A DNA stretch of 64,000 nucleotides from Candidatus Woesearchaeota archaeon (GTDB taxonomy: Archaea > Nanobdellota > Nanobdellia > Woesearchaeales > JAZDKJ01). Positions 1-64,000 of this stretch are shown piece after piece. Location of the stretch: positions 1 through 64,000 of the forward strand of contig JAZDKJ010000010.1 of the NCBI GenBank assembly GCA_043803105.1, read 5' to 3'. Both the position numbers and the translations under genes were made by a program. Numbering within the stretch: position 1 is the first letter of the stretch; the number at the start of each line of letters is the position of its first letter. The notes under the pieces were generated by a model. The model had not been told where the DNA came from. It was given only the letters and a program-made list of their open reading frames with translations, and did not search any database.

Positions 1-296
1 CCTGTAACTGAGATCGAGTCCGGCTCCCCGGCAAGCTGGATCTCAATAGTCATATTGGATGCTGTGCTTATGTTGAGTCCGTACTGCAATGTCCCACCAT
101 AGGTTGTGAGCCCAACATTTTGTGCCCCATATTTCACAACCACTAATGTCCCCAGTACCGCAAAAATGAGAAGCAGGAACATGCCTAGGTGCCTTGGTTT
201 GTTCCCTCTAACCTTGATATTTTCTATCTTTTTGTCCACAGTTTGCAGTTTTTGGTCTATTTCAAAGACCTCTGCTGGCATTTGTGGTATTTTCAT
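1..296 (-). CDS. Membrane-anchored hypothetical protein, N-terminal part (runs off the window edge)
   Basis: ATG at 296 overlaps the stop of the upstream gene (ATGA). Reads MKIPQMPAEVFEID... with hydrophobic segment MFLLLIFAVLGTLVVV and is open to position 1. Confidence 0.6.
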   Translation of the reverse strand, partial: MKIPQMPAEVFEIDQKLQTVDKKIENIKVRGNKPRHLGMFLLLIFAVLGTLVVVKYGAQNVGLTTYGGTLQYGLNISTASNMTIEIQLAGEPDSISVT

Positions 297-820
297 CGCT
301 TTGCCTTTCCTCTTTTGCAGGTTGCCCATACTGTTCTCTGGTCTCTGTTGAGCAGTCTTGCTATCTGTGTGATCCTTAGCTTGTGTTTTTCCTGCAGGTG
401 CAGTACAACGCTTTCCAGTATTGAGCGCTTTGCAGATTTTAGTTGGCTAAGTGGTATGTCATACTGGGAGTGCCTGGCCTGCAGCCTCCCAACCCTCTTG
501 GCTTGGGTGTGGTTGTAGCTTGTCCAGACTGCCTGCTGGCTTTTTCCGAGTGTTTCCGAAATCTTCGCGTTTGAGTATTCCAGTTCTTCCTTCAGGTATT
601 TCACCAGCGACTCTAGAGCACCTAGTCTTTTTGTAGAGAACACAGAAACCGGTATTTTTGCCTCCCAGGCAGTCCTTCCTTGGGTTAGGGTATCTATAAA
701 TTGTTCTATGATGATTTCTTTGTCAAGCCTTCTAAGAAGTTTTTTGACTATCTCAATATTTGCGCTTTCACTCAGCAGTTCATTAAGTATATACTGCTCT
801 ATTGGTTCCTTCTGCGTCAC
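293..820 (-). CDS. Helix-turn-helix DNA-binding protein (two HTH-like units)
   Basis: Repeated HTH-like segments SNAKISETLGKSQQAVWTSY and ITQIARLLNRDQRTVWAT; TATA-like TTTATAAA at 863-870. Confidence 0.7.
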   Translation of the reverse strand: MTQKEPIEQYILNELLSESANIEIVKKLLRRLDKEIIIEQFIDTLTQGRTAWEAKIPVSVFSTKRLGALESLVKYLKEELEYSNAKISETLGKSQQAVWTSYNHTQAKRVGRLQARHSQYDIPLSQLKSAKRSILESVVLHLQEKHKLRITQIARLLNRDQRTVWATCKRGKAKR

Positions 821-862
821 TGTGCTCTTTTTTCAGTTTTTTACTCATTTCCGGATTATTTG

Positions 863-996
863 TTTATAAATCTTTTCAATTTTTACAATAAAAATTGATA
901 AAAAGTACATTTAAAACACATTAAAAATAAAATAATAAGTGATATTTAAATAATTAAATCAATAGAAATATAAAAAAATACAATAAAAATTGATAA
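863..996. promoter_or_regulatory. AT-rich regulatory region with an operator-like palindrome and an 18-bp direct repeat
   Basis: Palindrome TCAATTTTTA-caa-TAAAAATTGA (876-898); TACAATAAAAATTGATAA at 884-901 and 979-996. Confidence 0.55.
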
Positions 997-1062
997 GGCT
1001 GATTCTTTCCTTTGGAGCACCTGGAACTCTCTGAATGTTTCCGCTGCCTCTGGCAGCATGCC

Positions 1063-1076
1063 GAAACGTTTATAAA
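1063..1076 (+). promoter_or_regulatory. BRE/TATA promoter of tRNA-Asn
   Basis: GAAACG-TTTATAAA ending 26 nt upstream of tRNA G1 at 1102. Confidence 0.7.
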
Positions 1077-1101
1077 CAAAATCGGAGTTTTGTTGCCTTA
1101 A

Positions 1102-1256
1102 GCCTCGGTAGCTTAGACATCAGTGCCTCCTTTAGCACGATGAAGCAACAGGTGGAGCGTGTGGCTGTTATTCGCCATTTTGGCCGAAAAGAGACCACAA
1201 GGTCAGCAGAATACAGTAGAGGAGCTGTTTGCTGAATTCGAGTCTGCTCCGAGGCG
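1102..1256 (+). tRNA. tRNA-Asn(GTT) with three introns (15/16: 1117-1148; 37/38: 1171-1193; 53/54: 1210-1236)
   Basis: After removing three hairpin inserts bounded by BHB-like motifs: acceptor GCCTCGG/CCGAGGC, D-stem GCTT/GAGC, anticodon stem TGTGG/CCACA with loop CT-GTT-AA, T-arm AGCAG-TTCGAGT-CTGCT. Confidence 0.92.
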
Positions 1257-2039
1257 TTCCTCATTTTCCAGTTTTTCAAGCATTAACAACCTGTCCTGAA
1301 TTGTCGTACCGGGTGGTACATGCCCAATTTTTTTCCACAATTCGATTCTACTCAAGTGATTAGGATTCATAAAACCAATTGTACTTAACCATAGACTAAG
1401 CGTTTTCACTCCATTCAACTGCATGTAGTACGACGAAAGTTGAGACTTGTTTCTTTGTTGTATCCTCTGCCCGCGATGAACAGGAAAGCCTAATATTTTC
1501 AAAGTTGATGTAACGAAATCCCATAACTCTTGATTACAAGTTTGGTAATCAACAACAGGATAGTAGTTAATCAACTTATGTCTATTCTTGAAAACAACTG
1601 AGAAGTCCGTGTCTGCAAGACCTCTCAGAAATGCAATTTTTAGGTTCATCGGCGCTTTTAGGATAATTCTTGGTGGAGGACTGTGACTTTTTGATCCAAC
1701 CGGCATTCCGCAAGAAAATTGCATAAAAGAGTGGATTGCTTTTGAGTTCAAAGTAAGTTTAATGCTCCCATGACCTTCACAAATCTTCGGAGTTCGTCGA
1801 AATAGATGACGAAAAAGAGGAACTACACAGGTCTTACACCAAATAAGATCATTTATTGGATGGCCATCATATTCTATCCTATACTCAAAAGGTCTTTTAA
1901 CCAAATGCCCATCACCCATATGTATTCCCAGGAAATAGGCTAAATTGCTATCCAATTTCCCTGGAACCTTAGTAAGAGTAATTTTATCGTTCTTACTGTA
2001 ACGCACATCTCTAAGGTTTATAGGGATGATTAAATCCAT
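1203..2039 (-). CDS. Free-standing double-motif LAGLIDADG endonuclease
   Basis: Motifs LAYFLGIHMGDG and FLRGLADTDFS; no intein splicing motifs seen. The 3' end runs antisense into tRNA-Asn. Confidence 0.88.
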   Translation of the reverse strand: MDLIIPINLRDVRYSKNDKITLTKVPGKLDSNLAYFLGIHMGDGHLVKRPFEYRIEYDGHPINDLIWCKTCVVPLFRHLFRRTPKICEGHGSIKLTLNSKAIHSFMQFSCGMPVGSKSHSPPPRIILKAPMNLKIAFLRGLADTDFSVVFKNRHKLINYYPVVDYQTCNQELWDFVTSTLKILGFPVHRGQRIQQRNKSQLSSYYMQLNGVKTLSLWLSTIGFMNPNHLSRIELWKKIGHVPPGTTIQDRLLMLEKLENEERLGADSNSANSSSTVFC

Positions 2040-2079
2040 TAGAAGCCTCTGACGACACTTATTATTAAGTTCTGCGTAT

Positions 2080-2091
2080 AAATGTCCAGTG
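2080..2091 (-). promoter_or_regulatory. CACTGGACATTT upstream element, copy 1 (LAGLIDADG gene)
   Basis: Identical 12-mer also at 9169-9180 (-) and 59632-59643 (+), each about 10 nt upstream of a TATA-like box. Confidence 0.6.
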
Positions 2092-2110
2092 AAATTTTCA
2101 AAAAAAGATT

Positions 2111-2126
2111 GTCTGCTCCGAGGCGT
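2111..2126 (+). repeat. Duplicated 3' end of tRNA-Asn (16-bp direct repeat, att-like)
   Basis: GTCTGCTCCGAGGCGT at 1242-1257 and 2111-2126. Confidence 0.9.
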
Positions 2127-2141
2127 ATTTCTTGCATTACT

Positions 2142-3326
2142 CTACATATAGCTGTCAGTTTTCAATCCCTTGGTAGAAATCAAATCTATTCCCAGGTCTG
2201 AGTCATTAAATCTTTCACATATGTGCTCTATTGCATTAGATTGCAAGTACTTTATTGTTCTCTCAAGCCCGTTGTAGATTCCTGCAGGTTTTGAGTTTCC
2301 ATGCCCTTTGACAAGGTAACCGTTTATTCCAAGCAAAGGAGCTGCATTGTAGTTGTCTGGATTGAACATACTTTTTAGTTTTGTATACGTCCCTGAGAGT
2401 TTGAAGAATTCCTTTGAAAGGAAGGCAAACGTTAATCCTGCCACATCAAAAATTGCTTTTGGTTTTCTTGGGATTCTCGCAAGGATTGCCTTAGGGCTGA
2501 TTTCTGCTTGAGCAAATGCAACAAAGCTTTCCAATATCCCTTCCATCGTTTTGAGATTTGTGTTGCCTACAAAACCTTCAGCCAGTATGATGTCTGCCTT
2601 GTTTTCAAACATGCCATGTTTTCCCTCAATAAAACCTATATAATTAAGCTTGTTCTTTGATTTTTCGTTATATTTTTCAATAAGATTGGATAGTTCTGCC
2701 ACAAATTTGCTTCCTTTGTGTACCTCTTCCCCGTTGGATAATATTGCTAATCTTGGGTTTTCCTTTTTCAGTACATCTTTCGCGTATACATCAAACAGTA
2801 TGCCATAAATAAGAACCTGCTCTGGTTGTGTGTCAACAGTTGCCCCAACATCCCCGAACAATATATGCACTCCCTGTCTGGTTGGTAGTTCTGCCACAAG
2901 TGGGGGGTATTTTATTGGAACGCCCTTTATCAAACCTATTTTCTTCTTGCCATAACCTATGAGAGAACCGGTTTCTCCCATTGAGTAAGCGCAATTGATT
3001 TCTCCTCTTTTTAGATAATCAAGCATGACATGAACTGATGTTTCCTTGATTCTTTGTGTTCTGGAGCTCCTGGCGCTTCCGAGAACCTCATCAACCGAAA
3101 TTGTCCAAGCAGGACAATCGATAACTGTTATCCTCTTGGTTGGGACTTTGTGAGCTTTTAGGCCTAATGATGCCTCTGCTGATCTGCCAAAAAGGACGAA
3201 ATCAATTTTGGGATAGGATCCTTGTAATTGAAGTAAGGCCTGTGCCACTCTCTGGCTTGGAAGAGTGCCCTGATTTCTTTCTCCACCATTTATGTCGATT
3301 CCAAGGATTATTCTGTCAAGTGCCAT
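2142..3326 (-). CDS. plsX: Phosphate acyltransferase PlsX-like protein
   Basis: N-terminal IILGIDINGGE, SMGETG, DVGATVD, LSNGEEVHKG, GFIEG, GFVGNTNLKTMEG, APLLGING-VKGHG. The upstream extension in the ORF track overlaps tRNA-Ile, so the start is set at 3326. Confidence 0.85.
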   Translation of the reverse strand: MALDRIILGIDINGGERNQGTLPSQRVAQALLQLQGSYPKIDFVLFGRSAEASLGLKAHKVPTKRITVIDCPAWTISVDEVLGSARSSRTQRIKETSVHVMLDYLKRGEINCAYSMGETGSLIGYGKKKIGLIKGVPIKYPPLVAELPTRQGVHILFGDVGATVDTQPEQVLIYGILFDVYAKDVLKKENPRLAILSNGEEVHKGSKFVAELSNLIEKYNEKSKNKLNYIGFIEGKHGMFENKADIILAEGFVGNTNLKTMEGILESFVAFAQAEISPKAILARIPRKPKAIFDVAGLTFAFLSKEFFKLSGTYTKLKSMFNPDNYNAAPLLGINGYLVKGHGNSKPAGIYNGLERTIKYLQSNAIEHICERFNDSDLGIDLISTKGLKTDSYM

Positions 3327-3422
3327 TCTTTGTGAGATGACATCTGGCTTCTTAAATATTGTTGTTCCCGAGAGGACAAAAGAAAAATGTTTATAAATGG
3401 TCTGGCATTCTAATGGAGCATT

Positions 3423-3542
3423 GGGCCCGTAGCTTAGCCTGGTGTTGTGCCCGAATGATAATCGGGCGGTCCGGAGTTCAAATAGTTGGCGACGAAGTCG
3501 GCAACGACCGAAAGCGTCAGCTTGACTGTCTCCGCGGGCCCA
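3423..3542 (+). tRNA. tRNA-Ile(GAT) with a T-loop intron (59/60: 3483-3528); D-stem atypical
   Basis: Acceptor GGGCCCG/CGGGCCC-A, anticodon stem CCCGA/TCGGG with GAT, T-arm CGGAG-TTCAAAT-CTCCG after intron removal; TTTATAAA at 3390-3397. Confidence 0.8.
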
Positions 3543-3629
3543 TTTTTCTTTCATTTTTATGACTGGGGGACTCCGGTCCGCAGACTTGGAGTCGCCCTCG
3601 GGATCAAGGAACAAGACCCTTGGTGGGAA

Positions 3630-3646
3630 TCTCCGCGGGCCCATTT
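3630..3646 (+). repeat. Duplicated 3' exon of tRNA-Ile (17-bp direct repeat)
   Basis: TCTCCGCGGGCCCATTT at 3529-3545 and 3630-3646. Confidence 0.9.
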
Positions 3647-3691
3647 ATTTTCTTGGCAACCTATTTAAAGGTCTGAACCTTAGCTCTGCCC

Positions 3692-5245
3692 ATGTCTAAG
3701 TCGAGCATTGCCCAGCTTTCAAGTGATGCAGCAATAGACCTTGCTATCGACACTATCGGCAAGAAAAAGCAGGCCTTGATTTTTGTCAACACTAAGCGCT
3801 CTGCCGAGAAGGTTGCTGAAGACTTAAGCAAGAAAGTGAGGCTTGCAAGCCCTGAGTTGGACGAGCTTTCAAAAAAAGCACTCAAAGTTCTCTCAAAGCC
3901 AACAAGGCAGTGCGAGCGATTGTCAAAATGCTTGAAGAAAGGCGTTGCATTTCATCATGCTGGCCTTGCTCACCAGCAAAAAGAGCTTGTCGAGGATTCT
4001 TTCCGTTCTGGCCTGGTGAAGATTATTGCTTCCACCCCCACACTTGCACTCGGTGTCAACCTTCCTGCTTTTAGGGTCATTATGCGTGATGTCAAGCGCT
4101 ACACCCACCAGGGTTATGTTCACATTCCTGTGCTAGAATACCACCAAATGTGTGGTAGGGCAGGCCGCCCGCAGTTTGATGCTTACGGTGAGGCCATCTC
4201 CGTTGCTTCTTCAGATGATGACCGTGATGATCTTGTTGATAGGTTTATCAGGGGAGCTCCTGAGGCAATCTATTCAAAGCTTGCTGTTGAGCCTGTTCTA
4301 AGGACCTATCTTTTGTCTTTGATTTCTTCTAACTTTGTCAACACAAAGAAGAGTATTATGGATTTTTTTGCAAAGACCTTTTGGGCTTTCCAGTTCAAGG
4401 ACCTTAACCATCTGCAGAAGATTATTGAGAAGATGCTCCGCCTTCTTGAGGATTGGGAGTTTGTCCAGTCTTCTTCAAAGGATGATTTTCAGTCTGCCTC
4501 GCAAATTGCCGATGAAAGGTACAGGGCTACTGCTCTTGGCCAAAGGGTTGCTGAGCTTTACCTTGATCCCCTGACAGCTTTTAATCTCTGCAATCGCCTG
4601 AAGCGCGCAAGTATGCAAACAATCACAGCCTTTTCCTTTCTCCAGATGGTTTCCCACACCTTAGAGCTAAGGCCTCTCTTGAAAGTCAAGGCCAGAGAGT
4701 TTGAGAAGATGCAGGAGGTCCTTGCAGAGCATGATTCTGACCTTCTTGAGGACGAGCCTTCCATGTTTGAGCAGCATTATGAGGATTTCCTGAATTCTGT
4801 GAAGACCTCCTTGTTCATGCAGGATTGGATTGAGGAAAAGGACGAGGAATATTTGCTTGAGACATATGATATCCGTCCAGGAGAGATTCGTGTCAAGCTC
4901 GACCTTGCTGATTGGCTATTGTACGCTTCTTATGAGATGGGCAGGATTCTTGGCCTTCAGCCCTTATTAAAAGAGGTCGCCAGGGTTCGCATAAGGTTGC
5001 AGTATGGTGTAAAAGAAGAATTATTGCCTTTGCTAAAGCTTCGCAACATCGGCAGAGTTCGCGCAAGGATGCTCTTCAGGAACAGCATTAAGAGCATTGG
5101 TGATGTCAAGAAGGCAGAACTCGCAACCTTGACTCAGATCTTGGGAAAGCAGATTGCCCTGAGTGTGAAAGAGCAAGTCGAGAAGCCAATTGAGCCTGTC
5201 AAAGAGAATAAAAGGAAGGGCCAGATTAATCTGGAAGACTATTAA
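3692..5245 (+). CDS. hel308: Hel308/Ski2-like helicase lacking the N-terminal RecA1 (Walker A/DExH) domain
   Basis: GVAFHHAGL, STPTLALGVNLPA, QMCGRAGRP and C-terminal HhH (LRNIGRVRARMLF); no GKT or DExH motif. Confidence 0.85.
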   Translation: MSKSSIAQLSSDAAIDLAIDTIGKKKQALIFVNTKRSAEKVAEDLSKKVRLASPELDELSKKALKVLSKPTRQCERLSKCLKKGVAFHHAGLAHQQKELVEDSFRSGLVKIIASTPTLALGVNLPAFRVIMRDVKRYTHQGYVHIPVLEYHQMCGRAGRPQFDAYGEAISVASSDDDRDDLVDRFIRGAPEAIYSKLAVEPVLRTYLLSLISSNFVNTKKSIMDFFAKTFWAFQFKDLNHLQKIIEKMLRLLEDWEFVQSSSKDDFQSASQIADERYRATALGQRVAELYLDPLTAFNLCNRLKRASMQTITAFSFLQMVSHTLELRPLLKVKAREFEKMQEVLAEHDSDLLEDEPSMFEQHYEDFLNSVKTSLFMQDWIEEKDEEYLLETYDIRPGEIRVKLDLADWLLYASYEMGRILGLQPLLKEVARVRIRLQYGVKEELLPLLKLRNIGRVRARMLFRNSIKSIGDVKKAELATLTQILGKQIALSVKEQVEKPIEPVKENKRKGQINLEDY

Positions 5246-6528
5246 CGTTCTTTCATAAGCCTTCTCATTTCTTCCTGGTATTCTACGCGTTCTGTCCGTC
5301 TATAAGGTGAGGTTGCAAATTTCTTTACCTTAGCCAGATCAAGCTTTCCGTTGGTAATATATGATTGTTCTATAGGAATGCCTTCCTCAAAGCATCTTAT
5401 CACTTCAGCATAAAACCAGGCTGTTCTGATGATGCTGGTGCGTCTCCGAAGTTCATATATCATATTGTCTTCTATGAAAGGATGCGTGTTCATATAAATT
5501 ATTTCTAGCGGCGCCACAGACGCCGCCCTTCTCATCGAGCTCTCAAATTCTATTCCAGATAGGACCGGATGTGTGGCGTAGCTAATCAGGTATTTTGGTT
5601 TGTGATTACCTAGGCCATTCGAGAATATTCCATCCTTTGTTATGAGGTTGGCTGCCGCAGCCTTTGTTCCCCAGGTGTCATCAATGTCATCAAACAATCC
5701 TGCAGTCTTGCCTTCTAGTCCTTTGTAATTCTCCGAAAATGTTGGGTTGACAACCTCCACTTGGTTAGGGTCATTATGAACCCGCCTAATTTTTTCGCAA
5801 TCAATCCTGCTAACGTTGGTGTATCCGAGTTCATGCAGCATTTTGTAGAGGTCAGTCACGTGTGAGTCAGCTCCAAGGTCTGCTCTTATCAGAACAAAAT
5901 TTGCTCCATTATTGCTTAGGTCCACAAGTGAGTAGTTGACCAAATAGTCTATCAATAATGGATTGGGATTGAGGTCCACTAGCGCATCAGGCTTGCCAAA
6001 AACCTTTGCATATGATTCCACCACTCTATGGCTGTGAACATGATGGGTGAAAACCTTATTCACTCCCGCAGATTTCCATGCGATTGCCTGGGCTTCAGCG
6101 CTCTTGCCCTTTTCAGAAAATGATCTTCTCTTTTCTTCTGATGCCTCTCCGGCAATATCTTCAGGTCCCTTGTCTGCTCTGCTGAAAAACAGGTCTGGCG
6201 CCATTACATTTACAGTCTCAGCACCGTGTTCTTTTGCAGTGTATGCTGCAATAACCACCCTTCCAAGCATCCCATCTGGTTTGACATAATGTTTAGTATT
6301 TGCAGGGTTTGTTGGTACAGCAAACAGATAGACATTCTTTCCTCTCAGGTCCACCTTTACTTCAGGCCCAAATTCATCTCCGCTGAACTTGTTTGGGTAC
6401 ATTGACCGTGAAAGATCTGGCAGATGCAAGCGATAGTTTTTTCGCAAATACTCAATGCTCTTGTTGGTGAAGCTTATGGATTCTTGTGCTTGAGAAAGAG
6501 ATGCAATCACTATGTCGTTAAGACTCAT
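5242..6528 (-). CDS. prs: Ribose-phosphate pyrophosphokinase (PRPP synthetase) family protein, long divergent form
   Basis: FSGDEF, LFFSRADK, HVHS, ADLGA, FDDIDDTWGT (PRPP loop), YATHPVLSG. Confidence 0.75.
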   Translation of the reverse strand: MSLNDIVIASLSQAQESISFTNKSIEYLRKNYRLHLPDLSRSMYPNKFSGDEFGPEVKVDLRGKNVYLFAVPTNPANTKHYVKPDGMLGRVVIAAYTAKEHGAETVNVMAPDLFFSRADKGPEDIAGEASEEKRRSFSEKGKSAEAQAIAWKSAGVNKVFTHHVHSHRVVESYAKVFGKPDALVDLNPNPLLIDYLVNYSLVDLSNNGANFVLIRADLGADSHVTDLYKMLHELGYTNVSRIDCEKIRRVHNDPNQVEVVNPTFSENYKGLEGKTAGLFDDIDDTWGTKAAAANLITKDGIFSNGLGNHKPKYLISYATHPVLSGIEFESSMRRAASVAPLEIIYMNTHPFIEDNMIYELRRRTSIIRTAWFYAEVIRCFEEGIPIEQSYITNGKLDLAKVKKFATSPYRRTERVEYQEEMRRLMKER

Positions 6529-6597
6529 TATACCCCCAACCGTCGATGTCTTTTTGCCTCTTTATATGCTTTTTTGATGTCTAATATATATATTGCA

Positions 6598-8199
6598 TCA
6601 AAGCATTTCAGGACTAAAAAAAGTCCCGTCCACACAGCTCCTCTCGCCAAGCTTTGTGTAGCACCTTCCGCAAAGTCCCTCTCCGCAGCCTGTATCATGC
6701 TCAATCGAAGACAATACCCTGTTCCATCTTTCTCTTGGCAAACAATTTAACTCTATCAGAACACTCTTCCTTATCATTGGCTCCGGTCCGCAGTTTAGTA
6801 TATAGTCTGGTTGCGCCTCTTCTATTACCCTTTCAAGAGGGTCTGTTACAATGCCCCTTATTCCAATCTCCCCGTTCTGGGTTGTCAACCATACCTCGCT
6901 ACAATTCTTCATGAATTCTGTAGAATATGCCAGGTGTTGTTCATCTTTTGCTCCCAAGACAGCATATGTTTCAGGATTTCTCTTGGCAAACAAGTACAGC
7001 GCTGCTATTCCAGTTCCTCCTCCAACCAACAGTATCTTGCCATCAACCTCTGGCGTGTTTCCGTAAGGTCCTCTTATTTCAACCATGTCTCCTGCCCTAA
7101 CACTAGTCAGTGCTGCAGTGCATTTGCCTCTCTTTTGTATTAGAAGTGTCAATGGATCATCATCCATTACTGAGAATGGTTTGTCTGCCATGCCTGGCAA
7201 TCCTGCAAAAACAAATTGTCCAGGCATCGCGCTGTACGCTTTGTCAAATCCTAAGAGATTCAGGTCATCTGCCAATTGTTCGTTAACTATCACTTTTACT
7301 GTTTCATATTCCCTCATGTCGACAAGAAATTCTGAAGCATAATTTGTGCTATTTTTGCAGTCAATCAGCAGGTGATGGAAAAAGTCCTTCATGCGCTGCG
7401 TGCTCATTCCTGCCAGCCCTGTTCCTACTCCTTGAAAATCTGCCCCCGCATCCCTATATCGCATTACATCTTCAGCGCATGTTATTCCTCCATAAGCGAT
7501 TATCGGTAGCTCTGTCATGCTCCTGATTTTCTTGACTGTTCTAATCCCTACTTTGAGCAAGGGTTTTCCTGAAGAGCCGCCAACCTTGTTGGAAAGTATT
7601 GTATGGTCATTCTGGCAATACCATTTTGGTCCTGCTGTGTTTACTGCAGAGAATCCTTTAGCCCCTCCCCGTAGGCATTCCAGTACAATGTCTTCAATTT
7701 TTTCCCACGGAGGCATTTTCACGAAAACGTCTATTCCTTTGTCTGCAACATTCTTGACTATTCTCCCCACTGCCTTGGCATCATTGCAGAACAGTTGCCT
7801 CAGTTCGTAGTCGTTCGGGCAGAAGAAATTGAGCTCAACCGCATCAGCACTTGGTGCAGCCCTCTCAGCCACTTCGCTGAACTCTTGCTCTGTTCTTCCG
7901 AAAACCGATATTACCAATGCCTTGTTCTCAGGTATTCTTGCTTTTGCCAGTTGTCCTATGGTTTGCTCAATCCCTATGTTTGTGAGCCCAACAGCATTGA
8001 CTGCAGAATGTTTTCCTGTTCTTGCTATTGTTGGGTCATCGTGGCCTTTGTGAGCAAGCAGGCTTGTGCTTTTCGGGTACATTATTCCCAATTCAGGTAT
8101 TTCTGTTGCAATCCTTTCAAGTACAGGTACATTTGTTGTTACAATTCCAGGTGGTATGCAAAATGGCCCGCTAACCTCCTTTTCGAGCAGCTTATACAT
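6598..8199 (-). CDS. Dihydroorotate dehydrogenase fused to its electron-transfer subunit (PyrD-PyrK)
   Basis: NAVGLTNIG, ELNFFCPN, SAVNT, GGSSG, YGGI, then PGQF, GPYG, GGGTGIA, CGPEPM and the 2Fe-2S motif CGEGLCGRC...C. Confidence 0.88.
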   Translation of the reverse strand: MYKLLEKEVSGPFCIPPGIVTTNVPVLERIATEIPELGIMYPKSTSLLAHKGHDDPTIARTGKHSAVNAVGLTNIGIEQTIGQLAKARIPENKALVISVFGRTEQEFSEVAERAAPSADAVELNFFCPNDYELRQLFCNDAKAVGRIVKNVADKGIDVFVKMPPWEKIEDIVLECLRGGAKGFSAVNTAGPKWYCQNDHTILSNKVGGSSGKPLLKVGIRTVKKIRSMTELPIIAYGGITCAEDVMRYRDAGADFQGVGTGLAGMSTQRMKDFFHHLLIDCKNSTNYASEFLVDMREYETVKVIVNEQLADDLNLLGFDKAYSAMPGQFVFAGLPGMADKPFSVMDDDPLTLLIQKRGKCTAALTSVRAGDMVEIRGPYGNTPEVDGKILLVGGGTGIAALYLFAKRNPETYAVLGAKDEQHLAYSTEFMKNCSEVWLTTQNGEIGIRGIVTDPLERVIEEAQPDYILNCGPEPMIRKSVLIELNCLPRERWNRVLSSIEHDTGCGEGLCGRCYTKLGERSCVDGTFFSPEML

Positions 8200-8280
8200 C
8201 AAGCCTTGTCCTTGACAATTTGGTTTATAAGCACTTCCTTGTCGCAAACTATATATAGTAATGATTCCAACATAAAAGCT

Positions 8281-8748
8281 ATGAAAAAGAGCCTGGTGGT
8301 CTATTATTCAAGGACCGGAACTACCAAAAAAGTGGCAAAAGACCTTGCCAGGCTTCTCAAGGCAGACCAAGAGCAGATTGTTGACACTGTTGACCACACA
8401 GGCTTTTTAGGATATCTTAGGGCCAGTTATGAGTCAGCAATGAAAAAGTCAACAATTATCAGGTTCAGGAAAGATCCTTCAAAATATGACCTTGTGGTTG
8501 TTGGCACACCTATTTGGTCTTTCACTGTCTCTTCGCCTGTACGGACTTATCTGAAGCATAACAAGTTCAACCGCATTGCCTTTTTCTGCACTATGGGAGG
8601 CTCAGGTGATAAGAGAGCATTCACTGAAATGGAGTCTGTAAGCAAGAAGCCTATTGCAGTGCTCGGTCTGCGCCAATCTGATGTGCTGAGCAGTTCTGCT
8701 GTTGCACAGATAAAAGCCTTCGCCTACCTTGTGAATAAGTCTGTTTAG
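8281..8748 (+). CDS. Flavodoxin-like protein
   Basis: VVYYSRTGTT, GTPIW, AFFCTMGGSG; ATG at 8281. Confidence 0.85.
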   Translation: MKKSLVVYYSRTGTTKKVAKDLARLLKADQEQIVDTVDHTGFLGYLRASYESAMKKSTIIRFRKDPSKYDLVVVGTPIWSFTVSSPVRTYLKHNKFNRIAFFCTMGGSGDKRAFTEMESVSKKPIAVLGLRQSDVLSSSAVAQIKAFAYLVNKSV

Positions 8749-9128
8749 ATTGTATTCTTGATTGTTCCCATTCCGCTCGCAATCTCTTTCTTGACCCACC
8801 GCACTATGAGCCTTATTATATACGCTTTCTCTTCTTCAGTCAGCTGCCTAAACCTGGGTATGCCATGCCAACTGCATAAGCATTTTCTGCAGCATGTTGC
8901 TGTTGCCTGTTGTGCCTTTGGGACTACGCCCCTATGAGGCGTGTCCCTATGGCTGTGGTGTGGGTTAGACAAAGAATCAATGACATTCTCGCACGCAGCG
9001 ATTATGCCTATGAATCCTTGCTTTAGGACCAGCCCTTTTTCCAATTCATTGAGGTGCAGCTCTCGTCTGTAGCTGCTGTTCTTTAGCCTCATGAACGGGT
9101 CTGAATTGTGCATTATTGCCGTGAGCAT
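8745..9128 (-). CDS. DUF4186-family protein
   Basis: TPHRG...AQQATATCCRKCLCSWHGIP...LTEEEKAYI pattern. Confidence 0.75.
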   Translation of the reverse strand: MLTAIMHNSDPFMRLKNSSYRRELHLNELEKGLVLKQGFIGIIAACENVIDSLSNPHHSHRDTPHRGVVPKAQQATATCCRKCLCSWHGIPRFRQLTEEEKAYIIRLIVRWVKKEIASGMGTIKNTI

Positions 9129-9168
9129 GCTCCTTAATCATGATTTCTGCTTAAATAAGCTTACGCAC

Positions 9169-9180
9169 AAATGTCCAGTG
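9169..9180 (-). promoter_or_regulatory. CACTGGACATTT upstream element, copy 2 (DUF4186 gene)
   Basis: Minus strand reads CACTGGACATTTgtgcgtaagcTTATTTAAG upstream of the ATG at 9128. Confidence 0.6.
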
Positions 9181-9213
9181 AGGTTTTTATAGTACCAAAT
9201 TTTCTTCGTTATC

Positions 9214-9879
9214 ATGCAAAAAATCATTACCAAAGATGGCTCCATTAGTTTCATGAGCGAAGAGTATGGCGAGGCTTATCATGCTCTCTCTGGCGCGGTT
9301 GAAGAGGCTATTGTTAAGTTCATTGATCCGACAGAAATTGCGGCCCGGGCTCTGTCAGGAAGTCTCAGAGTTCTCGACATCGGTTTTGGCCTTGGCTACA
9401 AGTCTCTCATGACTATAGAATCTGCCAAGAAGTCTAATCCGGATTGTCAGATTGATATTGTCACTTTGGAAAAGGACGAGAATATCCTAAGAACAAAAGT
9501 TGATGTTCTTTCAGGATTGGAGAAGAGCTATAAATTGCTCCGCTTCCTGGTGCAAGTTTCATTGGAGAAGAAATCCATCGCAAAAAAAGATAATGTGTCT
9601 TTGACTATTATGTTCGGTAACGCTCCTGACAGGATTAAAGAGTTGGCGCCCGGCTTTGACATTGTCTTCCTGGACCCTTTCTCTCCGAAAAAGAATCCTG
9701 AGATGTGGACTCTACAGTTTTTCCAGGACATATTTGGCAGGATGAAAAATGGCTCAGCCCTTGCCACTTATTCTTGTGCAGCGATTGTTAGAAAGAATCT
9801 TTCTGCAGCTGGCTTTGTCGTAAAAGAAGTTGCTCCTTTTAAGCGTCGCGGTCCTTCTCTTCTCGCTCTCCGCCCCTAG
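9214..9879 (+). CDS. MnmC/MnmD-like tRNA methyltransferase
   Basis: TKDGS...YH, LDIGFGLGY, FLDPFSPKKNPEMW, TYS. Confidence 0.85.
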   Translation: MQKIITKDGSISFMSEEYGEAYHALSGAVEEAIVKFIDPTEIAARALSGSLRVLDIGFGLGYKSLMTIESAKKSNPDCQIDIVTLEKDENILRTKVDVLSGLEKSYKLLRFLVQVSLEKKSIAKKDNVSLTIMFGNAPDRIKELAPGFDIVFLDPFSPKKNPEMWTLQFFQDIFGRMKNGSALATYSCAAIVRKNLSAAGFVVKEVAPFKRRGPSLLALRP

Positions 9880-10543
9880 GTTTTTCCTTGATAAGGTTTC
9901 GTTTCTTGAGTATTTCCTTGAAGCGCTTGAACTCCTCTCCATCTTTGTAAGTGGTAAGCTCTTCAGCAGGTATTTTTCTCATTACGTTTGTTGTTATTTT
10001 TGCTATGCTTTTGAGGTCTTCTTCCAGTGTAAAGACCTCTTCCTGGAGCACGTTTGGCTTTTCCTTTTGCCTGAACCTTCCCATAAAGCCCCATATGCTT
10101 TTTGATCTTTCAGCGTGCAATTCAGCTATCTGTTCCTTGTCCTTTGCTTCGTGCTCTATTATCTCTTCCTCTTTTTCTTCAAGCTGTTCCATCTCCGCCT
10201 CAAACTCTTTTGGTGTTGGTGTTTCAAGCTCCTCTCCCTTTACCCAGCCTACAAATCTTGAGAAATAACCTTGATGGCTTTCTATCTGTTTTTCTGCTTC
10301 TTCAAAATCTGGCGCCTGCTCTTCCTGCTTTGCCTCTTGTTTTTTCTTCACCAGTTTCTTTAGCCAAGAATCATCCTTTTGTATGATGTGCACCTTTCCG
10401 TCTTCAAGGTCAGGGTGCGCCTCTTCCACTGTCTTGTTGCTCGCCTGTTTTTTTATCTTGTCAAGGTCAACTATCCTTATCTCTGTCTCTTGACGGTGCT
10501 TCAGATAATCCCCTATATCCTTGTTTATGTCCTTTTGGGCCAT
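9839..10543 (-). CDS. Charged coiled-coil hypothetical protein
   Basis: Glu/Lys-rich ORF; start MAQKDINK follows the RBS-like GAGGAG. Confidence 0.65.
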   Translation of the reverse strand: MAQKDINKDIGDYLKHRQETEIRIVDLDKIKKQASNKTVEEAHPDLEDGKVHIIQKDDSWLKKLVKKKQEAKQEEQAPDFEEAEKQIESHQGYFSRFVGWVKGEELETPTPKEFEAEMEQLEEKEEEIIEHEAKDKEQIAELHAERSKSIWGFMGRFRQKEKPNVLQEEVFTLEEDLKSIAKITTNVMRKIPAEELTTYKDGEEFKRFKEILKKRNLIKEKPRGGEREEKDRDA

Positions 10544-10664
10544 TCTCCTCACAAAAAAGCCCCAACTTTTTATAACTTTCGATATTTGCCTTCTGCATAA
10601 TTGCCTCTTTCCTACCCTAAAGCAGTAACGAATGTATAAATACTGCCTTGATTGCTTTTGCTTG

Positions 10665-11090
10665 ATGCAAAGAGCCCAGACAGCTATAGAATACCTCATA
10701 ATTGTCGGCTTTGCCCTGTCAGTCATTGCAGTCCTTACCATTGTCTATTATGAGCATGATGCCTCTAGCAAGAATGAGATAATCTCAAGCCAGGTCTCAA
10801 GCATTGAGAGAAAGATTGTGGATTCTGCTGAGTCAGTCTATTATCTTGGCGCTCCCACACGGACAACCCTGAAGATTTACATGCCCTCCAATATTGAGAA
10901 GGTCATCATCTCTTCAAGGGAAGTCAATTTTCAGGTTCATACCAAGGAAGGTATAAGCGATCTTGAGGTTATGAGTGCTGTCAATCTTACAGGGAACATC
11001 TCTGCTTCTCCAGGCTTAAAATATATCAAGATAATTTCCCAGCCCGGGCGTACATGCATTGTAGAGGAAGGTAATCCTGATTGCCCATGA
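10665..11090 (+). CDS. Class III signal peptide (pilin-like) protein
   Basis: MQRAQ-TAIEYLIIVG prepilin motif. Confidence 0.8.
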   Translation: MQRAQTAIEYLIIVGFALSVIAVLTIVYYEHDASSKNEIISSQVSSIERKIVDSAESVYYLGAPTRTTLKIYMPSNIEKVIISSREVNFQVHTKEGISDLEVMSAVNLTGNISASPGLKYIKIISQPGRTCIVEEGNPDCP

Positions 11091-11470
11091 GATCTCAAGT
11101 TTCCATGCAGTTCCTGGTTATGGTCGGGATTGTTTTCGTTTTTTTCGTTGTTTTTGTTGCAGGCTTTGCTGAGCGCTACAATGATATTCTTACTGAAAAG
11201 GAGAGGGCTGCCTGCAGGGACCTTGTATTCATGGTGCATGATGAGATAGCTATCGCGCATAAGCTTGAGGACGGCTATTCCAGGAACTTCACGATTCCAG
11301 ATAAGCTTGAGGGAGTAGATTACTCCATCACTCTAAACAACAACATTGTTGCTGTTACAAGCCCGAAGGCAGAATACTCCACAATGGTTCCTTCAGTTGT
11401 TGGCTCTTTGCATAAAGGCCAGAATATGATTCTCAAACGAAATGGTATTGTTTGCCTGGGTGCTTGCTGA
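11087..11470 (+). CDS. Pilin-like protein
   Basis: MRSQVSMQFLVMVG followed by a hydrophobic helix. Confidence 0.75.
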   Translation: MRSQVSMQFLVMVGIVFVFFVVFVAGFAERYNDILTEKERAACRDLVFMVHDEIAIAHKLEDGYSRNFTIPDKLEGVDYSITLNNNIVAVTSPKAEYSTMVPSVVGSLHKGQNMILKRNGIVCLGAC

Positions 11471-11967
11471 TGAAAAAATCTCAAATCTGGGTCCTTGATG
11501 TCTTTTTTGCTTTGCTCATTTTTGTATCTGTCCTCGTGCTTTTTTTTAAGTCTGAACTGAACCTTTCCAACTCTGATGACCTGCTGTTTGATGACATGAC
11601 ATTTGAGTCAAAGCTCGTTAGCGACTCTCTTCTCTCAAAGGGCTTTCCTGCAGGCTGGACAGCTGCTAATGTGATAGAGATCGGCATCACAGATGATTAT
11701 GTCATCAATGAGACCAAGCTTTCCACGCTGCAGTCCATGGATTATACCCTTTCCAAGTCAAGGCTTCGCACCAAGTATGATTATTATCTGTTTTTCCAGG
11801 GAGTGTCTGGCATTTTGAACGTCGGCCCTAATGAGGGCGTTGGCAAGCCCCTGGTTAACTCAACAAATATCCTTACGCGTGAGGCTCCGCACAATTTGGT
11901 TACAGTCTCAAGGCTGGTTGTGTTTAGGTCTCAGCCAGTAAAGATGGTGGTCTATCTATGGGATTGA
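11470..11967 (+). CDS. Minor pilin-like protein
   Basis: MKKSQIWVLDVFFALLIF. Confidence 0.75.
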   Translation: MKKSQIWVLDVFFALLIFVSVLVLFFKSELNLSNSDDLLFDDMTFESKLVSDSLLSKGFPAGWTAANVIEIGITDDYVINETKLSTLQSMDYTLSKSRLRTKYDYYLFFQGVSGILNVGPNEGVGKPLVNSTNILTREAPHNLVTVSRLVVFRSQPVKMVVYLWD

Positions 11968-14675
11968 AGGGCTTGTTTTTTACAATGGACGCTTTGATTT
12001 CTGCCTTCCTTATAGTTGGTGCGCTTCTTGCTGCCTCATCTTTCTATATCCATGAGGTGCAGAAAGGAGATACAAGCTTTGTTGCCCAGGATGCTGTGAA
12101 CATGCTCTCAAGGCTTAAGGTGGGCGAGACTGACAACCCTTATGTGCAGTCCTTGATACTTCAGCACAACATCACTGACCTTAACAATTCTGTCTTAGAG
12201 CAGATCGGCGTTTTTTGGGCTGAAGGCAAAACCACTCTTGCCTCAGGCCTAGTAGAGAACCTGCTTTTGCCACTTGTGCCGCAGGGCCTAAGCCTTGCAG
12301 TGCTTTTGGATGATGATCCTGTCTTTATGCTGAACCGTTCCTCTCCAAGCTCAGTCTCGAGCTTTAAGAAATTCATTTCCGGTATCGCCTTGTACAAGCC
12401 TGTCAAGGGCTTTTCTGCAAGGATGTTTTTGCGCTTGGACTCGAGGCATACGAGCTCCTTGGCATATTTTGGTGGTTTTGTCGGCCAGGGAAACATTTCC
12501 AAGAGGCTTTGGCTTGCAGGCAATATCTCATCCATAGATGAGGCATATCTTGAGCTTGACCCGAGTGATAATTTCCTTCTTTACATCAATGGCCAGTTTG
12601 TTGGTGCCTACATCAAGGGCTCTGGCGGTGGTGCTTATATGAAGCCTGACCGCTGGTACATTGGCTCTGAGCATTATTCAAAGATGCATTCAGGCTACAA
12701 CGATATTGAGCTTCGCTTTCCAGGTTTGGGTTATGTCGCGGGCGGCCTCTTTAGGGTCACTTATGATACCGGTACGCGTCAAGACGGAGAGACTGTTTAT
12801 TTTGGCAACAACCTTGCATCGATTCGCTATTGGTTCCCTAAGATTAATGGTGTGATAAACCTTTATGATGGATTCACTGTTCCAGGAACCCTAAAGTCTA
12901 TGGAAGCTCACCTTTCTTTCAAGAGTTCTTTCCCCACTTACCTGACCATTGGCGAGACTACTGTGCTTTCTGCGAACGGAAGCTCTCTTGACCAAACTCT
13001 TGACTTGAAGAACATGTCAGATTATCCGTATTCCCTTGACTTCAATGCCCTCAGCAATTCCACAGTTCCTCTAAGGTTTGCCTCCTATAACATCAGCACT
13101 CGCAGTATTACAGGTTCAAGCGCAGACGTTATTCTCATCACTGACCTCAGCGGAAGCATGATATGGAAGATAGGCTCTTGGGATGAGCAGAACGGTGTAA
13201 TCCGCACGTGTAGTAATCCCCAGGTTTATTCTGATCCCACCTCACGCCGCATCTCTGTCGCAAAGTGCATTGACATCAATTTCACTGATATTATTATGAA
13301 CCCTCAGGGCAATCGCGAATGGCTTGTTGACTTTGAGGTGAGTGCCCACTATTTTAGCTCTAATCCGGCAGACTTGACAAAGCAGAACCTGATAAATAAG
13401 ATTAATTCCTATACCAATAATCCGTCCGGAGGAACGTGCCTGTGCTGTGCAATTAATCTCGCATATAATATTCTAAATTCATTCACAACAAGTAATCGCT
13501 CAAAGTTTGTTGTGGTTCTTACTGACGGCATTCCAACATACTGCTGTGGAGTTGCTGGCAGCGGATCTAACCGGAGGTGTGCAAACGGTACAAGCACTAG
13601 CCAACAATACATCCCAAGCGCTTGCACTGGCGGCCAAGAGGATTGCAACAACAATGACTGCAATGGCCCAAGGAACAACGCAATCTGGTCAACCCAGCGT
13701 CTTTACAACCAGTTCAAGGCAAAGGTCTATACTATAGGTATGGGCCCGATTGTCGGCTGCAGGGCAGCAAACCTCACTCTTCAAAGGATTGCCCAGGTTG
13801 GCAACGGCACCTTTAATGCAAGCCAGAATGCCACAAAACTTCGTGACATGTTCAGGGGCATAGCCTCTTCTATTAATGCACAAGTCAACCAATCTAACCA
13901 AGAGCTTGTTGTCACAGGTAATTTGACTCCTTCAATTCTGTATGACGGTTCTTATTTGGAGCTGAATTTTACTCCGATAGTTCCAATGCCTGGTTATGGC
14001 AAGATTATCATGACCGTCGAATCCTCAAGGTTTGCTAACACAATAAGTTCTAAGAAATTTTATCTTCCCTCCTCTGTGACTCTAGTCGATTTGTTTGCCA
14101 CTTCCTACTCTGCTGACAAATGGACTGATAATGTCTCAATTTTTGACGGCTCTTCTTGGTCCAAGGTTTACAGTCCCTCTGACAGCTTCGTTGACTACTC
14201 AAGGCTTGGCGATCCATTTGTTGTCATGATACCTCAAGACAAGGTCAATTATGATGTAAACAGCACTATTCTCGTGAGGACTGGTAAAAGCCCGACTAAT
14301 TCCACTAACGGCTCTGCTTACAACAAATTGGTGTATACTGTTGCTATTTCTAACACCCTCGGTTATGGCAATGTTTACTTAACCGCTGTTGGCTGCAATT
14401 GGTCTGTTCGTTATGAGGATGGCACCAATGGCACACTTGTTGTGCCTCAATCCTACAACGGCACAAAGCATTGCCGTTTTAGTCCTGCTAATTTCTCTGT
14501 CAATGATGCAAGGGATAATGCAGTCTACAATTTTCTCAATTACTTGGACTTTAACAAGGACGGGCTTTTGGAAGTCAAGATCGGCCAGGATGATGTATCG
14601 TTTGATGCCATGGTCAGTCCAGAGGTGCCTTCGATGTGGGGCCCGAGTGTGCTTGAGGTCAGGATATGGAAATGA
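11958..14675 (+). CDS. Large pilin-like adhesin with a VWA domain
   Basis: KGLFFTMDAL class III leader; MIDAS DLSGSM, GGT, VVLTDG; Cys-rich insert. Confidence 0.8.
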   Translation: MGLKGLFFTMDALISAFLIVGALLAASSFYIHEVQKGDTSFVAQDAVNMLSRLKVGETDNPYVQSLILQHNITDLNNSVLEQIGVFWAEGKTTLASGLVENLLLPLVPQGLSLAVLLDDDPVFMLNRSSPSSVSSFKKFISGIALYKPVKGFSARMFLRLDSRHTSSLAYFGGFVGQGNISKRLWLAGNISSIDEAYLELDPSDNFLLYINGQFVGAYIKGSGGGAYMKPDRWYIGSEHYSKMHSGYNDIELRFPGLGYVAGGLFRVTYDTGTRQDGETVYFGNNLASIRYWFPKINGVINLYDGFTVPGTLKSMEAHLSFKSSFPTYLTIGETTVLSANGSSLDQTLDLKNMSDYPYSLDFNALSNSTVPLRFASYNISTRSITGSSADVILITDLSGSMIWKIGSWDEQNGVIRTCSNPQVYSDPTSRRISVAKCIDINFTDIIMNPQGNREWLVDFEVSAHYFSSNPADLTKQNLINKINSYTNNPSGGTCLCCAINLAYNILNSFTTSNRSKFVVVLTDGIPTYCCGVAGSGSNRRCANGTSTSQQYIPSACTGGQEDCNNNDCNGPRNNAIWSTQRLYNQFKAKVYTIGMGPIVGCRAANLTLQRIAQVGNGTFNASQNATKLRDMFRGIASSINAQVNQSNQELVVTGNLTPSILYDGSYLELNFTPIVPMPGYGKIIMTVESSRFANTISSKKFYLPSSVTLVDLFATSYSADKWTDNVSIFDGSSWSKVYSPSDSFVDYSRLGDPFVVMIPQDKVNYDVNSTILVRTGKSPTNSTNGSAYNKLVYTVAISNTLGYGNVYLTAVGCNWSVRYEDGTNGTLVVPQSYNGTKHCRFSPANFSVNDARDNAVYNFLNYLDFNKDGLLEVKIGQDDVSFDAMVSPEVPSMWGPSVLEVRIWK

Positions 14676-15616
14676 AAAAGCGTGCTGTCTTTTTTACTCT
14701 CCTCGCAATAATCCTTGTTGGGCTGTTTATAGCATCTTTTTCTTTCTATGTCCCATATCACGAGAGTAAGAAGACAGATGTTATTGAGGTCCGCATCAAC
14801 TCTATGAACCAGCTTTTGAGGAGTGTCAACAGTGACATGCAGCGCGCCTTGTACATCTCCAGCTTTCGCGCGATTTTCTCTCTGATACAGCACATAACCT
14901 CTGAAGGCACTTACCTGTCTGACGCTGAGCATGATTTCAAGCTGATGCTGTTGAACGGCACCATTGATCCAGGAGCTGAAGTTGTTTTTCACATGGATAA
15001 CCAAACAATCATTAACTGGACCAAGAAGATCATGCGCCTTGCTGAACAGGTGGACTTGAACCTCACCATCCGTGTTGTCAACGTGACTCTTTCCCAGTCA
15101 TCTCCCTGGACTTTGAATCCCACTATTACCATGAACATCTCTTTGACTGATAAGAAAAAAACAGCAAGTTGGCAGCAACTCTCCACAATTACTGCCTCAG
15201 TCCCTGTTGACGTCTTTGAGGAGCCTGTGTATGCAGTGATGACCAACGGCAGCGCATCAATGCTAATTGTGCGTTCAAACATTTCGGTCTGGAATATTTC
15301 TGCCTTGAAAAAGCATCTTAACCAGACCACTTTCATACAATTTACTGGTGCGCCGAGCTTTCTCCAGCGCCTTGAGGGAAATATTGGCTACTCTAGCCCT
15401 TACGGCATAGAGGCCCTGGTCAACAAGACTGAGCTTGAAAGGTTTGCTGACCTGCCAATGACTGAGCGAAGCTCTGTCGATTATCTTTATTTTGGTTCTG
15501 CTGCCCACAAGAATTACAGCATACACGAGATAACTGACCAGGGTTTTCCTGATTTTCGCCTAGATCCAGAGCATATTGCATTTTTCAACGTTGGACTGTA
15601 CAACTATACTGGCTGA
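14672..15616 (+). CDS. Minor pilin-like protein
   Basis: MKKRAVFFTLLAII leader; operonic position. Confidence 0.7.
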   Translation: MKKRAVFFTLLAIILVGLFIASFSFYVPYHESKKTDVIEVRINSMNQLLRSVNSDMQRALYISSFRAIFSLIQHITSEGTYLSDAEHDFKLMLLNGTIDPGAEVVFHMDNQTIINWTKKIMRLAEQVDLNLTIRVVNVTLSQSSPWTLNPTITMNISLTDKKKTASWQQLSTITASVPVDVFEEPVYAVMTNGSASMLIVRSNISVWNISALKKHLNQTTFIQFTGAPSFLQRLEGNIGYSSPYGIEALVNKTELERFADLPMTERSSVDYLYFGSAAHKNYSIHEITDQGFPDFRLDPEHIAFFNVGLYNYTG

Positions 15617-15644
15617 CGATGTTGCGTTGCGAGCGTAGCGAGCA

Positions 15645-15748
15645 CGTCCAACCTTGCGCTCTCAGAAAAGCAAGGCTTTTCTGTGGCGTGCCAAAAACCT
15701 TGGGTTTTTGAGCATGTTGGACGAAGGTGCGGGCTGACTTCTCAGCCC
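15645..15748. repeat. Multi-branched palindromic element (REP/MITE-like or structured RNA)
   Basis: Outer stem CGTCCAAC/GTTGGACG (15645-15652/15716-15723) encloses CAGAAAAGC-aag-GCTTTTCTG and CAAAAACC-ttg-GGTTTTTG; followed by GGGCTGA-cttc-TCAGCCC. Confidence 0.65.
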
Positions 15749-15789
15749 TGCGAAAGCTTTTTAAACCTGCATTATGTGAGAGATTCAGC

Positions 15790-16938
15790 ATGGATTCGTC
15801 TGTTATAGAGACTGGTGTTGACAAGCTTGTTGACCTTGTCAAGGTACACAAGAGGATTTCTGTTCCTGATGCTGCCAAGATGCTAAGTGTCTCCAAGGTT
15901 GTTGTCGAGGAGTGGGCTGATTTTCTTGAAGAGGAGGGCATCATAAGCATCGAATACAAGTTCACTACAGCTTACCTTGTTGAGCGGGTCCTATCAAAGA
16001 AGGAAGTTGACGAGAAAATTAAGGATTTCAAGGGCAAGAAAGAAGGTTTTGTTAGAAAAGCCGAGGTTGCGAGGGCGCTTCTCGCTGACGAAGGTCAGGT
16101 GTTTTCAGAGATTAAGGGGCAGTTTAAGAAGCTAAAGGATGATCTTGGCCACGATCTTGTGAGCGTCCAGGAAGAGTTGAAGCAGCTCGAGGAATACAAC
16201 AAGGAGAAACGGAACATTGATGAGGAGCTTCGCAAGCAGGAGAAGGACTTCAAGGACAAGATTTCTGATATGGAGTCGCAGATAGGGAAGGAGCGCGACC
16301 GTTATGGCGAGATACTTGCTGAAGTCAAGAAGGAGCAGGAGGTATTGAACAAGGACAATCTTCAGGCCCTCTCAATGCAGCAGACTATAAGGACTGCAGA
16401 GGCAAGCGTCGCAAAGTTCCAGGATACTGTCAAGGAAATAAGGGATCGTTTGAGTGCTGAGGCGCATGAGATCGATGACGTAGAAGACCATGTGAAGCGC
16501 TTAAAGAACGCTGCTGATGACCAGAGAAAGGACATCGAGAACAGGAAGAAGCAGATGGAAGAGCTCATCCAAAGGAGTGAACAGCAGAAGAAGAAGATTG
16601 CTGACCTTCAGGAGAACATCATAAAAAGGGCTTTATCCAAGAAGAAGATTCTAGACAAAGGCGGCGAAGCAGGCAAGTCTGCTGAGAAGATCAAGAAGTT
16701 CTTGAGCAACAACAAGAGGATTGAGGATTATCTGGACAAGGTTAATGCTGAAAGGGATAGGCTGCATAACGAGTTCGATGACCTTATAAGAAAAGCAAAA
16801 GCTTTTAATCTTATGACCAAGTCGGGTGATGTTAAGAACCTCGCTGCTGATCTGCAGAAGAGGTTCAAGCAGCTCGAGAAGGACAAGGACGACTTTGAGA
16901 AAGAGGCTGCCAGGGTTAAGGAAGTCTTAACTCCATGA
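15790..16938 (+). CDS. Coiled-coil protein with N-terminal wHTH-like domain, pilus-locus associated
   Basis: IETGVDKLVDLV...VEEWADFLEEEG followed by long heptad repeats. Confidence 0.7.
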   Translation: MDSSVIETGVDKLVDLVKVHKRISVPDAAKMLSVSKVVVEEWADFLEEEGIISIEYKFTTAYLVERVLSKKEVDEKIKDFKGKKEGFVRKAEVARALLADEGQVFSEIKGQFKKLKDDLGHDLVSVQEELKQLEEYNKEKRNIDEELRKQEKDFKDKISDMESQIGKERDRYGEILAEVKKEQEVLNKDNLQALSMQQTIRTAEASVAKFQDTVKEIRDRLSAEAHEIDDVEDHVKRLKNAADDQRKDIENRKKQMEELIQRSEQQKKKIADLQENIIKRALSKKKILDKGGEAGKSAEKIKKFLSNNKRIEDYLDKVNAERDRLHNEFDDLIRKAKAFNLMTKSGDVKNLAADLQKRFKQLEKDKDDFEKEAARVKEVLTP

Positions 16939-18449
16939 AAAAAAAAGAGGAGAAGAAAAAGAGCGAGCGCTCTGACGAGACTATCATAGATAGTTATGAA
17001 TTCTTGTCAGACAAGATGCCGATTTCTATTCGTATTGTTAAGTCTACACAGGACTTCGTGCCGCTTTATATTGTGACTATCTCAAGCATCAGCAAGAATA
17101 CTGAAATCATTTTGGAGAGGATAAGGAAGGAGCTCATTAATGAGGTAAACCTTGGCATGGTTGAGTTGACTGACTTAAAGAAGACCGGAATTGTCGAAGA
17201 GCGTTTCACAGAGACCATCAATAATCTTATCGCACGCCATTTTCCAGATCTCGACCAGAAGACCGCCGAGTTTCTTGTCGCTTATCTTATCCAACGCAGC
17301 CTTGGCATGGGCTCTATCGAGATCCTCATGGACGACAACAACCTTGAGGAAGTGACCATCAACACTGCCGGGGAGCCTGTCTGGGTGTATCACCGCAAGC
17401 ACGGCTGGCTCAAGACCAACATCCAGGTTGATACTGAAGACCAGACAAAGCATTACGCCACTATGATTGGAAGAAAGGTGGGAAGGCAGATTAGTCTTCT
17501 CGAGCCGTTGCTCGATGCCCATCTTGAGAACGGCGACAGGGTTAACGCTACACTGATGCCTGCCTCTAGTGCTGGCAATACCATCACTATGCGTAAGTTC
17601 GCGACTAAGCCCTGGACCATTACAGATTTTCTCAAGGCAGAGACCTTGTCCGCTTCTGCAGCAGCCCTTATTTGGCTTGCTGTCCAGTATGAGATCTCCA
17701 CTCTTATTGCTGGTGGCACAGCATCAGGTAAGACCAGCATGTTGAATGTTGTCACCAATTTTTTCCCGCCTAATCAGCGCATAATTTCTATCGAGGACAC
17801 CAGGGAGATTAAGCTTCCCAAGTTCCTGCACTGGGTTCCGCTTGTGACACGCCTTCCCAATCCTGAGGGCAAGGGTGAGATATCTATGCTTGACCTTCTT
17901 GTGAATTCTCTGAGGATGAGGCCTGACCGCATCATCGTTGGTGAGATTAGGAGGAAGCGCGAGGCAGAGGTCTTGTTTGAGGCGATTCATACAGGCCACT
18001 CGGTTTATGCCACAGTGCACGCCAATAGCACTAAGGAGACAATCACGAGGCTCATAAGTCCGCCAATAGAGATTCCTGTCGCGATGCTGCCTGCCTTGCA
18101 GATGATTATAGTGCAGTACAGGAACAGGCGTACTGGCTTAAGAAAGACCTTCCAGATTTCTGAGATCCTTCCTGACGGAACAGGCAGCGTGCTTATGCAG
18201 TTAGACTTGAAGAAAGGCTCTCTTGTCAAGGAGAACCAGTCAAAGGCCTTGATGGACAATCTCGAGACTTATACAGGGATGAGCAAGGCAGAGATTAACA
18301 AGTCCTTGGAAGAGAAGGAAAAGGTGCTCTTGTGGATGGTCAAGAATGATATCAATGATATCGAGTTTGTTGGCAAGGTCATGGCCTACTATTATACAAA
18401 CAAGGATTTCTTGATGAATCTTGTCCGCAACAATAAGCCTTTAGGGTGA
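16935..18449 (+). CDS. Type II/IV secretion (TadA/CpaF-like) pilus assembly ATPase
   Basis: GGTASGKTS, SIEDTRE, LRMRPDRIIVGEIR, TGH...TVHA. Confidence 0.93.
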   Translation: MKKKEEKKKSERSDETIIDSYEFLSDKMPISIRIVKSTQDFVPLYIVTISSISKNTEIILERIRKELINEVNLGMVELTDLKKTGIVEERFTETINNLIARHFPDLDQKTAEFLVAYLIQRSLGMGSIEILMDDNNLEEVTINTAGEPVWVYHRKHGWLKTNIQVDTEDQTKHYATMIGRKVGRQISLLEPLLDAHLENGDRVNATLMPASSAGNTITMRKFATKPWTITDFLKAETLSASAAALIWLAVQYEISTLIAGGTASGKTSMLNVVTNFFPPNQRIISIEDTREIKLPKFLHWVPLVTRLPNPEGKGEISMLDLLVNSLRMRPDRIIVGEIRRKREAEVLFEAIHTGHSVYATVHANSTKETITRLISPPIEIPVAMLPALQMIIVQYRNRRTGLRKTFQISEILPDGTGSVLMQLDLKKGSLVKENQSKALMDNLETYTGMSKAEINKSLEEKEKVLLWMVKNDINDIEFVGKVMAYYYTNKDFLMNLVRNNKPLG

Positions 18450-19270
18450 TGCTGATAGGCAATATTATTTTTCGCAAGATTGCTAACAGCCTTCCTGGCC
18501 TTGAGTCTAAGCTTAGGCAGGCAGGCATGCAAGACAAGCCTGAGGAGTTTGTCAAGCGCACCTTCATCTCAGCATTTTACATGACTACAGGTCTCATCTT
18601 TTTTCTTGGTGCAATCCTCGCAAAGCTCAAGGTCATGTTCGGTGTGGTCTACTTTATCTTCCCAGTCCTTTTTATTATACTGTTTTTCTACTTTCTCAAG
18701 CTTCCTGACGTTAAAATCGGCAGGAAAGAGAAAGAGATTTCCCGTGAGATCCTATTTGTCACAAGGCATCTGATTATCGAGCTCGAGTCAGGAGTCACAT
18801 TATATGATGCCATGGTCAATATCAACAAGAATTATCCTACCATAGGCAAATACTTCAGGGAGATTACAAATAAGGTTGATATGGGCACTCCGCTTGAGGA
18901 TGCCATAAACGAGGCTATTGAGCTCACCCCATCTGCTAATTTCAGGAAGATTCTCTGGCAGATAATCAATTCGTTAACGACTGGAGCTGATGTCAACAAG
19001 TCCCTTGGCGCTGTTGTTGACCAGATTGCCCGTGAGCAGATTATTGAGATGCAGACCTATGCTAAGAAGCTCAATCCCCTGGCAATGTTTTACATGATCC
19101 TTGCAGTTATAGTCCCAACCCTAGGAACAACCATGCTCATTGTTTTTGCCTCTTTCCTTTCTATCGAGCTCAATCTCACGACTCTCATCATAGGCGCAAT
19201 ACTTTTGGGCTTTTTCCAGCTTATTTTCCTCGGTTTTGTCCGCGGCTCAAGGCCTGCTGTGGAGCTCTAA
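18446..19270 (+). CDS. Type II secretion F (TadC-like) membrane platform protein
   Basis: Multiple TM helices, ESGVTLYDAM, GTPLEDAI. Confidence 0.85.
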   Translation: MMLIGNIIFRKIANSLPGLESKLRQAGMQDKPEEFVKRTFISAFYMTTGLIFFLGAILAKLKVMFGVVYFIFPVLFIILFFYFLKLPDVKIGRKEKEISREILFVTRHLIIELESGVTLYDAMVNINKNYPTIGKYFREITNKVDMGTPLEDAINEAIELTPSANFRKILWQIINSLTTGADVNKSLGAVVDQIAREQIIEMQTYAKKLNPLAMFYMILAVIVPTLGTTMLIVFASFLSIELNLTTLIIGAILLGFFQLIFLGFVRGSRPAVEL

Positions 19271-20355
19271 TGAAGCAATTGGATGTTTTGAAGAATTGGT
19301 GGAAGCAGAAAAAGGAAGAGCTTGCACGCCACCAGCAGGCAAGGAAGAACATCAAGCAGCGCCTTGCCCAGAAAAAGCAGTCCCGCTACAAGCTAAAGCC
19401 ATATCTTGAGCGTGCAGGCCTCAATTTTGAGGTGCACAAGCTTTCTGCTTATTTTTTTAATTTCTGTATTGCCCTAAACCTTGCGCTTTCAGCTTATCTT
19501 ATCTACTATTTTGCCTCCAATTTTGGCTTCAGCGTTTACTTTGTGCTGTTTGTAATGGCTGTTGTCTGGACTGTCATTTTTGTCTTGCTCCTCTTTGTGA
19601 TTTGGTTGTTGTTCCACTTTATCCTTGACTTGCGCATCTTTCAAAGAAAGGTTGCTATCGAAGAGGTCTTGCCTGATTTTCTTGAGTTGACCTCTGCAAA
19701 CATTCGTGCAGGAATGCCGATTGACAGGGCTTTATGGTACGCTGTCAGGCCTCGTTTTGGTGTTCTCGCTAAGGAGATTGAGATTGTGGCAAAAGAGACC
19801 ATGTCTGGCGAGGACCTTGAGAATGCCCTGCAAAAGTTTGCTGCTAAGTATGATTCCCTGACCTTAAAGCGCTCTGTTAACCTTCTTGTTGAGGGCATTC
19901 ATGCTGGTGGTGAGATCGGTGAATTGCTGAATAAGATCTCGATTAACATCAAGGAATCGCAGTTGTTAAAGAAGGAGATGTCTGCTAACGTGACCAGTTA
20001 TGCGATTTTTATCAGTTTTGCCACTATACTTGCAGCCCCTTTCCTTTTTGGTCTCTCTTACCAGCTGCTTTCAAATATTACCTCAATTACTGCAACCCTT
20101 GGCTCTGCCAATGCCCCTTCTGTCATGGGCCTGAATTTCGGCGGCGGTGTTGGCATTACTATGGCTGACTTTCGTACCTTTGCCTACCTTTCCCTTTCAA
20201 TCACCTCATTTTTTTCAGCTGTCCTGGTTGCCTCAATAAAGAAAGGTGACATCAAGGCTGGCTTACGGTACATTCCCATCTTTATGATTACCTCAATCAT
20301 CGTGTTCAAGATTGCTTCGTGGATGATGGCTGGCCTGTTTTCCGGATTGTTTTAG
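19270..20355 (+). CDS. Type II secretion F (TadC-like) membrane platform protein
   Basis: LPDFLELTSANIRAGMPIDRAL, multiple TM helices. Confidence 0.87.
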   Translation: MKQLDVLKNWWKQKKEELARHQQARKNIKQRLAQKKQSRYKLKPYLERAGLNFEVHKLSAYFFNFCIALNLALSAYLIYYFASNFGFSVYFVLFVMAVVWTVIFVLLLFVIWLLFHFILDLRIFQRKVAIEEVLPDFLELTSANIRAGMPIDRALWYAVRPRFGVLAKEIEIVAKETMSGEDLENALQKFAAKYDSLTLKRSVNLLVEGIHAGGEIGELLNKISINIKESQLLKKEMSANVTSYAIFISFATILAAPFLFGLSYQLLSNITSITATLGSANAPSVMGLNFGGGVGITMADFRTFAYLSLSITSFFSAVLVASIKKGDIKAGLRYIPIFMITSIIVFKIASWMMAGLFSGLF

Positions 20356-20410
20356 CTCGAAAAGTTTATATATAAGCTGAAAAGCATAATGACCATTAAG
20401 AGGTGAATAA

Positions 20411-20869
20411 ATGCGTGCACAAGCGTCTATGGAATTCTTGATGACCTATGGTTGGGCTATTCTTGTTGTCCTTGCTGCAATTGGTGCATTGGCTTATTTT
20501 GGAGTTCTCTCTCCAGACAAGTTCCTTCCATCAAAGTGCAGTATCGCTCCAGGTATCGATTGTGCAGAGTTCAAGGTCAGTCCAAATTCGGTCACTCTTG
20601 CTTTAAGAAATGGCATGGGCCAATCTTTGGTTGTTACTCAGATTGATGTTATTCCTCAAGGCACTGGTCTATCAACTTGCACTTGGCAGGTTGCTAACGG
20701 AACCTTTGCCAATGGTGACTTGAAGACTTATAGCTCTGGCACCACTTGCTCTAACGGTGCTGCTGGTGATAGGTATAAAGGAGATATTGTATTGCACTAT
20801 TATCAGAAAGGCTTTGCTGATATACCAAAAACAACCGATGGTTCTATTACAGGCAAGGTGCAAGTCTAG
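20411..20869 (+). CDS. Type IV pilin (major-type), copy 1
   Basis: RAQASMEFLMTYGWAILVVLAAIGALAYFGV; RBS GAGGTGA; TATA-like TTTATATA upstream. Confidence 0.88.
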   Translation: MRAQASMEFLMTYGWAILVVLAAIGALAYFGVLSPDKFLPSKCSIAPGIDCAEFKVSPNSVTLALRNGMGQSLVVTQIDVIPQGTGLSTCTWQVANGTFANGDLKTYSSGTTCSNGAAGDRYKGDIVLHYYQKGFADIPKTTDGSITGKVQV

Positions 20870-20961
20870 GCTGAGGTTTGACCGAGGCTACGTTCGAAAA
20901 ATAGCTTGATTTAATCCCGCTCGGACGCCTTTTTACGAAGGAAATCACCCGGCTTGATTTG

Positions 20962-21213
20962 TCATGCTTTTCGCAATTTATGCGCGACTTCAGTTACCTC
21001 CTCTTCTTTAATCTTCTTCCGAGCTTCTCGCAGAGGTTTTGTAATTTGTGCAAATGTTTCAGAAGTCACTTTCTTCATTATTACCATGTCATCTTCAACA
21101 AAGAAAATGACTTTTGAGCCTTCTTTTAGGTCAAGCTCTTTTCTTATCTCTGTTGGTATTGCAATCTGTCCTCTCGAGCTTATGCTTCCGATTTCAATTA
21201 TCTCAGTCCCCAT
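20962..21213 (-). CDS. AbrB/MazE/SpoVT-family DNA-binding protein
   Basis: SSRGQIAIPTEIRKELDLKEG. Confidence 0.88.
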   Translation of the reverse strand: MGTEIIEIGSISSRGQIAIPTEIRKELDLKEGSKVIFFVEDDMVIMKKVTSETFAQITKPLREARKKIKEEEVTEVAHKLRKA

Positions 21214-21328
21214 GTCCGTGTACACCTTTTATCTTGATAATAAGATAATAAAGACATATCTTGTATTTAAATATGATGTTTAATTTTCCAAAACTCTTGC
21301 GGTTTACATATATCTTGTGTTATTTGAC

Positions 21329-21957
21329 AGCTTTGTGTAGAAAGTGTGGAAAAGCCCTTACTTTTTACCCAGATTCCTGACTTTCTACAAAGAAGTGGGG
21401 GCAGCCCGCCTCAAAAACGAAACCCATTTATACTTAATAATATGAAAATAAAATTATGAAAAATAATTATGGAATTGTTGCATTAATTTTTATAATTATG
21501 ATTTTTATTGCAGGATGTGCCAGTAATCAAAAAGCAAGCGTTGATTGTGGTACGGATACAGCATGCTTTAGCAATAATTTCAAAACTTGTACTCCCTCTA
21601 AGTTCATGGGAGGATTAACAGAAATTAAAGGTGGAACTCCAGCATCATGTCAAGTATTTATGCAATCTCAAGATAACCCTTCTCTTACTGGCGGCGAAAG
21701 ACTAACAATGTTGTGTGATGTTAAAAATACTGATGCATTCAAGGAATCTGAAATGAACGGGTATGGTATATACCAAAAAGGAGCATCTTGCACCGGTAAA
21801 CTGTACGATTTCTATAAAAATCTAGTTAAACCGTAAAAAAAACAATTATTGTTTCGGTTGGGTTCCAATTTTCGCAAATTTTTGCTCCACAAAAACCGTT
21901 GCCATTTTTACACACTTTTCGGACTTATTACACAAAAGACACTTAATAAACAAAGCC
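21329..21957. mobile_element. Non-autonomous insertion cassette (MITE/MIC) carrying a lipoprotein gene
   Basis: 9-bp flanking direct repeat TTATTTGAC (21320-21328 and 21958-21966); imperfect 19-bp TIR AGCTTTGTGTAGAAAGTGT vs GGCTTTGTTTATTAAGTGT (15/19); no transposase. Confidence 0.75.
21456..21836 (+). CDS. Small Cys-rich secreted lipoprotein-like protein
   Basis: Signal peptide with lipobox-like IAGC; DCGTDTACF...C motif; AT-rich. Confidence 0.75.
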   Translation: MKNNYGIVALIFIIMIFIAGCASNQKASVDCGTDTACFSNNFKTCTPSKFMGGLTEIKGGTPASCQVFMQSQDNPSLTGGERLTMLCDVKNTDAFKESEMNGYGIYQKGASCTGKLYDFYKNLVKP

Positions 21958-22006
21958 TTATTTGACGATACATTAATATATTTATCAACTCAACATATCC
22001 ATTAAA

Positions 22007-22678
22007 ATGGATAAAACTATCCAAATAAGTGGATTTGTCAAAAAAGACCTTTTATTATTGTCTCATTTCCTGAAAGATCCTTCAAGAGCGTTTACAATCT
22101 CGCAGATTAAGGCTTTGTCCAGGAATAACTCTCATCATTATGTGTTTTCTGCTCTTAAGAGGTTTTGCTCGTTAGGCTTGCTCTTTGAGAGTAAGTTTGG
22201 ACAGACCAACACTTACACTCTGGATTTTCGTAATTTGAACCATTTACCAGTTTTCGCCTTTGTCGAAAGTTTGGTTGCCGAAAGCAAGAATAATATTCCT
22301 TTCAGGAACATTGAAAAAATTTCGGAAAAAATGGGCAAGTCTTTTTATTGCCTTCTTGTGTACGGATCCTATGCCGAGCAAAAGGAGAGTAAAACTTCAG
22401 ACTTGGATATCGCCTTCATAGTTCCGGACTCTGACGTTAAGAAACAGTACGAGATTGCGCTCAGAGCTGGAACCCTTATGCAGCCTGAAGTTCATGGTTT
22501 TGTGTTTAGTGAAGATGAATTTTATCAGATGCTTGTAAACGATGAGTTTAATGTGGGCAAGGAAATCATCAGGAATCATGTCATCCTTTATGGTGGCGAG
22601 CAATACTACAGATTGCTTTTCAAGGCCTTAAAACATGGATTCAAGAGTGAAAATTTATCTGACAAGGGCAAAAAGTGA
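22007..22678 (+). CDS. wHTH-minimal nucleotidyltransferase (MNT antitoxin)
   Basis: YGSYAEQKESKTSDLDI; palindrome TATCCATT-aa-AATGGATA (21996-22013) over the start codon. Confidence 0.85.
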   Translation: MDKTIQISGFVKKDLLLLSHFLKDPSRAFTISQIKALSRNNSHHYVFSALKRFCSLGLLFESKFGQTNTYTLDFRNLNHLPVFAFVESLVAESKNNIPFRNIEKISEKMGKSFYCLLVYGSYAEQKESKTSDLDIAFIVPDSDVKKQYEIALRAGTLMQPEVHGFVFSEDEFYQMLVNDEFNVGKEIIRNHVILYGGEQYYRLLFKALKHGFKSENLSDKGKK

Positions 22679-23117
22679 GATTGATTCTGCAGAACTATTG
22701 TTTACCATTTCCACAGATGACAAGCTTAAGGACCAGTTTAATCTTGAGAATAATGCAACTTTCTTCAGTAATGTTATCTCTCAAAGTTATTACTCCATCT
22801 TTTATTGTGCCAAGGCAATGCTCTTATATGCCGAAAAAGAGACAAGTCCTCCAGCAGTCCATAGAAAGACCTTAAGAGAATTCAGGAAAGCCTTTATTGA
22901 CAATGGTCTCTTGGATACCAAGCTGTTTCTTTTGTACAAGGTTATGATTGTGCGGGCAGAGGCTTTGCTGGAGATCTACAGGCAGGAAAGAACAAAGCGG
23001 AACACCTTTACTTACAACACGATTCCTCAGGCAAACTTGGATCCAGCCAAAGGGTCGATTGCAAATGCAAGAATGTTCTATAAGCACTGCAACACATTTC
23101 TTCTGAACCAAGAATAG
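22635..23117 (+). CDS. HEPN-domain protein (toxin of MNT-HEPN pair)
   Basis: YYSIFYCAKAML...H...R..F.Y; overlaps the MNT gene. Confidence 0.82.
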   Translation: MDSRVKIYLTRAKSEIDSAELLFTISTDDKLKDQFNLENNATFFSNVISQSYYSIFYCAKAMLLYAEKETSPPAVHRKTLREFRKAFIDNGLLDTKLFLLYKVMIVRAEALLEIYRQERTKRNTFTYNTIPQANLDPAKGSIANARMFYKHCNTFLLNQE

Positions 23118-23241
23118 CCAAGATTAACCAGTCATATTATGGCTATATTAGTATACTAAATCGTAAACTTTATATATAGGTTATACGGTAAGTAGTTACA
23201 AGTTCATAATTTAAAGAGAGTAAAAAAAGAGGTGAGAGTAA

Positions 23242-23679
23242 ATGCAAAAGAGAGCTCAAGCAGCAATGGAATTTTTGATGACTTATGGCTGGGCTATTCT
23301 TGTCGTTTTGGCAGCAATAGGAGCATTAGCTTATTTTGGTGTTTTAAGCCCAGACAGGTTTTTGCCAGAGAAATGCACTTTACCAAGCGGTGTTGCATGT
23401 TTGGACTTTACCGCGTCCTCAACGCAGGTAGTGATGCGAATACAGAATAGTGGTGGTTTTGATATGACTGGTGTAAATGTTAGGCTCTCAAATGCAACTG
23501 ATACAGTATTATGTACCCCCAGCGCAACCACCCTTTCAGATGGTCAGCAGCAAACCTTTACATGCACGTCAAACTTCGCGGCTGGAAAGTTGAAGAGCGT
23601 TATTAACATGACCTATACTAACCAGCAAACAAGCATGAGCCATGTAAAGTCCGGTGAACTCATCGCAAAGATAGGTTAA
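23242..23679 (+). CDS. Type IV pilin (major-type), copy 2
   Basis: KRAQAAMEFLMTYGWAILVVLAAIGALAYFGV; RBS GAGGTGA. Confidence 0.88.
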   Translation: MQKRAQAAMEFLMTYGWAILVVLAAIGALAYFGVLSPDRFLPEKCTLPSGVACLDFTASSTQVVMRIQNSGGFDMTGVNVRLSNATDTVLCTPSATTLSDGQQQTFTCTSNFAAGKLKSVINMTYTNQQTSMSHVKSGELIAKIG

Positions 23680-23695
23680 TTTTTTTCTTTTTTTT

Positions 23696-25510
23696 ATGTT
23701 ATCCAAGTTTCTGCTAATTTTGCCAATCCTTCTAATCCCTTCTGTCTTTGCAGCTTTTACTGAGGTCTCTCATGATGCCTGGCATTATGCGAATGAGTCT
23801 TTTAAGGTTGGCACTATGGAAGTCAAGCTCGGTGCCAGTTCATCCCAGGAGACTATCTCTTTGAGCGCACAGGACAAGACCTACCTGATAGCAAACAAGA
23901 CTTGTGAAGAGACTTCACAATACTTTTTTTGCGTTGACAACACTCAGCAAGGCGGTTTTGATTATTATTGGCGCGTATACAAGCTCAAGTACAAGGTCAG
24001 GATCCTCCAGAAGCTTGCGAAGCTTGAGCTCTCCAGGACTGTTTCAAGGGCTGAGTTCTTTTCTGGCCAAGACGCAGAGGTTTCATTATCTTTCAAGAAT
24101 TCAGGCAGCTTTGCTGCAACAAGCCTCCATGTTGAGGACAACATGCCAGGTTTCAATGTTATCCAGGCAACAACTTGCAAGTCTGCTGGCCAGTCTGTTG
24201 TCTGGGACGGCTCACTTCTTCCAGAGCAGGAAATAGATTGTTCTTATAAGATTCGTGCTGTAGAGAGCAGCTCTCTTAAGTCAAAGGCTGTTGCCACTTA
24301 TTTTAATGGCAAAGCCTCAGTCACCTCTTCTTCAGCAGAGCTTATCTTAAAATCCTATGCGAACGAGCTTTCCTTAACCGCTCCTTCAAGCCTCGACCTT
24401 CAGGTTGGCTCCTCAAAGATTGTGCAGATAATGCTTAACAACACTGTCCCCAAGGACATCACTGTTAAGTCTTTGACTGCCACAATTCCTTACGGTATTT
24501 CAGTCACAAAGTTCCTTTCCTGGGACAGGGTCCATGATTACAAGTTCGTTTTTTCCGGCACTATTCCTGCCAGGTCAGTAAAGTACCTGAATCTTACTTT
24601 TGTTGCTGAACAGCAAAGGCCTATGACTCTAGGCCTAAACCTTCAGTTCGTGGTTGACACCATATCTAGGTCTGCCTCAAGGAATGTTTCCATTATTTCC
24701 TCTATTCCCAATCTCACAATCCTGTATCAGTTTCCTCTGTTGTTCCAGGTCAACAAGTCAGCGCATCTGTTGATTAGGTTGACTAACCCAAGCAATTTGC
24801 AGGATTTTAAGGCTGTTGATGCTAAAGTGCTTATTCCCTGCCTGAACATTTCAATTTCTAAGAAATACAATGAGATTCAGAAAGAACTGACTGTAGACAT
24901 TCTTGATACAAGCATTATGATTCCTTCTGCCAACGCATGTTCTGTTCAGACTACTGTTTCCTATGAGACCTCTTTCGGTCAGTTGATGAAGATTGTAAAG
25001 CAGTCAAATTTCTCTGTTGCTGCAGCGCCACAAGCTCCTAATCTGTCAGCTACTCCAATAAATTCCAGCCAAATTATTGCTCCTTCAACTGCACAGACTT
25101 CCAATGCCAAGAAAGGCTTTAATTTCAACTATGTCTTCGCTGGCTTTGGTTTCTTGGCTTTTGTCCTGGTTATTGTGTGGCTGCGCAAGAGGTCTCACAA
25201 AGTCATCTCCAAGGAAGAAGCTGCCTTAGTGACAAAGGAATTGAAACCTGAGGCTCAGACTCGTCCTCAAACGATTGCTTCCGAACAGCCTAAAAAGAAA
25301 GGCAAAAAACAGCCAAAGGTCGAACATAAGCGTGCTAAGCCAAAGGTTGTTGAGTCACCGAACCCAACGGTTATTGAACCAAAGACTGCTGATATTACTG
25401 AAACTTCTGAGCCAGCTGAACCAAAAATAGAACTTGAAAAGCCAAAAAAACCTACTGAAGTCACAAAACCGCAAAAGAATCCAAAAAAGCAGCCAAGCTT
25501 TAGGTTCTAG
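23696..25510 (+). CDS. Secreted Ig-like/DUF11-type surface protein with C-terminal TM anchor and Pro/Lys-rich tail
   Basis: Signal peptide, beta-rich repeats (VSLSFKNSG...VEDNMP), TM segment YVFAGFGFLAFVLVIVWL. Confidence 0.65.
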   Translation: MLSKFLLILPILLIPSVFAAFTEVSHDAWHYANESFKVGTMEVKLGASSSQETISLSAQDKTYLIANKTCEETSQYFFCVDNTQQGGFDYYWRVYKLKYKVRILQKLAKLELSRTVSRAEFFSGQDAEVSLSFKNSGSFAATSLHVEDNMPGFNVIQATTCKSAGQSVVWDGSLLPEQEIDCSYKIRAVESSSLKSKAVATYFNGKASVTSSSAELILKSYANELSLTAPSSLDLQVGSSKIVQIMLNNTVPKDITVKSLTATIPYGISVTKFLSWDRVHDYKFVFSGTIPARSVKYLNLTFVAEQQRPMTLGLNLQFVVDTISRSASRNVSIISSIPNLTILYQFPLLFQVNKSAHLLIRLTNPSNLQDFKAVDAKVLIPCLNISISKKYNEIQKELTVDILDTSIMIPSANACSVQTTVSYETSFGQLMKIVKQSNFSVAAAPQAPNLSATPINSSQIIAPSTAQTSNAKKGFNFNYVFAGFGFLAFVLVIVWLRKRSHKVISKEEAALVTKELKPEAQTRPQTIASEQPKKKGKKQPKVEHKRAKPKVVESPNPTVIEPKTADITETSEPAEPKIELEKPKKPTEVTKPQKNPKKQPSFRF

Positions 25511-25524
25511 CATAACAAAAATGT

Positions 25525-25580
25525 AAAATTTCGACCTAAAGGTCAGGGTCTTCAACCCTGCTAAATTCTGTCGAAATTTT
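25525..25580. repeat. Palindromic element resembling an IS200/IS605-type end remnant
   Basis: AAAATTTCGAC/GTCGAAATTTT inverted repeat with internal GACC-taaa-GGTC and CAGGGT-cttca-ACCCTG hairpins. Confidence 0.45.
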
Positions 25581-25617
25581 CCATAAATTTTTATATCTAG
25601 TATCTGTACTCACAAGC

Positions 25618-26454
25618 ATGAGGCTTCCTGTTGTTGCAGGTCAGTTCTATGCTGAAGATAATCTTGACGAGCAGGTCAAAGAGTGTTTTTTGCACCAGCT
25701 CGGTCCTGGCTCTCTTCCTGTAGCCAGAGTTTCTGGTTTTGTTAAAGGCATAATTTCCCCGCATGCAGGCTTTATGTTCTCTGGTCCTTGCGCTGCCTTT
25801 GGTTTTAAGGAGATTGCTGAATCAGTTAAGCCTGATGTCTTCCTTGTGCTTGGCCTTAGCCATTCAGGCCTCCCCACATGCTTTTCTGCGGATGATTGGC
25901 GCACTCCTCTAGGTGTTGTGAAGAACGACAAGGATTTTGTCAACTTTCTTTCTGAAAAGACTGGTGTGCCGATTAACGAGCGAGCTCACGCCACTGAGCA
26001 CTCTATTGAGGTTCAGCTTCCCTTCCTGCAGTTTTGTGTGAAAAAGCCTATTTTCGCACCATTGATGGTCTCGCACGATCTGAACCCTCATGAATTGGCT
26101 TCATCCTTGAAAAAAGCCATAGCAGATAGCAAAGAGAGAGTCTGCATCATTGCCTCCAGTGACTTTACACATTATGGCATCAACTATGGTTTCATACCGT
26201 TTGCTTCTAACAAGAAGGAGAATCTCTACAAGCTCGATAAGGGTGCGATTGAATGCATCCTTCAGTTGAAGTCAGGCAAGTTCCTTGATTATGTCGATAA
26301 TACCAGGGCCACAATTTGCGGCTCTTTGCCTATTGCTGTCTTGCTTGATCTTGTCCAGGCAGAAAAAGCAGAGCTCTTGCAGTATTATACCTCAGGCGAC
26401 ATCAATAATGATTACAGCAGTGCTGTCGGTTACGCTTCTATTTCTTTCAGATAA
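25618..26454 (+). CDS. MEMO1-family protein (AmmeMemoRadiSam system protein B)
   Basis: RLPVVAGQFY, PHAG, EHSIEVQLPFLQ, SSDFTHYG, TICG, VGYAS. Confidence 0.92.
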   Translation: MRLPVVAGQFYAEDNLDEQVKECFLHQLGPGSLPVARVSGFVKGIISPHAGFMFSGPCAAFGFKEIAESVKPDVFLVLGLSHSGLPTCFSADDWRTPLGVVKNDKDFVNFLSEKTGVPINERAHATEHSIEVQLPFLQFCVKKPIFAPLMVSHDLNPHELASSLKKAIADSKERVCIIASSDFTHYGINYGFIPFASNKKENLYKLDKGAIECILQLKSGKFLDYVDNTRATICGSLPIAVLLDLVQAEKAELLQYYTSGDINNDYSSAVGYASISFR

Positions 26455-27310
26455 AGTAAAGTATGGAAAGTAGTGTTGCAATCCACACAATTATTCCGAT
26501 TGTGAGTCTCTTGTCTTTGTAGAAGTTTTCTGGAGACCTTGCTATTACGTTTCCTGTCTCTATCAGGTAAAGATATCTGAATATTACGTATAATGCTATT
26601 GGCAGTGTATATGCGAGCCTTTCGTTTTGTGTTAGGAAGCTGTAGAAAGAATACGAGGTGACAAGGAGCGTTGTGCTGATTAGTGTCAATGCCCCTGTTA
26701 CTTTCTTGCTGTATGCCTCCATAACCTGTTTGTGCAGGCTTGCCTTGTTGCCAAGTAGCATAATGTCTGCTTCTCTTTTTCCTGCTGAAAGGAATAGGGA
26801 GAGGAAGAAGGGGCATAGTATCAACCATGGACTGACCCATATGTAGGGTTTGCCATTGCTGCTGATAATGTACGAGCCTGACACAGCCCTAAGCACAAAA
26901 AGGCTTCCAAGAGTCATTATGTCAAGGAATGCTTCTTTTCTTAGCAGGAATGTGTACAGCTGCCCTAAGGCAAACAATCCTGCAAGGAAGTATAGGAAGC
27001 TTCGCGATAAAGCGATTGATAAGATTGACGCTACGATTAATAACAGGATCACCGCAACTATTCCTTGCCATCCTTTTACCTTCCCGCTGGCTATCGGCCT
27101 CATCCTTTTCTCAGGATGGTGCATGTCTGCCTTCCTGTCAGCTATATCATTTATTATATAGTTCGCAGAAGATACAAAGCATAGTGCAAAGAATCCTATC
27201 AAAGTGAGCCAAAGTGCATGAGTATTGCCGAGTTGCTGCCCGAATATTATCGGCAAAAAGATTACTAGGTTCTTGTACCACTGCTTGACGCGAAGTAGCT
27301 TTGCTATCAT
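26447..27310 (-). CDS. UbiA-family prenyl/phosphoribosyltransferase (decaprenyl-phosphate PRTase-like)
   Basis: RVKQWYKN, YIINDIADRKADMHHPEKRMRPIASG, multiple TM helices. Confidence 0.9.
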   Translation of the reverse strand: MIAKLLRVKQWYKNLVIFLPIIFGQQLGNTHALWLTLIGFFALCFVSSANYIINDIADRKADMHHPEKRMRPIASGKVKGWQGIVAVILLLIVASILSIALSRSFLYFLAGLFALGQLYTFLLRKEAFLDIMTLGSLFVLRAVSGSYIISSNGKPYIWVSPWLILCPFFLSLFLSAGKREADIMLLGNKASLHKQVMEAYSKKVTGALTLISTTLLVTSYSFYSFLTQNERLAYTLPIALYVIFRYLYLIETGNVIARSPENFYKDKRLTIGIIVWIATLLSILYFI

Positions 27311-27371
27311 GCTCTTGAGCACTCTCACAGTTTATATAAATTTTTGGGAAAGTTTTTGGTGCTGAAGAAGT

Positions 27372-27857
27372 TTATCCTTTTGCAGGCTTGATCTGGTTTT
27401 CTGCCTCTTTTTTTAGCGTTGACAAGTACAAAGTTGCCTGGACCTCTATCTCTTTCCAGTCTTCGTAACTGACCATTTCACCATAATAGTTTGCCCCATG
27501 TCTCTTTGTCCTGATTTTCTCAAAAAACCCCCAGTCAAGATCCAATTCAGGATACTTCGCAAGCAGGGCAGAAAAGAGACACTGATGGTTTTCAGAATAG
27601 ACACCTTTTATTCGCAGTAACACTTCGGCTACCATTCTTAATGCTTCGTAATGCAGAGTGTACACATTCATCCATTCTTTTGCTTTTATGCTGATTGACT
27701 TTTTGATTATGTTGGCAGAGCTTACGTTTGTGTTCGCATTTTCTAGGAGTGTCTTGATTTTGTCAATGTTTGTTTCAGTTAGGTCTTTTATCAAACCCTT
27801 TGTTAAGCAGCTATCGTAGACCTCCTCAAATCCCCTGAACTTAGGCACAAATCTCAA
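27372..27857 (-). CDS. HEPN-like protein
   Basis: YEALR...NHQCLF...RTKRHGANYYG; downstream of an MNT gene. Confidence 0.72.
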   Translation of the reverse strand: MRFVPKFRGFEEVYDSCLTKGLIKDLTETNIDKIKTLLENANTNVSSANIIKKSISIKAKEWMNVYTLHYEALRMVAEVLLRIKGVYSENHQCLFSALLAKYPELDLDWGFFEKIRTKRHGANYYGEMVSYEDWKEIEVQATLYLSTLKKEAENQIKPAKG

Positions 27858-28383
27858 CCCCCAAGTTAGCTAATGAGCCTTTGATGTAATTACCTGCTAT
27901 GATGTACGGCAGCAGCTTTTTCATCTTCTGCAGCTCTTCATTATTTCTGGCATTATGAACCTGTATCTCCCTGCCCAGTCTTGATTCATACATCCCTCTT
28001 TCAAATTCATCGCCCTTCCCATAGATGAAGATGTCTACGTCACTATCCGCGTACCAGTCTTCTCTGGCAAAACTTCCAAAGAGGATTACAACCTTTGCGT
28101 TCTTAAGTCTTGCAAGATGGTCGAATAATCCGCTCTTTTGCAGGGTCTGCAATGCAAATTGTCTTTTTTTGCTTCGAAACGTCAAGCTGCTGAAATTATG
28201 CACATAGTAAGGCATCCTTCCTTTGGGTTTGACCCTCTTGATGATACCTTCCTTCTGAAAGGCTATGAGCCATTTTGCTAGCTGCGGCCTGCCTATCTGT
28301 GCCTGCTCTAGTAATTCTTCAAAATGCCATTGCTTTGGATAGTTGAAGAATAGCTCCAAAACCTTGTCTTCCTTGCTTCTCAT
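27841..28383 (-). CDS. wHTH-minimal nucleotidyltransferase (MNT)
   Basis: LFGSFAREDWYADSDVDIF; palindrome TTAGTTA...TAACTAA (28385-28407) upstream. Confidence 0.85.
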   Translation of the reverse strand: MRSKEDKVLELFFNYPKQWHFEELLEQAQIGRPQLAKWLIAFQKEGIIKRVKPKGRMPYYVHNFSSLTFRSKKRQFALQTLQKSGLFDHLARLKNAKVVILFGSFAREDWYADSDVDIFIYGKGDEFERGMYESRLGREIQVHNARNNEELQKMKKLLPYIIAGNYIKGSLANLGVEICA

Positions 28384-28512
28384 TTTAGTTACGATAGATA
28401 TAACTAATATTTAAAGTTTTCCTTGATGTAAATGTTCAACTGATGGCCAATGCTCAGTGCACAAAAAAAATCATAAGACTTTTAAACGATTTATCCTTTC
28501 TCTACCCTATGC

Positions 28513-28576
28513 GCCGAGGTGGCACTGACCCAGCCTTTTGCACAGGCAAAAGCCTGGGGAAAAACGTGCTCCTGGT
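28513..28576 (+). pseudogene. Truncated duplicate of the tRNA-Ser 5' end with a D-loop intron-like hairpin
   Basis: CGCCGAGGTGGCAC at 28512-28525 equals 28583-28596. It is followed by hairpin CCCAG-CCTTTTGC...GCAAAAG-CCTGGG, then GTGC (pairs with GCAC) and CCTGGT. TATA-like TTTTAAA at 28480-28486. Confidence 0.7.
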
Positions 28577-28583
28577 CGCACAC

Positions 28584-28731
28584 GCCGAGGTGGCACAACC
28601 TGGTACTGCGCGAGATTGCTAGGTACATCTGAGTGCTTATGATCACTCCGCAGATATCTCGTGTCCGAAAGGATTTCTGGGTTCAAAAAGCGTCTGCGCA
28701 AAACAGGCGCTGGAAAGTCCCAGCCTCGGCG
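28584..28731 (+). tRNA. tRNA-Ser(GCT) with two introns (37/38: 28622-28655; 59/60: 28688-28717)
   Basis: Acceptor GCCGAGG/CCTCGGC-G, anticodon stem CGAGA/TCTCG with TT-GCT-AA, long variable arm TCC-GAAA-GGA, T-arm CTGGG-TTCAAAT-CCCAG; BHB-like boundaries. Confidence 0.92.
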
Positions 28732-28831
28732 TATTACCTATATGGCGTAAAACCAGCCTAAATAACTACCCCAAAAATGTTAGTTATTGAGGGAGAAGGC
28801 TTTTAACCTGCTATTTCTTACGAAAAACACA

Positions 28832-30073
28832 ATGGCAGATACATTTAGAATATATTACAAGCGAGAAAAAGTCTATGATAAGGAGCTTGTGGCAATACAG
28901 GAGCTTCAGACCAGCGCTCGGAACAAGGAGTTGATTGACAGGTTCCACAACTTCCTCTTTTCCAGGCGTTGCTGCAAGCTTCGTGTAAGCAAGGTCAGTT
29001 CTCAACTGCGCAGGATCTGCCTGCGATTGAATAAGGACTTGGATAAGGTCAATACGGAGGATCTTGAGAAGCTTGTTACTTATTATCTGACTCTTGACAA
29101 GTATTCTGAAGACACTAAGGTTGATTATATGCGCTGTATTAAGCAGTTTTACAGGTGGTTCCAGGATAATGATCCTCGGCTTGACAGCGTTAAACCTAAG
29201 GTGTCTAAAGAGGCCAAGAGCCTGTACAAATTCATTGAGACCATCAAATCTACCTGTAAGCTCAAGAGCGTTGATTTCAGCAATATTATTACTGAAGAAG
29301 AGGTTAATCAGGTCATTGAGCACGGTTCCAACAGCGTGAAAGAAAAAGCCTTGATTCGATTGCTGCATGAGACTGGCGCTCGGGCAGGAGAGCTTCTCAA
29401 TATCAGGATAAAGGATGTGGTCTTCAAGGAAAAGGGTGGCTTGGTTGTTGTTGATGGTAAGACTGGTGAGCGTAAAGTGCCAATTGTCAAGTCTGTTCCT
29501 TATCTGATTCAGTGGCTTGACATCCATCCTTTCAAGGATAGTAAAGACAGTTATCTTTGGGTTGGTGAAAGCCTGAGCAGGAGGTACGAACCATTGAAGC
29601 ATAGAGGTGGCCAAAAGCTCATTGACAGGTGCTTTGAGAAAGCCGCCATTAAGAAGCAGCACAATTATCACTGGTTCCGGCACTCCCGAGCCACCCTTTT
29701 GGCCCCAAAGCTCACAGAAGCGTTGCTGTGCAAGTACATGGGCTGGGTCATCGGCTCAAAACAAGTCAGACGTTATGTCCATCTCTGTACCGAACAGCTT
29801 GAGACAGAAATCATGCAAATCAACGGCCTGCAACCAGCTGAGCAGGTGAAATCAGACCTTCCGCCAGTCTGCTGCTGCGGTGCAATCAACATAGCCGGCC
29901 ACAGGTACTGCTACAAATGCGGCAACCCCTTGGACATTAGCTTCATGATCCAGGACAAAGAGCTCCTCAAACAGGAAACCGACACCAGGCTCAAGCAGTA
30001 CGCAGAAATCATGGCTGACCCAGAGAAGAGAAAGCAGTTCGAGGAGTTCAAAAGGATTATTTTACATAGTTAA
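28832..30073 (+). CDS. Tyrosine recombinase/integrase with C-terminal zinc ribbon
   Basis: TGARAGE, DGKTGER, HWFRHS, MGW, RRYVH; CCCG...CYKCG. Confidence 0.92.
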   Translation: MADTFRIYYKREKVYDKELVAIQELQTSARNKELIDRFHNFLFSRRCCKLRVSKVSSQLRRICLRLNKDLDKVNTEDLEKLVTYYLTLDKYSEDTKVDYMRCIKQFYRWFQDNDPRLDSVKPKVSKEAKSLYKFIETIKSTCKLKSVDFSNIITEEEVNQVIEHGSNSVKEKALIRLLHETGARAGELLNIRIKDVVFKEKGGLVVVDGKTGERKVPIVKSVPYLIQWLDIHPFKDSKDSYLWVGESLSRRYEPLKHRGGQKLIDRCFEKAAIKKQHNYHWFRHSRATLLAPKLTEALLCKYMGWVIGSKQVRRYVHLCTEQLETEIMQINGLQPAEQVKSDLPPVCCCGAINIAGHRYCYKCGNPLDISFMIQDKELLKQETDTRLKQYAEIMADPEKRKQFEEFKRIILHS

Positions 30074-30124
30074 AACTACCCAAGATAATTTCCTGCCTAA
30101 TACTGTCATCCAGGGACTTTTTTC

Positions 30125-30298
30125 CTATCGCATTACCCTGGCAATCAAGGCTATCGCACCTGCAATAACAAATATCAACATTGCAGTGCCAAACAGTCCT
30201 TCGGTCCCGGTCTTCAGTATGTTCGACAAAATAAGTCCTGCAGCGAGAACTCCCAGACCTCCAGTGCCTATAATTCCTAAACCCTTCAAACTTGGCAT
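30125..30298 (-). CDS. Small two-TM membrane protein
   Basis: Two hydrophobic Gly-rich helices; RBS GGAGG. Confidence 0.55.
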   Translation of the reverse strand: MPSLKGLGIIGTGGLGVLAAGLILSNILKTGTEGLFGTAMLIFVIAGAIALIARVMR

Positions 30299-30463
30299 TT
30301 TGTTCCTCCATAACACACAAGAATTCGGAGACACAGAGAAAAGAGGTCTCTGCGTCACCTCTTTTTCCCTGTGGGTTATGCCTTGAAAGATCGGGCACTA
30401 GTATTTATTTATTGTGTCATTAACGATGGAAATCTTGCATTCTGGTCGAGAAATTGAGAGCAG

Positions 30464-30673
30464 TCACTTATTGAATCTTGGCTTAAGTATTACATCCAGC
30501 CATAACCCAAAGGTAATGATTAATCCGATAACAATCCATATAAGTGTGATACCAACTTTTTTCATATGCAAAAGATCCCAACTCTGAAGTATAAGAGACA
30601 AGAAGATAAGAAGAATAACTGCTGTCCAAAGCTTAACGGTTGCTGCGAGCTTTTTCCATATTTTGATACTCAT
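30464..30673 (-). CDS. Small two-TM membrane protein
   Basis: Two TM helices; ATGA overlap with the upstream AbiJ-like gene. Confidence 0.55.
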   Translation of the reverse strand: MSIKIWKKLAATVKLWTAVILLIFLSLILQSWDLLHMKKVGITLIWIVIGLIITFGLWLDVILKPRFNK

Positions 30674-31548
30674 AATTGAAGACCAGCTTTTGAGCACTTA
30701 ACTTCAAGATAATTTATGAAAGCGGCACAGGCAACTAACAGATAACGTGCATCTTCCTGATCTAAATTGCTTTCCCCAAGCATTCCGTGTCTGACTCCAT
30801 CACTATCCGAAGTATAGCCATATATTTTTTCATAACCTGCCTTTAAAGCAGGATGCATTCTTACTCCCTGCCTCTCTAGGTGGTCTAGAGCCTTTGTTAG
30901 TACAGCAGAGTTTTCCTTACCAGCAAATCGAACTGCAATGGCTTCAACAGCACTTATTGATTCCTTAATGGAATTTCTGTAATCCGGTTTGTTCCTGTCA
31001 GATAAATGTCTGAGAGCTGTTTCAAGATGTGTTTTCACTTCCTTAGACCTAGACTCTAATGCAGTTAATATTTCTGTGATCTGATGTTTATCAGTAATTG
31101 GAGTTATTTGGTCATTAATAAATCTATAACCTGCATTTTCTCGTTCAAGGACAGTATTAGCAGCCCGCACGAGTTCGTCTCTTACTTTCAAAGATTTTGG
31201 GCTACCTATATCTCTTAAACAAATGACACAAAAATCAAATAGGTCATAAACCAAATTCCATTCTTTTTCTTTAATGAAAGAATGCAGCTCAACCACCGCC
31301 TGTGGCACATTGGCCATTTCTCCATATTCTTCCTTAAAAAATTCATCACAAAGCCTATTTAGTATTTCATCACCGATGCGGTCAGAATCACCAAATTCAT
31401 CTTGCATCAGAAATATTTTATAAAACAAAGAGCTGATATACCGACTAAAAACATTAACTAATCCAGTCCTCAAGTCTTTATTCATGCTTTCAATTTGCAT
31501 GATATTGTCAATTTCACGGTAACCTTGTCTTTGTGAAAACAGTTTCAT
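30670..31548 (-). CDS. AbiJ-NTD4-type protein with HEPN-like C-terminal domain (abortive-infection related)
   Basis: FSQRQGY...LRTGLVN N-terminus; DYRNSIKESISAVEA, YGYTSDSDGVRHG, DARYLLVACAAFINYL. Confidence 0.75.
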   Translation of the reverse strand: MKLFSQRQGYREIDNIMQIESMNKDLRTGLVNVFSRYISSLFYKIFLMQDEFGDSDRIGDEILNRLCDEFFKEEYGEMANVPQAVVELHSFIKEKEWNLVYDLFDFCVICLRDIGSPKSLKVRDELVRAANTVLERENAGYRFINDQITPITDKHQITEILTALESRSKEVKTHLETALRHLSDRNKPDYRNSIKESISAVEAIAVRFAGKENSAVLTKALDHLERQGVRMHPALKAGYEKIYGYTSDSDGVRHGMLGESNLDQEDARYLLVACAAFINYLEVKCSKAGLQL

Positions 31549-31593
31549 TTTTTCAAACTACTAAATTTGTATATTACTGCTTTTGCGATGTGC

Positions 31594-34500
31594 TCAAATT
31601 ACAGTAAAAGGTTTTAGTGCCCTTGTATCTCTATTCCCCGCTGCGTCTTCCGTGAATACAGTCAAGTTGTGGAATCCCTTACCAAATGATTTCTTCTGTA
31701 TTTTTGTCTTTCCGAATTCTATGCATTTTGAACATAGGGTGACTTCGACAGGTTTCTTTGGTCCTCGGTCTACATACTTGATATAATTAGCTTTCTCATC
31801 AAGAGACACGTTGAAAAATAGATAATTCTTGTCTTGCCTTGACTGAGCATATAGTATATGAGATGGAATTGTGTCGATCTTGCACAGGCTTGACGGCTTA
31901 TATGCGACTGTGCTGAAGGTGTCTTTCACACCAAAAGACCAATATATGTTCTGGTTTTCCCAGTTGCTGAGGTTAACAAAAAAGTTGCATTGTTGGTTGG
32001 TACCAGCAGGGCAATCCTTTCTATTCACCATCATGCCTCCGTAATTCAAATCAACATTTATGGGGTACAATTCAGTGTATTTCACCACAAAATTACCATT
32101 GCAGTAACCCTTGTTCGCTGCTAATTGTGATATTACCTTGGGCTTTGTACTGTCAACAAATAATTCTATTGTGGTGTTGATTATATTGTCATTTGAGAAT
32201 ATACTCACCTTATGATACCCATCAGTGAATTTGGTTTCCTGCTTCCTCGTAAAACCATATTGATTGCATTTGCTACACAAGGTGCGTGCAATTGGCTTGA
32301 CTTCACTATAGTCTATGTACTTCAGAGTCTGCACCGACTGAATAAGGGATAGGTTCATTCTGACAGAACTGTAGCTGTAATTCATTCTTTTTGGCGAATA
32401 GACTGTAAAGGTCTTTGGGCAGTCTTTGCCATCGCAATTCTGATCTATGCCATCACCGCACACTTCAGGTTGTGGGAACATCGCGGAGCAGTTCACAAAA
32501 TTGCCGTTGTTGTCGCATTTTTCAATTCCAAAAGTGCATATACCAATGTTGGAAGCACCACATTGTCTTGTGATGAGCTCGCTTCCATCTAGTACTCCGT
32601 CGCAATCGTCGTCCAGGCCATTACAAATCTCGTTGTGTGCTAGTTTTGTTGTTGAGCACTCATTCCATTGCCCCCAGTTGCCGTTTTGGCATATCCTCAT
32701 TTGACTGCCACCGACGCATATGCCTACGCCGCAAGCCTGTGTTTGATTTAGGCCATTGTCTATCCGACCATCGCAGTCATTGTCTTTGCCATCACATACC
32801 TCTGGAGATGGGACACATCCTTTGTCTATTGTCAGAGTGATTGGGTAAGCTACCGATAGAGTCCGATAAAGTCTTCTATCGCTAAACTTACCTTCCCACC
32901 AGCCTCCATTGAGGAATAATGTGGCAAATTTGTCTCCCAACGACAAGTTTCGGGGAACGTTGAGAGTCAAAAGCATTTTGTCCGTTCCTCTGAAATAACT
33001 GGTGGGCTCTTGGACTTGCGCCCAGTCCCAATTTACCATATCCAAGAGAGATAGCTCGATTTCAAAAGGGTACTGGTCATAATAAAATCCTTGCCCAAGG
33101 ACAACGATGGTCCAAGTTCCCGCAGTTGCTGTGGCAGGAATAGGGCTGTATCCTAGTAGGCTGTTACTGTAATAATTGCCGCTATAACCAATCTGAACTC
33201 CGTTAGCATCATAAATATAAGCCTCGATGCTGTCTAACAATGCATCGCCTTGTGAAGAGATTTTGCTCTTAAGATAGTTTGCCCCATTTACATATGACTC
33301 TGGGATTTCGAAGTTGTAATATCTGTAAGAGTAGATAAACGGTCCAGCCTTATCGTTGTCTAGAGCCGAGTTGGGTACAACACTTATTGGGGTTTCCCGC
33401 CAAATGCTCTTCTCAATAGACACATCGAGGTCATAATTAAGCATGTTGGTTATGTTTATTATCTGAGTTGTCTGTTGTCCCTGCTCCAGATTTAACCAAA
33501 TTCCGTTCGGGTTGAATAGTATGCTGGGAATTGTCACATCCCCTCTGAAGATTATCCCATCCAAGGGTGTGTATTCAGACTGGATAACTACTGTCCACTG
33601 CCCAGCCGCAGGGGCACTAACAAAAGCCCATTCAAAAGGGCCGTCATAGTCATAGGAGCTGTAGAGGCTCCCCGTAGGGTCATACAAAAACATCCGTATG
33701 TCAGTCCCATACGTTGCTTCAGTTTGGGTCCACCAATCAGCAGATATATAGAAATATGGTACCTTATCAGTTATTGTGAATGAGTATGCTCTTCTTTCCA
33801 GATTGCTGCAGAAGGAACCATCAAATGACGCATAAGACTCAGTGGAACTCCCAGAACTGCTCCAACCACCACTACTACCTCCGCCTGAGCATGGATTTGA
33901 TATGAAAGAGTGTCTCATCTCACCGGTGAAGTTTATTTCATCAGAAATTATTATTGAAACTGGAATCATGGAATATGTCCAATTACCATAGTTTTGATAA
34001 TCCTTCAAGAAGAGCTTTCCTGCATAAAGACCCGTCTCTTCTGTATTGGGATTTATTGTGAGAAGTCCAGCATTACGATCATATGAAAACCAATCCCAAC
34101 TTAGCTGGTTCTTCAAGTTCATCGAACCTTGGACTGCAATCGGTTGTGGCACATTCCATGGATAGACAAAAAGACTGTAACTTCCTGGTGTGGGATTGTT
34201 CAGTGTTATTTTTTCAAAATCTGTCCATCCGGCACCCGAATAGTAATAATATCCTGAAGGATCTCTAAGTCTCATATCAACATCATTTGCCTTATCCACC
34301 CAGCTGATATTTACGCTAAGTTCAAGAGTATTTGCTGGCACCGTAAAATTGTAATAGAATCCATTTGTCCTGTCTACAATCCCACTAAATGTATCATGTT
34401 CTTCATTCAAATCATTCTCGTAAGCACTTATTGTAGTCTGGTAAGATTGCTGAGTCTTAAGATTGACTGTTTTAGTCTGTTTCCCATTCATAATCAAATT

Positions 34501-36672
34501 CAGTTCAGAAGGCGAAACACGGGGATTCCAGATGCTATAGTAGGCATTTTCCACATTAATAATTCCAGCCCCTTCCCTGAAGATACTTACACCCATCAAA
34601 TCAGTTGCAGTACTCATTAATATCTCTTTTACCTGTTTTGGGGTCAAAGAAGGAAAAGCCTGTTTGAGTAACGCTACCGCCCCTGCCACATGAGGGGTGG
34701 CCATTGAAGTTCCACTCAATGAGATGTATCCATCTAGTGGAGAATAGCCTAACATTGTGTTTCTTGCTTGAGGGGCAATAATTCCGTCTCCAGGAGCAAG
34801 CATATCTGGCTTTATTCTGCCATCTGAGGTAGGACCTTGGCTGCTAAAATCGGCAACCTGAGCATTATAAGGGTATTTTTTGGTACTTGCACCAACTGTT
34901 ATGATCTTATCAGCACACCCAGGAGACGCCACAGTCTCTCTTCCCCAATAACCTGAATTTCCTGCAGCGACAACTACAGTCACATTCATATCATATGCTT
35001 TCTCCACTGCCTGGGCGATTGGATCATTTCCGTCGCAAATATTTTGGGGACCCCCTAGGCTCATAGAGATAACAGTTGCTTTGTTTAGAACAGCCCATTC
35101 AATTCCAGCAATAATGCTTGAATCGTAGCCATAGCCCTGGTCTGACAGGACTTTGCCATTCAGTAATTTTGCGCCTGGAGCAACTCCTCGCATGTAATCC
35201 GGTGTGTCATCACCATTAAAGTCCATAATGATCTCCAGAGAGTTGAAGTTTGAAGACAAGTTGTACACCATTTTTGGAGAAACATAATGGTAACAGTAAC
35301 CCCATGTATAACAGCTCCTTTGCGCCTTCTTGATATGATATCCATTTGAAGCAATGTATTGGTCTTCTTTGGTATTGAAATTCCCATCTTCATCAAAAAA
35401 GACCACTGGTGGAGTTGGACCTTGCCACTTATATTTGAATTTAACAGAATTCTGACCTATTTTACTAATTTTCATCATTACAAGATTAGTTTTGCTCGTG
35501 TAAACACAATATGTATGATTGACTACAACAGCTGCTGAGGAATTATAGATCTGCCAGTCATATTGAGGACAATTGGTTGAGTCAATGTTGGCGACACCCA
35601 AGTCAAGCAAAGAATGCCACCAGTATCCTGAATAAAACTTTTTGCTTAGATTGTCATATAAAAAATCAGTGGTCCTCCAGTCAGAATCAATGTTATTTGT
35701 CTCAAAATCAAAATAGTTATCAGGCCAAGTCCCATTCAAAAAGGCCTCTCCAACTGAGGGAATGTTTCCAACGACGAGGATATAATAATCCTTGGAACTA
35801 GCGCCTTCCTCAAGTTGCAGCTTCTCCTTCCCGACATGATAAGTGTTCGGAGGGTAAGGAAGGTTTGACAAGGCGGATGTATCTGTGGAAGAAGTTTGCG
35901 TGGACTTTATGGACGCAGCGCCAGTCCCTGCGGCAATTCCTGCACAATGCGTCCCGTGACCAAAGCCATCATCTGTTTTCAATTCATTGTCAAACAGTGT
36001 GAAATCTCTCTTGGCAACAACTTTGCCGGCTAAATCAGGGTGGGTGTCATCGATTCCCGTGTCCAGTATCGCAATCGTTGTTCCTGTTCCGTCAAATCCA
36101 ACATTCCATACGTAGGGTGCTCCAATATACGTAGTGCTTTCATTAAGGAAGGGAAAACTCTTGTTCTCGAATGACAGGGGTTTGATTGAATTTACGTCGC
36201 TCTGATAATTTTCATAAATAGTTTGCTCATATGATGCGTTCTGCGGCTCAAGCTGAATTTTTCTATCCAAATACACATTCTTCACGTGCTCATTCAGGCC
36301 TAATGATTCCATGTTGCTTGCAGGAACATCCGCTGCAATGGCGTCAATCAATTCATAGGAGAACTTGATGCTGGCTCCATTCTGCTTTAGAAAGGAAGAC
36401 AGTTCTTGGCTATCTGCTCTTGAATACATAGTTATGATCACTGGAACCTTATTCTGTGGCACTGTTTGGATGGTCATTGGAGATCTTCCTAGTGGCACTG
36501 GCGCTCTTGTTATGTTCTGCACATAGGAAATAAGCGCAGGATCAAATTTGCTCTTTGAGTTTCTTGTTGGTAACGAATTGTCAGCGAGAACACACGAACA
36601 TGCAACAAGAATCAGCAAACCGAGAATCCACAAACTTCCGTGTTTCAGACCAGCCTTCTTTTTCATATTCAT
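31594..36672 (-). CDS. Large secreted subtilisin-like (S8) protease with a catalytic-domain insertion, PPC-like domains and Cys-rich repeats
   Basis: Signal peptide, LDTGID, HGTHCAG, AAGNSG, SGTSMATPHVAG; repeats EVCDGKDNDCDG, EICNGLDDDCDG, EVCGDGIDQNCDG. Confidence 0.92.
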   Translation of the reverse strand: MNMKKKAGLKHGSLWILGLLILVACSCVLADNSLPTRNSKSKFDPALISYVQNITRAPVPLGRSPMTIQTVPQNKVPVIITMYSRADSQELSSFLKQNGASIKFSYELIDAIAADVPASNMESLGLNEHVKNVYLDRKIQLEPQNASYEQTIYENYQSDVNSIKPLSFENKSFPFLNESTTYIGAPYVWNVGFDGTGTTIAILDTGIDDTHPDLAGKVVAKRDFTLFDNELKTDDGFGHGTHCAGIAAGTGAASIKSTQTSSTDTSALSNLPYPPNTYHVGKEKLQLEEGASSKDYYILVVGNIPSVGEAFLNGTWPDNYFDFETNNIDSDWRTTDFLYDNLSKKFYSGYWWHSLLDLGVANIDSTNCPQYDWQIYNSSAAVVVNHTYCVYTSKTNLVMMKISKIGQNSVKFKYKWQGPTPPVVFFDEDGNFNTKEDQYIASNGYHIKKAQRSCYTWGYCYHYVSPKMVYNLSSNFNSLEIIMDFNGDDTPDYMRGVAPGAKLLNGKVLSDQGYGYDSSIIAGIEWAVLNKATVISMSLGGPQNICDGNDPIAQAVEKAYDMNVTVVVAAGNSGYWGRETVASPGCADKIITVGASTKKYPYNAQVADFSSQGPTSDGRIKPDMLAPGDGIIAPQARNTMLGYSPLDGYISLSGTSMATPHVAGAVALLKQAFPSLTPKQVKEILMSTATDLMGVSIFREGAGIINVENAYYSIWNPRVSPSELNLIMNGKQTKTVNLKTQQSYQTTISAYENDLNEEHDTFSGIVDRTNGFYYNFTVPANTLELSVNISWVDKANDVDMRLRDPSGYYYYSGAGWTDFEKITLNNPTPGSYSLFVYPWNVPQPIAVQGSMNLKNQLSWDWFSYDRNAGLLTINPNTEETGLYAGKLFLKDYQNYGNWTYSMIPVSIIISDEINFTGEMRHSFISNPCSGGGSSGGWSSSGSSTESYASFDGSFCSNLERRAYSFTITDKVPYFYISADWWTQTEATYGTDIRMFLYDPTGSLYSSYDYDGPFEWAFVSAPAAGQWTVVIQSEYTPLDGIIFRGDVTIPSILFNPNGIWLNLEQGQQTTQIINITNMLNYDLDVSIEKSIWRETPISVVPNSALDNDKAGPFIYSYRYYNFEIPESYVNGANYLKSKISSQGDALLDSIEAYIYDANGVQIGYSGNYYSNSLLGYSPIPATATAGTWTIVVLGQGFYYDQYPFEIELSLLDMVNWDWAQVQEPTSYFRGTDKMLLTLNVPRNLSLGDKFATLFLNGGWWEGKFSDRRLYRTLSVAYPITLTIDKGCVPSPEVCDGKDNDCDGRIDNGLNQTQACGVGICVGGSQMRICQNGNWGQWNECSTTKLAHNEICNGLDDDCDGVLDGSELITRQCGASNIGICTFGIEKCDNNGNFVNCSAMFPQPEVCGDGIDQNCDGKDCPKTFTVYSPKRMNYSYSSVRMNLSLIQSVQTLKYIDYSEVKPIARTLCSKCNQYGFTRKQETKFTDGYHKVSIFSNDNIINTTIELFVDSTKPKVISQLAANKGYCNGNFVVKYTELYPINVDLNYGGMMVNRKDCPAGTNQQCNFFVNLSNWENQNIYWSFGVKDTFSTVAYKPSSLCKIDTIPSHILYAQSRQDKNYLFFNVSLDEKANYIKYVDRGPKKPVEVTLCSKCIEFGKTKIQKKSFGKGFHNLTVFTEDAAGNRDTRALKPFTVI

Positions 36673-36987
36673 CCCCCAGTGTGTAATAATTTGCCCTAAT
36701 GTTCAATTTGTTTCAATGACAACATAAATAATATCAAGTTTCAAACGGAAAGGTACCAAATGAGAAATGATTATTGTCTTTGTAAGTAAAGTAATAAGAT
36801 GGTATAGAACCCATAATTCTCTTTTTCACTACACTACCCCCGAGTGATGTTCTTTAGCCATACTATTTAATTTTATCGCAAAATATGTTGCCTACAAGCG
36901 GAGACGAATTTATGTTGGCTGGCCACAACCTGGCGACTAACTTTGGGGAATCTCCTGGATTGTTGACACATTTTCCGAATGTCACAG

Positions 36988-37269
36988 TCACTTTATCGAT
37001 CCCGTCAGTATCGGCCTCAGCTGTTGGTATGCAGCAGGGTATTTGTCTTTCAGCTCCGGCCTCCGTCTCAGCTGATACAACACCAAGTTCCTCTCGAAGG
37101 CTACCTGGAACTGCCTGTCGTTCTGTGTTGCCTGTAGCATGAAGTCCAAAAAGTCATGGATCCCATCGAGACCAGCGCCTGTGTGCCAGGTTATGCCAGA
37201 GGTTACATCTTGCCAAAAGGCTTCACTTTCTGCTTTTGATCCTTGTGCTTTCCTTATTTTCACTTTCAA
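36988..37269 (-). CDS. Hypothetical protein
   Basis: RBS GGGGTGA upstream; co-oriented with the leftward gene run. Confidence 0.5.
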   Translation of the reverse strand: MKVKIRKAQGSKAESEAFWQDVTSGITWHTGAGLDGIHDFLDFMLQATQNDRQFQVAFERNLVLYQLRRRPELKDKYPAAYQQLRPILTGSIK

Positions 37270-37539
37270 TCACCCCAAATCGCAACGTCTTTTCTTGTTC
37301 GTCTTGTCAGTTTTACTATTTCGTCTTCTCAAATCTTTCACATAACTGACCATCAACATTGCCAGAAAACCGTCCAATTTGGCCTATTTGCTTGGCGGCG
37401 ACAATGGAAAAGGTGGAAGTAAACACTTTAAACAGTTCTCTTCCTTGGTTTTACCAACTGGGCATTCTTGCCCGCATGATTCAGTAGGGCAATCATAATT
37501 TTTGGTAATCTTTTAATAAAACATAGCATTACTCCTAGT

Positions 37540-38055
37540 ATGCCAAGCATAACTTTAGTCCAAAACAGAATAGCTAACACATCGGTTGGACCTTCTACAG
37601 TGAGAGGGCAGCCAAAGAATACTGTTGCCACAGCTCGTAAATATCTTGCAGGTATTAATTTACAGGAATTTACTAGCCTAAGAAGCGAACTTGACTTCCG
37701 GAAATTGTTAGATGACCACACTCTTAAACTCTCGGAAAAGCTCCCTTGGGGATTTGCCAGGAAGGTTATCAATATTTTCTTGTTTGAAGCAGTGCACAAT
37801 ATTCTAATTGACAGGCAATATGAACTGCAAAAAATTAGCACCTGGTTAGAAGTGCCACTTGACAACCCTAACGCTAAAAAATTGAAACGCTACGCAAGAA
37901 CTCACAGAATATATCTTGAGTGGACCAATATACAATCTCTTAAACCAGAGGTAAATGCCAAATTTCAGGTAATAGCAAAATCTTGTGCCCAAACAGAATA
38001 TCAAGATGAAAGATGTTATTTAGACCTTCATTGGTGGCGTCCTATCGAAAAGTAA
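37540..38055 (+). CDS. Hypothetical protein with HhH-glycosylase-like motif pattern
   Basis: WGFARKVINIFL...VPLD...W..I..L...LDLHWW; own TATA-like TTTTAATA upstream. Confidence 0.5.
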   Translation: MPSITLVQNRIANTSVGPSTVRGQPKNTVATARKYLAGINLQEFTSLRSELDFRKLLDDHTLKLSEKLPWGFARKVINIFLFEAVHNILIDRQYELQKISTWLEVPLDNPNAKKLKRYARTHRIYLEWTNIQSLKPEVNAKFQVIAKSCAQTEYQDERCYLDLHWWRPIEK

Positions 38056-38073
38056 ATAATTATTGGAACCAAT

Positions 38074-38931
38074 TCATCTTGAGTAAGCCAGGACCCATTC
38101 AACTTTCTTTTCTTCAGTTGGGCCAAGGTCAATCATTTTTTCGCCTGAGATAAAGTATGTATGATCAGATTTCTCTTGGTATTTTTTGGATTTGTCATAA
38201 TAGTCAGCGCTGCAAACCATCATCTTTGATACGAATAGTAGCTTGAAGTACTTCAGTTCTGGGTAAGAGAAAAGATTTGTTATTGACTTGAGGTTTAATG
38301 ATTCCACAGGACAGTCAGGGTCTGAAGAAATGCAGCTCAATACACAGGCTCTTGGCCTCAAGCGAATCAAGAATTGTCTCAATTTATGCAAATCATCAGT
38401 ACTGAAAGTTCTCTCGTTATATTCCTTTCCACATAAAGCGGCTATCCTCAAGAAATATGTACCCCACCAGTCAGCATGTACTTGGTATGCAATCTCGCCA
38501 GGCACATATAACCTCTGGCTTCTTAGGATCTGCTTGGTAATCGGAAAATTATCAAGGATTACATCCTCGCTGGATACCTTGAAGTGCTCTGCCAGGAAAT
38601 TTGTTGTCATAATCTTGCCTTGGCCTTTGTAATACCATGGTGCCACAAAGTTCTCTGCTGCAATCTGCTGTATGTACTCTCCTGCCTTTGAATCTTTGAA
38701 AGGTCCAACATCCATTGCTTCAGGCTCAGGCCTATCCCCCATGTTCGGGTTGAGTACAAGCATTCCTCTCTGGCACAGGTATTTGAGATATTGAGGGTCA
38801 AAGAAATCGCCATCATAAGTTACCCATCCCTTGAGTTTTAGACCGTGCTCTTTAGTATAGGTGTCTGCCAACTGCAGTACCTCCTGCACTTTTTCAATAT
38901 TTGTCTTAGGTATCACGGGTGTCTTGTTCAT
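38074..38931 (-). CDS. Hypothetical protein
   Basis: 285-aa ORF with ATGA coupling to the upstream ORF. Confidence 0.65.
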   Translation of the reverse strand: MNKTPVIPKTNIEKVQEVLQLADTYTKEHGLKLKGWVTYDGDFFDPQYLKYLCQRGMLVLNPNMGDRPEPEAMDVGPFKDSKAGEYIQQIAAENFVAPWYYKGQGKIMTTNFLAEHFKVSSEDVILDNFPITKQILRSQRLYVPGEIAYQVHADWWGTYFLRIAALCGKEYNERTFSTDDLHKLRQFLIRLRPRACVLSCISSDPDCPVESLNLKSITNLFSYPELKYFKLLFVSKMMVCSADYYDKSKKYQEKSDHTYFISGEKMIDLGPTEEKKVEWVLAYSR

Positions 38932-39125
38932 CTTTTATGTTCCAATCTCTTTTGTTTGATCTGTTCCAAAAGCATTAGCATTTCTTGCTCAGTTATCCCA
39001 GCTTCTTTCATCTTTCTTTCCAGGATATTTCCTTTATTTGTGATTCTCATGGCTGTTCCATCTGCTCCTAAATATTCTGCTGTATCTGAATTATCCCCCC
39101 ACATTATGACCACTTTTTCATTCAA
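38928..39125 (-). CDS. Hypothetical protein
   Basis: Short ORF in the operon, RBS GGAGGTGG nearby; start uncertain. Confidence 0.45.
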   Translation of the reverse strand: MNEKVVIMWGDNSDTAEYLGADGTAMRITNKGNILERKMKEAGITEQEMLMLLEQIKQKRLEHKR

Positions 39126-39160
39126 TATTTTTGTCCAGTCGATTGCGATAGTTCCACCTC

Positions 39161-39817
39161 CTATTTTATTCCGGTCTTTTGCCTGATATGTCCTCTTGTA
39201 ACAACCTTCGTCTTGCTTGTTACCTGGTCACGCACAAGCCTGTAATCAGGATTTTTGTATTTGTGTTCAAACAAGATGACCTGGTAAGGCAATTTTTCCA
39301 GAACCTGGTAGATTTGCATTCTCAACTTTGGTTCAAAACGGTCTAGGATACAATCTAGAACTAAAGGGTCTTTGACTTTAAGATAGTGTCTCAAAGCCAG
39401 GAATTTAGCAAAATCACCAATAAAACGTTCAGATCTTTGCAAATGCTGGTTACGAGAAGAATAGTTCATTAATTCATTCACAGTTTTGGGAAAATAAGCA
39501 CCAATATGCCTGTCGCATATACTAAACAATTGTTCGAACTGTTTTTCTGTCCAATCTTCCATTAGGTGGTTTTCTCCAAAGGTATCCAAAAAATATTCAT
39601 TGGCAAACATCAGGTCAAAATGGCCTTTGTTAACTTTGCCTAAAATAGACAGTTTGTAGCCTACTGGTTTTACACCCACCCCAATCTTAAGCATATTGAA
39701 TAAGATGGTCTTGCCTGTTCCGTTGTCTCCAACAATTACAGTAAGACTTTTATTGAAGACTATCTTCTCCTTGGAGAAGAGCTTATTCTCAACTATCTCA
39801 ATGCTTTTGAACCTCAT
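39161..39817 (-). CDS. Small ABC/SMC-like ATPase domain protein
   Basis: Walker A GDNGTGKT in SMC_N-like context; degenerate Walker B PLVLDC. Confidence 0.7.
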   Translation of the reverse strand: MRFKSIEIVENKLFSKEKIVFNKSLTVIVGDNGTGKTILFNMLKIGVGVKPVGYKLSILGKVNKGHFDLMFANEYFLDTFGENHLMEDWTEKQFEQLFSICDRHIGAYFPKTVNELMNYSSRNQHLQRSERFIGDFAKFLALRHYLKVKDPLVLDCILDRFEPKLRMQIYQVLEKLPYQVILFEHKYKNPDYRLVRDQVTSKTKVVTRGHIRQKTGIK

Positions 39818-40305
39818 TCTATTGCAACTCCCGCTAGATCCCATTTCAAAGGGGTGTGAAAGATTGTCCTTGCTTCTTGTGGCAACACTTTTTCAAATTT
39901 GTATCTGTCCCGTAATCTGTATTCAATGAAACAAATCTTTGCAATGGATTCAATTCCCCATGGTTCAGGATAATCAGAATCCAATAAAAGGTGAAATTCT
40001 CTAAATGTTTCATCAGGTTCAAGGTCATATTCCCTTACAGCCCATCGCAGGAATGAGCGAATAAGAGCCAATTTGCTGATGAGAGTCATGGAGTCTATGT
40101 TGCCGCCTTCTGGAATGCAATCAACATCAAACCATCCAAACTCGTTCTCTACTTCACTAATTATAACCTTCCAATCTTCCAGGTCTTTGGCAAGGTTTTG
40201 AAAATCGTCTTGCACTCTATCAAGCTCATGAGAGGCTACCCGTAATCCAACACGGATCTTAAGCCATTCATGCGTGTAAACCTGTTTCAAATTGGATAAA
40301 GTCAT
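39814..40305 (-). CDS. Hypothetical protein
   Basis: Translationally coupled ORF. Confidence 0.55.
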   Translation of the reverse strand: MTLSNLKQVYTHEWLKIRVGLRVASHELDRVQDDFQNLAKDLEDWKVIISEVENEFGWFDVDCIPEGGNIDSMTLISKLALIRSFLRWAVREYDLEPDETFREFHLLLDSDYPEPWGIESIAKICFIEYRLRDRYKFEKVLPQEARTIFHTPLKWDLAGVAIE

Positions 40306-40306
40306 T

Positions 40307-40516
40307 TTACTCTTCTTTGTGATAGGGTTTTACCTTTAGCGGAATCGGCTTGCCAAACCCTTTGATGGTTCCGTCCTTGTTACGATAGATTTTTCGTCGA
40401 GTTGCTACAAATCCATCAAACACTCCTCTTTCTCCTTCAAGCTTGGTTATTCTCTTTTCTTGGTTTTCAAGCCTCTTTCCAATGTTTTTCAGTCTAGATT
40501 CAACGTCCATTTTCAT
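40307..40516 (-). CDS. Small coiled-coil hypothetical protein
   Basis: ATGA overlap with the upstream ORF. Confidence 0.5.
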   Translation of the reverse strand: MKMDVESRLKNIGKRLENQEKRITKLEGERGVFDGFVATRRKIYRNKDGTIKGFGKPIPLKVKPYHKEE

Positions 40517-40881
40517 GGCTTCCCACCTGCCTTCAGCCATTCTTTTTTGGCCTGCTGTTCCTCTTCCTTCCACTTCTGTTGAAGCTTTTGGTGTTCTTCC
40601 TTTTCCTTCTTTTCCTTGTCTTTCCAAGATTGCATAAATTTCTCATAGCCATTCGGATCCAGTTCTTGGTAAATCTTTTTCAGCATGGGCTGCCTTCCCT
40701 CCCCAAGGGCAATGCACATATAGCTGCCTGCGAGGCCAAGTGGTTTGCCAAGAGCGAATCGCTCACACTTAATCAGAGAGTCTATTTCAGAACGCCTTTT
40801 CCAGCCGGTTTTCTTCAGTTTGTCACGGATAAACTTGGATTTTATGTTTGTGTACATTTTAGGCTCCCTCATCTGTGTCAC
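40513..40881 (-). CDS. Hypothetical protein
   Basis: Contiguous ORF in the leftward run. Confidence 0.55.
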   Translation of the reverse strand: MTQMREPKMYTNIKSKFIRDKLKKTGWKRRSEIDSLIKCERFALGKPLGLAGSYMCIALGEGRQPMLKKIYQELDPNGYEKFMQSWKDKEKKEKEEHQKLQQKWKEEEQQAKKEWLKAGGKP

Positions 40882-41100
40882 CTACAAACCAACCAGCTTT
40901 CGCTTTTCTTTCTCACTAAGCCTCTTTTCTTTCCAAGTGATTCTTCCTTTGGCATCCTTGATTGGGGTGCTGATACAGAAGTCATCTCCGTACTTCTTAA
41001 CATTCCTGTCAATGTAATCAACCTTGTCTTCAAGCTTTTCCAACCTAATACTAATTATGGCCAATTCTTTCTTCAAGTCCAGCAACATATCTTTTTTCAT
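40882..41100 (-). CDS. Small coiled-coil hypothetical protein
   Basis: Contiguous ORF, ATGA overlap. Confidence 0.5.
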   Translation of the reverse strand: MKKDMLLDLKKELAIISIRLEKLEDKVDYIDRNVKKYGDDFCISTPIKDAKGRITWKEKRLSEKEKRKLVGL

Positions 41101-41309
41101 TTTTTCTTGGCTTTTGCAATTGCAATACTACTTTCATTTATTTTACATTCACATTGTTGTATTTCACCATTAATCCTTTCCAAGTCATATTGGATTTTAC
41201 AGCGCTCTTTTTCCAGTTCCATGCGCCTGCATTGCAGCTCCTTGAGCCTATTCATATTCACGTCTTTTAGCATCGCCATTTCTTTCAATTGTTTTTCAGA
41301 TTTTTTCAT
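41097..41309 (-). CDS. Small coiled-coil hypothetical protein
   Basis: ATG 5 nt after the AAA gene stop. Confidence 0.5.
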   Translation of the reverse strand: MKKSEKQLKEMAMLKDVNMNRLKELQCRRMELEKERCKIQYDLERINGEIQQCECKINESSIAIAKAKKK

Positions 41310-41313
41310 TTTT

Positions 41314-42786
41314 CTACCCCACAATCGAATTCTCATTCTCATCTGGTCTCTGAACTTTTGCAATCTCGCAAATAGCATCGTAACTTACTTCTTTGTTTTC
41401 CATCATTCTGAAGAATAGTTCGTTCCAGAGACGCTCAAGGCCTCTGTAAGACAAGTCTTTGGAAAGCTTTGCGACTGCAGAATAATCAACATTTACATTG
41501 AAATTTTGTTGTGCGTCTTCACTTTTGTGCCTGCAAAATTCCAGCCTGTCGTTTAAGGTTGGAAGGTCAAACTTCAAGTGGACAAAACGGTCATGAAAAG
41601 CACTACCAAATCTTGAAAGGTCATTTACAGCCAGTACAAGCAAGGACCTTATTTCTCTGGAAGTAGAACCATCAATATTGCGGTTGAATTCCCCGATCAG
41701 GGCAGAGTCTTCACCGTAAGAGGCGTTTCCAAACAGCTTTTCAGCTTCATCAATAAGTACAACACAGTTCCTGTAGCGTTTTGCTAGATCAAAGACCCGG
41801 TGTAGATTGTAATAGGGATCGCCTGAAGCGAAAAGGTTTGAGGCTTTTATGACAATAAGGGCATAGCCTAATTCACCTGCCAGGCATCTGGCAGTATAGC
41901 TTTTACCAGTACCAGCCGGGCCATGGAATAACAAAAGGTTAGACCTTCTAAGGCCTAGGTTCTCAGCTTTCTTTGGGTAATGATACAAATTGACTAGCCT
42001 TGATAACGCTGTAACTGTACTGTTATTGCCAATAATGTTGTTGAGCTTGTTTGCAATCCCATTTTGCACTTCATAGCCAAACATCTGAGTTGGATTATAG
42101 CACTTCATAGCTTGTTTTAAGGCGGAATTTGATATCTTCGCATTTCCAATACGATAGGAAAGCTTGAGAAGTTCAGGCAAATCTCGGAAATTGTAGCCGA
42201 TGGAGTTATTTGCCAGCAAGTCAATCTGCTGTGCTGAAATATATTCTTTGTAGTGTTCTTTTAAGAATGTCTTCTTATTGTGTTCAATCGGTAAGTCAAA
42301 ATGGATCTTTACTTCGATTCTGTCAATCATGGTCTCATCTATATTGTAAAAGCCATTGCACGTGACTATCAAGACTTTGGAAGGATTTCTCTTTGCCAGT
42401 TCCAGGACAGCCATGAAGTCTCGTTTATCCTCAGGTGAATGAAAAAAATTATCCTCATTCATTAGATAGTTAAGGTCATCTATGAACAAAATTTGATGCT
42501 TCGAATTCATTGCCTCTTTTGTTAGCTGGCTTAGATTCTTGCATTTTGTAGCATTGGGCAGGTCGAAGGTTGCTTGAGCACAGTACAGGACTTCCACGCC
42601 TAGATGATGCAACAGCTTTTCTGCCAAGAAAGTCTTGCCAATCCCAGGCGGGCCTTCAAAGATAAAACTCCTGCTTGCAAGCTTAGGTGGGCATTCTCCT
42701 TTGAAAAAGTTGCACAGGAATCTAATGCTAGTCCTATCTACTTCATTTATCGACGTGTTGTTTAGTATGTTTTCAAAGTTTGTCAT
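41314..42786 (-). CDS. Tandem (double) AAA+ ATPase
   Basis: GPPGIGKT/LFIDDL and GPAGTGKS/VLIDEAE. Confidence 0.85.
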   Translation of the reverse strand: MTNFENILNNTSINEVDRTSIRFLCNFFKGECPPKLASRSFIFEGPPGIGKTFLAEKLLHHLGVEVLYCAQATFDLPNATKCKNLSQLTKEAMNSKHQILFIDDLNYLMNEDNFFHSPEDKRDFMAVLELAKRNPSKVLIVTCNGFYNIDETMIDRIEVKIHFDLPIEHNKKTFLKEHYKEYISAQQIDLLANNSIGYNFRDLPELLKLSYRIGNAKISNSALKQAMKCYNPTQMFGYEVQNGIANKLNNIIGNNSTVTALSRLVNLYHYPKKAENLGLRRSNLLLFHGPAGTGKSYTARCLAGELGYALIVIKASNLFASGDPYYNLHRVFDLAKRYRNCVVLIDEAEKLFGNASYGEDSALIGEFNRNIDGSTSREIRSLLVLAVNDLSRFGSAFHDRFVHLKFDLPTLNDRLEFCRHKSEDAQQNFNVNVDYSAVAKLSKDLSYRGLERLWNELFFRMMENKEVSYDAICEIAKVQRPDENENSIVG

Positions 42787-42802
42787 TTTTGTCAGAGCCA
42801 GC

Positions 42803-43123
42803 TTATGCAACAGTTTTTGCGATAAAACCTTGTTTGATTTCACAAATTTCACCTTTTTTCTCCAAACCTTCAATAACATGATTGACCTTTTTTTGGCTAA
42901 AGTTCAGACTTTTTGAATCGTTGACAATATCTGTTATAGGTACCGTCAATCCAACCTTTGTTATCAGATTGTTTATCACAGCAAGGATGATTCTCTCATC
43001 CCTGGTAAGATTATCCTTCAAAATTGCATGAGCTGTTAGATCAGGTATCCTTTTCTTGATGAGCTCGCAAACTATCTCTAAATCCTCTTGATTATCTTTT
43101 TCCAAATCAATCGTAAGCTTCAT
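42803..43123 (-). CDS. Winged-helix protein (MCM C-terminal wHTH-like)
   Basis: VNHVIEGLEKKGEICEIKQGFI. Confidence 0.6.
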   Translation of the reverse strand: MKLTIDLEKDNQEDLEIVCELIKKRIPDLTAHAILKDNLTRDERIILAVINNLITKVGLTVPITDIVNDSKSLNFSQKKVNHVIEGLEKKGEICEIKQGFIAKTVA

Positions 43124-43420
43124 TTTTTCATCTCATTATTTGCAGCCTGCAATCCTTGTCTTTGTGATTATCTCTTTTGCCTTTCAATGGCTTCTGCTAT
43201 TTTGAGCAATGCTTCTTTTACTCCTCGGATTTCACGAACGAAGTCTTGTGTCAATAATCTGTCTGGGTATTCCATATTTTTTCACCTTTTGGATTGATTA
43301 ACTTCAAGGGGATGCCTCAAAGATTCCACAATTTTTCGTTTTTCTTGCATTTTCTGCACCATGTTAGGTACTAACTTTGCACTATTTATATACTTTTCTA
43401 TCATTTAGTATATATTTCTA

Positions 43421-43455
43421 TAATTACGATAATCTTATATAGTTATCAGTAATTA
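43421..43455. promoter_or_regulatory. Imperfect palindrome between divergent promoters (candidate operator)
   Basis: TAATTAC-GATAA...TTATC-a-GTAATTA. Confidence 0.55.
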
Positions 43456-43518
43456 TTTACAAATATGGAAACATTTTTAAGGAGCGATTTCCAACCTACT
43501 CCTGTTGAGGGGTTTCAC

Positions 43519-44121
43519 ATGGGTAAAAAAGTCTTAATAGCTACTCTTTACAGCCCTGAGCCAGTGCTATTGGCAGCTACAAGGCTTGGGCCTGAAAAAC
43601 TCATTCTTCTTATTGATAAACAGCCAGATAAAGAGCAGCAAAAGGCCTTGAAACTGATAGAAGAGTCGCTTGGTAAGGTTATTGATGTAAAAGCGGTTAA
43701 AACAGAGGTTTACGACGTTGTAGCTGTAGCCACAAAATGCGTTGAGATCATAGACATGCAAGACAAGAATGACCACATATTCGTGAATATTACATCTGGC
43801 AGAAAACCTAAAGCTTTGGGTCTGCTGTTTGCTGCATACGCAAGGCATGATCAAGTCTCGAAGATAGGGTATAACCCTGAAGAAGACAAGAATGCTGTGA
43901 TATACTTACCAAGACTGAGTTTCAAACTGACAGAAAGCGAGAAAACTGTACTGCAGTGTATATCCGAAGGAGACTATGCATCAATCAGTGACCTGGCAAA
44001 GAAGATAGACATTTCTACAGCAATGCTCTACAGAGCAATAGGAGAACTTGAAGACAAGGATTTTATAACAACAGAGAAAGGATTGCAGTTAACAGATGCT
44101 GGAAAGATTGCGAGACTATGA
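43519..44121 (+). CDS. CARF-wHTH transcriptional regulator (Csa3-like)
   Basis: KVLIATL, VNITSGRK CARF motif; C-terminal SISDLAKKIDISTAMLYRAIGELEDKDFI...LTDAG. Confidence 0.85.
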   Translation: MGKKVLIATLYSPEPVLLAATRLGPEKLILLIDKQPDKEQQKALKLIEESLGKVIDVKAVKTEVYDVVAVATKCVEIIDMQDKNDHIFVNITSGRKPKALGLLFAAYARHDQVSKIGYNPEEDKNAVIYLPRLSFKLTESEKTVLQCISEGDYASISDLAKKIDISTAMLYRAIGELEDKDFITTEKGLQLTDAGKIARL

Positions 44122-44759
44122 ACCAAACAGAATTAACAGGAGACAGTTTTAGGAATGTTAGATGGGATACTCTTACCAGCACTTATGGTAGTTTCCACGC
44201 CACTCTGATAGGGCTTATTGTTGAGTGGTGGGTTCATCTGGATAAAGAAAATTCCGCTTTTGATGAAGGCCCTGCCGCCACTATGAATCCAAACGGAAAA
44301 AACTCAAAAAGAGTTGACCTTCTACTTTGTAGAAATAAGGTGCCATATGCTGTTGTAGAAATCGAAGGTAGTGATTGGGAGAACAAACTAAGTACTTTTG
44401 AACAGTTCTTCGGACAGCAGAAGGATAAATACTCTTTTGAGTCAATCCAAGTCGGAATTTTTATTCTTTATCCTGCCTCCATGCAACAAGGACGTCCAAG
44501 GAAGGGACTTAAGGTTTTTGATCAGATTTTCATGTCTCTGTTTCAAGAAAAGGTTGCAGGCCTTTTAAAGAACAAGAGGCTCTTTGTGATTACAGTAGAC
44601 GAAAGTCTTTACAATTATTCAAAAATCAGGTCTCCATGGGACAAGCTCAGGCAGAAAAATGACTATTATAGTTACGATATGTCAAGGGTGAGACTTTTTG
44701 CCTTCAATGGTGATACTAGGCCGGAAATGGAGATAGTATTATGGCCACCTATTGCGTAA
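44118..44759 (+). CDS. PD-(D/E)xK restriction-endonuclease-like protein
   Basis: RVDLLL...AVVEIE; ATGA-coupled to the CARF gene. Confidence 0.55.
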   Translation: MNQTELTGDSFRNVRWDTLTSTYGSFHATLIGLIVEWWVHLDKENSAFDEGPAATMNPNGKNSKRVDLLLCRNKVPYAVVEIEGSDWENKLSTFEQFFGQQKDKYSFESIQVGIFILYPASMQQGRPRKGLKVFDQIFMSLFQEKVAGLLKNKRLFVITVDESLYNYSKIRSPWDKLRQKNDYYSYDMSRVRLFAFNGDTRPEMEIVLWPPIA

Positions 44760-44828
44760 GCGGAAGACGACGAGGCTGTAAAAATTCAAGTAGACAACAT
44801 CTTTAAATTAGTAAATCGATTCGCAGCA

Positions 44829-45791
44829 ATGGAAGACCAGATTTCTGCGAGTTTTGGATTTTTATTAAGGTCATACCCTAGGTTGCTTGAAGGTTTCCTC
44901 GGAAGAATGGAAATAAGAGTGCCCAGAAAAGAACTAAAGAAAGTTTCTATTGAGACCCAAGTGACTTATGACTCTGGAAAAAGTAAAATTGACCTTCAAA
45001 TTTCCCTGTATAATGAATTCTTGATATTTGTTGAATCAAAATTGTATAAAAATGAGGAAAACGTAGTGTCTCAGCTAAAAAAATATGAAGAAATACTGAC
45101 GTCAAAATCTGGCGAATTTGCAAACAATACAAAATTGGTATATGTAAACAAAATTCCAGTTCCGATTTCTAAGGTTAAAGATATTAGGAGAAAATTAAAG
45201 TTAAAAAAGAATAATTTTTTCTATTTTTCATGGGAGGATTTAATTAAACTTACTGATATAGTAAATAAGAAAGAGAATATTAAATTATTCTCTCAGTATG
45301 TAGGTGATAGCATGTATAACAAAAGAAAAATTTCGGAGCAACAAATAAAAAAAACAGTTGAGGTTCTTGCAATTTACACAGAGCCTTCATTTTGGGAATT
45401 GGCAAAAAAAAATCAAATTGCAGTACAAAGGAATTCAACGCCTGACGCTCAGTATATCGCCTTTCTGAGAACTCATCGTGAAAACAATATGCCAAGCGCA
45501 ATAACCCATATAGCCAAGGTGGAATTTGTTGAAACAAATGTTCCTAGGAGTGTAACATACAAAGGATTTCCAAAGCTTATAGAAAGGTCAAAAAATAAAA
45601 GACAAGATTTAGGCGATACTCACAAGCATTATATTTTAGGAAAGTTAATCCCTCTTGCCAAAGAGATTGTCCACATTCGAGGTGAGGGTACAAAAGGGCA
45701 AGTTAACTTTGCAACCACCATGTCAGAATTACTTCGGGTCAAGAGCATTGGAGAAATTAGAACTTTAAGGCATATCAGAGAAGAAGATTAG
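44829..45791 (+). CDS. PD-(D/E)xK nuclease with a C-terminal unknown domain
   Basis: IETQ...KIDLQI...IFVESKL...QLKKY...FSWEDL. Confidence 0.7.
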   Translation: MEDQISASFGFLLRSYPRLLEGFLGRMEIRVPRKELKKVSIETQVTYDSGKSKIDLQISLYNEFLIFVESKLYKNEENVVSQLKKYEEILTSKSGEFANNTKLVYVNKIPVPISKVKDIRRKLKLKKNNFFYFSWEDLIKLTDIVNKKENIKLFSQYVGDSMYNKRKISEQQIKKTVEVLAIYTEPSFWELAKKNQIAVQRNSTPDAQYIAFLRTHRENNMPSAITHIAKVEFVETNVPRSVTYKGFPKLIERSKNKRQDLGDTHKHYILGKLIPLAKEIVHIRGEGTKGQVNFATTMSELLRVKSIGEIRTLRHIREED

Positions 45792-45871
45792 ATGAAATCC
45801 GCATTGGACAAAACTAGAGGCTCATGCATACTATCGGCAAGCAACAAGAAAAACTTGAGAAAAGGGATACC

Positions 45872-46627
45872 ATGCTAACATCAACATTCATTCACATTGA
45901 CGGAATAGGAAAAAAGACAGAGCAGAGTATTTGGGGTTCTGATGTCTACACTTGGAAGGAGTTTTTAGAAAAAAATGACAGGGTTAAACTTGGTACTCGC
46001 AAGAAAGAGATGGTTATCAGCTCTATTCAGGAATCCCTTAATAGGATTCAACAAGAAGATTATGGTTATTTTTATGGCCTTCCTCACTCTGAGCACTGGC
46101 GGGTTTACAAAGAACTGAAAGACAAGTGCTGTTTTCTGGACATAGAAACTACCGGACTTGACAAGCAAGGCGATGATATAACCCTAATAGGGATCTATGA
46201 TGGAAAAGAACCAAAGATCTTCATAAAAGGCCAGAATCTTGAAGATTTCAAGGATGAAGTAAAGAAATATCCTCTAGTTATCACATTCAACGGCAGATGC
46301 TTTGATATTCCATTCATAAAGGAACACTTTCCTGAAATTAAATTGGAGCAGTTTCATATTGACCTTAGGTTTGTGCTGGCAAGCCTGGGATTCAGAGGCG
46401 GACTGAAGAGTGTAGAATCACAATTGGGATTACAAAGAGAAGACTCGATCAAAGGCATGGATGGCTTCGAATCAGTGGTTTTATGGCATAAATACCAAAG
46501 AGGAAACAAAGACGCGTTAGTCAAGCTAACCGAATACTTAAGGGCAGATATATGCAACCTTAAACCGTTAATGGAATATGCCTATGAGGAAATGAAAAAC
46601 AGGCACTTTTATGGGGTGGCAACCTGA
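45872..46627 (+). CDS. YprB-like RNase H-fold exonuclease
   Basis: FLDIETTGL, TFNGRCFDIP, HIDL, GGLKSVE, YLRAD. Confidence 0.88.
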   Translation: MLTSTFIHIDGIGKKTEQSIWGSDVYTWKEFLEKNDRVKLGTRKKEMVISSIQESLNRIQQEDYGYFYGLPHSEHWRVYKELKDKCCFLDIETTGLDKQGDDITLIGIYDGKEPKIFIKGQNLEDFKDEVKKYPLVITFNGRCFDIPFIKEHFPEIKLEQFHIDLRFVLASLGFRGGLKSVESQLGLQREDSIKGMDGFESVVLWHKYQRGNKDALVKLTEYLRADICNLKPLMEYAYEEMKNRHFYGVAT

Positions 46628-46689
46628 ATAAGGAAATTAACACTTATTACTCCAATGTTTGGACCAGCAAGTCACATAAGGCAAATACA

Positions 46690-47001
46690 ATGCAACACTA
46701 TTTTAAAAACAACAAGACTCGTCAGAAAAATTGGAAAGTTAATCAGAGAACTATTGCAACCCGTATGAGCAGTATGAAGAGGGCAGCTCCCTTCTTATTG
46801 AAGTGGGACAAACTGGTTATAGGAAAATGTGTTGTTTGTGGGGAAGGATTTGAATGGTCTTTGGGCCCACATCACGTTTTTGGAGGGAACAAAGGACCTA
46901 CCGTAACCTTATGCGGAAGTTGTCACAAGGTGTTCGACAAACAAGGCGGTATCAAAGAATTGAAAGCCAGAAGAAAGAAGTATTTGAAATTTAATAAATA
47001 A
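46690..47001 (+). CDS. Small HNH-like endonuclease
   Basis: CVVCG...HHV...LCGSCH. Confidence 0.65.
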   Translation: MQHYFKNNKTRQKNWKVNQRTIATRMSSMKRAAPFLLKWDKLVIGKCVVCGEGFEWSLGPHHVFGGNKGPTVTLCGSCHKVFDKQGGIKELKARRKKYLKFNK

Positions 47002-47034
47002 AGTTAATGTGAACAGTGTGAATAATATGAGGTC

Positions 47035-47451
47035 ATGAAAATGATGAGTGAATGGCTTATTTTGGATGAATTGGAAGTAAAAAAAGTCCCCTCAAAACCA
47101 GGTGCTTATAAAATTAGCGTTTTTAAAGCCGATGGAACACCAATTAGAATTAATCGTTTTCTTGGAGTTGATCCTGAAGGAGTAATAGATATAGGAGAAT
47201 CAACCGATTTGCATGCTCGACTTCAGAATTTCAAGAGGAATATTGAAAAAGGATCTGGCGGTCATATGGCCGGTTGGAGATTCCATTTTCTAAAGTTATA
47301 TGAAAAGTTCAAAATTCTTAAATTCAGTTTTGAAGTTTGTGCCACAAAAGAACAGGCCTACAAAAAAGAATATGCTATGATGAAGAGGTATATTGATGAA
47401 CACAAGGAACTACCTCCTCTGAATTATAAATACAATTGGTCAGAAGAGTAA
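47035..47451 (+). CDS. GIY-YIG-like nuclease
   Basis: PGAYKI...IDIGESTDLHARL...E...LPPLN. Confidence 0.65.
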   Translation: MKMMSEWLILDELEVKKVPSKPGAYKISVFKADGTPIRINRFLGVDPEGVIDIGESTDLHARLQNFKRNIEKGSGGHMAGWRFHFLKLYEKFKILKFSFEVCATKEQAYKKEYAMMKRYIDEHKELPPLNYKYNWSEE

Positions 47452-47475
47452 TTTTTGACTTTTCACAACAATAAA

Positions 47476-50400
47476 ATGAAGAACAATCAGGAAGAAGCAA
47501 TCGAAAAAACCACAGGCCCATGCCTTATCTTCGCAGGTCCTGGTACTGGCAAGACTTATACTTTGGTTAAGAAGATTAAGCATTTGATTGATTCTAAGGA
47601 GTATGAGCCTTCTGAGATCCTGGCTTTGACTTTTTCTGTTGAGGCAACAAAGAACCTTCGGGAAGAGGTTGAGAAGGAGGTTGGCGCAGCCAATCAGGTC
47701 ATAATCCGTACATTTCACGGTTTTTGTGCTGATATTTTGAGGGTTGATGGCTCAAAGATTGGTATTGATCCAGGCTTTGATATCCTTGAGCCTGATGACA
47801 CTAAGATCTTCTTTCTGAAGTATCTTGACATCAAGCCTTATTACGCTGATCTGTACAGTATGACTATCTCCACGGCAAAGGATTTGAGCATAAGCCTGGA
47901 AGAGATTGAAGCTTACACTCGTAGTCAAAAGGAGCAGCTGAAGCAGTATTGTCCAGATTTAGGGAACCTTGACAAATATGTTGAACAGCAAAATATAGAG
48001 CTTAACACTCTTCATTTGAAATCACATGAAACTCCTACAGAAAAGGCACAGGTAAGAAAGGAAAAGGGCCTTATTGTCGATTTTCTTGAGAAATATGACT
48101 ACTACAAGAAATACCAAGATTTGGTTGATGCTTGGAAAGCATACAATGAGCTAAAGAAGAAAAGAAACCTGATGGACTTCTCAGACCTAAATCTTTACGC
48201 TTTAGAATATTTCAAGAAATATGGTTCTAAGAAGTATTCTGAGCAGTACAAGTACATTCTTGTTGATGAGTTCCAGGATACGAATAAGGCCCAGTTCGAC
48301 CTAATCAGCTTTCTTGCTATGGATCATAAGAACGTAACAATAGTAGGGGACAGGAACCAATCTATCTATGGGTTTAGGGGCGCTTATCAGGAAAATGTTG
48401 CGCATTTCAAGGAAGATTTTGACGTGACTAAAAAGGATATTTTTGAGCTTGAGAAATCCAGAAGGAGTCCAAACACAGTTTTGAGAGTAAGCCACAAGCT
48501 TATACTTAACAATTACGACAAGCCTGAAGAATGCTTTCAGATATCTAATGCCTATGACCTTGAGGGTGTGAAAGTCCAAGTGTTTGAACTCTTGGATGAG
48601 GCAAGCGAGGCTGCTCATGTTGCAGAATTGGTCCAGGAACAATTGGACAAAGGTGTTCCTCATCATGAAATCTGCGTGTTATACAGAACCCACAAGCAGG
48701 GAGCAATCATAAGGCAGGCATTTGAGTCAAAGGCCATTCCTATTGTGACTGCTGGCAGCACTGACTTGTTGTCCAGGCCTGAAATCAAGACAGTTGTTAG
48801 CTACTTGGCTGTTGTCAACAATCTAAGGCAAAGGACTGGAACTGGAGAGCAAGCCTGGTGGAGCTTATTCCATTACAAGAATGACCTTTCACCTGAAGAC
48901 AGCCTTAAGGTTGGAAGATTTCTGGCAGAACATAAGACAGAGTCTGTGGATGCTGTCATATTAAACAATCTTGACAAGATTGGGCTGTCAACGCATGGCA
49001 AAGAGATTATCCTTAGGCTTATTAACAAGCTGAAGGAGTTGAGCCAGACTGCCAAAAAGTCATTACCCGAAATGATTTTTGATATCTATGAGCTTGTCGG
49101 TCTGAATAGGATGTTTTCCTATGAGAGGACTACAGCAAATATTGAATCCTTGCTCAACTTGAAAGAGTTTCTATCAGTTGCAGACTATTTTTCCAAGCTT
49201 CACAGCAGTGACTTACAGAGCTTTATTGAATATTTGGAATTGCTTGAGGAGGCTGGGGTGGAGAAGCGAAGTGAGAAAGTCATTCCAATGAATGCTGTCA
49301 GATTAATGACAATGCATTCCGTAAAGGGATTGCAGTTTGAGACAGTTATTGTTACCAACCTTGCTGAGGGCAGATTTCCTATTGTCAGAACCCCAAGGGA
49401 TCCTCTTATTCCAAAAGAGCTTGTGCCCTACATCAAAAGGCATTTGGCAGGTAAAAATCTTAATCATAAGGAAAGGGAGAAGGAAATTAAGAAAATTGAG
49501 AAGGATATGATGCTTCTGGAAGAGAGACGGCTTTGTTATGTTTCCTTGACTAGGGCAAAGACGAATCTGATTCTGACTTTTGCTTCAGACTATGACAAGA
49601 AAGGAACTGGTGGAAAGTCAATATTCTTGCTTGAAATCTTAGACAAAGGCAACTCAGACATTGAAGTTACGACAATCAGTGAGCAGAAAGGTACTGTAAT
49701 CGCTCCTGATTCAAGATACGAGCGGATGAAAGCTTCTATTAAAGCACAATTTGTGCAGCACCTTGATTCTGATGACTTTCCTACACTGCTGCAGCGACTG
49801 CTGAGCTATCACAGCCTTCGGGAAGCAGATGTTGCTGATTACAAGACCCTGATTGATGAGTCCTGGGACAAGATCTGGCATCCAGAACAGGTTAACTCAA
49901 ACCTGGATATTGCCAAGCAGGAGATTTCCCGAATGAAGTTTGACAAGAATGAGATACGTTTCAGCTTTAGTACATTGGATACTTATGACCAGTGTCCAAA
50001 GAAGTATGAGCTGCGGCATTTGTTTCATATGCCTGAAAGAGGGGATTTTGAAGTTTCTGGAAAGAACTATGGAAGCTTTGTCCATGACCTTTTTGCAGAT
50101 GGAGTAAAACAGAAGTTCAAAAACAAAAAGGAGTATATGGAGCATGCTGAAAATCTATTGAAACTTCCAAAATGGGAAGGACTTGACCTAAAGGATGTAA
50201 TACCACTAATTGAAGTGTTCTGGGCTCGGAACAAGGACAAATATGATGAGAAAAGCGAGGTTGAGAAAGGTTTTGGCTTTGAGATTGATGGAATGAAATT
50301 CACAGGTTTTATTGATAGGATTGACGTGCTTAAAGGCAAAGAAATTGAGATAGTTGACTACAAAAGTAATGCTCATGACATCCCAGTCAAGAAACGAGCC

Positions 50401-50700
50401 TGGCAAATGTCAATCTATGCTTATGCAGCAAAGAACAAACTTGGTTTGATTCCTAAGAAGATCACTCTTGACATGCTCAAACTAGAGAAGCCTTACGTGT
50501 ATGAGCTTGACGCAGAAGGTAATGCAGTCGGAGAAGGAAAAACAAAAGACTTCAACATGAACACATCAATACAGGAAATGGTTGAAACTGCAAAGAAGAT
50601 CATTCATGATTTTGAGCATGAATTCAAGACTACTGAAAATGACAATAACTGTAGGATGTGCGGGTATGGGTTTTATTGTCCGAAGCGCGAGTCGCCCTGA
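47476..50700 (+). CDS. UvrD/PcrA SF1 helicase fused to a PD-(D/E)xK nuclease (AdnAB/AddAB-like)
   Basis: AGPGTGKT, VDEFQD, GDRNQSIYGFRG, HSVKGLQF, EERRLCYVSLTRAK; GFIDRID...VDYKS; C...CxxCxxxxxC Fe-S pattern. Confidence 0.9.
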   Translation: MKNNQEEAIEKTTGPCLIFAGPGTGKTYTLVKKIKHLIDSKEYEPSEILALTFSVEATKNLREEVEKEVGAANQVIIRTFHGFCADILRVDGSKIGIDPGFDILEPDDTKIFFLKYLDIKPYYADLYSMTISTAKDLSISLEEIEAYTRSQKEQLKQYCPDLGNLDKYVEQQNIELNTLHLKSHETPTEKAQVRKEKGLIVDFLEKYDYYKKYQDLVDAWKAYNELKKKRNLMDFSDLNLYALEYFKKYGSKKYSEQYKYILVDEFQDTNKAQFDLISFLAMDHKNVTIVGDRNQSIYGFRGAYQENVAHFKEDFDVTKKDIFELEKSRRSPNTVLRVSHKLILNNYDKPEECFQISNAYDLEGVKVQVFELLDEASEAAHVAELVQEQLDKGVPHHEICVLYRTHKQGAIIRQAFESKAIPIVTAGSTDLLSRPEIKTVVSYLAVVNNLRQRTGTGEQAWWSLFHYKNDLSPEDSLKVGRFLAEHKTESVDAVILNNLDKIGLSTHGKEIILRLINKLKELSQTAKKSLPEMIFDIYELVGLNRMFSYERTTANIESLLNLKEFLSVADYFSKLHSSDLQSFIEYLELLEEAGVEKRSEKVIPMNAVRLMTMHSVKGLQFETVIVTNLAEGRFPIVRTPRDPLIPKELVPYIKRHLAGKNLNHKEREKEIKKIEKDMMLLEERRLCYVSLTRAKTNLILTFASDYDKKGTGGKSIFLLEILDKGNSDIEVTTISEQKGTVIAPDSRYERMKASIKAQFVQHLDSDDFPTLLQRLLSYHSLREADVADYKTLIDESWDKIWHPEQVNSNLDIAKQEISRMKFDKNEIRFSFSTLDTYDQCPKKYELRHLFHMPERGDFEVSGKNYGSFVHDLFADGVKQKFKNKKEYMEHAENLLKLPKWEGLDLKDVIPLIEVFWARNKDKYDEKSEVEKGFGFEIDGMKFTGFIDRIDVLKGKEIEIVDYKSNAHDIPVKKRAWQMSIYAYAAKNKLGLIPKKITLDMLKLEKPYVYELDAEGNAVGEGKTKDFNMNTSIQEMVETAKKIIHDFEHEFKTTENDNNCRMCGYGFYCPKRESP

Positions 50701-50732
50701 GAGTTAAAGATGCAATTAATTTAGGCCACAAA

Positions 50733-52022
50733 ATGACAATTGAATACTTTACATACAAACCAAAGGATATAGAAACTGAAAAGTGGCTAAAAAGGGAGAA
50801 GGAAGATTCAGAAAACTTTGCAAGAGAAGTAGGTGTGAGCATAGACAAAATGGGAATTGTTGGTGAGGATCTATTTAGCCTGACTTTAGACAACCAAAGT
50901 GCCACTTTAGGGTATAGGTCCGTTTCAGTTGTTACAGGAGAGACAACGGCGAAAGGAATGCTAAACGCTCTATGCCCTGAACTAGAATGTTTTGTCACAT
51001 TAGTAAATTGGATGGGAACTTCTGACCACCGTAAATCAAACAGAGTTACGTACCATCATGAGTTAGATAATTTTGTGAGTACCGGAAATCCAAATCAAGT
51101 GTGCATCTTAAGCGGCAACTATCGGTTAAAGAACGACGAGTTTTCAACAATAACCTTATTTAGGGCAAATGCGAAGATAACAACTAAAACTAAACGATTT
51201 TATGACTGGGAAAGAGTTCCTTTTCTGAAAAGGACTGGAGAAACTTTTGCATATTACCCTTCACCCATCTTCATGCTGCCCGTTAAGAGCAGAGAAGAGA
51301 ACGTGTCTGAAGATAAGGTTTATTATTTCACGGCCCCGTTTATGATCATTAAATTAAGTGCCACCCTATTAAAAATTGCTGTGATAAATGCGACAAATCC
51401 AAATCAAACAATAACTGAAGTCTGCGTTTATGACGGCAATTTAACGAATTTAGTGAGTTCAAAACTTGGTTCGCTTTATACTGGTTTATTTGAAGATAAA
51501 ATCTACAGAAGGAAGGGACAGTTTGAGAGGGAAATTGTTCTGTTGAATATGTCTCAAGAGGAATTGGACGGCAATGATCTTGTGGGACATTTGATAACCC
51601 AAAGGATGTATTATCATTATCTCAAGACTAGGCTATTAAGAATCTGCTCAGATTATGAATTTGAAGAGACATTAAAGACGATAATATCACAAACAGAAAG
51701 AGTATACGGAGTAAAGGTTACAATGAAATTAGAATTCTTTGAAAAAACCTACCTCGATGCTTACTTCAAGAAGATAGATGGTGCTTGGTACTATAAACCA
51801 TATATTCTAAATGAATTAAACGATGTTCAACTAATTGAGTTAATTGATCAGATTCAAAACAAGGATGGCCAGGAATTAACTGTTGAAAGGCTAATAATGA
51901 AGGAAAAATATCGAAAGTACCAAAGTTACTTGGAATTTCTGAATTGTTATAATCTCTATTCTAAAAGGATATTAATTAATATGGTCGCTTATAAAGAAGG
52001 ACTTACAAAATGGCTGATATAA
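50733..52022 (+). CDS. Hypothetical protein, partner of the DUF1998 helicase
   Basis: About 430-aa AT-rich ORF overlapping the helicase start. Confidence 0.65.
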   Translation: MTIEYFTYKPKDIETEKWLKREKEDSENFAREVGVSIDKMGIVGEDLFSLTLDNQSATLGYRSVSVVTGETTAKGMLNALCPELECFVTLVNWMGTSDHRKSNRVTYHHELDNFVSTGNPNQVCILSGNYRLKNDEFSTITLFRANAKITTKTKRFYDWERVPFLKRTGETFAYYPSPIFMLPVKSREENVSEDKVYYFTAPFMIIKLSATLLKIAVINATNPNQTITEVCVYDGNLTNLVSSKLGSLYTGLFEDKIYRRKGQFEREIVLLNMSQEELDGNDLVGHLITQRMYYHYLKTRLLRICSDYEFEETLKTIISQTERVYGVKVTMKLEFFEKTYLDAYFKKIDGAWYYKPYILNELNDVQLIELIDQIQNKDGQELTVERLIMKEKYRKYQSYLEFLNCYNLYSKRILINMVAYKEGLTKWLI

Positions 52023-55000
52023 ACCCTAAGGGTATATTTGAAATCATAAAGAAGAATTATCTTTCCTTTATACTTACAACTGTATGTAGGGACAACAAAA
52101 AACTATACGAAGAGTTAAAAAATTTCTTCTTGGACAGCCCTGATTTACTATGGAGAGACCTCATCATACAAGAAGTACCAAAATATAAGACAGTGACTAC
52201 TGGAATAGCTGCTTTGAATTTTAGTGATGGGGTGAAAGAGTTAATTAGGGGTGAACTAAGAACACCTTATGTTCACCAAATACAAACATGGAAAAAAGCA
52301 TTGGCAGGAGAAAATTGTGTTGTAGCTACCGGAACTGGAAGTGGAAAGACTGAAGCGTTTATTATGCCAATATTAGATTATTGTGCCACCAATTATACTA
52401 ACGGGGTACAGGCGATAGTTATTTACCCAATGAAAGCTTTAGCTAACGACCAAGGAAAAAGAATAGGAGATCTTATTGATAAACTTAATGAGATAACCGG
52501 AAAGAAATTAACCTTTGCATTGTTGGATGGGGATACCGAAAAAAGATCTCCTTTGGGCGCAAAGTCTGAGATATTCACAAAAGAGGAGATAGCCAATAAT
52601 CCACCAAATATATTATTGACAAATTATGTTATGTTAGAAAGGATTCTACTTTACCCTCAATATATAAGAGTTCTACAAAATAGTAAAATAAGGTATATAG
52701 TGCTAGATGAAATTCATTATTATCGTGGTGCTCAAGGTATTGATGTGTCTTTGCTTATGAGAAGGTTGCAATTCTATTTGAGGCTCAACAATAATCCCTT
52801 CATGCAGTATATAGGTACTAGCGCTACAATCTCTACAAGTATAGGGACAAAATCTCAATATGTCGAAAATTTTCTATTTAAACTATTTAATGTAACATTT
52901 AAGAAAGACAATATAGTGTTACCTGTTTTTGATGAAAAATGTCTAATTGGCACCTTATGTAAACCTATTTTTCTAAGTGACTTAAAAGAAAAACTTGATA
53001 ATATTGAAATTAGAGCGCATGCCTTCTTCTGTGCTCCCCCATCCTTGTTTAGGTGCCTCAAATGTAACCATATACATGTGCTTGCTAAGGATAAATGCCA
53101 AAAATGTAGCTCAAAATTAGTTTTCGAAATCTCGACTTGCAGACAGTGTGGAAAGGAATATCTAGTTTATCCCTTTTTAAAAAATAAACAGTCGGATATC
53201 AATCTTAAAGATATAGACATCATCAAGGCAATAAAACCATTTAATGGTCAGGAGGTAGAATCAAGGGGAGAAATAGTTCTTAGTAAAGAACAGATTCAAG
53301 ACAGTCAGGAAAAACTTAAACTCTGTGAAGATTGTTTAAGCATATACTCTGATTCTTCTAGCATTCATTCCTGCCCCATTTGTGCTAGTGAAAAGTATAT
53401 ATATGTTTATCCTGTTGAAGAAGACAATGAGAAACCAACAATATTAACAAAAGAGAAAAATGACAAATTTTGTCCCTTCTGTAATTTTGAGGAATCAAGA
53501 CAACCTTTAATCGTCCCAGTATCAAAAATATCTGATGAAAACACATCTCATATAATTTTCGACGAACTGTTTATGGCTTTGCCTAAGCAACGACAAAAAC
53601 TATTGGTCTTCACCGATAACGTTCAAAGAACATCGAAGTTCGCAAGAGAAATTGAGGAAACACACCTAAAGAACATTGCCAGGTCTTATTTGAATAAAAA
53701 AATAGAAGAGATTTCCAAGCCAGTGACAATTGATGATCTTATACATCAGGTCATGCGATATCTGAAACGTTACACCACCGTAACTGAATATTTGGAATTA
53801 AACTTAAAGAAAGAGTTATATGATGAGTTGTTGGGCAGTGGGAGAAAGGTCGCAAGCTTGGCAAATAGGGGAGTTTTCACTCTAGGTGTGGTAGATGTGG
53901 ACAGCTTTCCAGAACAGGAGAGAATTAATGTTATTAAGGCGTTCGAAGTATTTAAGGAAAAGAAGCAAGTACTAGACTATTACAAAATAGTTAATAGTGC
54001 GGGTATTCACGCATTTCAAGATTTCTTAGACAATTCTAAGTTAGTTGAAAGAGTCTTCAGAAACATGCGAGATTTAAGGAGAAAGAAAATAAAGAACATG
54101 AATTTAACAGAAGCAAAACAGGTTATTGAACTACTAAAGAAAAAACAGTATCTAGATGAATTCGAAGGAAAATATTTTTTCAAAGAACAGTTTATGGAAG
54201 TGTGTGCAGGTAAAAGAGAAACAACCGATGTTCCGAATTATTACGACGAATGGAAGAATAGAGACGAAATACCATTTATAAAAACTGAAATTTACACTGG
54301 AAAAACAGACGCGGAAAAAAGAACTAAGATAATATATGACTTTAAGACAAATGATTCTATTAATTTTTTAGTTTCTACGACAACCCTAGAGTTGGGTATT
54401 GACATTAGCGACCTTGACGTAGTCGGATTGTTATACGCACCTCCGAGTCCCGCTCAATACACACAGAGAATTGGAAGGGCAGGAAGAAAGGGGCTATCTT
54501 CTTTTTCGGTAACTTTTCTGTCAAAAAGGACTCTTGATTCCATGTATTTTTATAACCCCAAAGAGCTTGTATTAGGAGAAATAACACCCCCTATGTTTGA
54601 TATTGATTTAGAGATCCCGATAAAAAAGTCACTTTTTTCAGTATACTTGTATTTCCTTCTCAAGTGCACCGATTTTACCAAGAAGCAAGAATGTTTAGGA
54701 TGGAACAAAATCAAGACTTGGGAATTATACTTCGATAAAATCAAAATCTATCTTAAAGAGCATGAAAAGAATTTTATAGAATTCTTAACAAAATATTCTG
54801 AGATTAGTAAAATAAACATACAGAAAAATAACTTGGTTGATGAGTGGATAGAAAAGTTAGGAGATCATATCAATCTGCAGAAATCAATTAAAGCCAGTGA
54901 CTTAAACCCAAACCAGAGTGTATTCAACTACTTCCAAGAGGCGGGTTTGTTACCCGATTACGCATTCGGCAGTGGAGGAACTGTAGTCATTGTTCCTGGC

Positions 55001-55903
55001 AGGGATATGATTAAAGGATTTATGTTAAAGGAAGTTTGTCCGCCTTCAACTCTTGATTTTGAAAAGAATAGGTACAGTTGTGAAAAAATATCACTTAAAC
55101 CTTACCACTTCAAGAAATTATCAAATAATTACAAGTATTGCGGTAATTGCAGAAGTGTAATAAGCTTAAAGGAAAGTGATAAAGAGTGCAACATCTGTAC
55201 AACCACATTAATCCCGATTAACAATGAATTAATTGAACCAAAAGTCATAAATGGAAGAAGATCTGCATTTTCTTTAACCCAAAAATATGTAAAATGGGAT
55301 TTTTCTATTATTGATATACCCAAGGATATTATATATGTCAATGACATTGTTACTAAACCATTTGCCAGCGACGTTGGTATGGTATTTAATTCCGTTATGG
55401 AAGGGGACACTAACATCCCCTACTTTATTTGTAAAGAATGTGGGTATTTATATTCTAAGAACACCAAAAGAAAGGATGAAAATCATGTCCATAAGGATGC
55501 TACATGGAAAATTGCATCTAAGTTCAAAACACAAGTAGTTATCTTGGATCTCACAGAATATAATATTAGAGACAAAACCACCTTGCTAAATGCGTTAATA
55601 TCTGCTTCGGCAATTGAAGCTGGCTGTGAAGATGGAGAAATTGCTGGGTTTAGCCTGTTAAATGAAGGAAAATTCGTATTATTTGATAATGTGGAAGGTG
55701 GAGTCGGCTTCGTAAATGTACTGTCTGAAAAATTAATGAATGTCTTGAAGAATGCAAGGGACCTATGTGGTCAAAGCTGTTGCGAAAATGGATGTATAAG
55801 ATGTATAGGGTCTTTTTGGAGACAAAATGAATTGACATATTTAAGAAAAAGAGATATTATTCCTATTTTGGATGACTTGATTAAAGAATATGGCGACAGT
55901 TGA
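52010..55903 (+). CDS. DEAH-box SF2 helicase with zinc ribbons and C-terminal DUF1998 (DruE/DrmAB-related)
   Basis: TGTGSGKT, DEIH, TSAT, ELGID, QRIGRAGR; many CxxC pairs; DNVEGGVG...C...CCENGCIRC. Confidence 0.88.
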   Translation: MADINPKGIFEIIKKNYLSFILTTVCRDNKKLYEELKNFFLDSPDLLWRDLIIQEVPKYKTVTTGIAALNFSDGVKELIRGELRTPYVHQIQTWKKALAGENCVVATGTGSGKTEAFIMPILDYCATNYTNGVQAIVIYPMKALANDQGKRIGDLIDKLNEITGKKLTFALLDGDTEKRSPLGAKSEIFTKEEIANNPPNILLTNYVMLERILLYPQYIRVLQNSKIRYIVLDEIHYYRGAQGIDVSLLMRRLQFYLRLNNNPFMQYIGTSATISTSIGTKSQYVENFLFKLFNVTFKKDNIVLPVFDEKCLIGTLCKPIFLSDLKEKLDNIEIRAHAFFCAPPSLFRCLKCNHIHVLAKDKCQKCSSKLVFEISTCRQCGKEYLVYPFLKNKQSDINLKDIDIIKAIKPFNGQEVESRGEIVLSKEQIQDSQEKLKLCEDCLSIYSDSSSIHSCPICASEKYIYVYPVEEDNEKPTILTKEKNDKFCPFCNFEESRQPLIVPVSKISDENTSHIIFDELFMALPKQRQKLLVFTDNVQRTSKFAREIEETHLKNIARSYLNKKIEEISKPVTIDDLIHQVMRYLKRYTTVTEYLELNLKKELYDELLGSGRKVASLANRGVFTLGVVDVDSFPEQERINVIKAFEVFKEKKQVLDYYKIVNSAGIHAFQDFLDNSKLVERVFRNMRDLRRKKIKNMNLTEAKQVIELLKKKQYLDEFEGKYFFKEQFMEVCAGKRETTDVPNYYDEWKNRDEIPFIKTEIYTGKTDAEKRTKIIYDFKTNDSINFLVSTTTLELGIDISDLDVVGLLYAPPSPAQYTQRIGRAGRKGLSSFSVTFLSKRTLDSMYFYNPKELVLGEITPPMFDIDLEIPIKKSLFSVYLYFLLKCTDFTKKQECLGWNKIKTWELYFDKIKIYLKEHEKNFIEFLTKYSEISKINIQKNNLVDEWIEKLGDHINLQKSIKASDLNPNQSVFNYFQEAGLLPDYAFGSGGTVVIVPGRDMIKGFMLKEVCPPSTLDFEKNRYSCEKISLKPYHFKKLSNNYKYCGNCRSVISLKESDKECNICTTTLIPINNELIEPKVINGRRSAFSLTQKYVKWDFSIIDIPKDIIYVNDIVTKPFASDVGMVFNSVMEGDTNIPYFICKECGYLYSKNTKRKDENHVHKDATWKIASKFKTQVVILDLTEYNIRDKTTLLNALISASAIEAGCEDGEIAGFSLLNEGKFVLFDNVEGGVGFVNVLSEKLMNVLKNARDLCGQSCCENGCIRCIGSFWRQNELTYLRKRDIIPILDDLIKEYGDS

Positions 55904-56693
55904 TTTTCTCCGACAAGAAAAATTGAAGGTGGAGTTTGATAGAGTATTTAGTTTCCCTAGAATGAGGGAAAGGAAAGCTATCATAGCATCTCCTTTAACA
56001 ACCAATTTTTCTTTGGTTGGAACAGCATTTGATTATTTATTGAGGTTTTATGTTCAGAAAAACAATGTCAAAACCATAAGTAATGAATGGATTTCAACAA
56101 AACTTCTTAATTTTACAAAGTATATGGGCTCAACTGGTAAGGAAATAAGAAGTATGCTAAAACAGGCAAAGATTAATTACAAAGAATATCTTAAGAAAGA
56201 TATTTCTGATGATCTTCTTAGATCATGTCTATTACTGGCAAAAATAGATAATATTCAACGATCAGCTGGTGAATTACCTACTAGTTTTTTGGTTGACGAA
56301 AAAGATATGCAAGATTTAAAAAACTTGTACTATGCAATCCCAGACGAAGTATTCAAATCTGATACGTGTGTTCTGAATCCAACCTTTGGTCCAGCCTCTA
56401 TTATGTTAGGTGGAGCTGATGCCGATCTTATTATAGGAGACACTCTGGTAGATATTAAGACGACAGTTGATTTTACATTCACAAAATCATACTTCCTTCA
56501 ATTGGTTGGTTATTATATACTTAATAAAATAGGTAAGGTAGAGGGCAATGATAAGAAGATTCAAGTAAATAATCTTGGAATATACTACTCTCGCTATGGA
56601 TATTTATTCAAATTTGGGGTTAAAGAGGTTATCATAGGAGATGTTGACAAATTCATCGAACTTTTCGTTGATGTGGCTCAGGGTTTTAAATAA
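55890..56693 (+). CDS. PD-(D/E)xK nuclease-like protein
   Basis: NPTFG...GADADLIIGDTLVDIKTT...QLVGY. Confidence 0.7.
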   Translation: MATVDFLRQEKLKVEFDRVFSFPRMRERKAIIASPLTTNFSLVGTAFDYLLRFYVQKNNVKTISNEWISTKLLNFTKYMGSTGKEIRSMLKQAKINYKEYLKKDISDDLLRSCLLLAKIDNIQRSAGELPTSFLVDEKDMQDLKNLYYAIPDEVFKSDTCVLNPTFGPASIMLGGADADLIIGDTLVDIKTTVDFTFTKSYFLQLVGYYILNKIGKVEGNDKKIQVNNLGIYYSRYGYLFKFGVKEVIIGDVDKFIELFVDVAQGFK

Positions 56694-56733
56694 GAGAAGG
56701 TGAAAGGACTCAGGTTATGACAGAATCTCTATT

Positions 56734-59457
56734 TCAAATTTTCTTTTGATTATTGCTAATGTATTTATCATATAGCTCAAAAAGGTATTCAACCCGTTCT
56801 AAATCAGATTTAAATGGCTTATTTCGATAACACTTATCAACTGATTTGTTTAATTTCTGGTGAGCTTGTAATAAATCTTTAGGCATAGTCAAAGGACCGT
56901 ACAAGTCTGCAAGGGATGATTTATATTTTTTTCTTATTGTTAGAACAAATTCTGCTGCCTTTTCAACTTGCTTAGATTTATCAACGGGCACATTTTCAGG
57001 CCAAGGATAATTATTATAGACCAAGTCTTTGGAGTACCTATAATCACTCTTCATTCTTCCACAAACGGATTTTACCCAAGCCATATGCATTTCAGATGTC
57101 AGCATTCCGAAATGAAATAAATTGCCATCAGGAATTAGGTGGCAGCTATTATTAGCGATGTCATTCTTTCCAAAGAAGCCAATCGGAATGTAACTTCTAG
57201 TTTCTGAAGTAGTGCTGGGAATTAAGATGTATCTTTCTGGTTGTTGTCTATCCCTAAACAGTGTTGGGGTCGCTGCAAATTTTCTCGTTGATGGGGCCTC
57301 ACTTTTTAAACGAAACTCCTTAACCATTTGAATTCGCTTCAATACTTCAGGCATTACTCGAAGTTCACTTGGGTTGGCATCAACCAACCATAAACACCAA
57401 CGTTTCTCGCCATTTAGGTATTCACGGGCAGAAATTAATGGTTTAATATAACTCAAAGCAGAAGGCTCCTTTAAAAGAAATTCTTTTTTTTCTTCATCTG
57501 AAAGCAATAAGTGACCACCATCTAAAGGCATATTACCAAACGACATTTCAGGTACGTTACAAAGAGGTTTATTCCTATCAAAAATAAACATGTTTTTTTG
57601 GTCTATTAAATATGAATTAATATTATTGGCTTTTATTTTTACTGGTTCAGAATTTGGATCTTCGTAGTCATAAATATACTTATTTTTGTCTTCGATAATT
57701 GAGAATCCAATTATTACCACATGAACATGTGCCTTCCATCTGGCATCACTGCACCACGTAAAAGTTCTATGGGCAAAATTTATCTTGACACTCTTGGTGG
57801 TCATAAGAAAATCCCACAAGATACCTACTTGTTCTCCTTGAGTGATAGAGTTGGTAGATACTAACCCAACTTTAATATTCGTATCTTTGATATACTCTGC
57901 TGTTTTGATATACCAACATGAAACATAATCTAAAAGTTTGTAATTATTGATAGACCCGCAAACCAGATCCATATCTGTTTTTTGTTCTTCATTTCGATTT
58001 TTTCTTGATATAAACGGAGGGTTTCCCAAAATGAAAATGGGCTCTCTTTTGGGAATGATCGTCTCCCAATCTAACCTCAGTGCATTCCCTATAATTATGT
58101 TTGCAGTCTTTTTTAAAGGCAACCTCTTGTAATACAAACCAAATTCTTTAGATAGTTCACGATTAACCAGGTGATCTGTAAGCCATAAACCAACTTGAGC
58201 TATCCTTGCAGGAAATTCCAATATTTCAATTCCAAACATCGAATCAACATTCAAATCATTGTCAAATACAATATTTAGAACTCTTTGATGACTGTGGCCC
58301 TTTAATTTTCTTAGTCGTAGATGAATTTTGACTTGGAGCCTTCTTAATTCTCTATAAGCTATCATTAGAAAGTTACCACAGCCGCAGGCAGGATCAAATA
58401 TTTTTATATTGCCTATGTTTTGTAACATAATTTCCAGATACCTTTTATTATTTTTGTGAGATTCAAACTCACTTATCAATCCGTCCAAGAATAGAGCATT
58501 AATAGTTTTAAGAACATTTTTTTCAGTAGTATAATGACCTCCTAGGTCGTGCCTTTCATCTTGATTCATTACAGACTGGAATAAGGAACCAAAAACTGCT
58601 GGCGAGACTCGGCTCCAATCGAAGTGGCAGCACTCTAACAAAAATGACCTGGTTTCGCTGTCAAATGCTGGAATTGGTATTCTTTCACTAAAAAGGCTCC
58701 CATCTATGTATGGGAATATTGCCAGTCCTTCATCCAAATTTTTCTGTCTTTTGTCTTCATCCGTATTAAGCACCTCAAATAAAGTAATGATATTTTGTCC
58801 TGTGTCGCTGCCATCTACACTGGTTTTTGTTTCAACAAACTCTCTAAACCGGTTTGTTTCAAAAATATCTGTATCATCAGCAAACAAGCAAAACATAAGC
58901 CTAACTAGGAAGATCTCCAAGTTATGACCTGAATATCCATTATCCTTAAGGGAGTCATGCAGCTTCCCCATTAGCTGAGCTGCCTTAATGTTTACAGGGT
59001 CTTCATTTTCATAAATAATCCTTTCATGTCCCGAAATAAAATCAAATAGCGCAATATTATCAATTAAGTTGGAAATATCAAATTCCTTATGCGTACCATC
59101 GAGCTCATTGTACAATCTAAACTTCTTGAAATCTGTAACAATAACATATTTAGGTAATTCTTCATCTGATAACCCAACAAAATAATCTAAGGCCTGACCA
59201 TATGCCTTGCTCAAATCCTTACCTGCAGATTTATGTTCTGCCACTAATTTGCCTTTCCAGAATACGTCTATATACCCGTTTCCATCAATTTTTTTGGAAG
59301 GTTCATCAAATTTGACATATCTTCGTCGGTCTATCCCAAAAACATTAAAAAATTGATTCCAAAATGTTTGAGCCTCAGCACGTTCTCTAGTCTCATCTTT
59401 CCATTCATGAGAAAACTCCACAGCTCTTTTTCTAATTTCGTTTCTAGTTATTACCAT
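56734..59457 (-). CDS. MmeI-family type IIL restriction-modification enzyme
   Basis: GYIDVFWKGKLVAEHKS nuclease, DPACGCGNF, GNPPF, STNSITQGEQ, GRMKSDYRYS. Confidence 0.9.
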   Translation of the reverse strand: MVITRNEIRKRAVEFSHEWKDETRERAEAQTFWNQFFNVFGIDRRRYVKFDEPSKKIDGNGYIDVFWKGKLVAEHKSAGKDLSKAYGQALDYFVGLSDEELPKYVIVTDFKKFRLYNELDGTHKEFDISNLIDNIALFDFISGHERIIYENEDPVNIKAAQLMGKLHDSLKDNGYSGHNLEIFLVRLMFCLFADDTDIFETNRFREFVETKTSVDGSDTGQNIITLFEVLNTDEDKRQKNLDEGLAIFPYIDGSLFSERIPIPAFDSETRSFLLECCHFDWSRVSPAVFGSLFQSVMNQDERHDLGGHYTTEKNVLKTINALFLDGLISEFESHKNNKRYLEIMLQNIGNIKIFDPACGCGNFLMIAYRELRRLQVKIHLRLRKLKGHSHQRVLNIVFDNDLNVDSMFGIEILEFPARIAQVGLWLTDHLVNRELSKEFGLYYKRLPLKKTANIIIGNALRLDWETIIPKREPIFILGNPPFISRKNRNEEQKTDMDLVCGSINNYKLLDYVSCWYIKTAEYIKDTNIKVGLVSTNSITQGEQVGILWDFLMTTKSVKINFAHRTFTWCSDARWKAHVHVVIIGFSIIEDKNKYIYDYEDPNSEPVKIKANNINSYLIDQKNMFIFDRNKPLCNVPEMSFGNMPLDGGHLLLSDEEKKEFLLKEPSALSYIKPLISAREYLNGEKRWCLWLVDANPSELRVMPEVLKRIQMVKEFRLKSEAPSTRKFAATPTLFRDRQQPERYILIPSTTSETRSYIPIGFFGKNDIANNSCHLIPDGNLFHFGMLTSEMHMAWVKSVCGRMKSDYRYSKDLVYNNYPWPENVPVDKSKQVEKAAEFVLTIRKKYKSSLADLYGPLTMPKDLLQAHQKLNKSVDKCYRNKPFKSDLERVEYLFELYDKYISNNQKKI

Positions 59458-59631
59458 CTTTTTTTTGTTTAATGAGAGACATTTGATATATAAATGTTCT
59501 TCTGACATATGGCAAAGAAGCAAAATATTTCTGGTTTTGTTTTCCGGGAAAATAAATTCAAGGCCCATGGATGTAAATAGAACTAAAGGATTCTTATGTC
59601 TTTACTCTAGAAAACCGTTGATTTTTCGGTC

Positions 59632-59661
59632 CACTGGACATTTGCACACAAGCTTTTTAAG
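59632..59661 (+). promoter_or_regulatory. CACTGGACATTT upstream element, copy 3, plus TATA (TcmP-rSAM operon)
   Basis: CACTGGACATTTgcacacaagcTTTTTAAG, then ATG at 59683. Confidence 0.6.
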
Positions 59662-59682
59662 AATGGCAGACATTATATCCCT

Positions 59683-60774
59683 ATGCAGCAGTCAAATTAC
59701 CCTTTCAAGACTTGGCCGTATGAAAAGCAGACTGAAATGAAGCATTTGGTCTTTGAAGACTATTTTGACAAATGGGTTAAGATACTAGGAAAAAATCGAA
59801 CTTTGAACTATATAGACTGCTATGGCGGCGCAGGGATCTATGAAAGAAATGGCGAGCTCTTTCCAGGTTCTCCAATCAGAGCTGCTCAGGTAATAGAGAA
59901 AAACCAACTGTCTCTCGCAAGGGATACCAGGATGGTCGTGATAGAAAAAACCAAGTCGACGATTGACAATCTGCAGAAAGCATTTGAATATTTCAAAGTT
60001 GGTATCAAACCAATTTTCATTCAGGAAGATTTTGACGTAGCTGTTAACAAACTTTTGGACTCACACCCCACTATTGCACCAACTTTCTTTTTGGTGGATC
60101 CATTTGGTTTCAAGGTTAAGTTAGCGACTATCAAAAGGATTATGCAAGTTCAAAAATCTGAGGTCTTGTTAAATTTTATGTATGATGGGATATGCAGAAA
60201 TCTTTCGGTGAAGGAAGCCAAAAAGTCCTTAACTGACCTTTTTGGGACTGAACATTGGCAAGACATTGACTTATGTAATCCAAACAAAGAGCATGAAATT
60301 GTCAGTCTTTTCCGTCAACAACTGAAAACCTTTTGTGATTATGTTTATCCCTATCGTGTGTGTCGACCAGATATGCAAGACAGAACATATTACTATTTGT
60401 TTCATCTCACAAACCATCATAAAGGATGTTCCATCATGAAGTCTTGTTTTGCCAAATATAATCTTGGCAGATTGGAATTTAACGACCAAATTAACACAAG
60501 GATGCGCAACCAGGCAACCTTATTTGATCCTAAGGAAGTAACTGCAAACACAATCGGACAGTTATTGCTTGCCAAATACAAAGGTGTTTCAAAAAGCTAT
60601 GAGGATATTATAAAAGAGTTCATTGATAGCACTCCATTCTTAGAATCAGATTTTATCAGGACAATTAAGGCACTGGAGTCCGCTGGAAAAGTTCAGGTGC
60701 TTCGGAACCCAGATTTAACTGCCAAAGGTCATAAAAGGAAAAGTATATATCCTAAAGACTCTATTTCATTTTAA
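59683..60774 (+). CDS. tcmP: Three-Cys-motif partner protein (TcmP; methyltransferase-like fold with C-terminal wHTH)
   Basis: TEMKH..FEDY, YIDCYGGAG...GSP, FFLVDPFG, EVLLNFM, YYLFHLT. Confidence 0.85.
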   Translation: MQQSNYPFKTWPYEKQTEMKHLVFEDYFDKWVKILGKNRTLNYIDCYGGAGIYERNGELFPGSPIRAAQVIEKNQLSLARDTRMVVIEKTKSTIDNLQKAFEYFKVGIKPIFIQEDFDVAVNKLLDSHPTIAPTFFLVDPFGFKVKLATIKRIMQVQKSEVLLNFMYDGICRNLSVKEAKKSLTDLFGTEHWQDIDLCNPNKEHEIVSLFRQQLKTFCDYVYPYRVCRPDMQDRTYYYLFHLTNHHKGCSIMKSCFAKYNLGRLEFNDQINTRMRNQATLFDPKEVTANTIGQLLLAKYKGVSKSYEDIIKEFIDSTPFLESDFIRTIKALESAGKVQVLRNPDLTAKGHKRKSIYPKDSISF

Positions 60775-60787
60775 AAAGAGGTAAGTC

Positions 60788-61633
60788 ATGCAACAGATAA
60801 AAAGGAAGAGTCTTCTCTACAAAAGCCAGGTTGAATACGCAGATTTCTGCATTAACCATGTTGAAGGGTGCTCGCATGGATGTACTTTTCCATGTTACGC
60901 TTTCTTGATGGCCAAACGCTTTGGTAAAGCCAAGAACTATTCTGAGTGGATTCAGCCGAAGCTTGTCTCAAATGCACTTGATCTTTTGGATAGAGAGATA
61001 CCAAAGTACCGACAAGAAATAAAGTCCGTTCATTTATGTTTCACAACTGATCCTTTTATGTACAGGCAGAAGGAAGTCGAGCAGATGACTTTGAAGATCA
61101 TTGAAAAGCTGCACAAGGATAGAATTGTCTGTACCGTCCTAACAAAAGGGGTATACCCACAGATACTCGCTAACAAAAACATATTTGGAGACAATAAGTA
61201 TGGCATCACCCTTGTTTCTTTGGATGATGGTTTCAAGAAAAGGTTTGAGCGGTACGCAGCACCGTATGATACAAGAATAGAGTCACTAAGAATGTTACAC
61301 AAGAAAGGTCTCAGCACTTGGGTTAGCATGGAACCTTATCCAACTCCAAACATCGTAACTCAAAATCTTAAGAAGGTCTTGAACAAGATATCGTTTGTGG
61401 ACAGGATTGTTTTCGGCAAACTGAATTATAATGTGACCACCAGTCTATTCGGTGAAAATAAGACTTTCTACAATGACTGCGCTGATCAGGTAGTCGATTT
61501 CTGTAAAGACAATGGCATCGAGTGGCATATAAAATATGGGACTGCAACTGAAGAATTAAGGCCGAAACTTGTTGTACCAGCAATTCAGAAAGCTGCAGAT
61601 TTGAGACCATTTTTACGTACACAACCTGTATGA
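60788..61633 (+). CDS. Radical SAM protein (SplB/Rv2578c-like)
   Basis: GCSHGCTFPCYA, FTTDPF, VLTKG, WVSMEP. Confidence 0.8.
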   Translation: MQQIKRKSLLYKSQVEYADFCINHVEGCSHGCTFPCYAFLMAKRFGKAKNYSEWIQPKLVSNALDLLDREIPKYRQEIKSVHLCFTTDPFMYRQKEVEQMTLKIIEKLHKDRIVCTVLTKGVYPQILANKNIFGDNKYGITLVSLDDGFKKRFERYAAPYDTRIESLRMLHKKGLSTWVSMEPYPTPNIVTQNLKKVLNKISFVDRIVFGKLNYNVTTSLFGENKTFYNDCADQVVDFCKDNGIEWHIKYGTATEELRPKLVVPAIQKAADLRPFLRTQPV

Positions 61634-61651
61634 TTCTGTCTCTGCTACTTA

Positions 61652-62128
61652 TTAAAAGTGGTCAGGTGTTTTTTGCTCTTCTTTGTAAGGCAGTGTATAA
61701 TAGTTCTTCTTGCTGCCGTTGATATATGCCCTAACCAACTTCCTTTTTTGAAGCTCCTTCAAGCCTATTGACACAACAGCCACATTCAAACCTGTGGCTC
61801 TTGCAATACCCCTGACATGCCTCAAGGCTTTGTGTCCTTGCACCGAGCTAAGGTACTCGATGATCTTTTTTTGAGGGTTGGAGCATTCGTTTACTAGGGC
61901 TGCGCATTGCTTGGCTAGCTCCTGATTCCATCTCTCCGTCTGCCAGCGGCTGTTCCAATCCTCTAGAACAGCAATTCTCTTCTGAAGGGCTTCCTTCTCC
62001 TGCAGCAGCCTCTCAATTCGCTGATTCTTCGCCTCGAGTGTCATGCGCAACTCGTAAGAAGTCATAAATCGCTCGGTTGGATTTTGCCTAATTATTCTTT
62101 TTTTGTGTATGTCCATTTTTCCTGACAT
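61652..62128 (-). CDS. Coiled-coil + winged-helix protein
   Basis: VRGIARATGLNVAVVSIGLKELQKRKLV. Confidence 0.6.
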   Translation of the reverse strand: MSGKMDIHKKRIIRQNPTERFMTSYELRMTLEAKNQRIERLLQEKEALQKRIAVLEDWNSRWQTERWNQELAKQCAALVNECSNPQKKIIEYLSSVQGHKALRHVRGIARATGLNVAVVSIGLKELQKRKLVRAYINGSKKNYYTLPYKEEQKTPDHF

Positions 62129-62201
62129 TCCAAAAAACAAGTGGTAGGGGACATTCACCCCTGCCAAAAAAAAATTCTAGCCCATCTTTGGTCAACGAAG
62201 T

Positions 62202-62600
62202 CTACTCTGTCGACTCTTGCTCGCCAATCAGTCTGATTGGCGTGCTTGGCTCCAGGGACAATTCCTGCATTTCTCCGTCAGAGTCTACTTTAATTCGTCC
62301 TTCATTCAGTCGCTGTCGCATGCCAACTTCTGGGACCAACTCGGCCTCTACCTCTGCCTTATTTTCGTTTACCAGCCGCTGCAGTGTCTCTTCTGATTCG
62401 TCTCCAAAGAATCTCTTGAAGTCTGTCCACGTCAATGTCCCAGCATCTGACAATTCCTTCAATTCTTCCATCTTTGTGTTGTTCTTCGCTGTCGTCGAAA
62501 TCCCTTTTCGGGCTAGACTGTGCCGGATACTGTCCGCCGGCCTCGTGTTACGCCATCCTTGCTTTCTTTCGTTTGTGTCGTGCACGTGCACCACCTCCAC
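62202..62600 (-). CDS. Hypothetical protein
   Basis: Acidic ORF directly downstream of the ParB-like gene; start uncertain. Confidence 0.45.
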   Translation of the reverse strand: MEVVHVHDTNERKQGWRNTRPADSIRHSLARKGISTTAKNNTKMEELKELSDAGTLTWTDFKRFFGDESEETLQRLVNENKAEVEAELVPEVGMRQRLNEGRIKVDSDGEMQELSLEPSTPIRLIGEQESTE

Positions 62601-62606
62601 AATTTC

Positions 62607-63530
62607 CTATGGCGCCTCATGATTCATGGGCGCCAGGATCAGGATAAAGTCAGGGCTCTCAAGCCACAGAGGATTTCCAGGCTTGGCCTTCAAAGTTATC
62701 TTTGGGTAATGTTTGGCCAGGTCAAGCAATTGCCGGAGGCTCTGAGGATCGACATTTACTGCCAGTTCCTGGTCCATATGATCTGGGCCTACCTTGTAGT
62801 CATATTGGGGTACCGGAATTTCCACTGCATCAAAATGAGCCTTTATCACCTGGTGCGCCCCAATCGTCTTTGGTATGATTCCTGCCGGCCCGATGGAGTC
62901 CGAGTACAGGAATCTATCAGGCAGCTTTTCATCAGATCCCGCTGTAACCCCTAGCTGCCATAGTTTGCCAATGTTATTGAGGCTCAATGGCATTTTCTCC
63001 GGCTTTTGTGGCTCAGACTTTACCTTCCCATCCTCTTCCCTGAAAGCTCTCTTGATGTTGTCGTACGTCTTCCCGGATATGCCAAGCACCGCTGCGACCT
63101 TGTCCCTAGTCCTGCCTTGTTCATGCGGGTCACTAAGGCCCGTTTGGTATTCCTTGCTGCGATGGTCTCCTCCTCGCTTGGCAGGGTTAATTTTTTCCAG
63201 GACTTCTCCTGCCTTAAAGATCTCATATGGAGTCAACTCTCGTCTCAAAATGTTATCTATTATCGCCTGCTCTGTCTGTTTTTCTTCTGTGTCAAGGTCA
63301 TCCCTGACAATGCACGGGATCTTTGTCATCCCCAAAGCCCTGCAGGCCCTAATCCTCTGGTGCCCGGTGATAATCACGTTCCCTATCGTGATCTCAGGGA
63401 GGTGCTGCAGTTTCCTCGCCTTAATGTCATCCTTCAGGGCAATAAACTTTTCATCTGTTAGGTCTTCAAAGATCCTCTTGCTCACTGGGTTGTCAATGAG
63501 CTCTTCTGGACTAACTTCCTTTGTTGCCAT
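62607..63530 (-). CDS. ParB/Srx N-terminal domain protein with HTH and a clamp-like C-terminal segment
   Basis: IITGHQRIRAC, DNILRRELT, RGGDHRS, TRDKVAAVLGISGKT. Confidence 0.8.
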   Translation of the reverse strand: MATKEVSPEELIDNPVSKRIFEDLTDEKFIALKDDIKARKLQHLPEITIGNVIITGHQRIRACRALGMTKIPCIVRDDLDTEEKQTEQAIIDNILRRELTPYEIFKAGEVLEKINPAKRGGDHRSKEYQTGLSDPHEQGRTRDKVAAVLGISGKTYDNIKRAFREEDGKVKSEPQKPEKMPLSLNNIGKLWQLGVTAGSDEKLPDRFLYSDSIGPAGIIPKTIGAHQVIKAHFDAVEIPVPQYDYKVGPDHMDQELAVNVDPQSLRQLLDLAKHYPKITLKAKPGNPLWLESPDFILILAPMNHEAP

Positions 63531-63796
63531 CTTCTCCCTCCAATTTCTCCAAAAATAATCTCAGCAGCTGCAACTCCTCCGGGAGCTGCTGTTCCAGCTC
63601 TTCTGGCAATTTCCTAACTTTTACCATATGAAACTATTATAGAAAGAACCTATTTAAAGATGATATCCATTTTTTACCATAAAATGGGTAGAAAAAGTAT
63701 ATATTCGCCGTATAGAATATTTCTATGCATTAATTTATTGTAATATTATCCCTAACTATATAAATATTTTTATAGTGCAGCAGTTTACTTCTCCAT

Positions 63797-64000
63797 ATGG
63801 CCTCTGATGAAAGGAAGAACGATACGGCAAGGCAAGAGAGATACGACGTAAATCTTACAGACACCCAGCTGAAGATTGTGATTAATATGTTGAATTATGC
63901 AGACGCATGGAAATCAACGCCGGCTAGGAACGGTCGCACCTGGGATCAGCTCCTGCGCAGCTACAAAAATGTTGAACTGGAATTCCTGCCAGGTGATGGC
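63797..64000 (+). CDS. Hypothetical protein, N-terminal part (runs off the window edge)
   Basis: ATG at 63797 after TATA-like TTTTTATA; open to the end (MASDERKNDTARQ...). Confidence 0.5.
   Translation, partial: MASDERKNDTARQERYDVNLTDTQLKIVINMLNYADAWKSTPARNGRTWDQLLRSYKNVELEFLPGDG

Follow-up and report, generated by a model that had tools for sequence, protein, structure and literature searches.

How a free-standing gene for a LAGLIDADG protein comes to lie between a tRNA gene and a second copy of that tRNA's own 3′ end is the question raised by positions 1102-2126 of the window, by which we mean the whole 64,000-nucleotide stretch analyzed here (positions 1 to 64,000 of contig JAZDKJ010000010.1 from a Candidatus Woesearchaeota archaeon). 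The tRNA is a tRNA-Asn(GTT) encoded on the plus strand at 1102-1257 and containing three intervening sequences: a D-loop insert with approximate boundaries (about 1115/1123 to 1143/1155), the canonical 37/38 insert (1172-1194), and a 27-nt T-arm insert at position 53/54 (1210-1236), which the cloverleaf places between the 5′ strand of the T-stem and the T-loop. Because the tRNA genes of the window are too interrupted for standard finders, neither ARAGORN, run with and without introns, nor Rfam, at gathering and E-value thresholds, reported a tRNA at 1102-1257 or in the rest of the window, and ARAGORN called only 9 tRNAs in the whole genome. With all three inserts removed in silico, and only then, ARAGORN called tRNA-Asn(GTT) for every D-loop boundary tried, which fixes the gene at 1102-1257 and the 53/54 insert at 27 nt. 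Our custom detector recognized the acceptor strands GCCTCGG/CCGAGGC and the T-loop TTCGAGT; a first custom scan of the genome gave 53 matches, fewer than the 69 of its reversed control, and a stricter one validated only 5 tRNAs genome-wide. A catalytic domain of EndA (PF01974, 96.8 bits) is also encoded in the genome, at C4:37141-37398.

The 16-mer at the 3′ end of this tRNA, GTCTGCTCCGAGGCGT, occurs exactly twice, on the plus strand, both in the window and in the 1.56-Mb genome. Copy 1 (1242-1257) lies within the working tRNA, covers tRNA positions 59-73 plus one base, and is separated from the end of the 53/54 insert by 5 nt; copy 2 (2111-2126), 853 bp away, is a relic of the tRNA 3′ end and sits 15 nt from the stop codon of a PlsX-like gene. 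No third copy was present in the window, even at up to 2 mismatches, or in the genome, so that the exact duplication pointed out in the sequence-only reading is indeed a unique pair. Two matches of the 16-mer were seen in 0 of 100 shuffles, the chance expectation being 0.01 per window, and independent assemblies show the same architecture; the probability that the repeat arose by chance or through misassembly, with no relation to the ORF, is practically negligible, even though the locus lies only 1.1 kb from the contig end.

Between the two copies, on the minus strand, lies the gene for a 278-amino acid double-motif LAGLIDADG endonuclease (1203-2039). Its last 18 codons and stop codon run antisense through tRNA-Asn, in agreement with the earlier observation that the ORF terminates antisense inside the tRNA, and the conserved part of the protein family stops at about residue 260, which coincides with the tRNA boundary. 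The sequence-only reading had also held that the interval contains this ORF and no integrase, group I intron, or intein, and this account stands: no other non-overlapping ORF of at least 40 amino acids was found, and the single ORF has a LAGLIDADG match as its only Pfam match. No group I intron or any other Rfam family matched anywhere in the window, which disposes of the group I intron reading. An intein was likewise discarded, as no host protein frame surrounds the ORF, and what follows a paralogue in the same genome (paralogue D) is GlmS in full, not a C-terminal extein.

The sole Pfam match of the 278-residue protein, to LAGLIDADG_3, scores 17.4 bits and falls below the 22.5-bit cut-off, as does that of paralogue B (21.4 bits), whereas paralogues C and D exceed it (30.1 and 50.2 bits); the PF14528 annotation is precomputed for 9 of the 21 proteins listed, with P0012 carrying PF05204 instead. 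The best sequence match in the PDB by phmmer is the I-Tsp061I structure 2dch (E 0.0035). The AlphaFold2 model (pLDDT 92.6, pTM 0.88) gave 144 PDB matches at E ≤ 0.001 in Foldseek and adopts the two-fold pseudo-symmetric α-β-β-α-β-β-α LAGLIDADG fold, with the endonuclease domain of the TliVMA intein, I-DmoI, and I-Tsp061I (2dch) as top matches. The I-DmoI match has an E-value of 7e-9 and a target TM-score of 0.72, and over I-DmoI and I-Tsp061I the E-values run from 7e-9 to 2e-8, with TM about 0.7. In the model the two LAGLIDADG helices span residues 31-43 and 131-142, and acidic residues are conserved at the ends of both; residues G38, G42, D43, and G44 and residues F137, L138, G140, D143, T144, and D145 are invariant in 20 aligned homologues. 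From its modeled fold and these conserved positions, the protein is predicted to be a monomeric double-motif LAGLIDADG homing endonuclease.

The gene has its own promoter region (2058-2091, minus strand), composed of a TATA-like stretch at 2058-2069, 19-30 nt upstream of the ATG, and an upstream motif that reads GTCCAGTG in plus-strand letters at 2084-2091. This motif is found on the matching strand no more than 330 nt beyond the ORF start at 56 of 117 homologous loci, compared with 1 on the other strand. The combination of TATA stretch and motif also occurs at 12 sites in the genome, at 8-9 of which a divergent ORF starts 38-52 nt away, and because the same combination precedes other ORFs of the genome we regard the promoter as a host-type element that is not specific to the cassette. 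Two other readings of the motif, as a signal marking the cassette end and as a small-RNA start, were rejected, since it is a general promoter-upstream element with 12 TATA-linked sites. Beyond the promoter and copy 2, the native flank on the far side is the PlsX-like (FA_synthesis) gene at 2142-3329 on the minus strand (PF02504, E 6.9e-49, residues 114-472 of a 500-amino acid frame); a 5′ extension of its frame to 3644 lies antisense over a tRNA-Ile and is unlikely to be coding.

Since the repeat copies are identical, the same mature tRNA would result if positions 1242-2110 formed one very long archaeal-type intron holding the endonuclease gene, with copy 2 the true 3′ exon and copy 1 an internal duplicate, and the same ambiguity applies to the tRNA-Ile. 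Archaeal rRNA introns do carry LAGLIDADG genes, those for I-DmoI and I-Tsp061I being examples, and at two homologous loci, L121 and L137, ARAGORN reports tRNAs with 799- and 965-nt introns that enclose the ORF; by eye, the L121 ORF lies inside an intervening sequence bounded by inverted repeats. Nevertheless, we consider a long intron very unlikely at tRNA-Asn, where a complete tRNA ends at 1257 and is followed by T-runs, and where the ORF is antisense to the tRNA, lies beyond its 3′ end, and has its own promoter. The far copy has decayed at L010, L071, and L058 and could not serve there as an exon, and L137 resolves by hand into a complete tRNA-Gln and a 12-nt relic. A sense ORF inside an intervening sequence is thus not what the tRNA-Asn locus contains, though L121 may be such a case.

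The arrangement at tRNA-Asn belongs to a wider pattern. We assembled 134 homologous loci from DPANN archaea, in which metagenome relatives are represented by the best 80 of 257, leaving out L022 and L024 (matches inside frames of 888 and 1232 amino acids) and L004 (paralogue D), and giving no locus to five further matches from genomes of the order. A tRNA end was scored within about 100 nt of the ORF stop, the ORF start side serving as control, and broken ORFs with misplaced ends (L009, L013, L023, L027, L060, L074, and L089) were counted as lacking a tRNA. With a custom-made, intron-tolerant detector, a tRNA gene end adjoins the ORF stop at 84 of 119 testable loci, against 14 of 130 at the ORF start, and ARAGORN alone gives 60 of 119 against 10 of 115; because the loci are related to one another, statistical tests on such counts overstate. 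Family members lie at tRNA ends with their stop side toward the tRNA, antisense at the 3′ end and sense at the 5′ end. The latter, mirrored layout is seen at L137, L096, and L127, where a tRNA-Gln has an insert about 10 nt from its 5′ end and the ORF lies upstream; the 12-nt relic at L137 corresponds to the tRNA-Gln 5′ end. The closest relatives among the loci surveyed (L066-L069, L072, and L073) abut tRNA-Asn(GTT). More generally, the nearest-neighbor enzyme had the same anticodon label in 26 of 71 cases, with labels from ARAGORN that are noisy, whereas with shuffled labels the matches averaged 3.7, never exceeded 12, and reached 26 in 0 of 1000 trials, suggesting that enzyme clades track tRNA type. 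The survey of homologues proposed with the sequence-only reading thus bears out a tie to tRNA gene ends and clustering by tRNA identity.

The expectation that homologues would carry tRNA-end duplications was borne out in part, as several family members do, but exact ones occur only in a minority. Exact relics beyond the ORF start are present at L001 (16 nt), L017 (23 and 17 nt), L019 (20 nt), L056 (20 nt), L086 (13 nt), and L137 (12 nt), and a mismatch-tolerant search placed about 12 of 78 loci above the highest control, with several relics beginning at T-loop position 54. At L017 an extra T-loop insert sits in the relic and not in the working tRNA.

Duplications of this kind also occur where there is no ORF. 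Only 1.4 kb away, in the tRNA-Ile at 3423-3646, 17 nt of the 3′ end are duplicated on either side of a non-coding insert of 84 nt (3546-3629), and in a genome of the same genus, G001, duplications of 13 and 35 nt surround small inserts that share a 24-27-nt motif, one of these inserts lying in a protein-coding gene. At tRNA-Ile and at the G001 loci L036 and L038 the order is intron, then end copy, then relic, with no ORF. Several tRNAs of the source genome have 5′-end duplications without an ORF. The same architecture in ORF-less inserts means that ends can be duplicated with no LAGLIDADG gene in cis, and it bears on the possibility that the cassette was placed in trans, either by tyrosine-recombinase-type integration at a tRNA att site or by another mechanism that duplicates gene ends, with the LAGLIDADG gene as a passenger or later arrival. 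Integration by an integrase classically leaves direct repeats of a tRNA 3′ end. In Caldiarchaeum, a 1.8-kb element with a predicted recombinase lies between a tRNA fragment and a full tRNA (PMC3293823). At our locus, no integrase or second ORF lies between the repeats; across the 134 loci the LAGLIDADG gene is the only common cargo, with fixed polarity and tight boundaries, and the repeats vary in length from 12 to over 40 nt. Enzyme clades that track tRNA identity would be expected if the enzyme itself picked the site. On balance we judge insertion in trans to be unlikely.

The distribution of the family is patchy, in keeping with a mobile element. A match was found in 19 of 61 genomes of the order and not in the same-genus genome, several copies in genomes of the order are broken by internal stops, the source genome has four LAGLIDADG paralogues, and copies within a genome sit at different tRNAs. 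Paralogue D is an endonuclease gene accompanied by a duplicated and displaced end of its host gene, GlmS. These features weigh against the idea that the protein is a domesticated, immobile host factor acting at tRNA genes in termination, processing, or regulation, an idea that would account for the constant position and polarity at tRNA ends and for a promoter motif common to host genes. A host factor would have to be variable in copy number, absent from the congener, and sometimes broken, while keeping its catalytic acidic residues invariant and being marked by relic duplications that record insertion events, and we find it highly improbable.

An unoccupied allele of the tRNA-Asn/PlsX locus, which the sequence-only reading had proposed to look for, did not come to light in G001 or in metagenome contigs. 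The G001 assembly, which is 84% complete, gave no useful DNA match, no PlsX match, and no match to the tRNA-Asn 3′ end at up to 3 mismatches, and the metagenome contigs contained no exact match to a 30-mer spanning copy 2 and its flank. At the level of the order, a family ORF is missing downstream of 25 of 26 initiator tRNA genes that lack a 53/54 insert and have enough flank, and present downstream of all 3 that have the insert.

The 53/54 insert and the LAGLIDADG gene co-occur. Of 47 tRNAs with a family ORF abutting their 3′ end, 15 have an insert of 17-34 nt at 53/54, against 4 of 59 comparison tRNAs, namely 0 of 13 in the 5′-end layout and 4 of 46 other tRNAs at the same loci, and the tRNA-Asn genes beside five of the closest relatives (L066, L068, L069, L072, and L073) have the insert. 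The initiator tRNA, for which 61 related genomes were searched and the pattern matched in 31, gives the same picture: all 3 genes with the insert have a family ORF just downstream, compared with 1 of the 26 genes that lack the insert and have 1.1 kb or more of flank (Fisher p 0.001, in genomes that are related), and in that sole case, L173, the ORF lies 380 nt downstream. The earlier suggestion that the intron makes the occupied allele resistant to cutting accordingly keeps correlational support from both comparisons, but 32 of the 47 abutted tRNAs have no insert at 53/54, which means that the intron is not a general immunity device and that another route to immunity would be needed at those tRNAs.

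Taken together, we think it probable, with moderate confidence, that the locus is a selfish homing cassette of about 870 bp that targets the tRNA end and has the 53/54 intron as its partner. The cassette would consist of one LAGLIDADG gene and its host-type promoter, inserted into the 3′ portion of the tRNA-Asn(GTT) gene such that the complete, working tRNA adjoins the ORF on its stop side and the displaced original 16-bp 3′ end persists beyond the promoter side, near the native flank. The predicted enzyme would cut a tRNA gene that lacks the cassette, in the arm adjoining the site of insertion. Repair of the double-strand break from the occupied allele would then bring in the endonuclease gene and, with it, a new terminal segment for the tRNA, often along with a short ORF-less intervening sequence (at tRNA-Asn, the one at 53/54). 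By interrupting the recognition site, that insert may then protect the occupied allele, and the overall scheme would be an archaeal-intron counterpart of collaborative homing. The data show the anatomy, the modeled fold, the association with tRNA ends, the clustering by tRNA type, the recurring relics, and the co-occurrence of intron and gene, and we infer the cutting of DNA, its position, movement by homing, and protection by the intron. Among the details that speak against the homing model, the tRNA-Asn repeat starts at position 59 and not at the 53/54 junction. For the minimal selfish element with a replacement tRNA 3′ portion that the sequence-only reading had envisaged, the anatomy and the comparative predictions hold up, whereas the ORF-less inserts that also duplicate ends count against it.

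That interruptions shield tRNA genes from invading elements is a long-standing idea. A broader, more tentative proposal, to which we give somewhat less than even chances, is the following: endonuclease genes at tRNA ends may drive the spread of short non-canonical archaeal tRNA introns, with intron, replacement tRNA end, and gene homing as one unit, the intron (at 53/54, or near position 10 in the mirrored 5′ layout) serving as the immunity device, and displaced ends and later ORF-less mini-inserts being debris. The entry of non-canonical introns into archaeal tRNA genes still awaits an explanation, and a 2026 preprint on Asgard tRNAs leaves their arrival route open. A cassette family at tRNA ends, often beside a short tRNA intron, hints at one route for intron spread, and the tRNA-Asn locus with its roughly 130 relatives offers a testable system in which endonuclease gene, short ORF-less insert, and tRNA-end relic would travel together. 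If correct, this would give heavily interrupted tRNA genes and scattered tRNA fragments a route of arrival, carry collaborative homing over from the group I introns of phages to the protein-spliced introns of archaea, and add a group of compact enzymes that naturally target conserved sequences in tRNA genes. A search of the main text of openly accessible papers found no paper on LAGLIDADG genes at DPANN tRNA ends.

Several known systems share parts of this arrangement. I-DmoI and I-Tsp061I also come from archaeal hosts and have two LAGLIDADG helices, each with a terminal acidic residue, but sequence identity is about 20% and their genes lie in sense inside an rRNA intron, whereas the tRNA-Asn cassette gene is free-standing, outside the tRNA, and antisense, and its product, unlike either enzyme, has a family-specific C-terminal extension of about 40 residues. 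In the atp6 gene of Allomyces, in fungal mitochondria, a mobile endonuclease ORF brings with it a replacement gene end. The logic is the same, with an endonuclease gene in the end of a host gene and the terminal segment duplicated and displaced, as also for paralogue D and GlmS, though in Allomyces the host gene is protein-coding, the ORF is fused in frame, and the setting is an organelle. The phage T4 enzyme SegB is likewise a homing endonuclease with a free-standing gene located between tRNA genes, with its target in the tRNA region (PMC2988022), but it belongs to the GIY-YIG family, has a phage host, and has an intergenic target, and the passage that describes it mentions neither a tRNA-end duplication nor an intron partner. 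The tRNA-Thr(GGU) locus of Caldiarchaeum subterraneum has a tRNA fragment, a 1.8-kb element, and then an intron-bearing tRNA, and the authors who described it associate a mobile element with the gain of introns and the dispersal of tRNA fragments (PMC3293823). It resembles our locus in having an inserted element between a tRNA end fragment and a complete tRNA with an extra intron, and differs in its cargo: the 1.8-kb element, of which there are six copies, carries a predicted DNA recombinase, as opposed to a single LAGLIDADG gene in 0.85 kb at tRNA-Asn. Finally, the collaborative homing of cyanophages, as summarized in PMC6083498 citing Zeng et al. 2009, involves the free-standing endonuclease F-CphI beside psbA, whose ORF-less group I intron reportedly blocks self-cleavage and gains mobility from F-CphI. 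Both systems place a free-standing endonuclease gene beside its target, or presumed target, together with a co-occurring ORF-less insert; in the psbA system the pair consists of an Endo VII-type enzyme and a self-splicing group I intron within a protein-coding phage gene, whereas at tRNA-Asn it consists of a short, putatively protein-spliced archaeal-type insert in a cellular tRNA gene and a LAGLIDADG enzyme, with a relic of the tRNA end and a protective role that the intron would play by analogy.

The 16-mer GTCTGCTCCGAGGCGT stands at 1242-1257 and again at 2111-2126 in the window (chance expectation 0.01), and no third copy was found in the window at up to two mismatches or in the 1.56-Mb, 13-contig genome. 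The first copy corresponds to positions 59-73, plus one base, of a tRNA-Asn(GTT) at 1102-1257, which goes unseen by both ARAGORN and Rfam on the unedited sequence, and which ARAGORN calls once three intervening stretches are removed by coordinates: a D-loop insert, an insert at the canonical 37/38 position (1172-1194), and one at 53/54 (1210-1236), that is, between the 5' strand of the T-stem and the T-loop. The boundaries of the D-loop insert were varied, and the same tRNA was obtained with every boundary tried. The second copy, a relic, lies 15 nt from the stop of a PlsX-like gene. An EndA catalytic domain is encoded in the genome. Even with introns allowed, ARAGORN recovers just nine tRNA genes from this 96% complete genome, where most tRNAs seem to be interrupted by several intervening sequences or by non-canonical ones.

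The sole real ORF between the two copies occupies 1203-2039 on the minus strand and encodes 278 amino acids. In an alignment of 20 homologues, conservation of the protein gives out at the tRNA boundary (about residue 260), so the last 18 codons and the stop are read-through, antisense within the tRNA. An ORF scan and Pfam and Rfam searches found no integrase, intein context or group I intron signal for the cassette, which upholds the absence of such features claimed by the sequence-only reading, and the exact repeat, the validated tRNA and the ORF content confirm its observation of a duplicated tRNA-Asn 3' end around a lone LAGLIDADG ORF. Pfam gives only a sub-threshold LAGLIDADG_3 match for the protein, and the top PDB sequence match is I-Tsp061I (2dch, E 0.0035). 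The same alignment contains the invariant motifs GxxxGDG and FLRGLADTDFS, and the confident AlphaFold2 model (pLDDT 92.6, pTM 0.88) has I-DmoI, I-Tsp061I and intein endonuclease domains as its Foldseek neighbours; from alignment and model, the protein is predicted to be a monomeric double-motif LAGLIDADG enzyme that retains the acidic residues, and it has a helical C-terminal extension specific to the family. At 12 sites in the genome (2084-2091, 9173 and about 59639 in the window, and nine more), a TATA box is followed about 15 nt on by the motif (A/T)TGTCCAGTG, probably a conserved element upstream of promoters; 8-9 of the 12 sites have a divergent ORF whose start is 38-52 nt away, and the motif also lies upstream of 56 of 117 LAGLIDADG genes from other DPANN genomes.

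Homologous genes were compared across 134 loci (29 from a search of 61 genomes of the order, 25 other homologous contigs, and the best 80 of 257 metagenome relatives), all turned so that the ORF lies on the minus strand. In 119 loci the sequence extends 130 nt or more past the ORF stop; for 60 of these, ARAGORN reports a tRNA end between -100 and +120 nt relative to that stop, compared with 10/115 for the ORF-start control. Of the 60 tRNAs, 41 run antisense and abut the ORF with their 3' end, 17 run on its strand and abut it with their 5' end, and two are "giant intron" calls. With a home-made intron-tolerant detector added, the counts become 84/119 and 14/130, and the predicted tie of homologous LAGLIDADG genes to tRNA genes is seen, with the complete tRNA always on the ORF stop side. 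The family enzymes cluster by target tRNA: for 26 of 71 enzymes the nearest neighbour (below 90% identity) has the same anticodon label, compared with 3.7 on average and 12 at most when labels are shuffled. The labels behind this figure are noisy, and vertical inheritance adds to it. The closest relatives of the window enzyme with resolved tRNAs (loci L066, L067, L068, L069, L072 and L073, at 35-45% identity) all abut tRNA-Asn(GTT). In one metagenome contig (L121, oriented 1376-2258), ARAGORN predicts a tRNA whose 799-nt intron contains a LAGLIDADG ORF in sense; by eye, the intervening sequence has inverted repeats at its bounds and is located close to the anticodon stem in a long-arm tRNA, and it may be a tRNA intron carrying an endonuclease gene.

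The tRNA-end duplications predicted for homologues are present as well. Besides the window, exact copies of the tRNA end that abuts the ORF are present past the ORF start in loci L017 (23 + 17 nt), L019 (20 nt) and L056 (20 nt), and among 69 metagenome loci in L086 (13 nt) and L137 (12 nt), with 1/56 in the control; with mismatches allowed, 12 of 78 loci exceed the top reversed-target control, and several of the mismatch-tolerant copies start at T-loop position 54. The distance from the ORF start is 60-90 nt for the decayed copies in loci L010, L071 and L058 and 71 nt for the window copy. L137 is a mirror image: behind the tRNA promoter comes a 12-nt copy of the 5' end of tRNA-Gln, next a promoter with the ORF, and last the complete tRNA-Gln. 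The decayed copies near the ORF start and the mirrored order thus mark the partial copy as a decaying relic kept with the native outer flank.

Immediately ahead of the T-loop, 15 of the 47 tRNAs whose 3' end abuts the ORF carry an insert of 17-34 nt; so do 4 of 46 other tRNAs of the same loci (one of the four beside a broken family ORF) and none of the 13 in the 5' layout, all of these tRNAs having been validated the same way. The enrichment has a Fisher p of 0.0016, calculated over loci that are not independent. These inserts share a design of an AA(G/A) start, a hairpin, and a stretch complementary to the preceding exon, and the mirrored tRNA-Gln loci L096, L127 and L137 have an insert of this design about 10 nt from the 5' end, adjoining the duplicated segment. 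As a cleaner comparison, a pattern search of the 61 related genomes matched the conserved initiator tRNA in 31, and the flanks were searched with the family HMM. Three of these tRNAs, each in a different family, have a 53/54 insert (24, 26 and 30 nt), and all three have a family ORF beside the 3' end, two antisense and abutting and one on the same strand about 90 nt away. The other 28 lack an insert; for the 26 of them with at least 1.1 kb of downstream flank, there is no ORF in 25 and an ORF 380 nt away in one (Fisher p 0.001 for insert versus downstream family ORF), and one further insert-less initiator tRNA has a family ORF on its 5' side.

The source genome contains three paralogues (B, C and D) of the window endonuclease. 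Paralogue B and an intron-bearing tRNA lie on opposite strands, the paralogue ending one base inside the tRNA 3' end, and paralogue C (C10:101435-102133) lies immediately upstream of an RNase HII gene. A LAGLIDADG gene overlapping or touching a downstream RNase HII gene occurs at the paralogue C locus (L003) and at L145, on contig C7 of another genome of the order, G008, the two belonging to different families of the order; in G008 an insert-bearing initiator tRNA lies just upstream of the pair. Paralogue D (C13:44916-46085; 991-2160 of locus L004) is a 389-aa ORF that joins a 73-aa duplicate of the GlmS N-terminus to a LAGLIDADG_3 domain (50.2 bits); the 73 aa are 50% identical to a complete GlmS, which starts directly after the ORF. 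An intein is ruled out because the downstream GlmS is complete; in paralogue D the duplicated gene end that accompanies the endonuclease gene belongs to a protein-coding gene. The family is matched in 19 of the 61 genomes, several copies carrying stops, and homologous contigs are labelled Woese-, Nano-, Aenigmat- and Micrarchaeota. In the same-genus genome (84% complete) neither a family match nor an empty allele of the tRNA-Asn/PlsX locus was found, and exact matching gave no empty allele in metagenome contigs.

The simplest account of the window region is a homing cassette. It counts against a simple fit that the window repeat begins at tRNA position 59, not 54; 32 of the 47 abutted tRNAs are without a 53/54 insert, L017 has an extra T-loop insert in its relic that is not in the working tRNA, and ORF-less inserts with cassette-like architecture exist. 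One of these is at tRNA-Ile(GAT) in the window (3423-3542, plus strand), called by ARAGORN only once the 46 nt inserted behind the T-loop (3484-3529) are taken out. The last 17 nt of this tRNA (3529-3545) are repeated at 3630-3646, with 84 non-coding bases in between; across 3423-3646 an insert is followed by an end copy, then cargo and a relic, the arrangement of the LAGLIDADG cassette without an ORF; a 500-aa frame (2142-3644, minus strand) runs antisense over this tRNA, so the PlsX-like gene (2142-3329) probably starts near 3329. At the end of the 84-nt insert stands a 24-27-nt motif (3596-3622) that is 100% identical at no fewer than four places in the same-genus genome, which is otherwise without DNA similarity; these places include loci L035, L036 and L038. 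In L038 the motif separates a tRNA from a 13-nt copy of the tRNA 3' end; in L036 it falls within a 35-nt duplication where a protein-coding gene ends, and supplies this gene with a new C-terminus. The motif may be a small mobile element targeting gene ends. Five tRNA genes of the source genome (C6:449376-449584, C6:371654-371900, C6:316521-316759, C6:221050-221251 and C8:113780-114015) have an exact copy of their first 14-17 nt placed 70-120 nt upstream, right after a TATA-like box and followed by one of two conserved hairpins, with no ORF. Such ORF-less duplications may be decayed or miniature cassettes, or, as the main rival to the homing cassette, a separate insertion mechanism that duplicates gene ends may be at work, for which the tRNA-Ile duplication, the motif copies of the same-genus genome and the 5'-end copies beside promoters all speak.

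Under the homing-cassette account, three parts would be transferred together: the endonuclease gene and its own promoter, a copy that replaces the tRNA end, and, in many cases, a short insert without an ORF at the border to the tRNA body. The tRNA end so displaced would stay behind as the relic, and in the occupied allele the recognition site would be interrupted by the insert. The comparative side of this model, as put forward by the sequence-only reading, is largely borne out, whereas its mechanistic steps are ones that we infer. A full-text literature search, run without supplementary files and subscription journals, returned no description of a LAGLIDADG family at DPANN tRNA ends. There are precedents: T4 SegB is a free-standing endonuclease gene in a tRNA region (PMC2988022), the Caldiarchaeum tRNA-Thr locus combines a tRNA fragment, an element and an intron-bearing tRNA (PMC3293823), and the logic by which an insert breaks the site, which we propose for the tRNA insert and its endonuclease, is the same as that named collaborative homing for F-CphI and the psbA intron (PMC6083498).

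What the first reader, a model, noticed from the sequence alone, without database searches (positions are those of the whole stretch)
1102..28731. All three tRNA genes carry non-canonical introns and a duplicated terminus: candidate tRNA exon/intron replacement system
Seen: tRNA-Asn has a 3' duplication around the LAGLIDADG gene, tRNA-Ile has a 3' duplication starting exactly at the 59/60 splice site, and tRNA-Ser has a 5' duplication whose displaced copy carries an intron-like insert. In Ile and Ser the displaced copy keeps an intron-like hairpin different from the live gene. Inference: tRNA halves are repeatedly overwritten by incoming alleles with different introns, leaving the old half as a scar. 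This would be a mechanism for intron gain and loss, possibly driven by tRNA-targeting endonucleases or integrases. I am not aware of this being described as a system.
Basis: partly seen in the sequence, partly recalled or inferred. Interest (0 to 1): 0.85.

Follow-up and report, generated by a model that had tools for sequence, protein, structure and literature searches.

The report
Insertion scars at interrupted tRNA genes
Three intron-riddled tRNA genes of a tiny archaeon each carry a short second copy of one gene end, left behind when foreign DNA (a 36-kb island, a homing-endonuclease gene, or tiny hairpin elements related to the tRNA introns themselves) wedged in at the gene end.

Summary
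tRNA-Asn (1102-1256), tRNA-Ile (3423-3542) and tRNA-Ser (28584-28731) are invisible to ARAGORN and Rfam. They become normal tRNAs once 3, 1 and 2 bulge-helix-bulge introns are removed. Each has an exact 14-17-nt direct repeat of one terminus.

It is genome-wide: 16 of 31 tRNA genes have terminal direct repeats of 12 nt or more. 5' copies always lie upstream and 3' copies downstream.

The repeats flank inserted DNA:
- A 35.9-kb integrase-bearing defence island sits at the Ser 3' end.
- An 853-bp LAGLIDADG endonuclease cassette sits at Asn.
- Non-coding hairpin elements of 57-84 nt sit at the Ile 3' end and the Ser 5' end.

The small elements share sequence, in either orientation, with genuine T-loop introns of other tRNAs. 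The Ile element carries a 20-mer found unchanged in 3 other genomes of the order and in 33 metagenome contigs. There it is usually followed by a duplicated tRNA 3' end, and sometimes by the duplicated 3' end of a protein gene.

These are insertion scars, not a dedicated exon-replacement system. Repeat boundaries do not follow splice sites. Intron gain through mobile elements at tRNA genes was already proposed (Sugahara 2012). The miniature elements and their density look new. How they insert is unresolved.

The parts
1102..1256 (+). tRNA-Asn(GUU) gene with three introns: D loop about 1117-1148, 37/38 at 1171-1193, T arm about 1210-1236
   Evidence: Sequence spliced by coordinates is called tRNA-Asn(gtt) by ARAGORN. 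BHB score at 37/38 is 3/3/3. A TATA-like box lies about 27-34 nt upstream (by eye).
1242..1257 (+). Inner copy of the 16-nt direct repeat: tRNA-Asn positions 59-73 plus 1
   Evidence: Exact repeat D6, spacing 869.
1203..2039 (-). LAGLIDADG homing-endonuclease-like gene (278 aa, two motifs), convergent with tRNA-Asn and overlapping its 3' end
   Evidence: Two LAGLIDADG-type motifs in the translation. Pfam LAGLIDADG_3 E 0.0055, below cut-off. PDB 2dch_X, putative homing endonuclease, E 0.0035. 20 homologues, some carrying PF14528 or PF05204, two named Candidatus Woesearchaeota.
2111..2126 (+). Displaced copy of the tRNA-Asn 3' end (outer repeat)
3423..3542 (+). tRNA-Ile(GAU) gene with a 46-nt T-loop intron (3483-3528, 59/60). 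Weak D stem, 2 of 4 pairs.
   Evidence: Finder plus ARAGORN on the spliced sequence. Sequence read. The intron is 87.5% identical over 40 nt to the T-loop intron of tRNA-Gly(CCC).
3529..3550 (+). Inner copy of the Ile 3' repeat: U60 to the discriminator plus the T-rich trailer
   Evidence: Repeat D3, 22 nt at 91%, spacing 101; 17 nt exact.
3551..3629 (+). Miniature 'Y' element: T-rich start, hairpin, and a conserved tail that includes the 20-mer at 3600-3619
   Evidence: Fold -31.9 kcal/mol for the 84-nt spacer. The 20-mer occurs in 4 of 151 genomes of the order and in 33 metagenome contigs. Contexts. No Rfam family.
3630..3651 (+). Displaced copy of the tRNA-Ile 3' end, preceded by AA as in an intron-less T loop
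28512..28525 (+). Displaced (outer) copy of the tRNA-Ser 5' end (-1 to 13), sitting behind the TATA-like box
   Evidence: Repeat D10. TATA-like TTTAAA lies about 26-33 nt upstream (by eye).
28526..28582 (+). 57-nt hairpin spacer of the 'D' family, the same module as the 5' end of T-loop introns of tRNA-Glu, -Pro and -Phe
   Evidence: Fold -23.1 kcal/mol. 15-nt exact match to the tRNA-Glu(CUC) intron. D-module scan.
28584..28731 (+). tRNA-Ser(GCU) gene with introns 28622-28655 (37/38) and 28688-28717 (59/60)
   Evidence: Finder plus ARAGORN.
28721..28737 (+). attL-like repeat at the tRNA-Ser 3' end. Partners lie at contig positions 64631-64647 and 65627-65641, beyond the window end.
28787..30073 (+). 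Tyrosine integrase gene, same strand as tRNA-Ser and about 55 nt downstream of it
   Evidence: Pfam Phage_integrase 3.5e-17. One of 4 PF00589 matches in the genome.
28738..64000 (.). Integrated island, ending at contig position 64630. Carries AbiJ-like, subtilase, AAA/STAND, UvrD-nuclease, DEAD/MZB helicase and MmeI-like restriction-modification genes. GC is low (0.34-0.39) at 42-60 kb.
   Evidence: Pfam, composition, flanking repeats.
15600..15760 (-). Intergenic copy of the same hairpin-module elements (B module and others), with no tRNA nearby

Best explanation
The organism is a small DPANN archaeon of Woesearchaeota type. Almost all of its tRNA genes are interrupted by bulge-helix-bulge introns. 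The duplicated termini are the direct repeats that flank DNA inserted at a tRNA gene end.

The layout is the same in every case. The live gene stays complete on the inner side. A partial old copy stays attached to the original flank: the promoter side for 5' copies, the downstream side for 3' copies.

The window holds three kinds of insert:
1. At the tRNA-Ser 3' end, a 35.9-kb defence island brought in by a tyrosine integrase. This is a classical att duplication with the integrase intact and next to the tRNA. A further unit of about 1 kb follows it.
2. At the tRNA-Asn 3' end, an 853-bp cassette that encodes a free-standing LAGLIDADG endonuclease.
3. At the tRNA-Ile 3' end and the tRNA-Ser 5' end, non-coding hairpin elements of 57-84 nt. 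They belong to families of miniature elements that also occur as genuine T-loop introns, as intergenic copies, and at the 3' ends of protein genes.

Shown: the genes, the repeats, the inserts, the sequence kinship between spacers and introns, and the spread of the element in other genomes.

Inferred: how the miniature elements insert. The duplicated block is probably copied from the target. The evidence is that nearly identical element copies sit at different tRNAs, each with that tRNA's own block. One route that fits the anatomy is a break in the T loop or D loop, followed by repair synthesis that switches template through an element copy. I did not test that route.

The scars record intron turnover but do not cause it in any demonstrated way.
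For: The genes are real. The spliced sequences are called tRNA-Asn, tRNA-Ile and tRNA-Ser by ARAGORN. The splicing endonuclease EndA and RNase P RNA are both present.

The pattern is genome-wide and directional. 16 of 31 tRNA genes carry 20 terminal direct repeats >=12 nt. All 5' copies are upstream and all 3' copies downstream. The control gives one terminal inverted repeat. Short-range repeats genome-wide: 87 direct against 10 inverted.

Ser 3' end:
- Integrase about 55 nt downstream on the same strand.
- 17-nt repeats 35.9 kb apart.
- Defence-gene cargo and low GC.
- Two of the other 3 PF00589 matches also lie near class II tRNA genes or candidates.

Asn:
- The ORF has two LAGLIDADG motifs.
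- Homologues occur in 28 of 101 genomes of the order.
- I examined 10 loci: 2 in this genome and 8 in relatives. In 4 of the relatives' loci ARAGORN placed tRNA genes beside the ORF (L018, L019, L022, L024).

Miniature elements:
- Spacers match T-loop introns in both orientations. Examples: His intron = Tyr spacer, 21 nt at 100%. Pro(CGG) intron 1-33 = Ala(CGC) spacer reversed, 94%. Glu(UUC) intron = Tyr spacer reversed, 91% over 32 nt.
- The Y 20-mer is in 4 of 151 genomes and 33 metagenome contigs.
- In 17 of 35 occurrences a block >=10 nt next to the motif is repeated upstream, mostly a tRNA 3' end. An 18th hit of the script was a tandem-copy artefact.
- The same element variant, differing in one base, sits at two different tRNAs (L044, L066). 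Two different variants sit at one tRNA with the same block limits (L041, L068).
- The hairpin stems differ completely between copies while the fold is kept. Among 30 distinct sequences the median z is -3.1, and 22 of 30 are below -2.
- In genome G001 a small ORF has three copies of its 35-nt 3' end separated by two such elements. The orthologue in this genome has none.

The promoter-like TATA boxes lie upstream of the outer 5' copies (by eye).
Against: - No enzyme is tied to the miniature elements. No protein family recurs next to the Y elements, apart from shared synteny between related contigs.
- In this genome I found no Cas1 and no reverse transcriptase. TnpB gave only a match below cut-off. 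The single Y1 transposase has unrelated end hairpins.
- Block lengths of 12-37 nt are too variable for a classical transposase.
- The same block limits recur in independent insertions. That would also suit an element that carries its own att site.
- Genuine introns show no target duplication: 47 introns, slide of 0-3 nt. A common insertion route for introns and spacers is therefore not shown.
- Some displaced copies are diverged alleles rather than copies of the live gene. Thr(CGU) has 5 mismatches in 24 nt with the T stem kept. The Pro(CGG) fossil has another intron. These fit allele replacement better than simple insertion.
- No reads could be laid, so the assembly itself is untested.
Confidence: 0.7

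Rival explanations
1. Allele overwriting. A break made in a tRNA gene by a tRNA-targeting endonuclease is repaired from a foreign or variant allele that carries other introns. Homology exists on one side only, so the incoming complete gene is joined next to the old half. The old half, with the stub of its old intron, survives as a scar. Repetition of this drives intron gain and loss.
For: - A LAGLIDADG gene abuts tRNA-Asn, and the displaced copy starts inside the T loop at position 59.
- Homologous endonuclease genes lie beside tRNA genes in 4 of 8 relatives' loci examined.
- The Pro(CGG) fossil keeps 1-20, a different intron, then 21-28.
- The copy downstream of Thr(CGU) is a different allele with an intact T stem.
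- The outer 5' blocks are followed by sequence of the same families as intron 5' ends.
Against: - The same miniature element duplicates the 3' ends of protein genes, which have no introns and no second allele.
- The Tyr and Met spacers are homologous to each other (88% over a 50-nt alignment; by eye over most of their length) although their block limits differ (1-16 against -8 to 7). Each spacer therefore looks like one unit, not 'old intron stub plus donor flank'.
- Block boundaries mostly do not coincide with intron sites of the live genes.
- Cleavage of tRNA genes by the endonuclease is untested.
Confidence: 0.2
2. The outer copy is the functional exon. The spacer plus the inner copy would be removed as one bulge-helix-bulge intron, or the two copies would be alternative exons. 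The duplication would then be part of the gene's design.
For: - My finder returns alternative cloverleaf solutions that use the outer copy for 7 duplications.
- The TATA-like boxes lie upstream of the outer 5' copies.
- The end of the Ile spacer can pair with the T loop, as intron 3' ends do (by eye).
Against: - BHB-compatible junctions are no more frequent than in shifted controls: 15 of 236 against 77 of 1416.
- For 5' duplications the central helix would have to be self-complementary.
- The Ile and Val spacers begin with T runs directly after the inner copy. I read these from recalled knowledge as terminator-like.
- RNase P RNA is present to remove long leaders.
- The ORF-end case cannot form the motif (by hand).
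Confidence: 0.05
3. Assembly artefact. Strain variants in a metagenome were collapsed into false tandem structures.
For: - The genome is a 13-contig assembly, and I treat it as probably metagenome-derived.
- No reads were available.
Against: - I expect blocks of 12-20 nt to be shorter than the word lengths assemblers commonly use (recalled; not checked for this assembly).
- The same architecture recurs in 3 other genomes and in contigs from many independent metagenome records.
- The orientation rule holds for all 20 terminal repeats.
Confidence: 0.03

Closest known systems
Model of tRNA gene disruption in Caldiarchaeum subterraneum (Sugahara et al. 2012, PMC3293823; abstract and Discussion read)
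   Same: A 5' tRNA fragment is stranded upstream of a live tRNA gene that has an extra intron. The insert between them carries a recombinase. The authors propose intron gain by recombination with a mobile element's att site, and they note the idea that introns protect att sites.
   Different: That study covers one locus with a 1.8-kb insert. Here at least 16 tRNA genes in one genome are affected, most with inserts of only 46-157 nt and no gene. The spacers are sequence relatives of the introns, and the same element also hits protein-gene ends.
Integrative elements with tyrosine integrases at archaeal tRNA genes (pNOB8-type arrangement, as described in the Discussion of PMC3293823)
   Same: At the tRNA-Ser 3' end there is an intact integrase next to the reconstituted tRNA on the same strand, direct repeats of the tRNA 3' end at both borders, and foreign cargo.
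   Different: Nothing unusual for this part. A third repeat about 1 kb further on suggests tandem accretion.
Sequence-related introns at different tRNA positions, 'intron transposition', in Thermoproteales (recalled: Fujishima et al. 2010; here I saw only listings of reviews that cite it)
   Same: Introns of different tRNAs share sequence. Examples: Ile and Gly(CCC) 87.5% over 40 nt; Glu, Pro and Phe share the D module.
   Different: Here the same modules also occur outside introns, in both orientations, flanked by target duplications. That points to movement at the DNA level.
Free-standing homing endonuclease genes next to their target genes in phages
   Same: An endonuclease gene sits beside, not inside, a conserved target gene. 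An intron in the target could protect the host copy.
   Different: No cleavage data exist. The family is archaeal LAGLIDADG, and its best solved relative is an rRNA-intron enzyme candidate (2dch).
Casposons and CRISPR spacer integration, which make long target duplications at tRNA 3' ends or repeats (recalled)
   Same: Long duplications of the target, a preference for tRNA 3' ends, and arrays of block-insert-block with the oldest block degenerate (G001).
   Different: No Cas1 was found in this genome. Block length varies from 12 to 37 nt. The inserts are conserved hairpin elements, not captured spacers.

Membership tests
Archaeal tRNA genes with non-canonical bulge-helix-bulge introns | Removing the inserts gives a cloverleaf tRNA with a sensible anticodon | tested here: met
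   ARAGORN calls Asn(gtt), Ile(gat) and Ser(gct) on sequences spliced by coordinates. 28 such genes were found genome-wide.
Archaeal tRNA genes with non-canonical bulge-helix-bulge introns | Exon-intron boundaries can form the bulge-helix-bulge motif or a relaxed form of it | tested here: met
   The finder required it for every intron it reported. The Asn 37/38 intron scores 3/3/3. The Asn T-arm intron is relaxed, 4/0/1. T-loop introns end in sequence that pairs with the T loop (by eye).
Archaeal tRNA genes with non-canonical bulge-helix-bulge introns | A splicing endonuclease is encoded in the genome | tested here: met
   PF01974 match at 96.8 bits, contig C4:37141-37398.
Archaeal tRNA genes with non-canonical bulge-helix-bulge introns | Splicing shown on RNA | not testable with these tools
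   No sequencing run was listed.
Integrase-mediated genomic island at a tRNA gene (Ser 3' end) | Tyrosine recombinase gene at one border | tested here: met
   Phage_integrase 3.5e-17, 28787-30073.
Integrase-mediated genomic island at a tRNA gene (Ser 3' end) | Direct repeats at both borders, one overlapping the tRNA 3' end | tested here: met
   17 nt at 28721-28737 and at contig positions 64631-64647.
Integrase-mediated genomic island at a tRNA gene (Ser 3' end) | Foreign composition and accessory cargo | tested here: met
   GC 0.34-0.39 at 42-60 kb against about 0.43-0.45 elsewhere. Defence and restriction genes.
Integrase-mediated genomic island at a tRNA gene (Ser 3' end) | Empty site in a relative | not tested
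   The only genome of the same genus is 67% identical in one aligned coding stretch, and I did not examine it at this locus.
LAGLIDADG homing endonuclease (ORF 1203-2039) | Two LAGLIDADG motifs and a family profile match | tested here: inconclusive
   Both motifs are visible. Pfam gives 17.4 bits, below the cut-off of 22.5. PDB 2dch E 0.0035. Homologues carry PF14528 or PF05204.
LAGLIDADG homing endonuclease (ORF 1203-2039) | Sits inside an intron or intein and cleaves the empty allele | tested here: not met
   The gene is free-standing, antisense and downstream of the tRNA. Cleavage is not testable here.
Casposon / Cas1-type integration | Cas1-family integrase present | tested here: not met
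   No PF01867 match in a genome that is 96.5% complete.
IS200/IS605-derived miniature elements or REP elements | Element hairpins match the ends of the resident Y1 transposase gene | tested here: not met
   One Y1_Tnp gene. Its end hairpin motif occurs 3 times in the genome and is unrelated to the spacer modules.
Retro-element insertion | Reverse transcriptase present | tested here: not met
   No PF00078 match.
Split or permuted tRNA genes | Gene pieces must be joined in trans or in permuted order to give a tRNA | tested here: not met
   Every live gene is complete and collinear without the outer copy.

The most novel reading that the evidence does not exclude
The hairpin spacers and the T-loop introns are one class of undescribed miniature mobile DNA element in Woesearchaeota-like archaea. 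The element lands in the T loop, the D loop or at gene 3' ends. It survives in essential genes in one of two ways. Either 12-37 bp of the target are re-copied so that the gene end is regenerated, which leaves the scar. Or the element folds into a bulge-helix-bulge motif and is spliced, which makes it an intron. Terminal duplications would then be snapshots of the long-sought DNA-level route by which archaeal tRNA introns arrive. The tRNA-adjacent LAGLIDADG endonucleases would supply the breaks.
Probability: 0.3. Interest if true: 0.85.

Novelty: new variant of a known kind. Interest (0 to 1): 0.62.

Why it matters
How archaeal tRNA introns arrive is unsettled. A 2026 preprint on Asgard archaea states that the route 'remains open' (abstract read).

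In this lineage the same short hairpin elements occur in three settings: as spliceable T-loop introns, as inserts flanked by freshly duplicated tRNA ends, and at the ends of protein genes. One element is conserved to the base across families of genomes and many environmental contigs. That makes a DNA-level, mobile-element origin of these introns directly testable by comparing strains and by biochemistry.

There is also a practical point. Standard tRNA finders see only 4-9 tRNA genes in a genome that is 96.5% complete. Annotation of such genomes is therefore badly incomplete.

Tried and rejected
- Standard detection failed. ARAGORN and Rfam found no tRNA in the window, so I wrote my own finder. 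It misses roughly a third of the expected tRNA set. The scored run also dropped tRNA-Asn until I spliced it by hand. The census therefore covers 31 genes, not all of them: 28 from the finder, plus Asn, plus two from ARAGORN.
- 'Spacer plus inner copy is an intron': rejected. BHB-compatible junctions number 15 of 236 against 77 of 1416 in shifted controls.
- Simple tandem duplication of leader plus exon: rejected. The sequences upstream of the two copies differ.
- Target-site duplications around genuine introns: none beyond 0-3 nt among 47 introns.
- Candidate enzymes in this genome. Cas1 and reverse transcriptase were not found. TnpB gave only a match below cut-off. The one Y1 transposase has unrelated end hairpins.
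- ORFs inside the larger spacers (Asn, second Ser unit, Gln, Glu, Pro) are not homologous to each other. I did not scan them against Pfam.
- A recurrent protein next to Y elements: none found beyond shared synteny.
- The Y 20-mer in viral contigs: 0 matches.
- The search for related loci with the PlsX-like neighbour returned only a distant bacterial locus. The same protein was found in no other of 30 relatives, so synteny could not be used.
- Orthologous tRNA-Ile(GAU) in the same-genus genome G001: not found with the DNA query. The hit was a UAU-anticodon gene.
- Sequencing runs: none was listed, and no RNA holder was listed.
- The direct repeat at 6729/6977 lies in coding sequence and is unrelated.
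- Supplementary files of the papers were not opened. Sugahara 2012 and the 2018 EndA paper may hold tRNA tables that bear on how common such fragments are.
- Search for the phenomenon in print: three full-text searches with the terms tRNA intron, DPANN, bulge-helix-bulge, transposition, Thermoproteales, intron gain, Woesearchaeota and splicing endonuclease. None of the listed titles or abstracts describes miniature elements that duplicate tRNA ends. This is not proof of absence.

Full report
**What is in the window.**
ARAGORN finds no tRNA in the 64 kb. Rfam finds none either, at gathering score or at E<=10 in 1-32 kb. The window is contig C10:1-64000 of a 1.56-Mb, 13-contig genome with about 43% GC, rated 96.5% complete.

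Genome-wide, ARAGORN sees 4 tRNA genes, or 9 when one intron is allowed. Rfam sees 6 above cut-off. I therefore wrote a finder that looks for acceptor-stem pairs and a T arm with at most one insert. It then threads the D and anticodon arms, requires a bulge-helix-bulge (BHB) test at every insert, and has ARAGORN confirm the sequence spliced by coordinates.

It recovers 28 distinct tRNA genes with 47 introns. Two genes have no intron. Most genes carry an insert in the T loop at 59/60 whose 3' end pairs with the T loop.

The window holds three genes:
- tRNA-Asn(GUU), 1102-1256, three introns.
- tRNA-Ile(GAU), 3423-3542, one 46-nt intron at 59/60.
- tRNA-Ser(GCU), 28584-28731, introns at 37/38 and 59/60.

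EndA and archaeal RNase P RNA are both encoded.

Homologues of a window protein are named Candidatus Woesearchaeota by their sources. The order sampled has more than 130 families, with genomes of 0.6-2.7 Mb. Among 31 genomes of the order the number of Rfam-detectable tRNAs runs from 5 to 42. Heavy tRNA disruption in DPANN lineages, and incomplete tRNA sets there, are already noted in print (PMC5829648; passages read).

**The duplications are real and general.**
- Asn: 16 nt, 869 nt apart.
- Ile: 17 nt exact, 20 of 22 identical, 101 nt apart.
- Ser 5' end: 14 nt, 71 nt apart.

In a census of 31 tRNA genes I looked for exact repeats >=11 nt within 2.5 kb. There were 26 direct and 8 inverted. Sixteen genes carry 20 terminal direct repeats >=12 nt. 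Every 5' copy lies upstream and every 3' copy downstream. Only one inverted repeat of that length touches a terminus. Two further cases have mismatches: Pro(UGG) and Thr(CGU).

Across the genome, exact repeats >=13 nt spaced 30-260 nt apart number 87 direct against 10 inverted. By my reading about 17 of the direct ones sit at tRNA ends, although tRNA genes make up well under 1% of the DNA.

**What lies between the copies.**

*Ser 3' end.* The 17-nt end 28721-28737 recurs at contig positions 64631-64647 and again at 65627-65641. A tyrosine integrase gene starts about 55 nt after the tRNA on the same strand. The 35.9 kb in between encode AbiJ-like, subtilase, AAA/STAND, UvrD-nuclease, DEAD/MZB-helicase and MmeI-like restriction-modification proteins. 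Part of that stretch has low GC. This is an ordinary integrated island, in the arrangement that Sugahara et al. describe for pNOB8-type integrases. Two of the genome's other three PF00589 matches also lie near class II tRNA genes or candidates.

*Asn.* The 853 bp between the repeats hold one ORF of 278 aa on the opposite strand. Its last codons overlap the tRNA 3' end. It has two LAGLIDADG motifs. Its best solved relative is a putative homing endonuclease, 2dch, at E 0.0035. It has 20 homologues. Relatives occur in 28 of 101 genomes of the order, and there are three copies in this genome. I examined 10 loci. In 4 of the 8 relatives' loci ARAGORN places tRNA genes beside the gene. From the printed coordinates the endonuclease gene and the nearest tRNA run towards each other in those four, as here. 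The displaced Asn fragment begins at position 59, inside the T loop.

*Small spacers.* The spacers at Ile (84 nt between the exact 17-nt blocks) and Ser 5' (57 nt), and a dozen more elsewhere (46-157 nt), contain no gene and fold into hairpins. They fall into families:
- One module follows position 14 in Arg(UCG), Arg(GCG) and Ser(CGA).
- Another follows the outer block in Tyr, Met, Ala(GGC), Pro(UGG) and Pro(CGG). It also opens the T-loop introns of His and Gln.
- A third, the 'D' module, opens the T-loop introns of Phe, Pro(CGG), Glu(CUC) and Glu(UUC). It lies in the window's Ser spacer. It occurs reversed in the Tyr, Met, Ala(CGC) and Thr spacers.

BLAST between 40 introns and spacers gives matches of 15-50 nt at 88-100% identity in both orientations. 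Copies also lie between genes, for example at window 15600-15760.

**The Ile spacer belongs to a widespread element.**
A 25-nt stretch of the Ile spacer (3597-3621) is 100% identical at several loci of the only same-genus genome. That genome is just 67% identical in an aligned coding stretch. The core 20-mer, with at most one mismatch, occurs in 4 of 151 genomes of the order: 1, 4, 2 and 2 copies. It occurs in 0 viral contigs and in 33 metagenome contigs.

The layout is constant where it can be read:
1. a complete gene end;
2. a T-rich start;
3. a hairpin;
4. the conserved tail;
5. directly after it, a second copy of the gene end followed by the original flank.

In 17 of 35 occurrences a block >=10 nt is repeated. 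An 18th hit of the script was a tandem-copy artefact, and several other occurrences lie at contig ends. Most blocks are tRNA 3' ends. Rfam confirms the tRNA next to the element in L044 and L068. In one subfamily the block always starts at A58 of an intron-less T loop.

The hairpin stems differ completely between copies while the fold persists. Among 30 distinct sequences the median z is -3.1, and 22 are below -2. No Rfam family matches the element. No protein recurs next to it.

The element is not tRNA-specific. In G001 a small zinc-ribbon ORF carries three copies of its last 35 nt separated by two such elements. The distal copy is diverged and continues into what looks like the original stop. 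The orthologue in this genome has no element. A second G001 insertion ends inside a stop codon.

**What this says about mechanism.**
The live gene is always intact and the partial copy stays with the old flank. TATA-like boxes sit 25-33 nt upstream of the outer 5' copies of Ser, Tyr and Pro(CGG), and not in those spacers (by eye). Gly(CCC) is an exception, with a TATA-like box inside its spacer.

Treating the spacer plus inner copy as an intron has no support. BHB-compatible junctions number 15 of 236 against 77 of 1416 in shifted controls.

Is the block brought by the element or copied from the target?
- Nearly identical element variants sit at two different tRNAs, each with that tRNA's own block (L044, L066). 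This favours copying from the target.
- Two unrelated variants at the same tRNA share block limits (L041, L068), and the G001 array repeats the same 35-nt limits. The process is therefore site-specific at both edges.
- The element tail ends in a sequence that resembles a T-stem strand just before the block. Its start is T-rich, like tRNA trailers.

My inferred model is untested. A break in the T loop or D loop is repaired by synthesis that copies the gene end from a sister chromosome, switches through an element copy, and anneals back at the conserved T-loop/T-stem bases. The tRNA-adjacent LAGLIDADG enzymes are candidates for making the break.

An element-borne att site used by an integrase acting in trans remains possible. 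A classical transposase is unlikely because block length varies from 12 to 37 nt. Cas1 and reverse transcriptase were not found, TnpB had no match above cut-off, and the one IS200-like transposase has unrelated end hairpins.

**Relation to introns.**
Boundaries of the repeats cluster in the D loop (5' blocks end at 7-20) and in the T loop and T stem (3' blocks start at 47-63). These positions are my hand numbering of the sequences. They rarely coincide with introns of the live gene.

The Ile case is explained by timing. The displaced copy reads AA plus the block, as in intron-less T loops of related insertions. The 59/60 intron, a relative of the Gly(CCC) intron, was therefore probably gained afterwards in the live copy.

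Scars can record turnover. The Pro(CGG) fossil has another intron at 20/21. The fragment after Thr(CGU) is a different allele. Genuine introns carry no target duplication, so a shared insertion route for introns and spacers is suggested by sequence kinship only.

**Comparison with what is known.**
Integration of mobile elements into tRNA genes with direct repeats is textbook. Intron gain through such integration, with a stranded 5' fragment, was proposed for one Caldiarchaeum locus (PMC3293823). Sequence-related introns at different tRNA sites were reported for Thermoproteales (recalled). A 2026 preprint finds no general arrival route in Asgard archaea (abstract read).

The following look new, as far as three full-text searches show:
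- the density, with half of the tRNA genes scarred;
- the miniature gene-less elements shared between scars and introns;
- their conservation across genomes;
- their action on the ends of protein genes.

**Verdict.**
It is not a dedicated exon-replacement system, and the concept is not new. I rate it a new variant of a known kind, interest 0.62.

Noticed in passing
window 3432-3449: tRNA-Ile(GAU) has a poor D stem: only G10-U25 and C11-G24 pair, and there are two U-U oppositions. The G013 counterpart has a normal D stem. No second GAU gene was found by my finder. Whether this gene is functional is open.
   Followed up: partly
whole genome (contigs C1-C13): Standard tools see only 4-9 tRNA genes in a genome that is 96.5% complete. 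My finder still lacks roughly a third of the expected set, for example Cys, several Thr, Leu and Arg genes, and the initiator.
   Followed up: partly
contig C12:181546-181638, C6:403688-403763, C8:113592-113687, C8:132806-132899: The T-loop introns of tRNA-Phe, -Pro, -Glu and -Glu begin with runs of 5-7 T in the sense strand. I would expect such runs to stop an archaeal RNA polymerase (recalled), yet these are single-copy essential tRNAs.
   Followed up: no
contig C6:303770-303841 and C12:123849-123921: The only two intron-less tRNA genes, Ala(CGC) and Thr(CGU), have unusual T loops. Both are followed by displaced 3' fragments. They may be incoming alleles.
   Followed up: partly
window 2142-3644 (-): The 500-aa ORF runs across tRNA-Ile, and its Pfam PlsX/FA_synthesis match starts at residue 114. 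The real gene probably starts near 3302. The protein was found in none of 30 relatives, and the best outside match is bacterial at 31% identity. This suggests horizontal acquisition.
   Followed up: partly
window 884-901 and 979-996: An exact 18-nt AT-rich direct repeat lies 95 nt apart, upstream of tRNA-Asn. It is followed (997-1075) by sequence resembling the start of Y-type elements.
   Followed up: no
window 30670-60774: The island carries a dense set of defence-type genes: AbiJ N-terminal domain, STAND/AAA ATPase, UvrD-PD-(D/E)XK, a DEAD helicase with an MZB domain, and a complete MmeI-like enzyme.
   Followed up: partly
contig C6:210483-210827: A single IS200-like Y1 transposase gene is flanked by matching hairpins. 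It is unrelated to the tRNA spacers.
   Followed up: yes
contig C6:32774-33547 and C10:101435-102133: Two further LAGLIDADG homologues occur in this genome. The first has an internal TAA and lies next to a sequence that ARAGORN calls an intron-bearing tRNA-Ala.
   Followed up: partly
L039 (G013:C75), locus positions about 1383-1520: In another family of the order, tRNA-Ile(GAU) has a 5' duplication of positions 1-18 with a 99-nt hairpin spacer. 5' scars are therefore not confined to this genus.
   Followed up: partly
contig C10:102959-103036 and C8:119571-119623: The canonical introns of tRNA-Trp and tRNA-Met contain paired GATGA-like boxes. These recall intron-borne box C/D guide RNAs (recalled resemblance only).
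   Followed up: no

Follow-up and report, generated by a model that had tools for sequence, protein, structure and literature searches.

Phage T4 SegB is a free-standing GIY-YIG endonuclease whose gene lies in a tRNA gene cluster, and it is thought to cut a nearby endonuclease-free allele and to be copied in by repair, a process called intron-less homing. To our knowledge, no duplicated tRNA end, intron link or clade-by-tRNA specialisation has been described for SegB. In fungal mitochondria, endonuclease ORFs enter the 3′ end of host genes such as rps3 and atp6 and supply a replacement end. The frequent odd introns, splits and fragments of archaeal tRNA genes are an old open question, and Randau and Söll reportedly proposed that an intron can protect a tRNA gene against mobile elements landing there. 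According to one study, the tRNA-Thr(GGU) gene of Caldiarchaeum subterraneum carries a mobile insert between direct repeats of a tRNA fragment, and the occupied tRNA has gained an intron (PMC3293823). The same study records the proposal of Sugahara et al. (2012) that an intron-containing tRNA segment borne by the element replaced that of the host and may block re-invasion, and it states the intron-shield idea in its integrating-element form (PMC3293823). It also describes SSV- and pNOB8-type elements, which target the 3′ parts of tRNA genes and leave direct tRNA-end repeats (PMC3293823).

The locus reported here lies in a Candidatus Woesearchaeota genome, at the start of the 64,000-nt stretch of DNA that was analysed (the window). 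Its positions 1203-2126 are best read as a cassette aimed at tRNA gene ends, in which a free-standing LAGLIDADG homing endonuclease is encoded against the 3′ end of tRNA-Asn(GTT), a reading to which we assign a probability of roughly 0.6. The features of the locus are as follows.

1102..1256, forward strand: interrupted tRNA-Asn(GTT) gene; its three inserts are taken to be introns
1117-1148 (about; 32 nt), forward strand: D-loop insert of tRNA-Asn, read as an intron
1171-1193 (23 nt), forward strand: canonical 37/38 intron of tRNA-Asn, called by ARAGORN after in-silico insert removal
1210-1236 (27 nt), forward strand: T-arm 53/54 intron of tRNA-Asn, AATACAG...TTGCTGAA
1242..1257, forward strand: direct repeat copy 1, in the functional gene, tRNA positions 59-73 plus one base
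1203..2039, reverse strand: free-standing homing endonuclease gene of the double-motif LAGLIDADG type, 278 aa, from ORF, profile and model (probable)
2077..2091, reverse strand: endonuclease promoter, TATA box plus conserved element
2077-2083, reverse strand: TATA box ATTTATA, with the CACTGGAC element immediately before it
2084-2091, reverse strand: CACTGGAC element, conserved in family promoters
2111..2126, forward strand: direct repeat copy 2, orphan 3′ end of tRNA-Asn covering positions 59-73 and one further base

No tRNA was reported in the raw window by ARAGORN or Rfam because the three inserts interrupt tRNA-Asn. Once the T-arm and D-loop inserts were deleted in silico, the borders of the latter being taken from comparison with the intron-less tRNA-Asn genes of relatives, ARAGORN called tRNA-Asn(GTT) with its 23-nt canonical intron. 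Folding of the precursor gave z = -3.6. The tail of the 53/54 intron (TTGCTGA) pairs with the exon sequence TCAGCAG (positions 47-53); a strict bulge-helix-bulge was not reached for this intron, and the exon-tail helix is the sole documented part. Standard tRNA finders reported only 9 tRNA genes in the 96%-complete genome, a low count that the endonuclease family accounts for in part. A home-made tRNA scan of the whole genome returned just 13 genes, too few for a reliable background rate of 53/54 introns.

The original prediction that the last 16 bp of tRNA-Asn recur at 2111-2126 was confirmed as an exact match. The 16-mer GTCTGCTCCGAGGCGT has exactly two copies in the 1.56-Mb genome (1242-1257 and 2111-2126) and no other in the window even at up to two mismatches; the chance expectation was 0.01 matches, and two copies were reached in 0 of 100 shuffles. 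The orphan copy lacks T-loop positions 54-58; it has the endonuclease promoter on one side and, on the other, a plsX-like gene whose stop is at 2142. Its missing T-loop positions rule out 1210-2110 as a single giant intron with a distal 3′ exon. The predicted fine structure of the near end was likewise recovered: the 53/54 insert is separated from the first repeat copy by the five nucleotides TTCGA, and the ORF ends antisense within the tRNA, its stop (1203-1205) falling in the 5′ strand of the T-stem. The orphan copy together with its flank had 0 matches when metagenomes were scanned. The right-hand homology left in the window is only 16 bp and thus too little for efficient recombination now.

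The stretch between the copies, predicted at about 850 bp, measures 853 bp (1258-2110) and holds only the LAGLIDADG ORF, which is its single family-size ORF, and the promoter. Pfam returned just a weak LAGLIDADG_3 match (17.4 bits against a cut-off of 22.5) and Rfam nothing. Signals of an integrase, an intein or a group I intron were absent from 1258-2110 in the ORF, Pfam and Rfam analyses, as were a transposase and terminal inverted repeats. These observations bear on the possibility that the locus is what remains of an integrase-type virus or plasmid of the SSV or pNOB8 style that had integrated at the 3′ end of tRNA-Asn and decayed, in which case attL and attR would be the two copies of the 16-bp repeat. 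Such integration classically leaves the 3′ part of a tRNA gene directly repeated, as described for archaea (PMC3293823), but this origin is highly improbable here, given that no integrase or integrase fragment lies between the repeats, that the interval is filled by an intact endonuclease gene with its promoter, and that the same gene family adjoins tRNA ends at dozens of unrelated loci.

The ORF is antisense to the tRNA, starts 783 nt past the tRNA 3′ end and overlaps the tRNA gene by 54 nt. The family-conserved part of the 278-aa protein stops near residue 258-261, and the terminal ~17-20 residues are read-through of the antisense tRNA. Both LAGLIDADG motifs, LGIHMGDGH (D43) and FLRGLADTDF (D145), are invariant in alignment A1, and the catalytic Asp is kept in the wider family in 57/59 sequences at D43 and 59/59 at D145. 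There is no dedicated NCBIfam model for the family. Its profile matched 20 PDB sequences, the best being the TliVMA intein (E value, 2.6e-14), with PI-PfuI, I-DmoI and I-Tsp061I among the other solved archaeal LAGLIDADG matches (E values, 2.6e-14 to 1e-5). The AF2 model of the protein (pLDDT 94.2) contains the expected alpha-beta-beta-alpha-beta-beta-alpha order twice. Foldseek matched it with a probability of 1.00 to I-DmoI, I-Tsp061I, PI-PfuI and the endonuclease domain of the TliVMA intein, with a TM score on the target of 0.72 for I-DmoI and up to 0.74 among solved archaeal LAGLIDADG enzymes; the fold matches also include bI3. An extra conserved C-terminal helical part bears the motif WKK.G..PP.T (helices 226-271). 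From sequence and model, the ORF is probably a genuine LAGLIDADG homing-endonuclease gene whose product is predicted to be active.

Other classes of LAGLIDADG gene were rejected. The ORF is not an intein: it stands alone, has a TATA box and a start codon of its own, and shows no Hint domain in Pfam. Nor is it encoded in a bulge-helix-bulge intron, as it is antisense and lies outside the tRNA, whose inserts are just 23-32 nt long. No Rfam family, group I introns included, reached threshold in the window, and a permissive covariance scan of 14 loci returned only tRNA and chance matches.

Of the 68 family loci, 37 have the CACTGGAC element, allowing up to one mismatch, in the 300 nt upstream of the ORF, usually 10-20 nt before a TATA box. 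Its density was 2.62/kb there versus 0.12/kb in the rest of these loci. In the host genome it occurs at seven other promoters, not counting the paralogue at C10:102199. Given its presence at these ordinary promoters, it is read as a promoter element that is not cassette-specific, and not as a cassette end or recombination site.

The window ORF belongs to a family of ~260-aa proteins spread across DPANN, and a survey of this group bore out the expected tie of LAGLIDADG genes to tRNA genes. In at least 49 of 68 family loci, the 3′ end of the ORF meets a tRNA gene, mostly in convergent orientation. ARAGORN placed a tRNA overlapping the ORF 3′ end or no more than 40 nt from it in 38 of the 68 (28 convergent, 10 co-directional), and a further 11 convergent tRNAs came from a T-loop scan, reading and in-silico splicing. 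All three close paralogues in the host genome adjoin tRNA genes; a distant paralogue (C13) there presents a protein-gene version of the pattern, at glmS. Protein clades match tRNA identity (Asn, Thr, Cys, Tyr and iMet), with seven identity switches on the protein tree across 29 labelled rows compared with a minimum of 13 in 300 label shuffles. The clade of the window protein (99% support) has tRNA-Asn neighbours. Its closest homologues are ~261 aa long and the nearest is only 56% identical, so recent transfer is not visible. A metagenome protein scan found a single relative (L114). No description of LAGLIDADG genes at archaeal tRNA gene ends was found in the literature searched, with subscription journals outside its coverage, and the DPANN family of tRNA-adjacent endonucleases is apparently undescribed.

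Duplicated tRNA 3′ ends at such loci had also been anticipated, and bracketing pieces were detected in the survey. A duplicated tRNA piece is kept on the promoter side at ~7 independent family loci. Exact bracketing repeats of at least 16 nt are present at 5 of 68 loci, and local alignment showed that at 7 loci the sequence upstream of the ORF keeps a remnant of the 3′ end of the functional tRNA (p <= 0.007). Duplicates range from 13 to ~100 nt, the piece in L013 being ~100 nt long, and the two copies diverge in sequence or intron content at L013, L038, L056 and L070.

Similar duplications were found around short inserts without an endonuclease gene, two features of which are in the window.

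3423-3542, forward strand: tRNA-Ile(GAT) with a 46-nt insert at 60/61 (3484-3529)
3423..3646, forward strand: tRNA-Ile, spacer and second 3′ end, with the 17-nt repeat TCTCCGCGGGCCCATTT

The two copies of TCTCCGCGGGCCCATTT (3529-3545 and 3630-3646) flank an 84-nt spacer, and no endonuclease gene is present between them. A tRNA-Ile gene comes immediately after tRNA-Asn in at least 10 of 30 relatives. A 27-mer of the spacer recurs with 100% identity in at least four contigs of the same-genus genome G001, where copies are flanked by a duplicated 13-nt tRNA end (L028) or a duplicated 35-nt protein-gene end (L026). A tRNA 5′ end is duplicated in G001 as well, and at locus L085 the tRNA-Asn end is present in two solo copies. 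Since these inserts (window 3529-3646, L026, L028 and L085) show the same duplication, a non-homing process could make it. A separate trans-acting insertion process would then duplicate the upstream gene end, with the endonuclease gene as cargo or a late arrival; a staggered-cut integrase, a casposase-like enzyme or template switching would be candidates. The signature shared by the inserts and the 5′-end duplicate of G001 speak for such a process. We nevertheless regard it as unlikely: 1258-2110 carries no integrase, transposase or terminal inverted repeats, the variable length of the duplicates and the divergence of the copies at four loci are unlike a fresh target-site duplication, and passive cargo is not expected to track tRNA identity as this family does.

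Relatives were compared for empty alleles, and this comparison supported the original prediction in part. Among 30 tRNA-Asn loci that are similar at the 3′ end, 26 lack the family gene, and one of these (L084) has an uninterrupted GGTCAGCAGTTCGAGTCTGCTCCGAGGCG, with an identical 29-nt tRNA-Asn 3′ region and no family gene; an isogenic filled/empty pair with conserved flanks was not found among the relatives. DNA-level comparison with G001 matched just a 27-mer and a tRNA 5′ end, leaving synteny unusable, and the plsX-like neighbour was absent as a synteny anchor in the five relatives searched. No public sequencing run was listed in which filled/empty polymorphism might be seen at read level. 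The tRNA-Asn of G001 was not found with a 3′ pattern or with a 5′ pattern, which hit another tRNA.

A domesticated, vertically inherited host factor, such as a regulator or a maturase-like helper of tRNA expression beside which the repeat is an incidental local duplication, was weighed against these distributions. The arrangement of ORF end on tRNA end is conserved in many lineages, the promoter element is held in common with ordinary host promoters, LAGLIDADG maturases are known (bI3 is among the fold matches), and the lack of visible recent transfer fits as well. A host role nonetheless appears quite unlikely. Family matches are patchy (16 of 40 related genomes, with none in the 84%-complete G001), the 26 empty tRNA-Asn loci lack the gene, and several paralogues sit beside different tRNAs within a single genome. 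Catalytic Asp residues are frequently lost in pure maturases, but the pair is near-invariant in this family. Orphan tRNA pieces on the far side of the gene also argue against a host factor.

The suggested link between the 53/54 intron and the endonuclease genes was recovered as co-occurrence. Such introns are present in 3 of 4 tRNA-Asn loci with the family gene versus 0 of 26 without it, a contrast that amounts to two lineages because L085 and L086 are of the same genus. At these two loci the endonuclease gene adjoins tRNA-Ile, not the intron-bearing tRNA-Asn. More 53/54 introns beside family genes were found in tRNA-Asn (L030, L036, L037, L038, L023 and L114), iMet (L008), Thr (L068/L070) and Tyr (L049/L058). 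An intron of one design is present in at least 12 endonuclease-adjacent tRNAs of four identities; in 12 of 14 such introns, the tail pairs over 5-7 bp with exon positions 47-53, covaries and has a GAA end. The host-genome tRNA-Ala (C6:316521-316646) has a 53/54 insert of different design, with no endonuclease gene nearby. The T-stem is intact in ~28 convergent endonuclease-adjacent tRNAs, and the T-arm of one of them, L033, is identical to that of alleles without the gene. Therefore, a target wholly within the T-arm and shielded by the intron alone cannot be general. The original prediction of a minimal tRNA-targeting selfish element is supported in part, through its LAGLIDADG gene, the tRNA association, the bracketing duplications, the tRNA-Asn genes of relatives that lack the cassette and the co-occurring intron; cutting of the T-arm, arrival of the proximal 3′ part with the cassette and resistance through the intron are inferred.

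For the homing cassette preferred here, the following course is proposed. The enzyme would recognise ~20 bp of uninterrupted T-arm/acceptor DNA in a cassette-free tRNA gene and cut there, and the break would be mended from a cassette-bearing copy. The homology arms would be the tRNA body on one side and, on the other, the orphan tRNA 3′ piece past the endonuclease promoter. Copying in this direction would bring in the endonuclease gene and a functional tRNA 3′ part together, and the resident tRNA 3′ end would stay as the second repeat copy. The contiguous T-arm of empty alleles is interrupted here both by the 53/54 intron and by the truncation of the orphan copy. In the working gene, the target would be broken by the intron, which may protect against cutting and would be removed from the RNA by splicing; in the orphan copy, it would be broken through the loss of positions 54-58.

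A broader proposal, which we hold tentatively and consider somewhat improbable, is that many disrupted tRNA genes of DPANN archaea owe their state to the LAGLIDADG family, which would install a 3′ exon together with a spliceable intron. If so, each homing event would supply an intron at 53/54 (or 59-61), and the former tRNA end would be left over as a fragment. Non-canonical T-arm introns and orphan tRNA pieces would then be generated, and not simply selected for, by endonuclease genes, and short inserts lacking the gene would have ridden along as non-autonomous or decayed elements. The invader in this case is a single-gene family whose natural variants number in the dozens and are each linked to a single tRNA identity, and since these exist with and without the intron, the intron-shield idea becomes directly testable. 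The family further offers a set of compact (~260 aa) meganuclease-type enzymes, presumably with different 20-bp specificities.

Compared with known systems, the window protein shares its monomeric double-motif fold and catalytic Asp positions with I-DmoI, I-Tsp061I, PI-PfuI and TliVMA. It differs from the solved archaeal LAGLIDADG enzymes in its WKK.G..PP.T C-terminal helical extension, with an identity of ~20%, and whereas those enzymes are encoded in sense within rRNA introns or inteins, the window gene is free-standing, antisense and outside the tRNA introns. Like SegB, it lies between genes, not in an intron, and acts at a tRNA gene region, in the window's case by prediction. As in the fungal rps3 and atp6 cases, a duplicated or replaced 3′ end keeps the target functional; the fungal targets are organellar protein-coding genes, whereas the window cassette has an archaeal tRNA gene as its presumed target, which would keep its function with the help of a spliceable intron. 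With SSV- and pNOB8-type elements the locus has in common that the 3′ part of a tRNA is directly repeated at its two borders, exactly over 16 bp in the window, but those elements need a tyrosine recombinase and are kilobases long, and the window cassette has neither property. The C. subterraneum locus, as described, is alike in its repeat-flanked insert and in the intron gained by the occupied tRNA (PMC3293823). That insert is 1.8 kb long, carries a gene for a putative DNA recombinase, is ascribed to site-specific recombination and duplicates a 5′ fragment (PMC3293823). In contrast to the C. subterraneum insert as described there, the only gene of the window cassette is a LAGLIDADG endonuclease, and the pattern spans a whole protein family.

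The 16-mer GTCTGCTCCGAGGCGT was found at 1242-1257 and 2111-2126, with no third copy in the window and no further copies across the whole source genome (13 contigs, 1.56 Mb, 96% complete); 0.01 matches were expected by chance, and two copies were obtained in 0 of 100 shuffles. No tRNA was called in the raw 64-kb window by ARAGORN or by Rfam at the gathering threshold. By reading, 1102-1257 contained tRNA parts interrupted three times, including an acceptor pair (GCCTCGG/CCGAGGC), an anticodon arm (TGTGG-CTGTTA...CCACA) and a T-arm (AGCAG...TTCGAGT-CTGCT). After 1210-1236 and the D-loop segment were deleted in silico by script, ARAGORN reported tRNA-Asn(GTT) with a 23-nt canonical intron, a call that was stable over many neighbouring deletion registers. 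Set against intron-less tRNA-Asn genes of relatives, the D-loop insert spans 1117-1148. The features of the locus are as follows.

Features of the tRNA-Asn locus
1102-1256, plus strand: tRNA-Asn(GTT) gene, from ARAGORN after in-silico splicing and comparison with relatives
1210-1236, plus strand: T-arm insert at position 53/54, ending 5 nt before the first repeat copy
1242-1257, plus strand: first repeat copy, tRNA positions 59-73 plus one base
1203-2039, minus strand: LAGLIDADG ORF of 278 aa, motifs LGIHMGDGH and FLRGLADTDF, stop within the 5' strand of the T-stem
2077-2083, minus strand: TATA box of the ORF, ~40 nt upstream of the ATG; GAGG lies 8 nt upstream
2111-2126, plus strand: second (orphan) repeat copy, exact match to the first
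2142 to ~3320, minus strand: plsX-like gene of bacterial type (FA_synthesis, E 7e-49)

The observations of the original prediction, namely a duplicated tRNA-Asn end, an ORF ending antisense in the tRNA and a 53/54 insert 5 nt from the repeat, were borne out on all points.

The window protein was classed as a monomeric LAGLIDADG homing endonuclease, with activity predicted from its conserved catalytic residues. Its only Pfam match was LAGLIDADG_3, below threshold, and no NCBIfam model was found for it; neither database holds a curated model for its family. A search of 5.8 billion proteins returned 20 relatives, the closest 56% identical, and those with names were "hypothetical protein" of Candidatus Woesearchaeota. 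Since most relatives are ~261 aa long, the last ~17-20 residues of the window ORF represent read-through into the antisense tRNA. The motif aspartates D43 and D145 were invariant in a 25-sequence alignment and were kept in 57/59 and 59/59 family members, respectively. The alignment profile matched solved archaeal LAGLIDADG enzymes, namely the TliVMA intein (2.6e-14), PI-PfuI (2.5e-8), I-Tsp061I (1.3e-7) and I-DmoI (~1e-5 to 3e-6). The AlphaFold model (mean pLDDT 94.2) showed a double alpha-beta-beta-alpha-beta-beta-alpha fold with extra C-terminal helices, and Foldseek recovered the same enzymes at probability 1.00, with a target-normalised TM of 0.72-0.74 for I-DmoI.

Three close paralogues and one distant paralogue are present in the source genome. 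An intron-bearing tRNA converges on the paralogue of contig C6, whose ORF ends exactly at the tRNA's 3' terminus, and a second paralogue on the window's contig (C10) immediately follows an initiator-like tRNA that has an interrupted T-loop as well. Of 40 related genomes, each representing one family of the order, 16 had matches; none was found in the same-genus genome G001 (84% complete). A one-genome-per-species scan added 54 loci from Woesearchaeota, Pacearchaeota, Aenigmatarchaeota, Micrarchaeota, Iainarchaeota and other DPANN bins. When 68 loci were oriented on the ORF, ARAGORN called a tRNA that overlaps the ORF 3' end or lies at most 40 nt from it in 38 (28 convergent, 10 co-directional). 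A T-loop scan, reading and in-silico splicing added 11 convergent tRNAs, which ARAGORN misses because their T-arm is interrupted. Therefore, at least 49 of the 68 ORFs end at a tRNA, and some remaining loci have one upstream. In a maximum-likelihood tree of 59 proteins (nine rows left out for length or internal stops), the window protein fell in an Asn clade of 13 rows (99% SH-aLRT); the other groupings were a Cys clade (100%), a Thr clade with the C6 paralogue (99%), a Tyr group and an initiator group with the other C10 paralogue. The tRNA identity label, uncertain for some multi-intron tRNAs (Tyr vs His), changed 7 times over 29 labelled rows compared with a minimum of 13 and a mean of 17.1 in 300 shuffles, a contrast that is not a probability because relatives share labels.

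Exact repeats of at least 16 nt bracketed the ORF in 5/68 loci (window, 16 nt; L010, 18; L013, 23; L014, 20; L068, 20), and shuffles reached at most 12-16; the tRNA-end duplications that the original prediction had expected beside other DPANN LAGLIDADG genes do recur. At L013, a complete tRNA and a convergent ORF are followed by an orphan copy of ~100 nt, spanning the anticodon loop to the 3' end, with a 42-nt T-loop insert absent from the working gene. At L010, tRNA-like copies flank the ORF on both sides. Local alignment of the 20-nt 3' end of the working tRNA to the region upstream of the ORF detected remnants in seven loci (L001, L013, L038, L043, L060, L068 and L070; empirical p <= 0.007), and by reading, further remnants, shorter or more diverged, were recognised immediately next to the promoter element (L056, L067, L076). 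Together, the repeats and remnants indicate a repeated layout of working tRNA, endonuclease gene, promoter and orphan tRNA end, the last usually decayed. The duplicated piece at L014 is a tRNA 5' end, and at L115 (G001:C74, 1443-1520) a second copy of the tRNA 5' end CGCCTCTGTAGCATA lies 58 nt upstream of the gene; end duplications thus occur at 5' ends too.

The promoter region carries CACTGGACA (window 2084-2091), an element that lies 10-20 nt upstream of TATA boxes and was present in 37/68 endonuclease loci of many DPANN lineages. In the source genome it also occurs at window ~9180 (minus strand) and six sites outside the window, and precedes unrelated genes (among others small ORFs and ORFs resembling a transposase and an exonuclease); it is probably a promoter or operator motif shared among genes. 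Five loci (L030, L031, L036, L037, L068) have a conserved ~100-nt long inverted repeat or hairpin leader between TATA box and Shine-Dalgarno, which the window copy lacks.

End duplications were also found around short inserts. The tRNA-Ile(GAT) gene (3423-3542) lies ~1.3 kb downstream of the cassette and carries a 46-nt insert at 60/61. Its 3' end occurs again behind an 84-nt spacer (17-nt TCTCCGCGGGCCCATTT at 3529-3545 and 3630-3646), and the interval between the copies (3546-3629) is free of genes. The spacer closes with a 27-mer (3596-3622) of which at least four G001 contigs carry perfectly matching copies (100% identity). In G001 a variable GC hairpin precedes the 27-mer each time, and the flanks are a 13-nt tRNA-end duplicate (L028) or a 35-nt duplicate of a protein-gene 3' end (L026). 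Duplicated gene ends around short gene-less inserts are therefore common in this genus. Another insertion process making such inserts could also have made the 16-bp repeat, and the same kind of end duplication at these three sites speaks for it; we consider this explanation unlikely. The insert with the 27-mer may be a mobile element of miniature size, or the gene-less inserts may be decayed or non-autonomous cassettes.

In at least 10 of 30 tRNA-Asn loci, only a few bases separate tRNA-Asn from a following tRNA-Ile. In the window this pair is split by the cassette, the orphan end and the plsX-like gene, and the interval looks like an insertion hotspot. The plsX-like gene, not found in five related genomes, was possibly acquired; its long ORF call (to 3644) adds ~110 N-terminal residues that show no homology, overlap tRNA-Ile and probably stay untranslated. 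The adjacent Hel308/Ski2-like helicase ORF (3692-5245, plus strand) starts at the Helicase_C domain and retains domain 4 and HhH; the 370 nt before it contain tRNA-Ile and the short insert in place of a DEAD/ATP-binding N-terminal half, and the gene may be split or truncated.

Cassette-free alleles were sought with the window's T-loop-to-discriminator sequence (up to 2 mismatches), which matched 34 of 300 other genomes of the order. Among the 30 tRNA-Asn loci examined, including the window, 26 had no family gene and none of these had a 53/54 insert. One of them, L084, carries GGTCAGCAGTTCGAGTCTGCTCCGAGGCG exactly as in the window, uninterrupted, with no endonuclease match in 635 nt downstream (whole contig 1,322 nt). 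The insert was present in three loci (window, L085, L086), each with a family gene on its downstream side; L113 lacks the insert and has the gene on the upstream side. This contrast is weakened in part, since L085 and L086 belong to one genus and their endonuclease gene adjoins the next gene, tRNA-Ile, rather than tRNA-Asn. At L085 (G160:C52, 1520-1665), two extra solo copies of (AT)GCTCGGGGGCGT, with spacers of 55-70 nt, stand behind the end of the working tRNA-Asn gene, and the multi-intron tRNA-Ile with its convergent endonuclease gene comes after them; the copies look like stacked scars of repeated insertions.

Independent support for co-occurrence of intron and endonuclease gene comes from 53/54 inserts beside convergent family genes in tRNA-Asn (L023, L030, L036, L037, L038, metagenome locus L114), initiator tRNA (L008), tRNA-Thr (L068, probably L070) and tRNA-Tyr (L049, L058). 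They follow a common design, being 20-34 nt long with A at the start and, in 12/15, GAA at the end. In 12/14 endonuclease-adjacent cases, 5-7 bp form between the tail and exon positions 47-53, with covariation (exon/tail TCAGCAG/TTGCTGA, TCGACAG/TTGTCGA, TCGGTGG/CTGCCGA, TCGCTGG/TTGGCGA, TCACC/GGTGA). The only 53/54 insert of the source genome without a nearby endonuclease gene, in tRNA-Ala (C6:316521-316646), has a different design. About 28 convergent endonuclease-adjacent tRNAs have an intact T-stem, and thus the intron goes with only a minority of cassettes.

Intron-less homing, which matches the idea of the original prediction, is the simplest and most likely account of the cassette; its cleavage, cut site, copying direction and immunity are steps that we infer. 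The enzyme would cut tRNA genes that lack the cassette, within their uninterrupted T-arm/acceptor region, and the break would be repaired from an occupied copy, through homology in the tRNA body at one border and in the orphan tRNA end (with its flank) at the other. Such repair would bring in the endonuclease gene along with a functional 3' part and displace the resident 3' end. The target would be split by the 53/54 intron in the working gene, and the orphan copy begins only at position 59, so the occupied allele would escape cutting because the contiguous target is gone. For family members beside tRNAs that lack a T-arm intron, the target must reach past the T-arm or be disabled otherwise.

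Two further observations concern the source genome. At C13:44916-46085 (L004, 991-2160), the distant LAGLIDADG paralogue forms an in-frame fusion with a diverged duplicate of GlmS residues 1 to ~74, and the start of the complete glmS gene precedes the stop of this fusion by 4 nt. Either the layout of an endonuclease with a duplicated target end recurs here on a protein-coding gene, or the fusion is a degenerate GlmS intein. Only 9 (ARAGORN, introns allowed), 6 (Rfam tRNA model above threshold) and 13 (custom scan) tRNA genes were found in the 96%-complete genome; most of its tRNA genes must carry several interruptions or be unconventional in some other way.

Full-text searches of the literature found no report of LAGLIDADG genes at archaeal tRNA gene ends. 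Free-standing homing endonuclease genes, gene-end duplication, tRNA landing sites and intron gain from mobile elements are known kinds. In the work of Sugahara et al. (PMC3293823), a Caldiarchaeum tRNA-Thr gene carries a recombinase-bearing insert, and in their model an element-borne tRNA segment with an intron replaced that of the host and left a tRNA fragment repeat behind. The homing account proposed for the window cassette parallels this model in both the swap of an intron-bearing segment and the fragment repeat. What is new is the combination of a single-gene LAGLIDADG family, clades specialised on tRNA identities and a recurrent, uniformly built T-arm intron.
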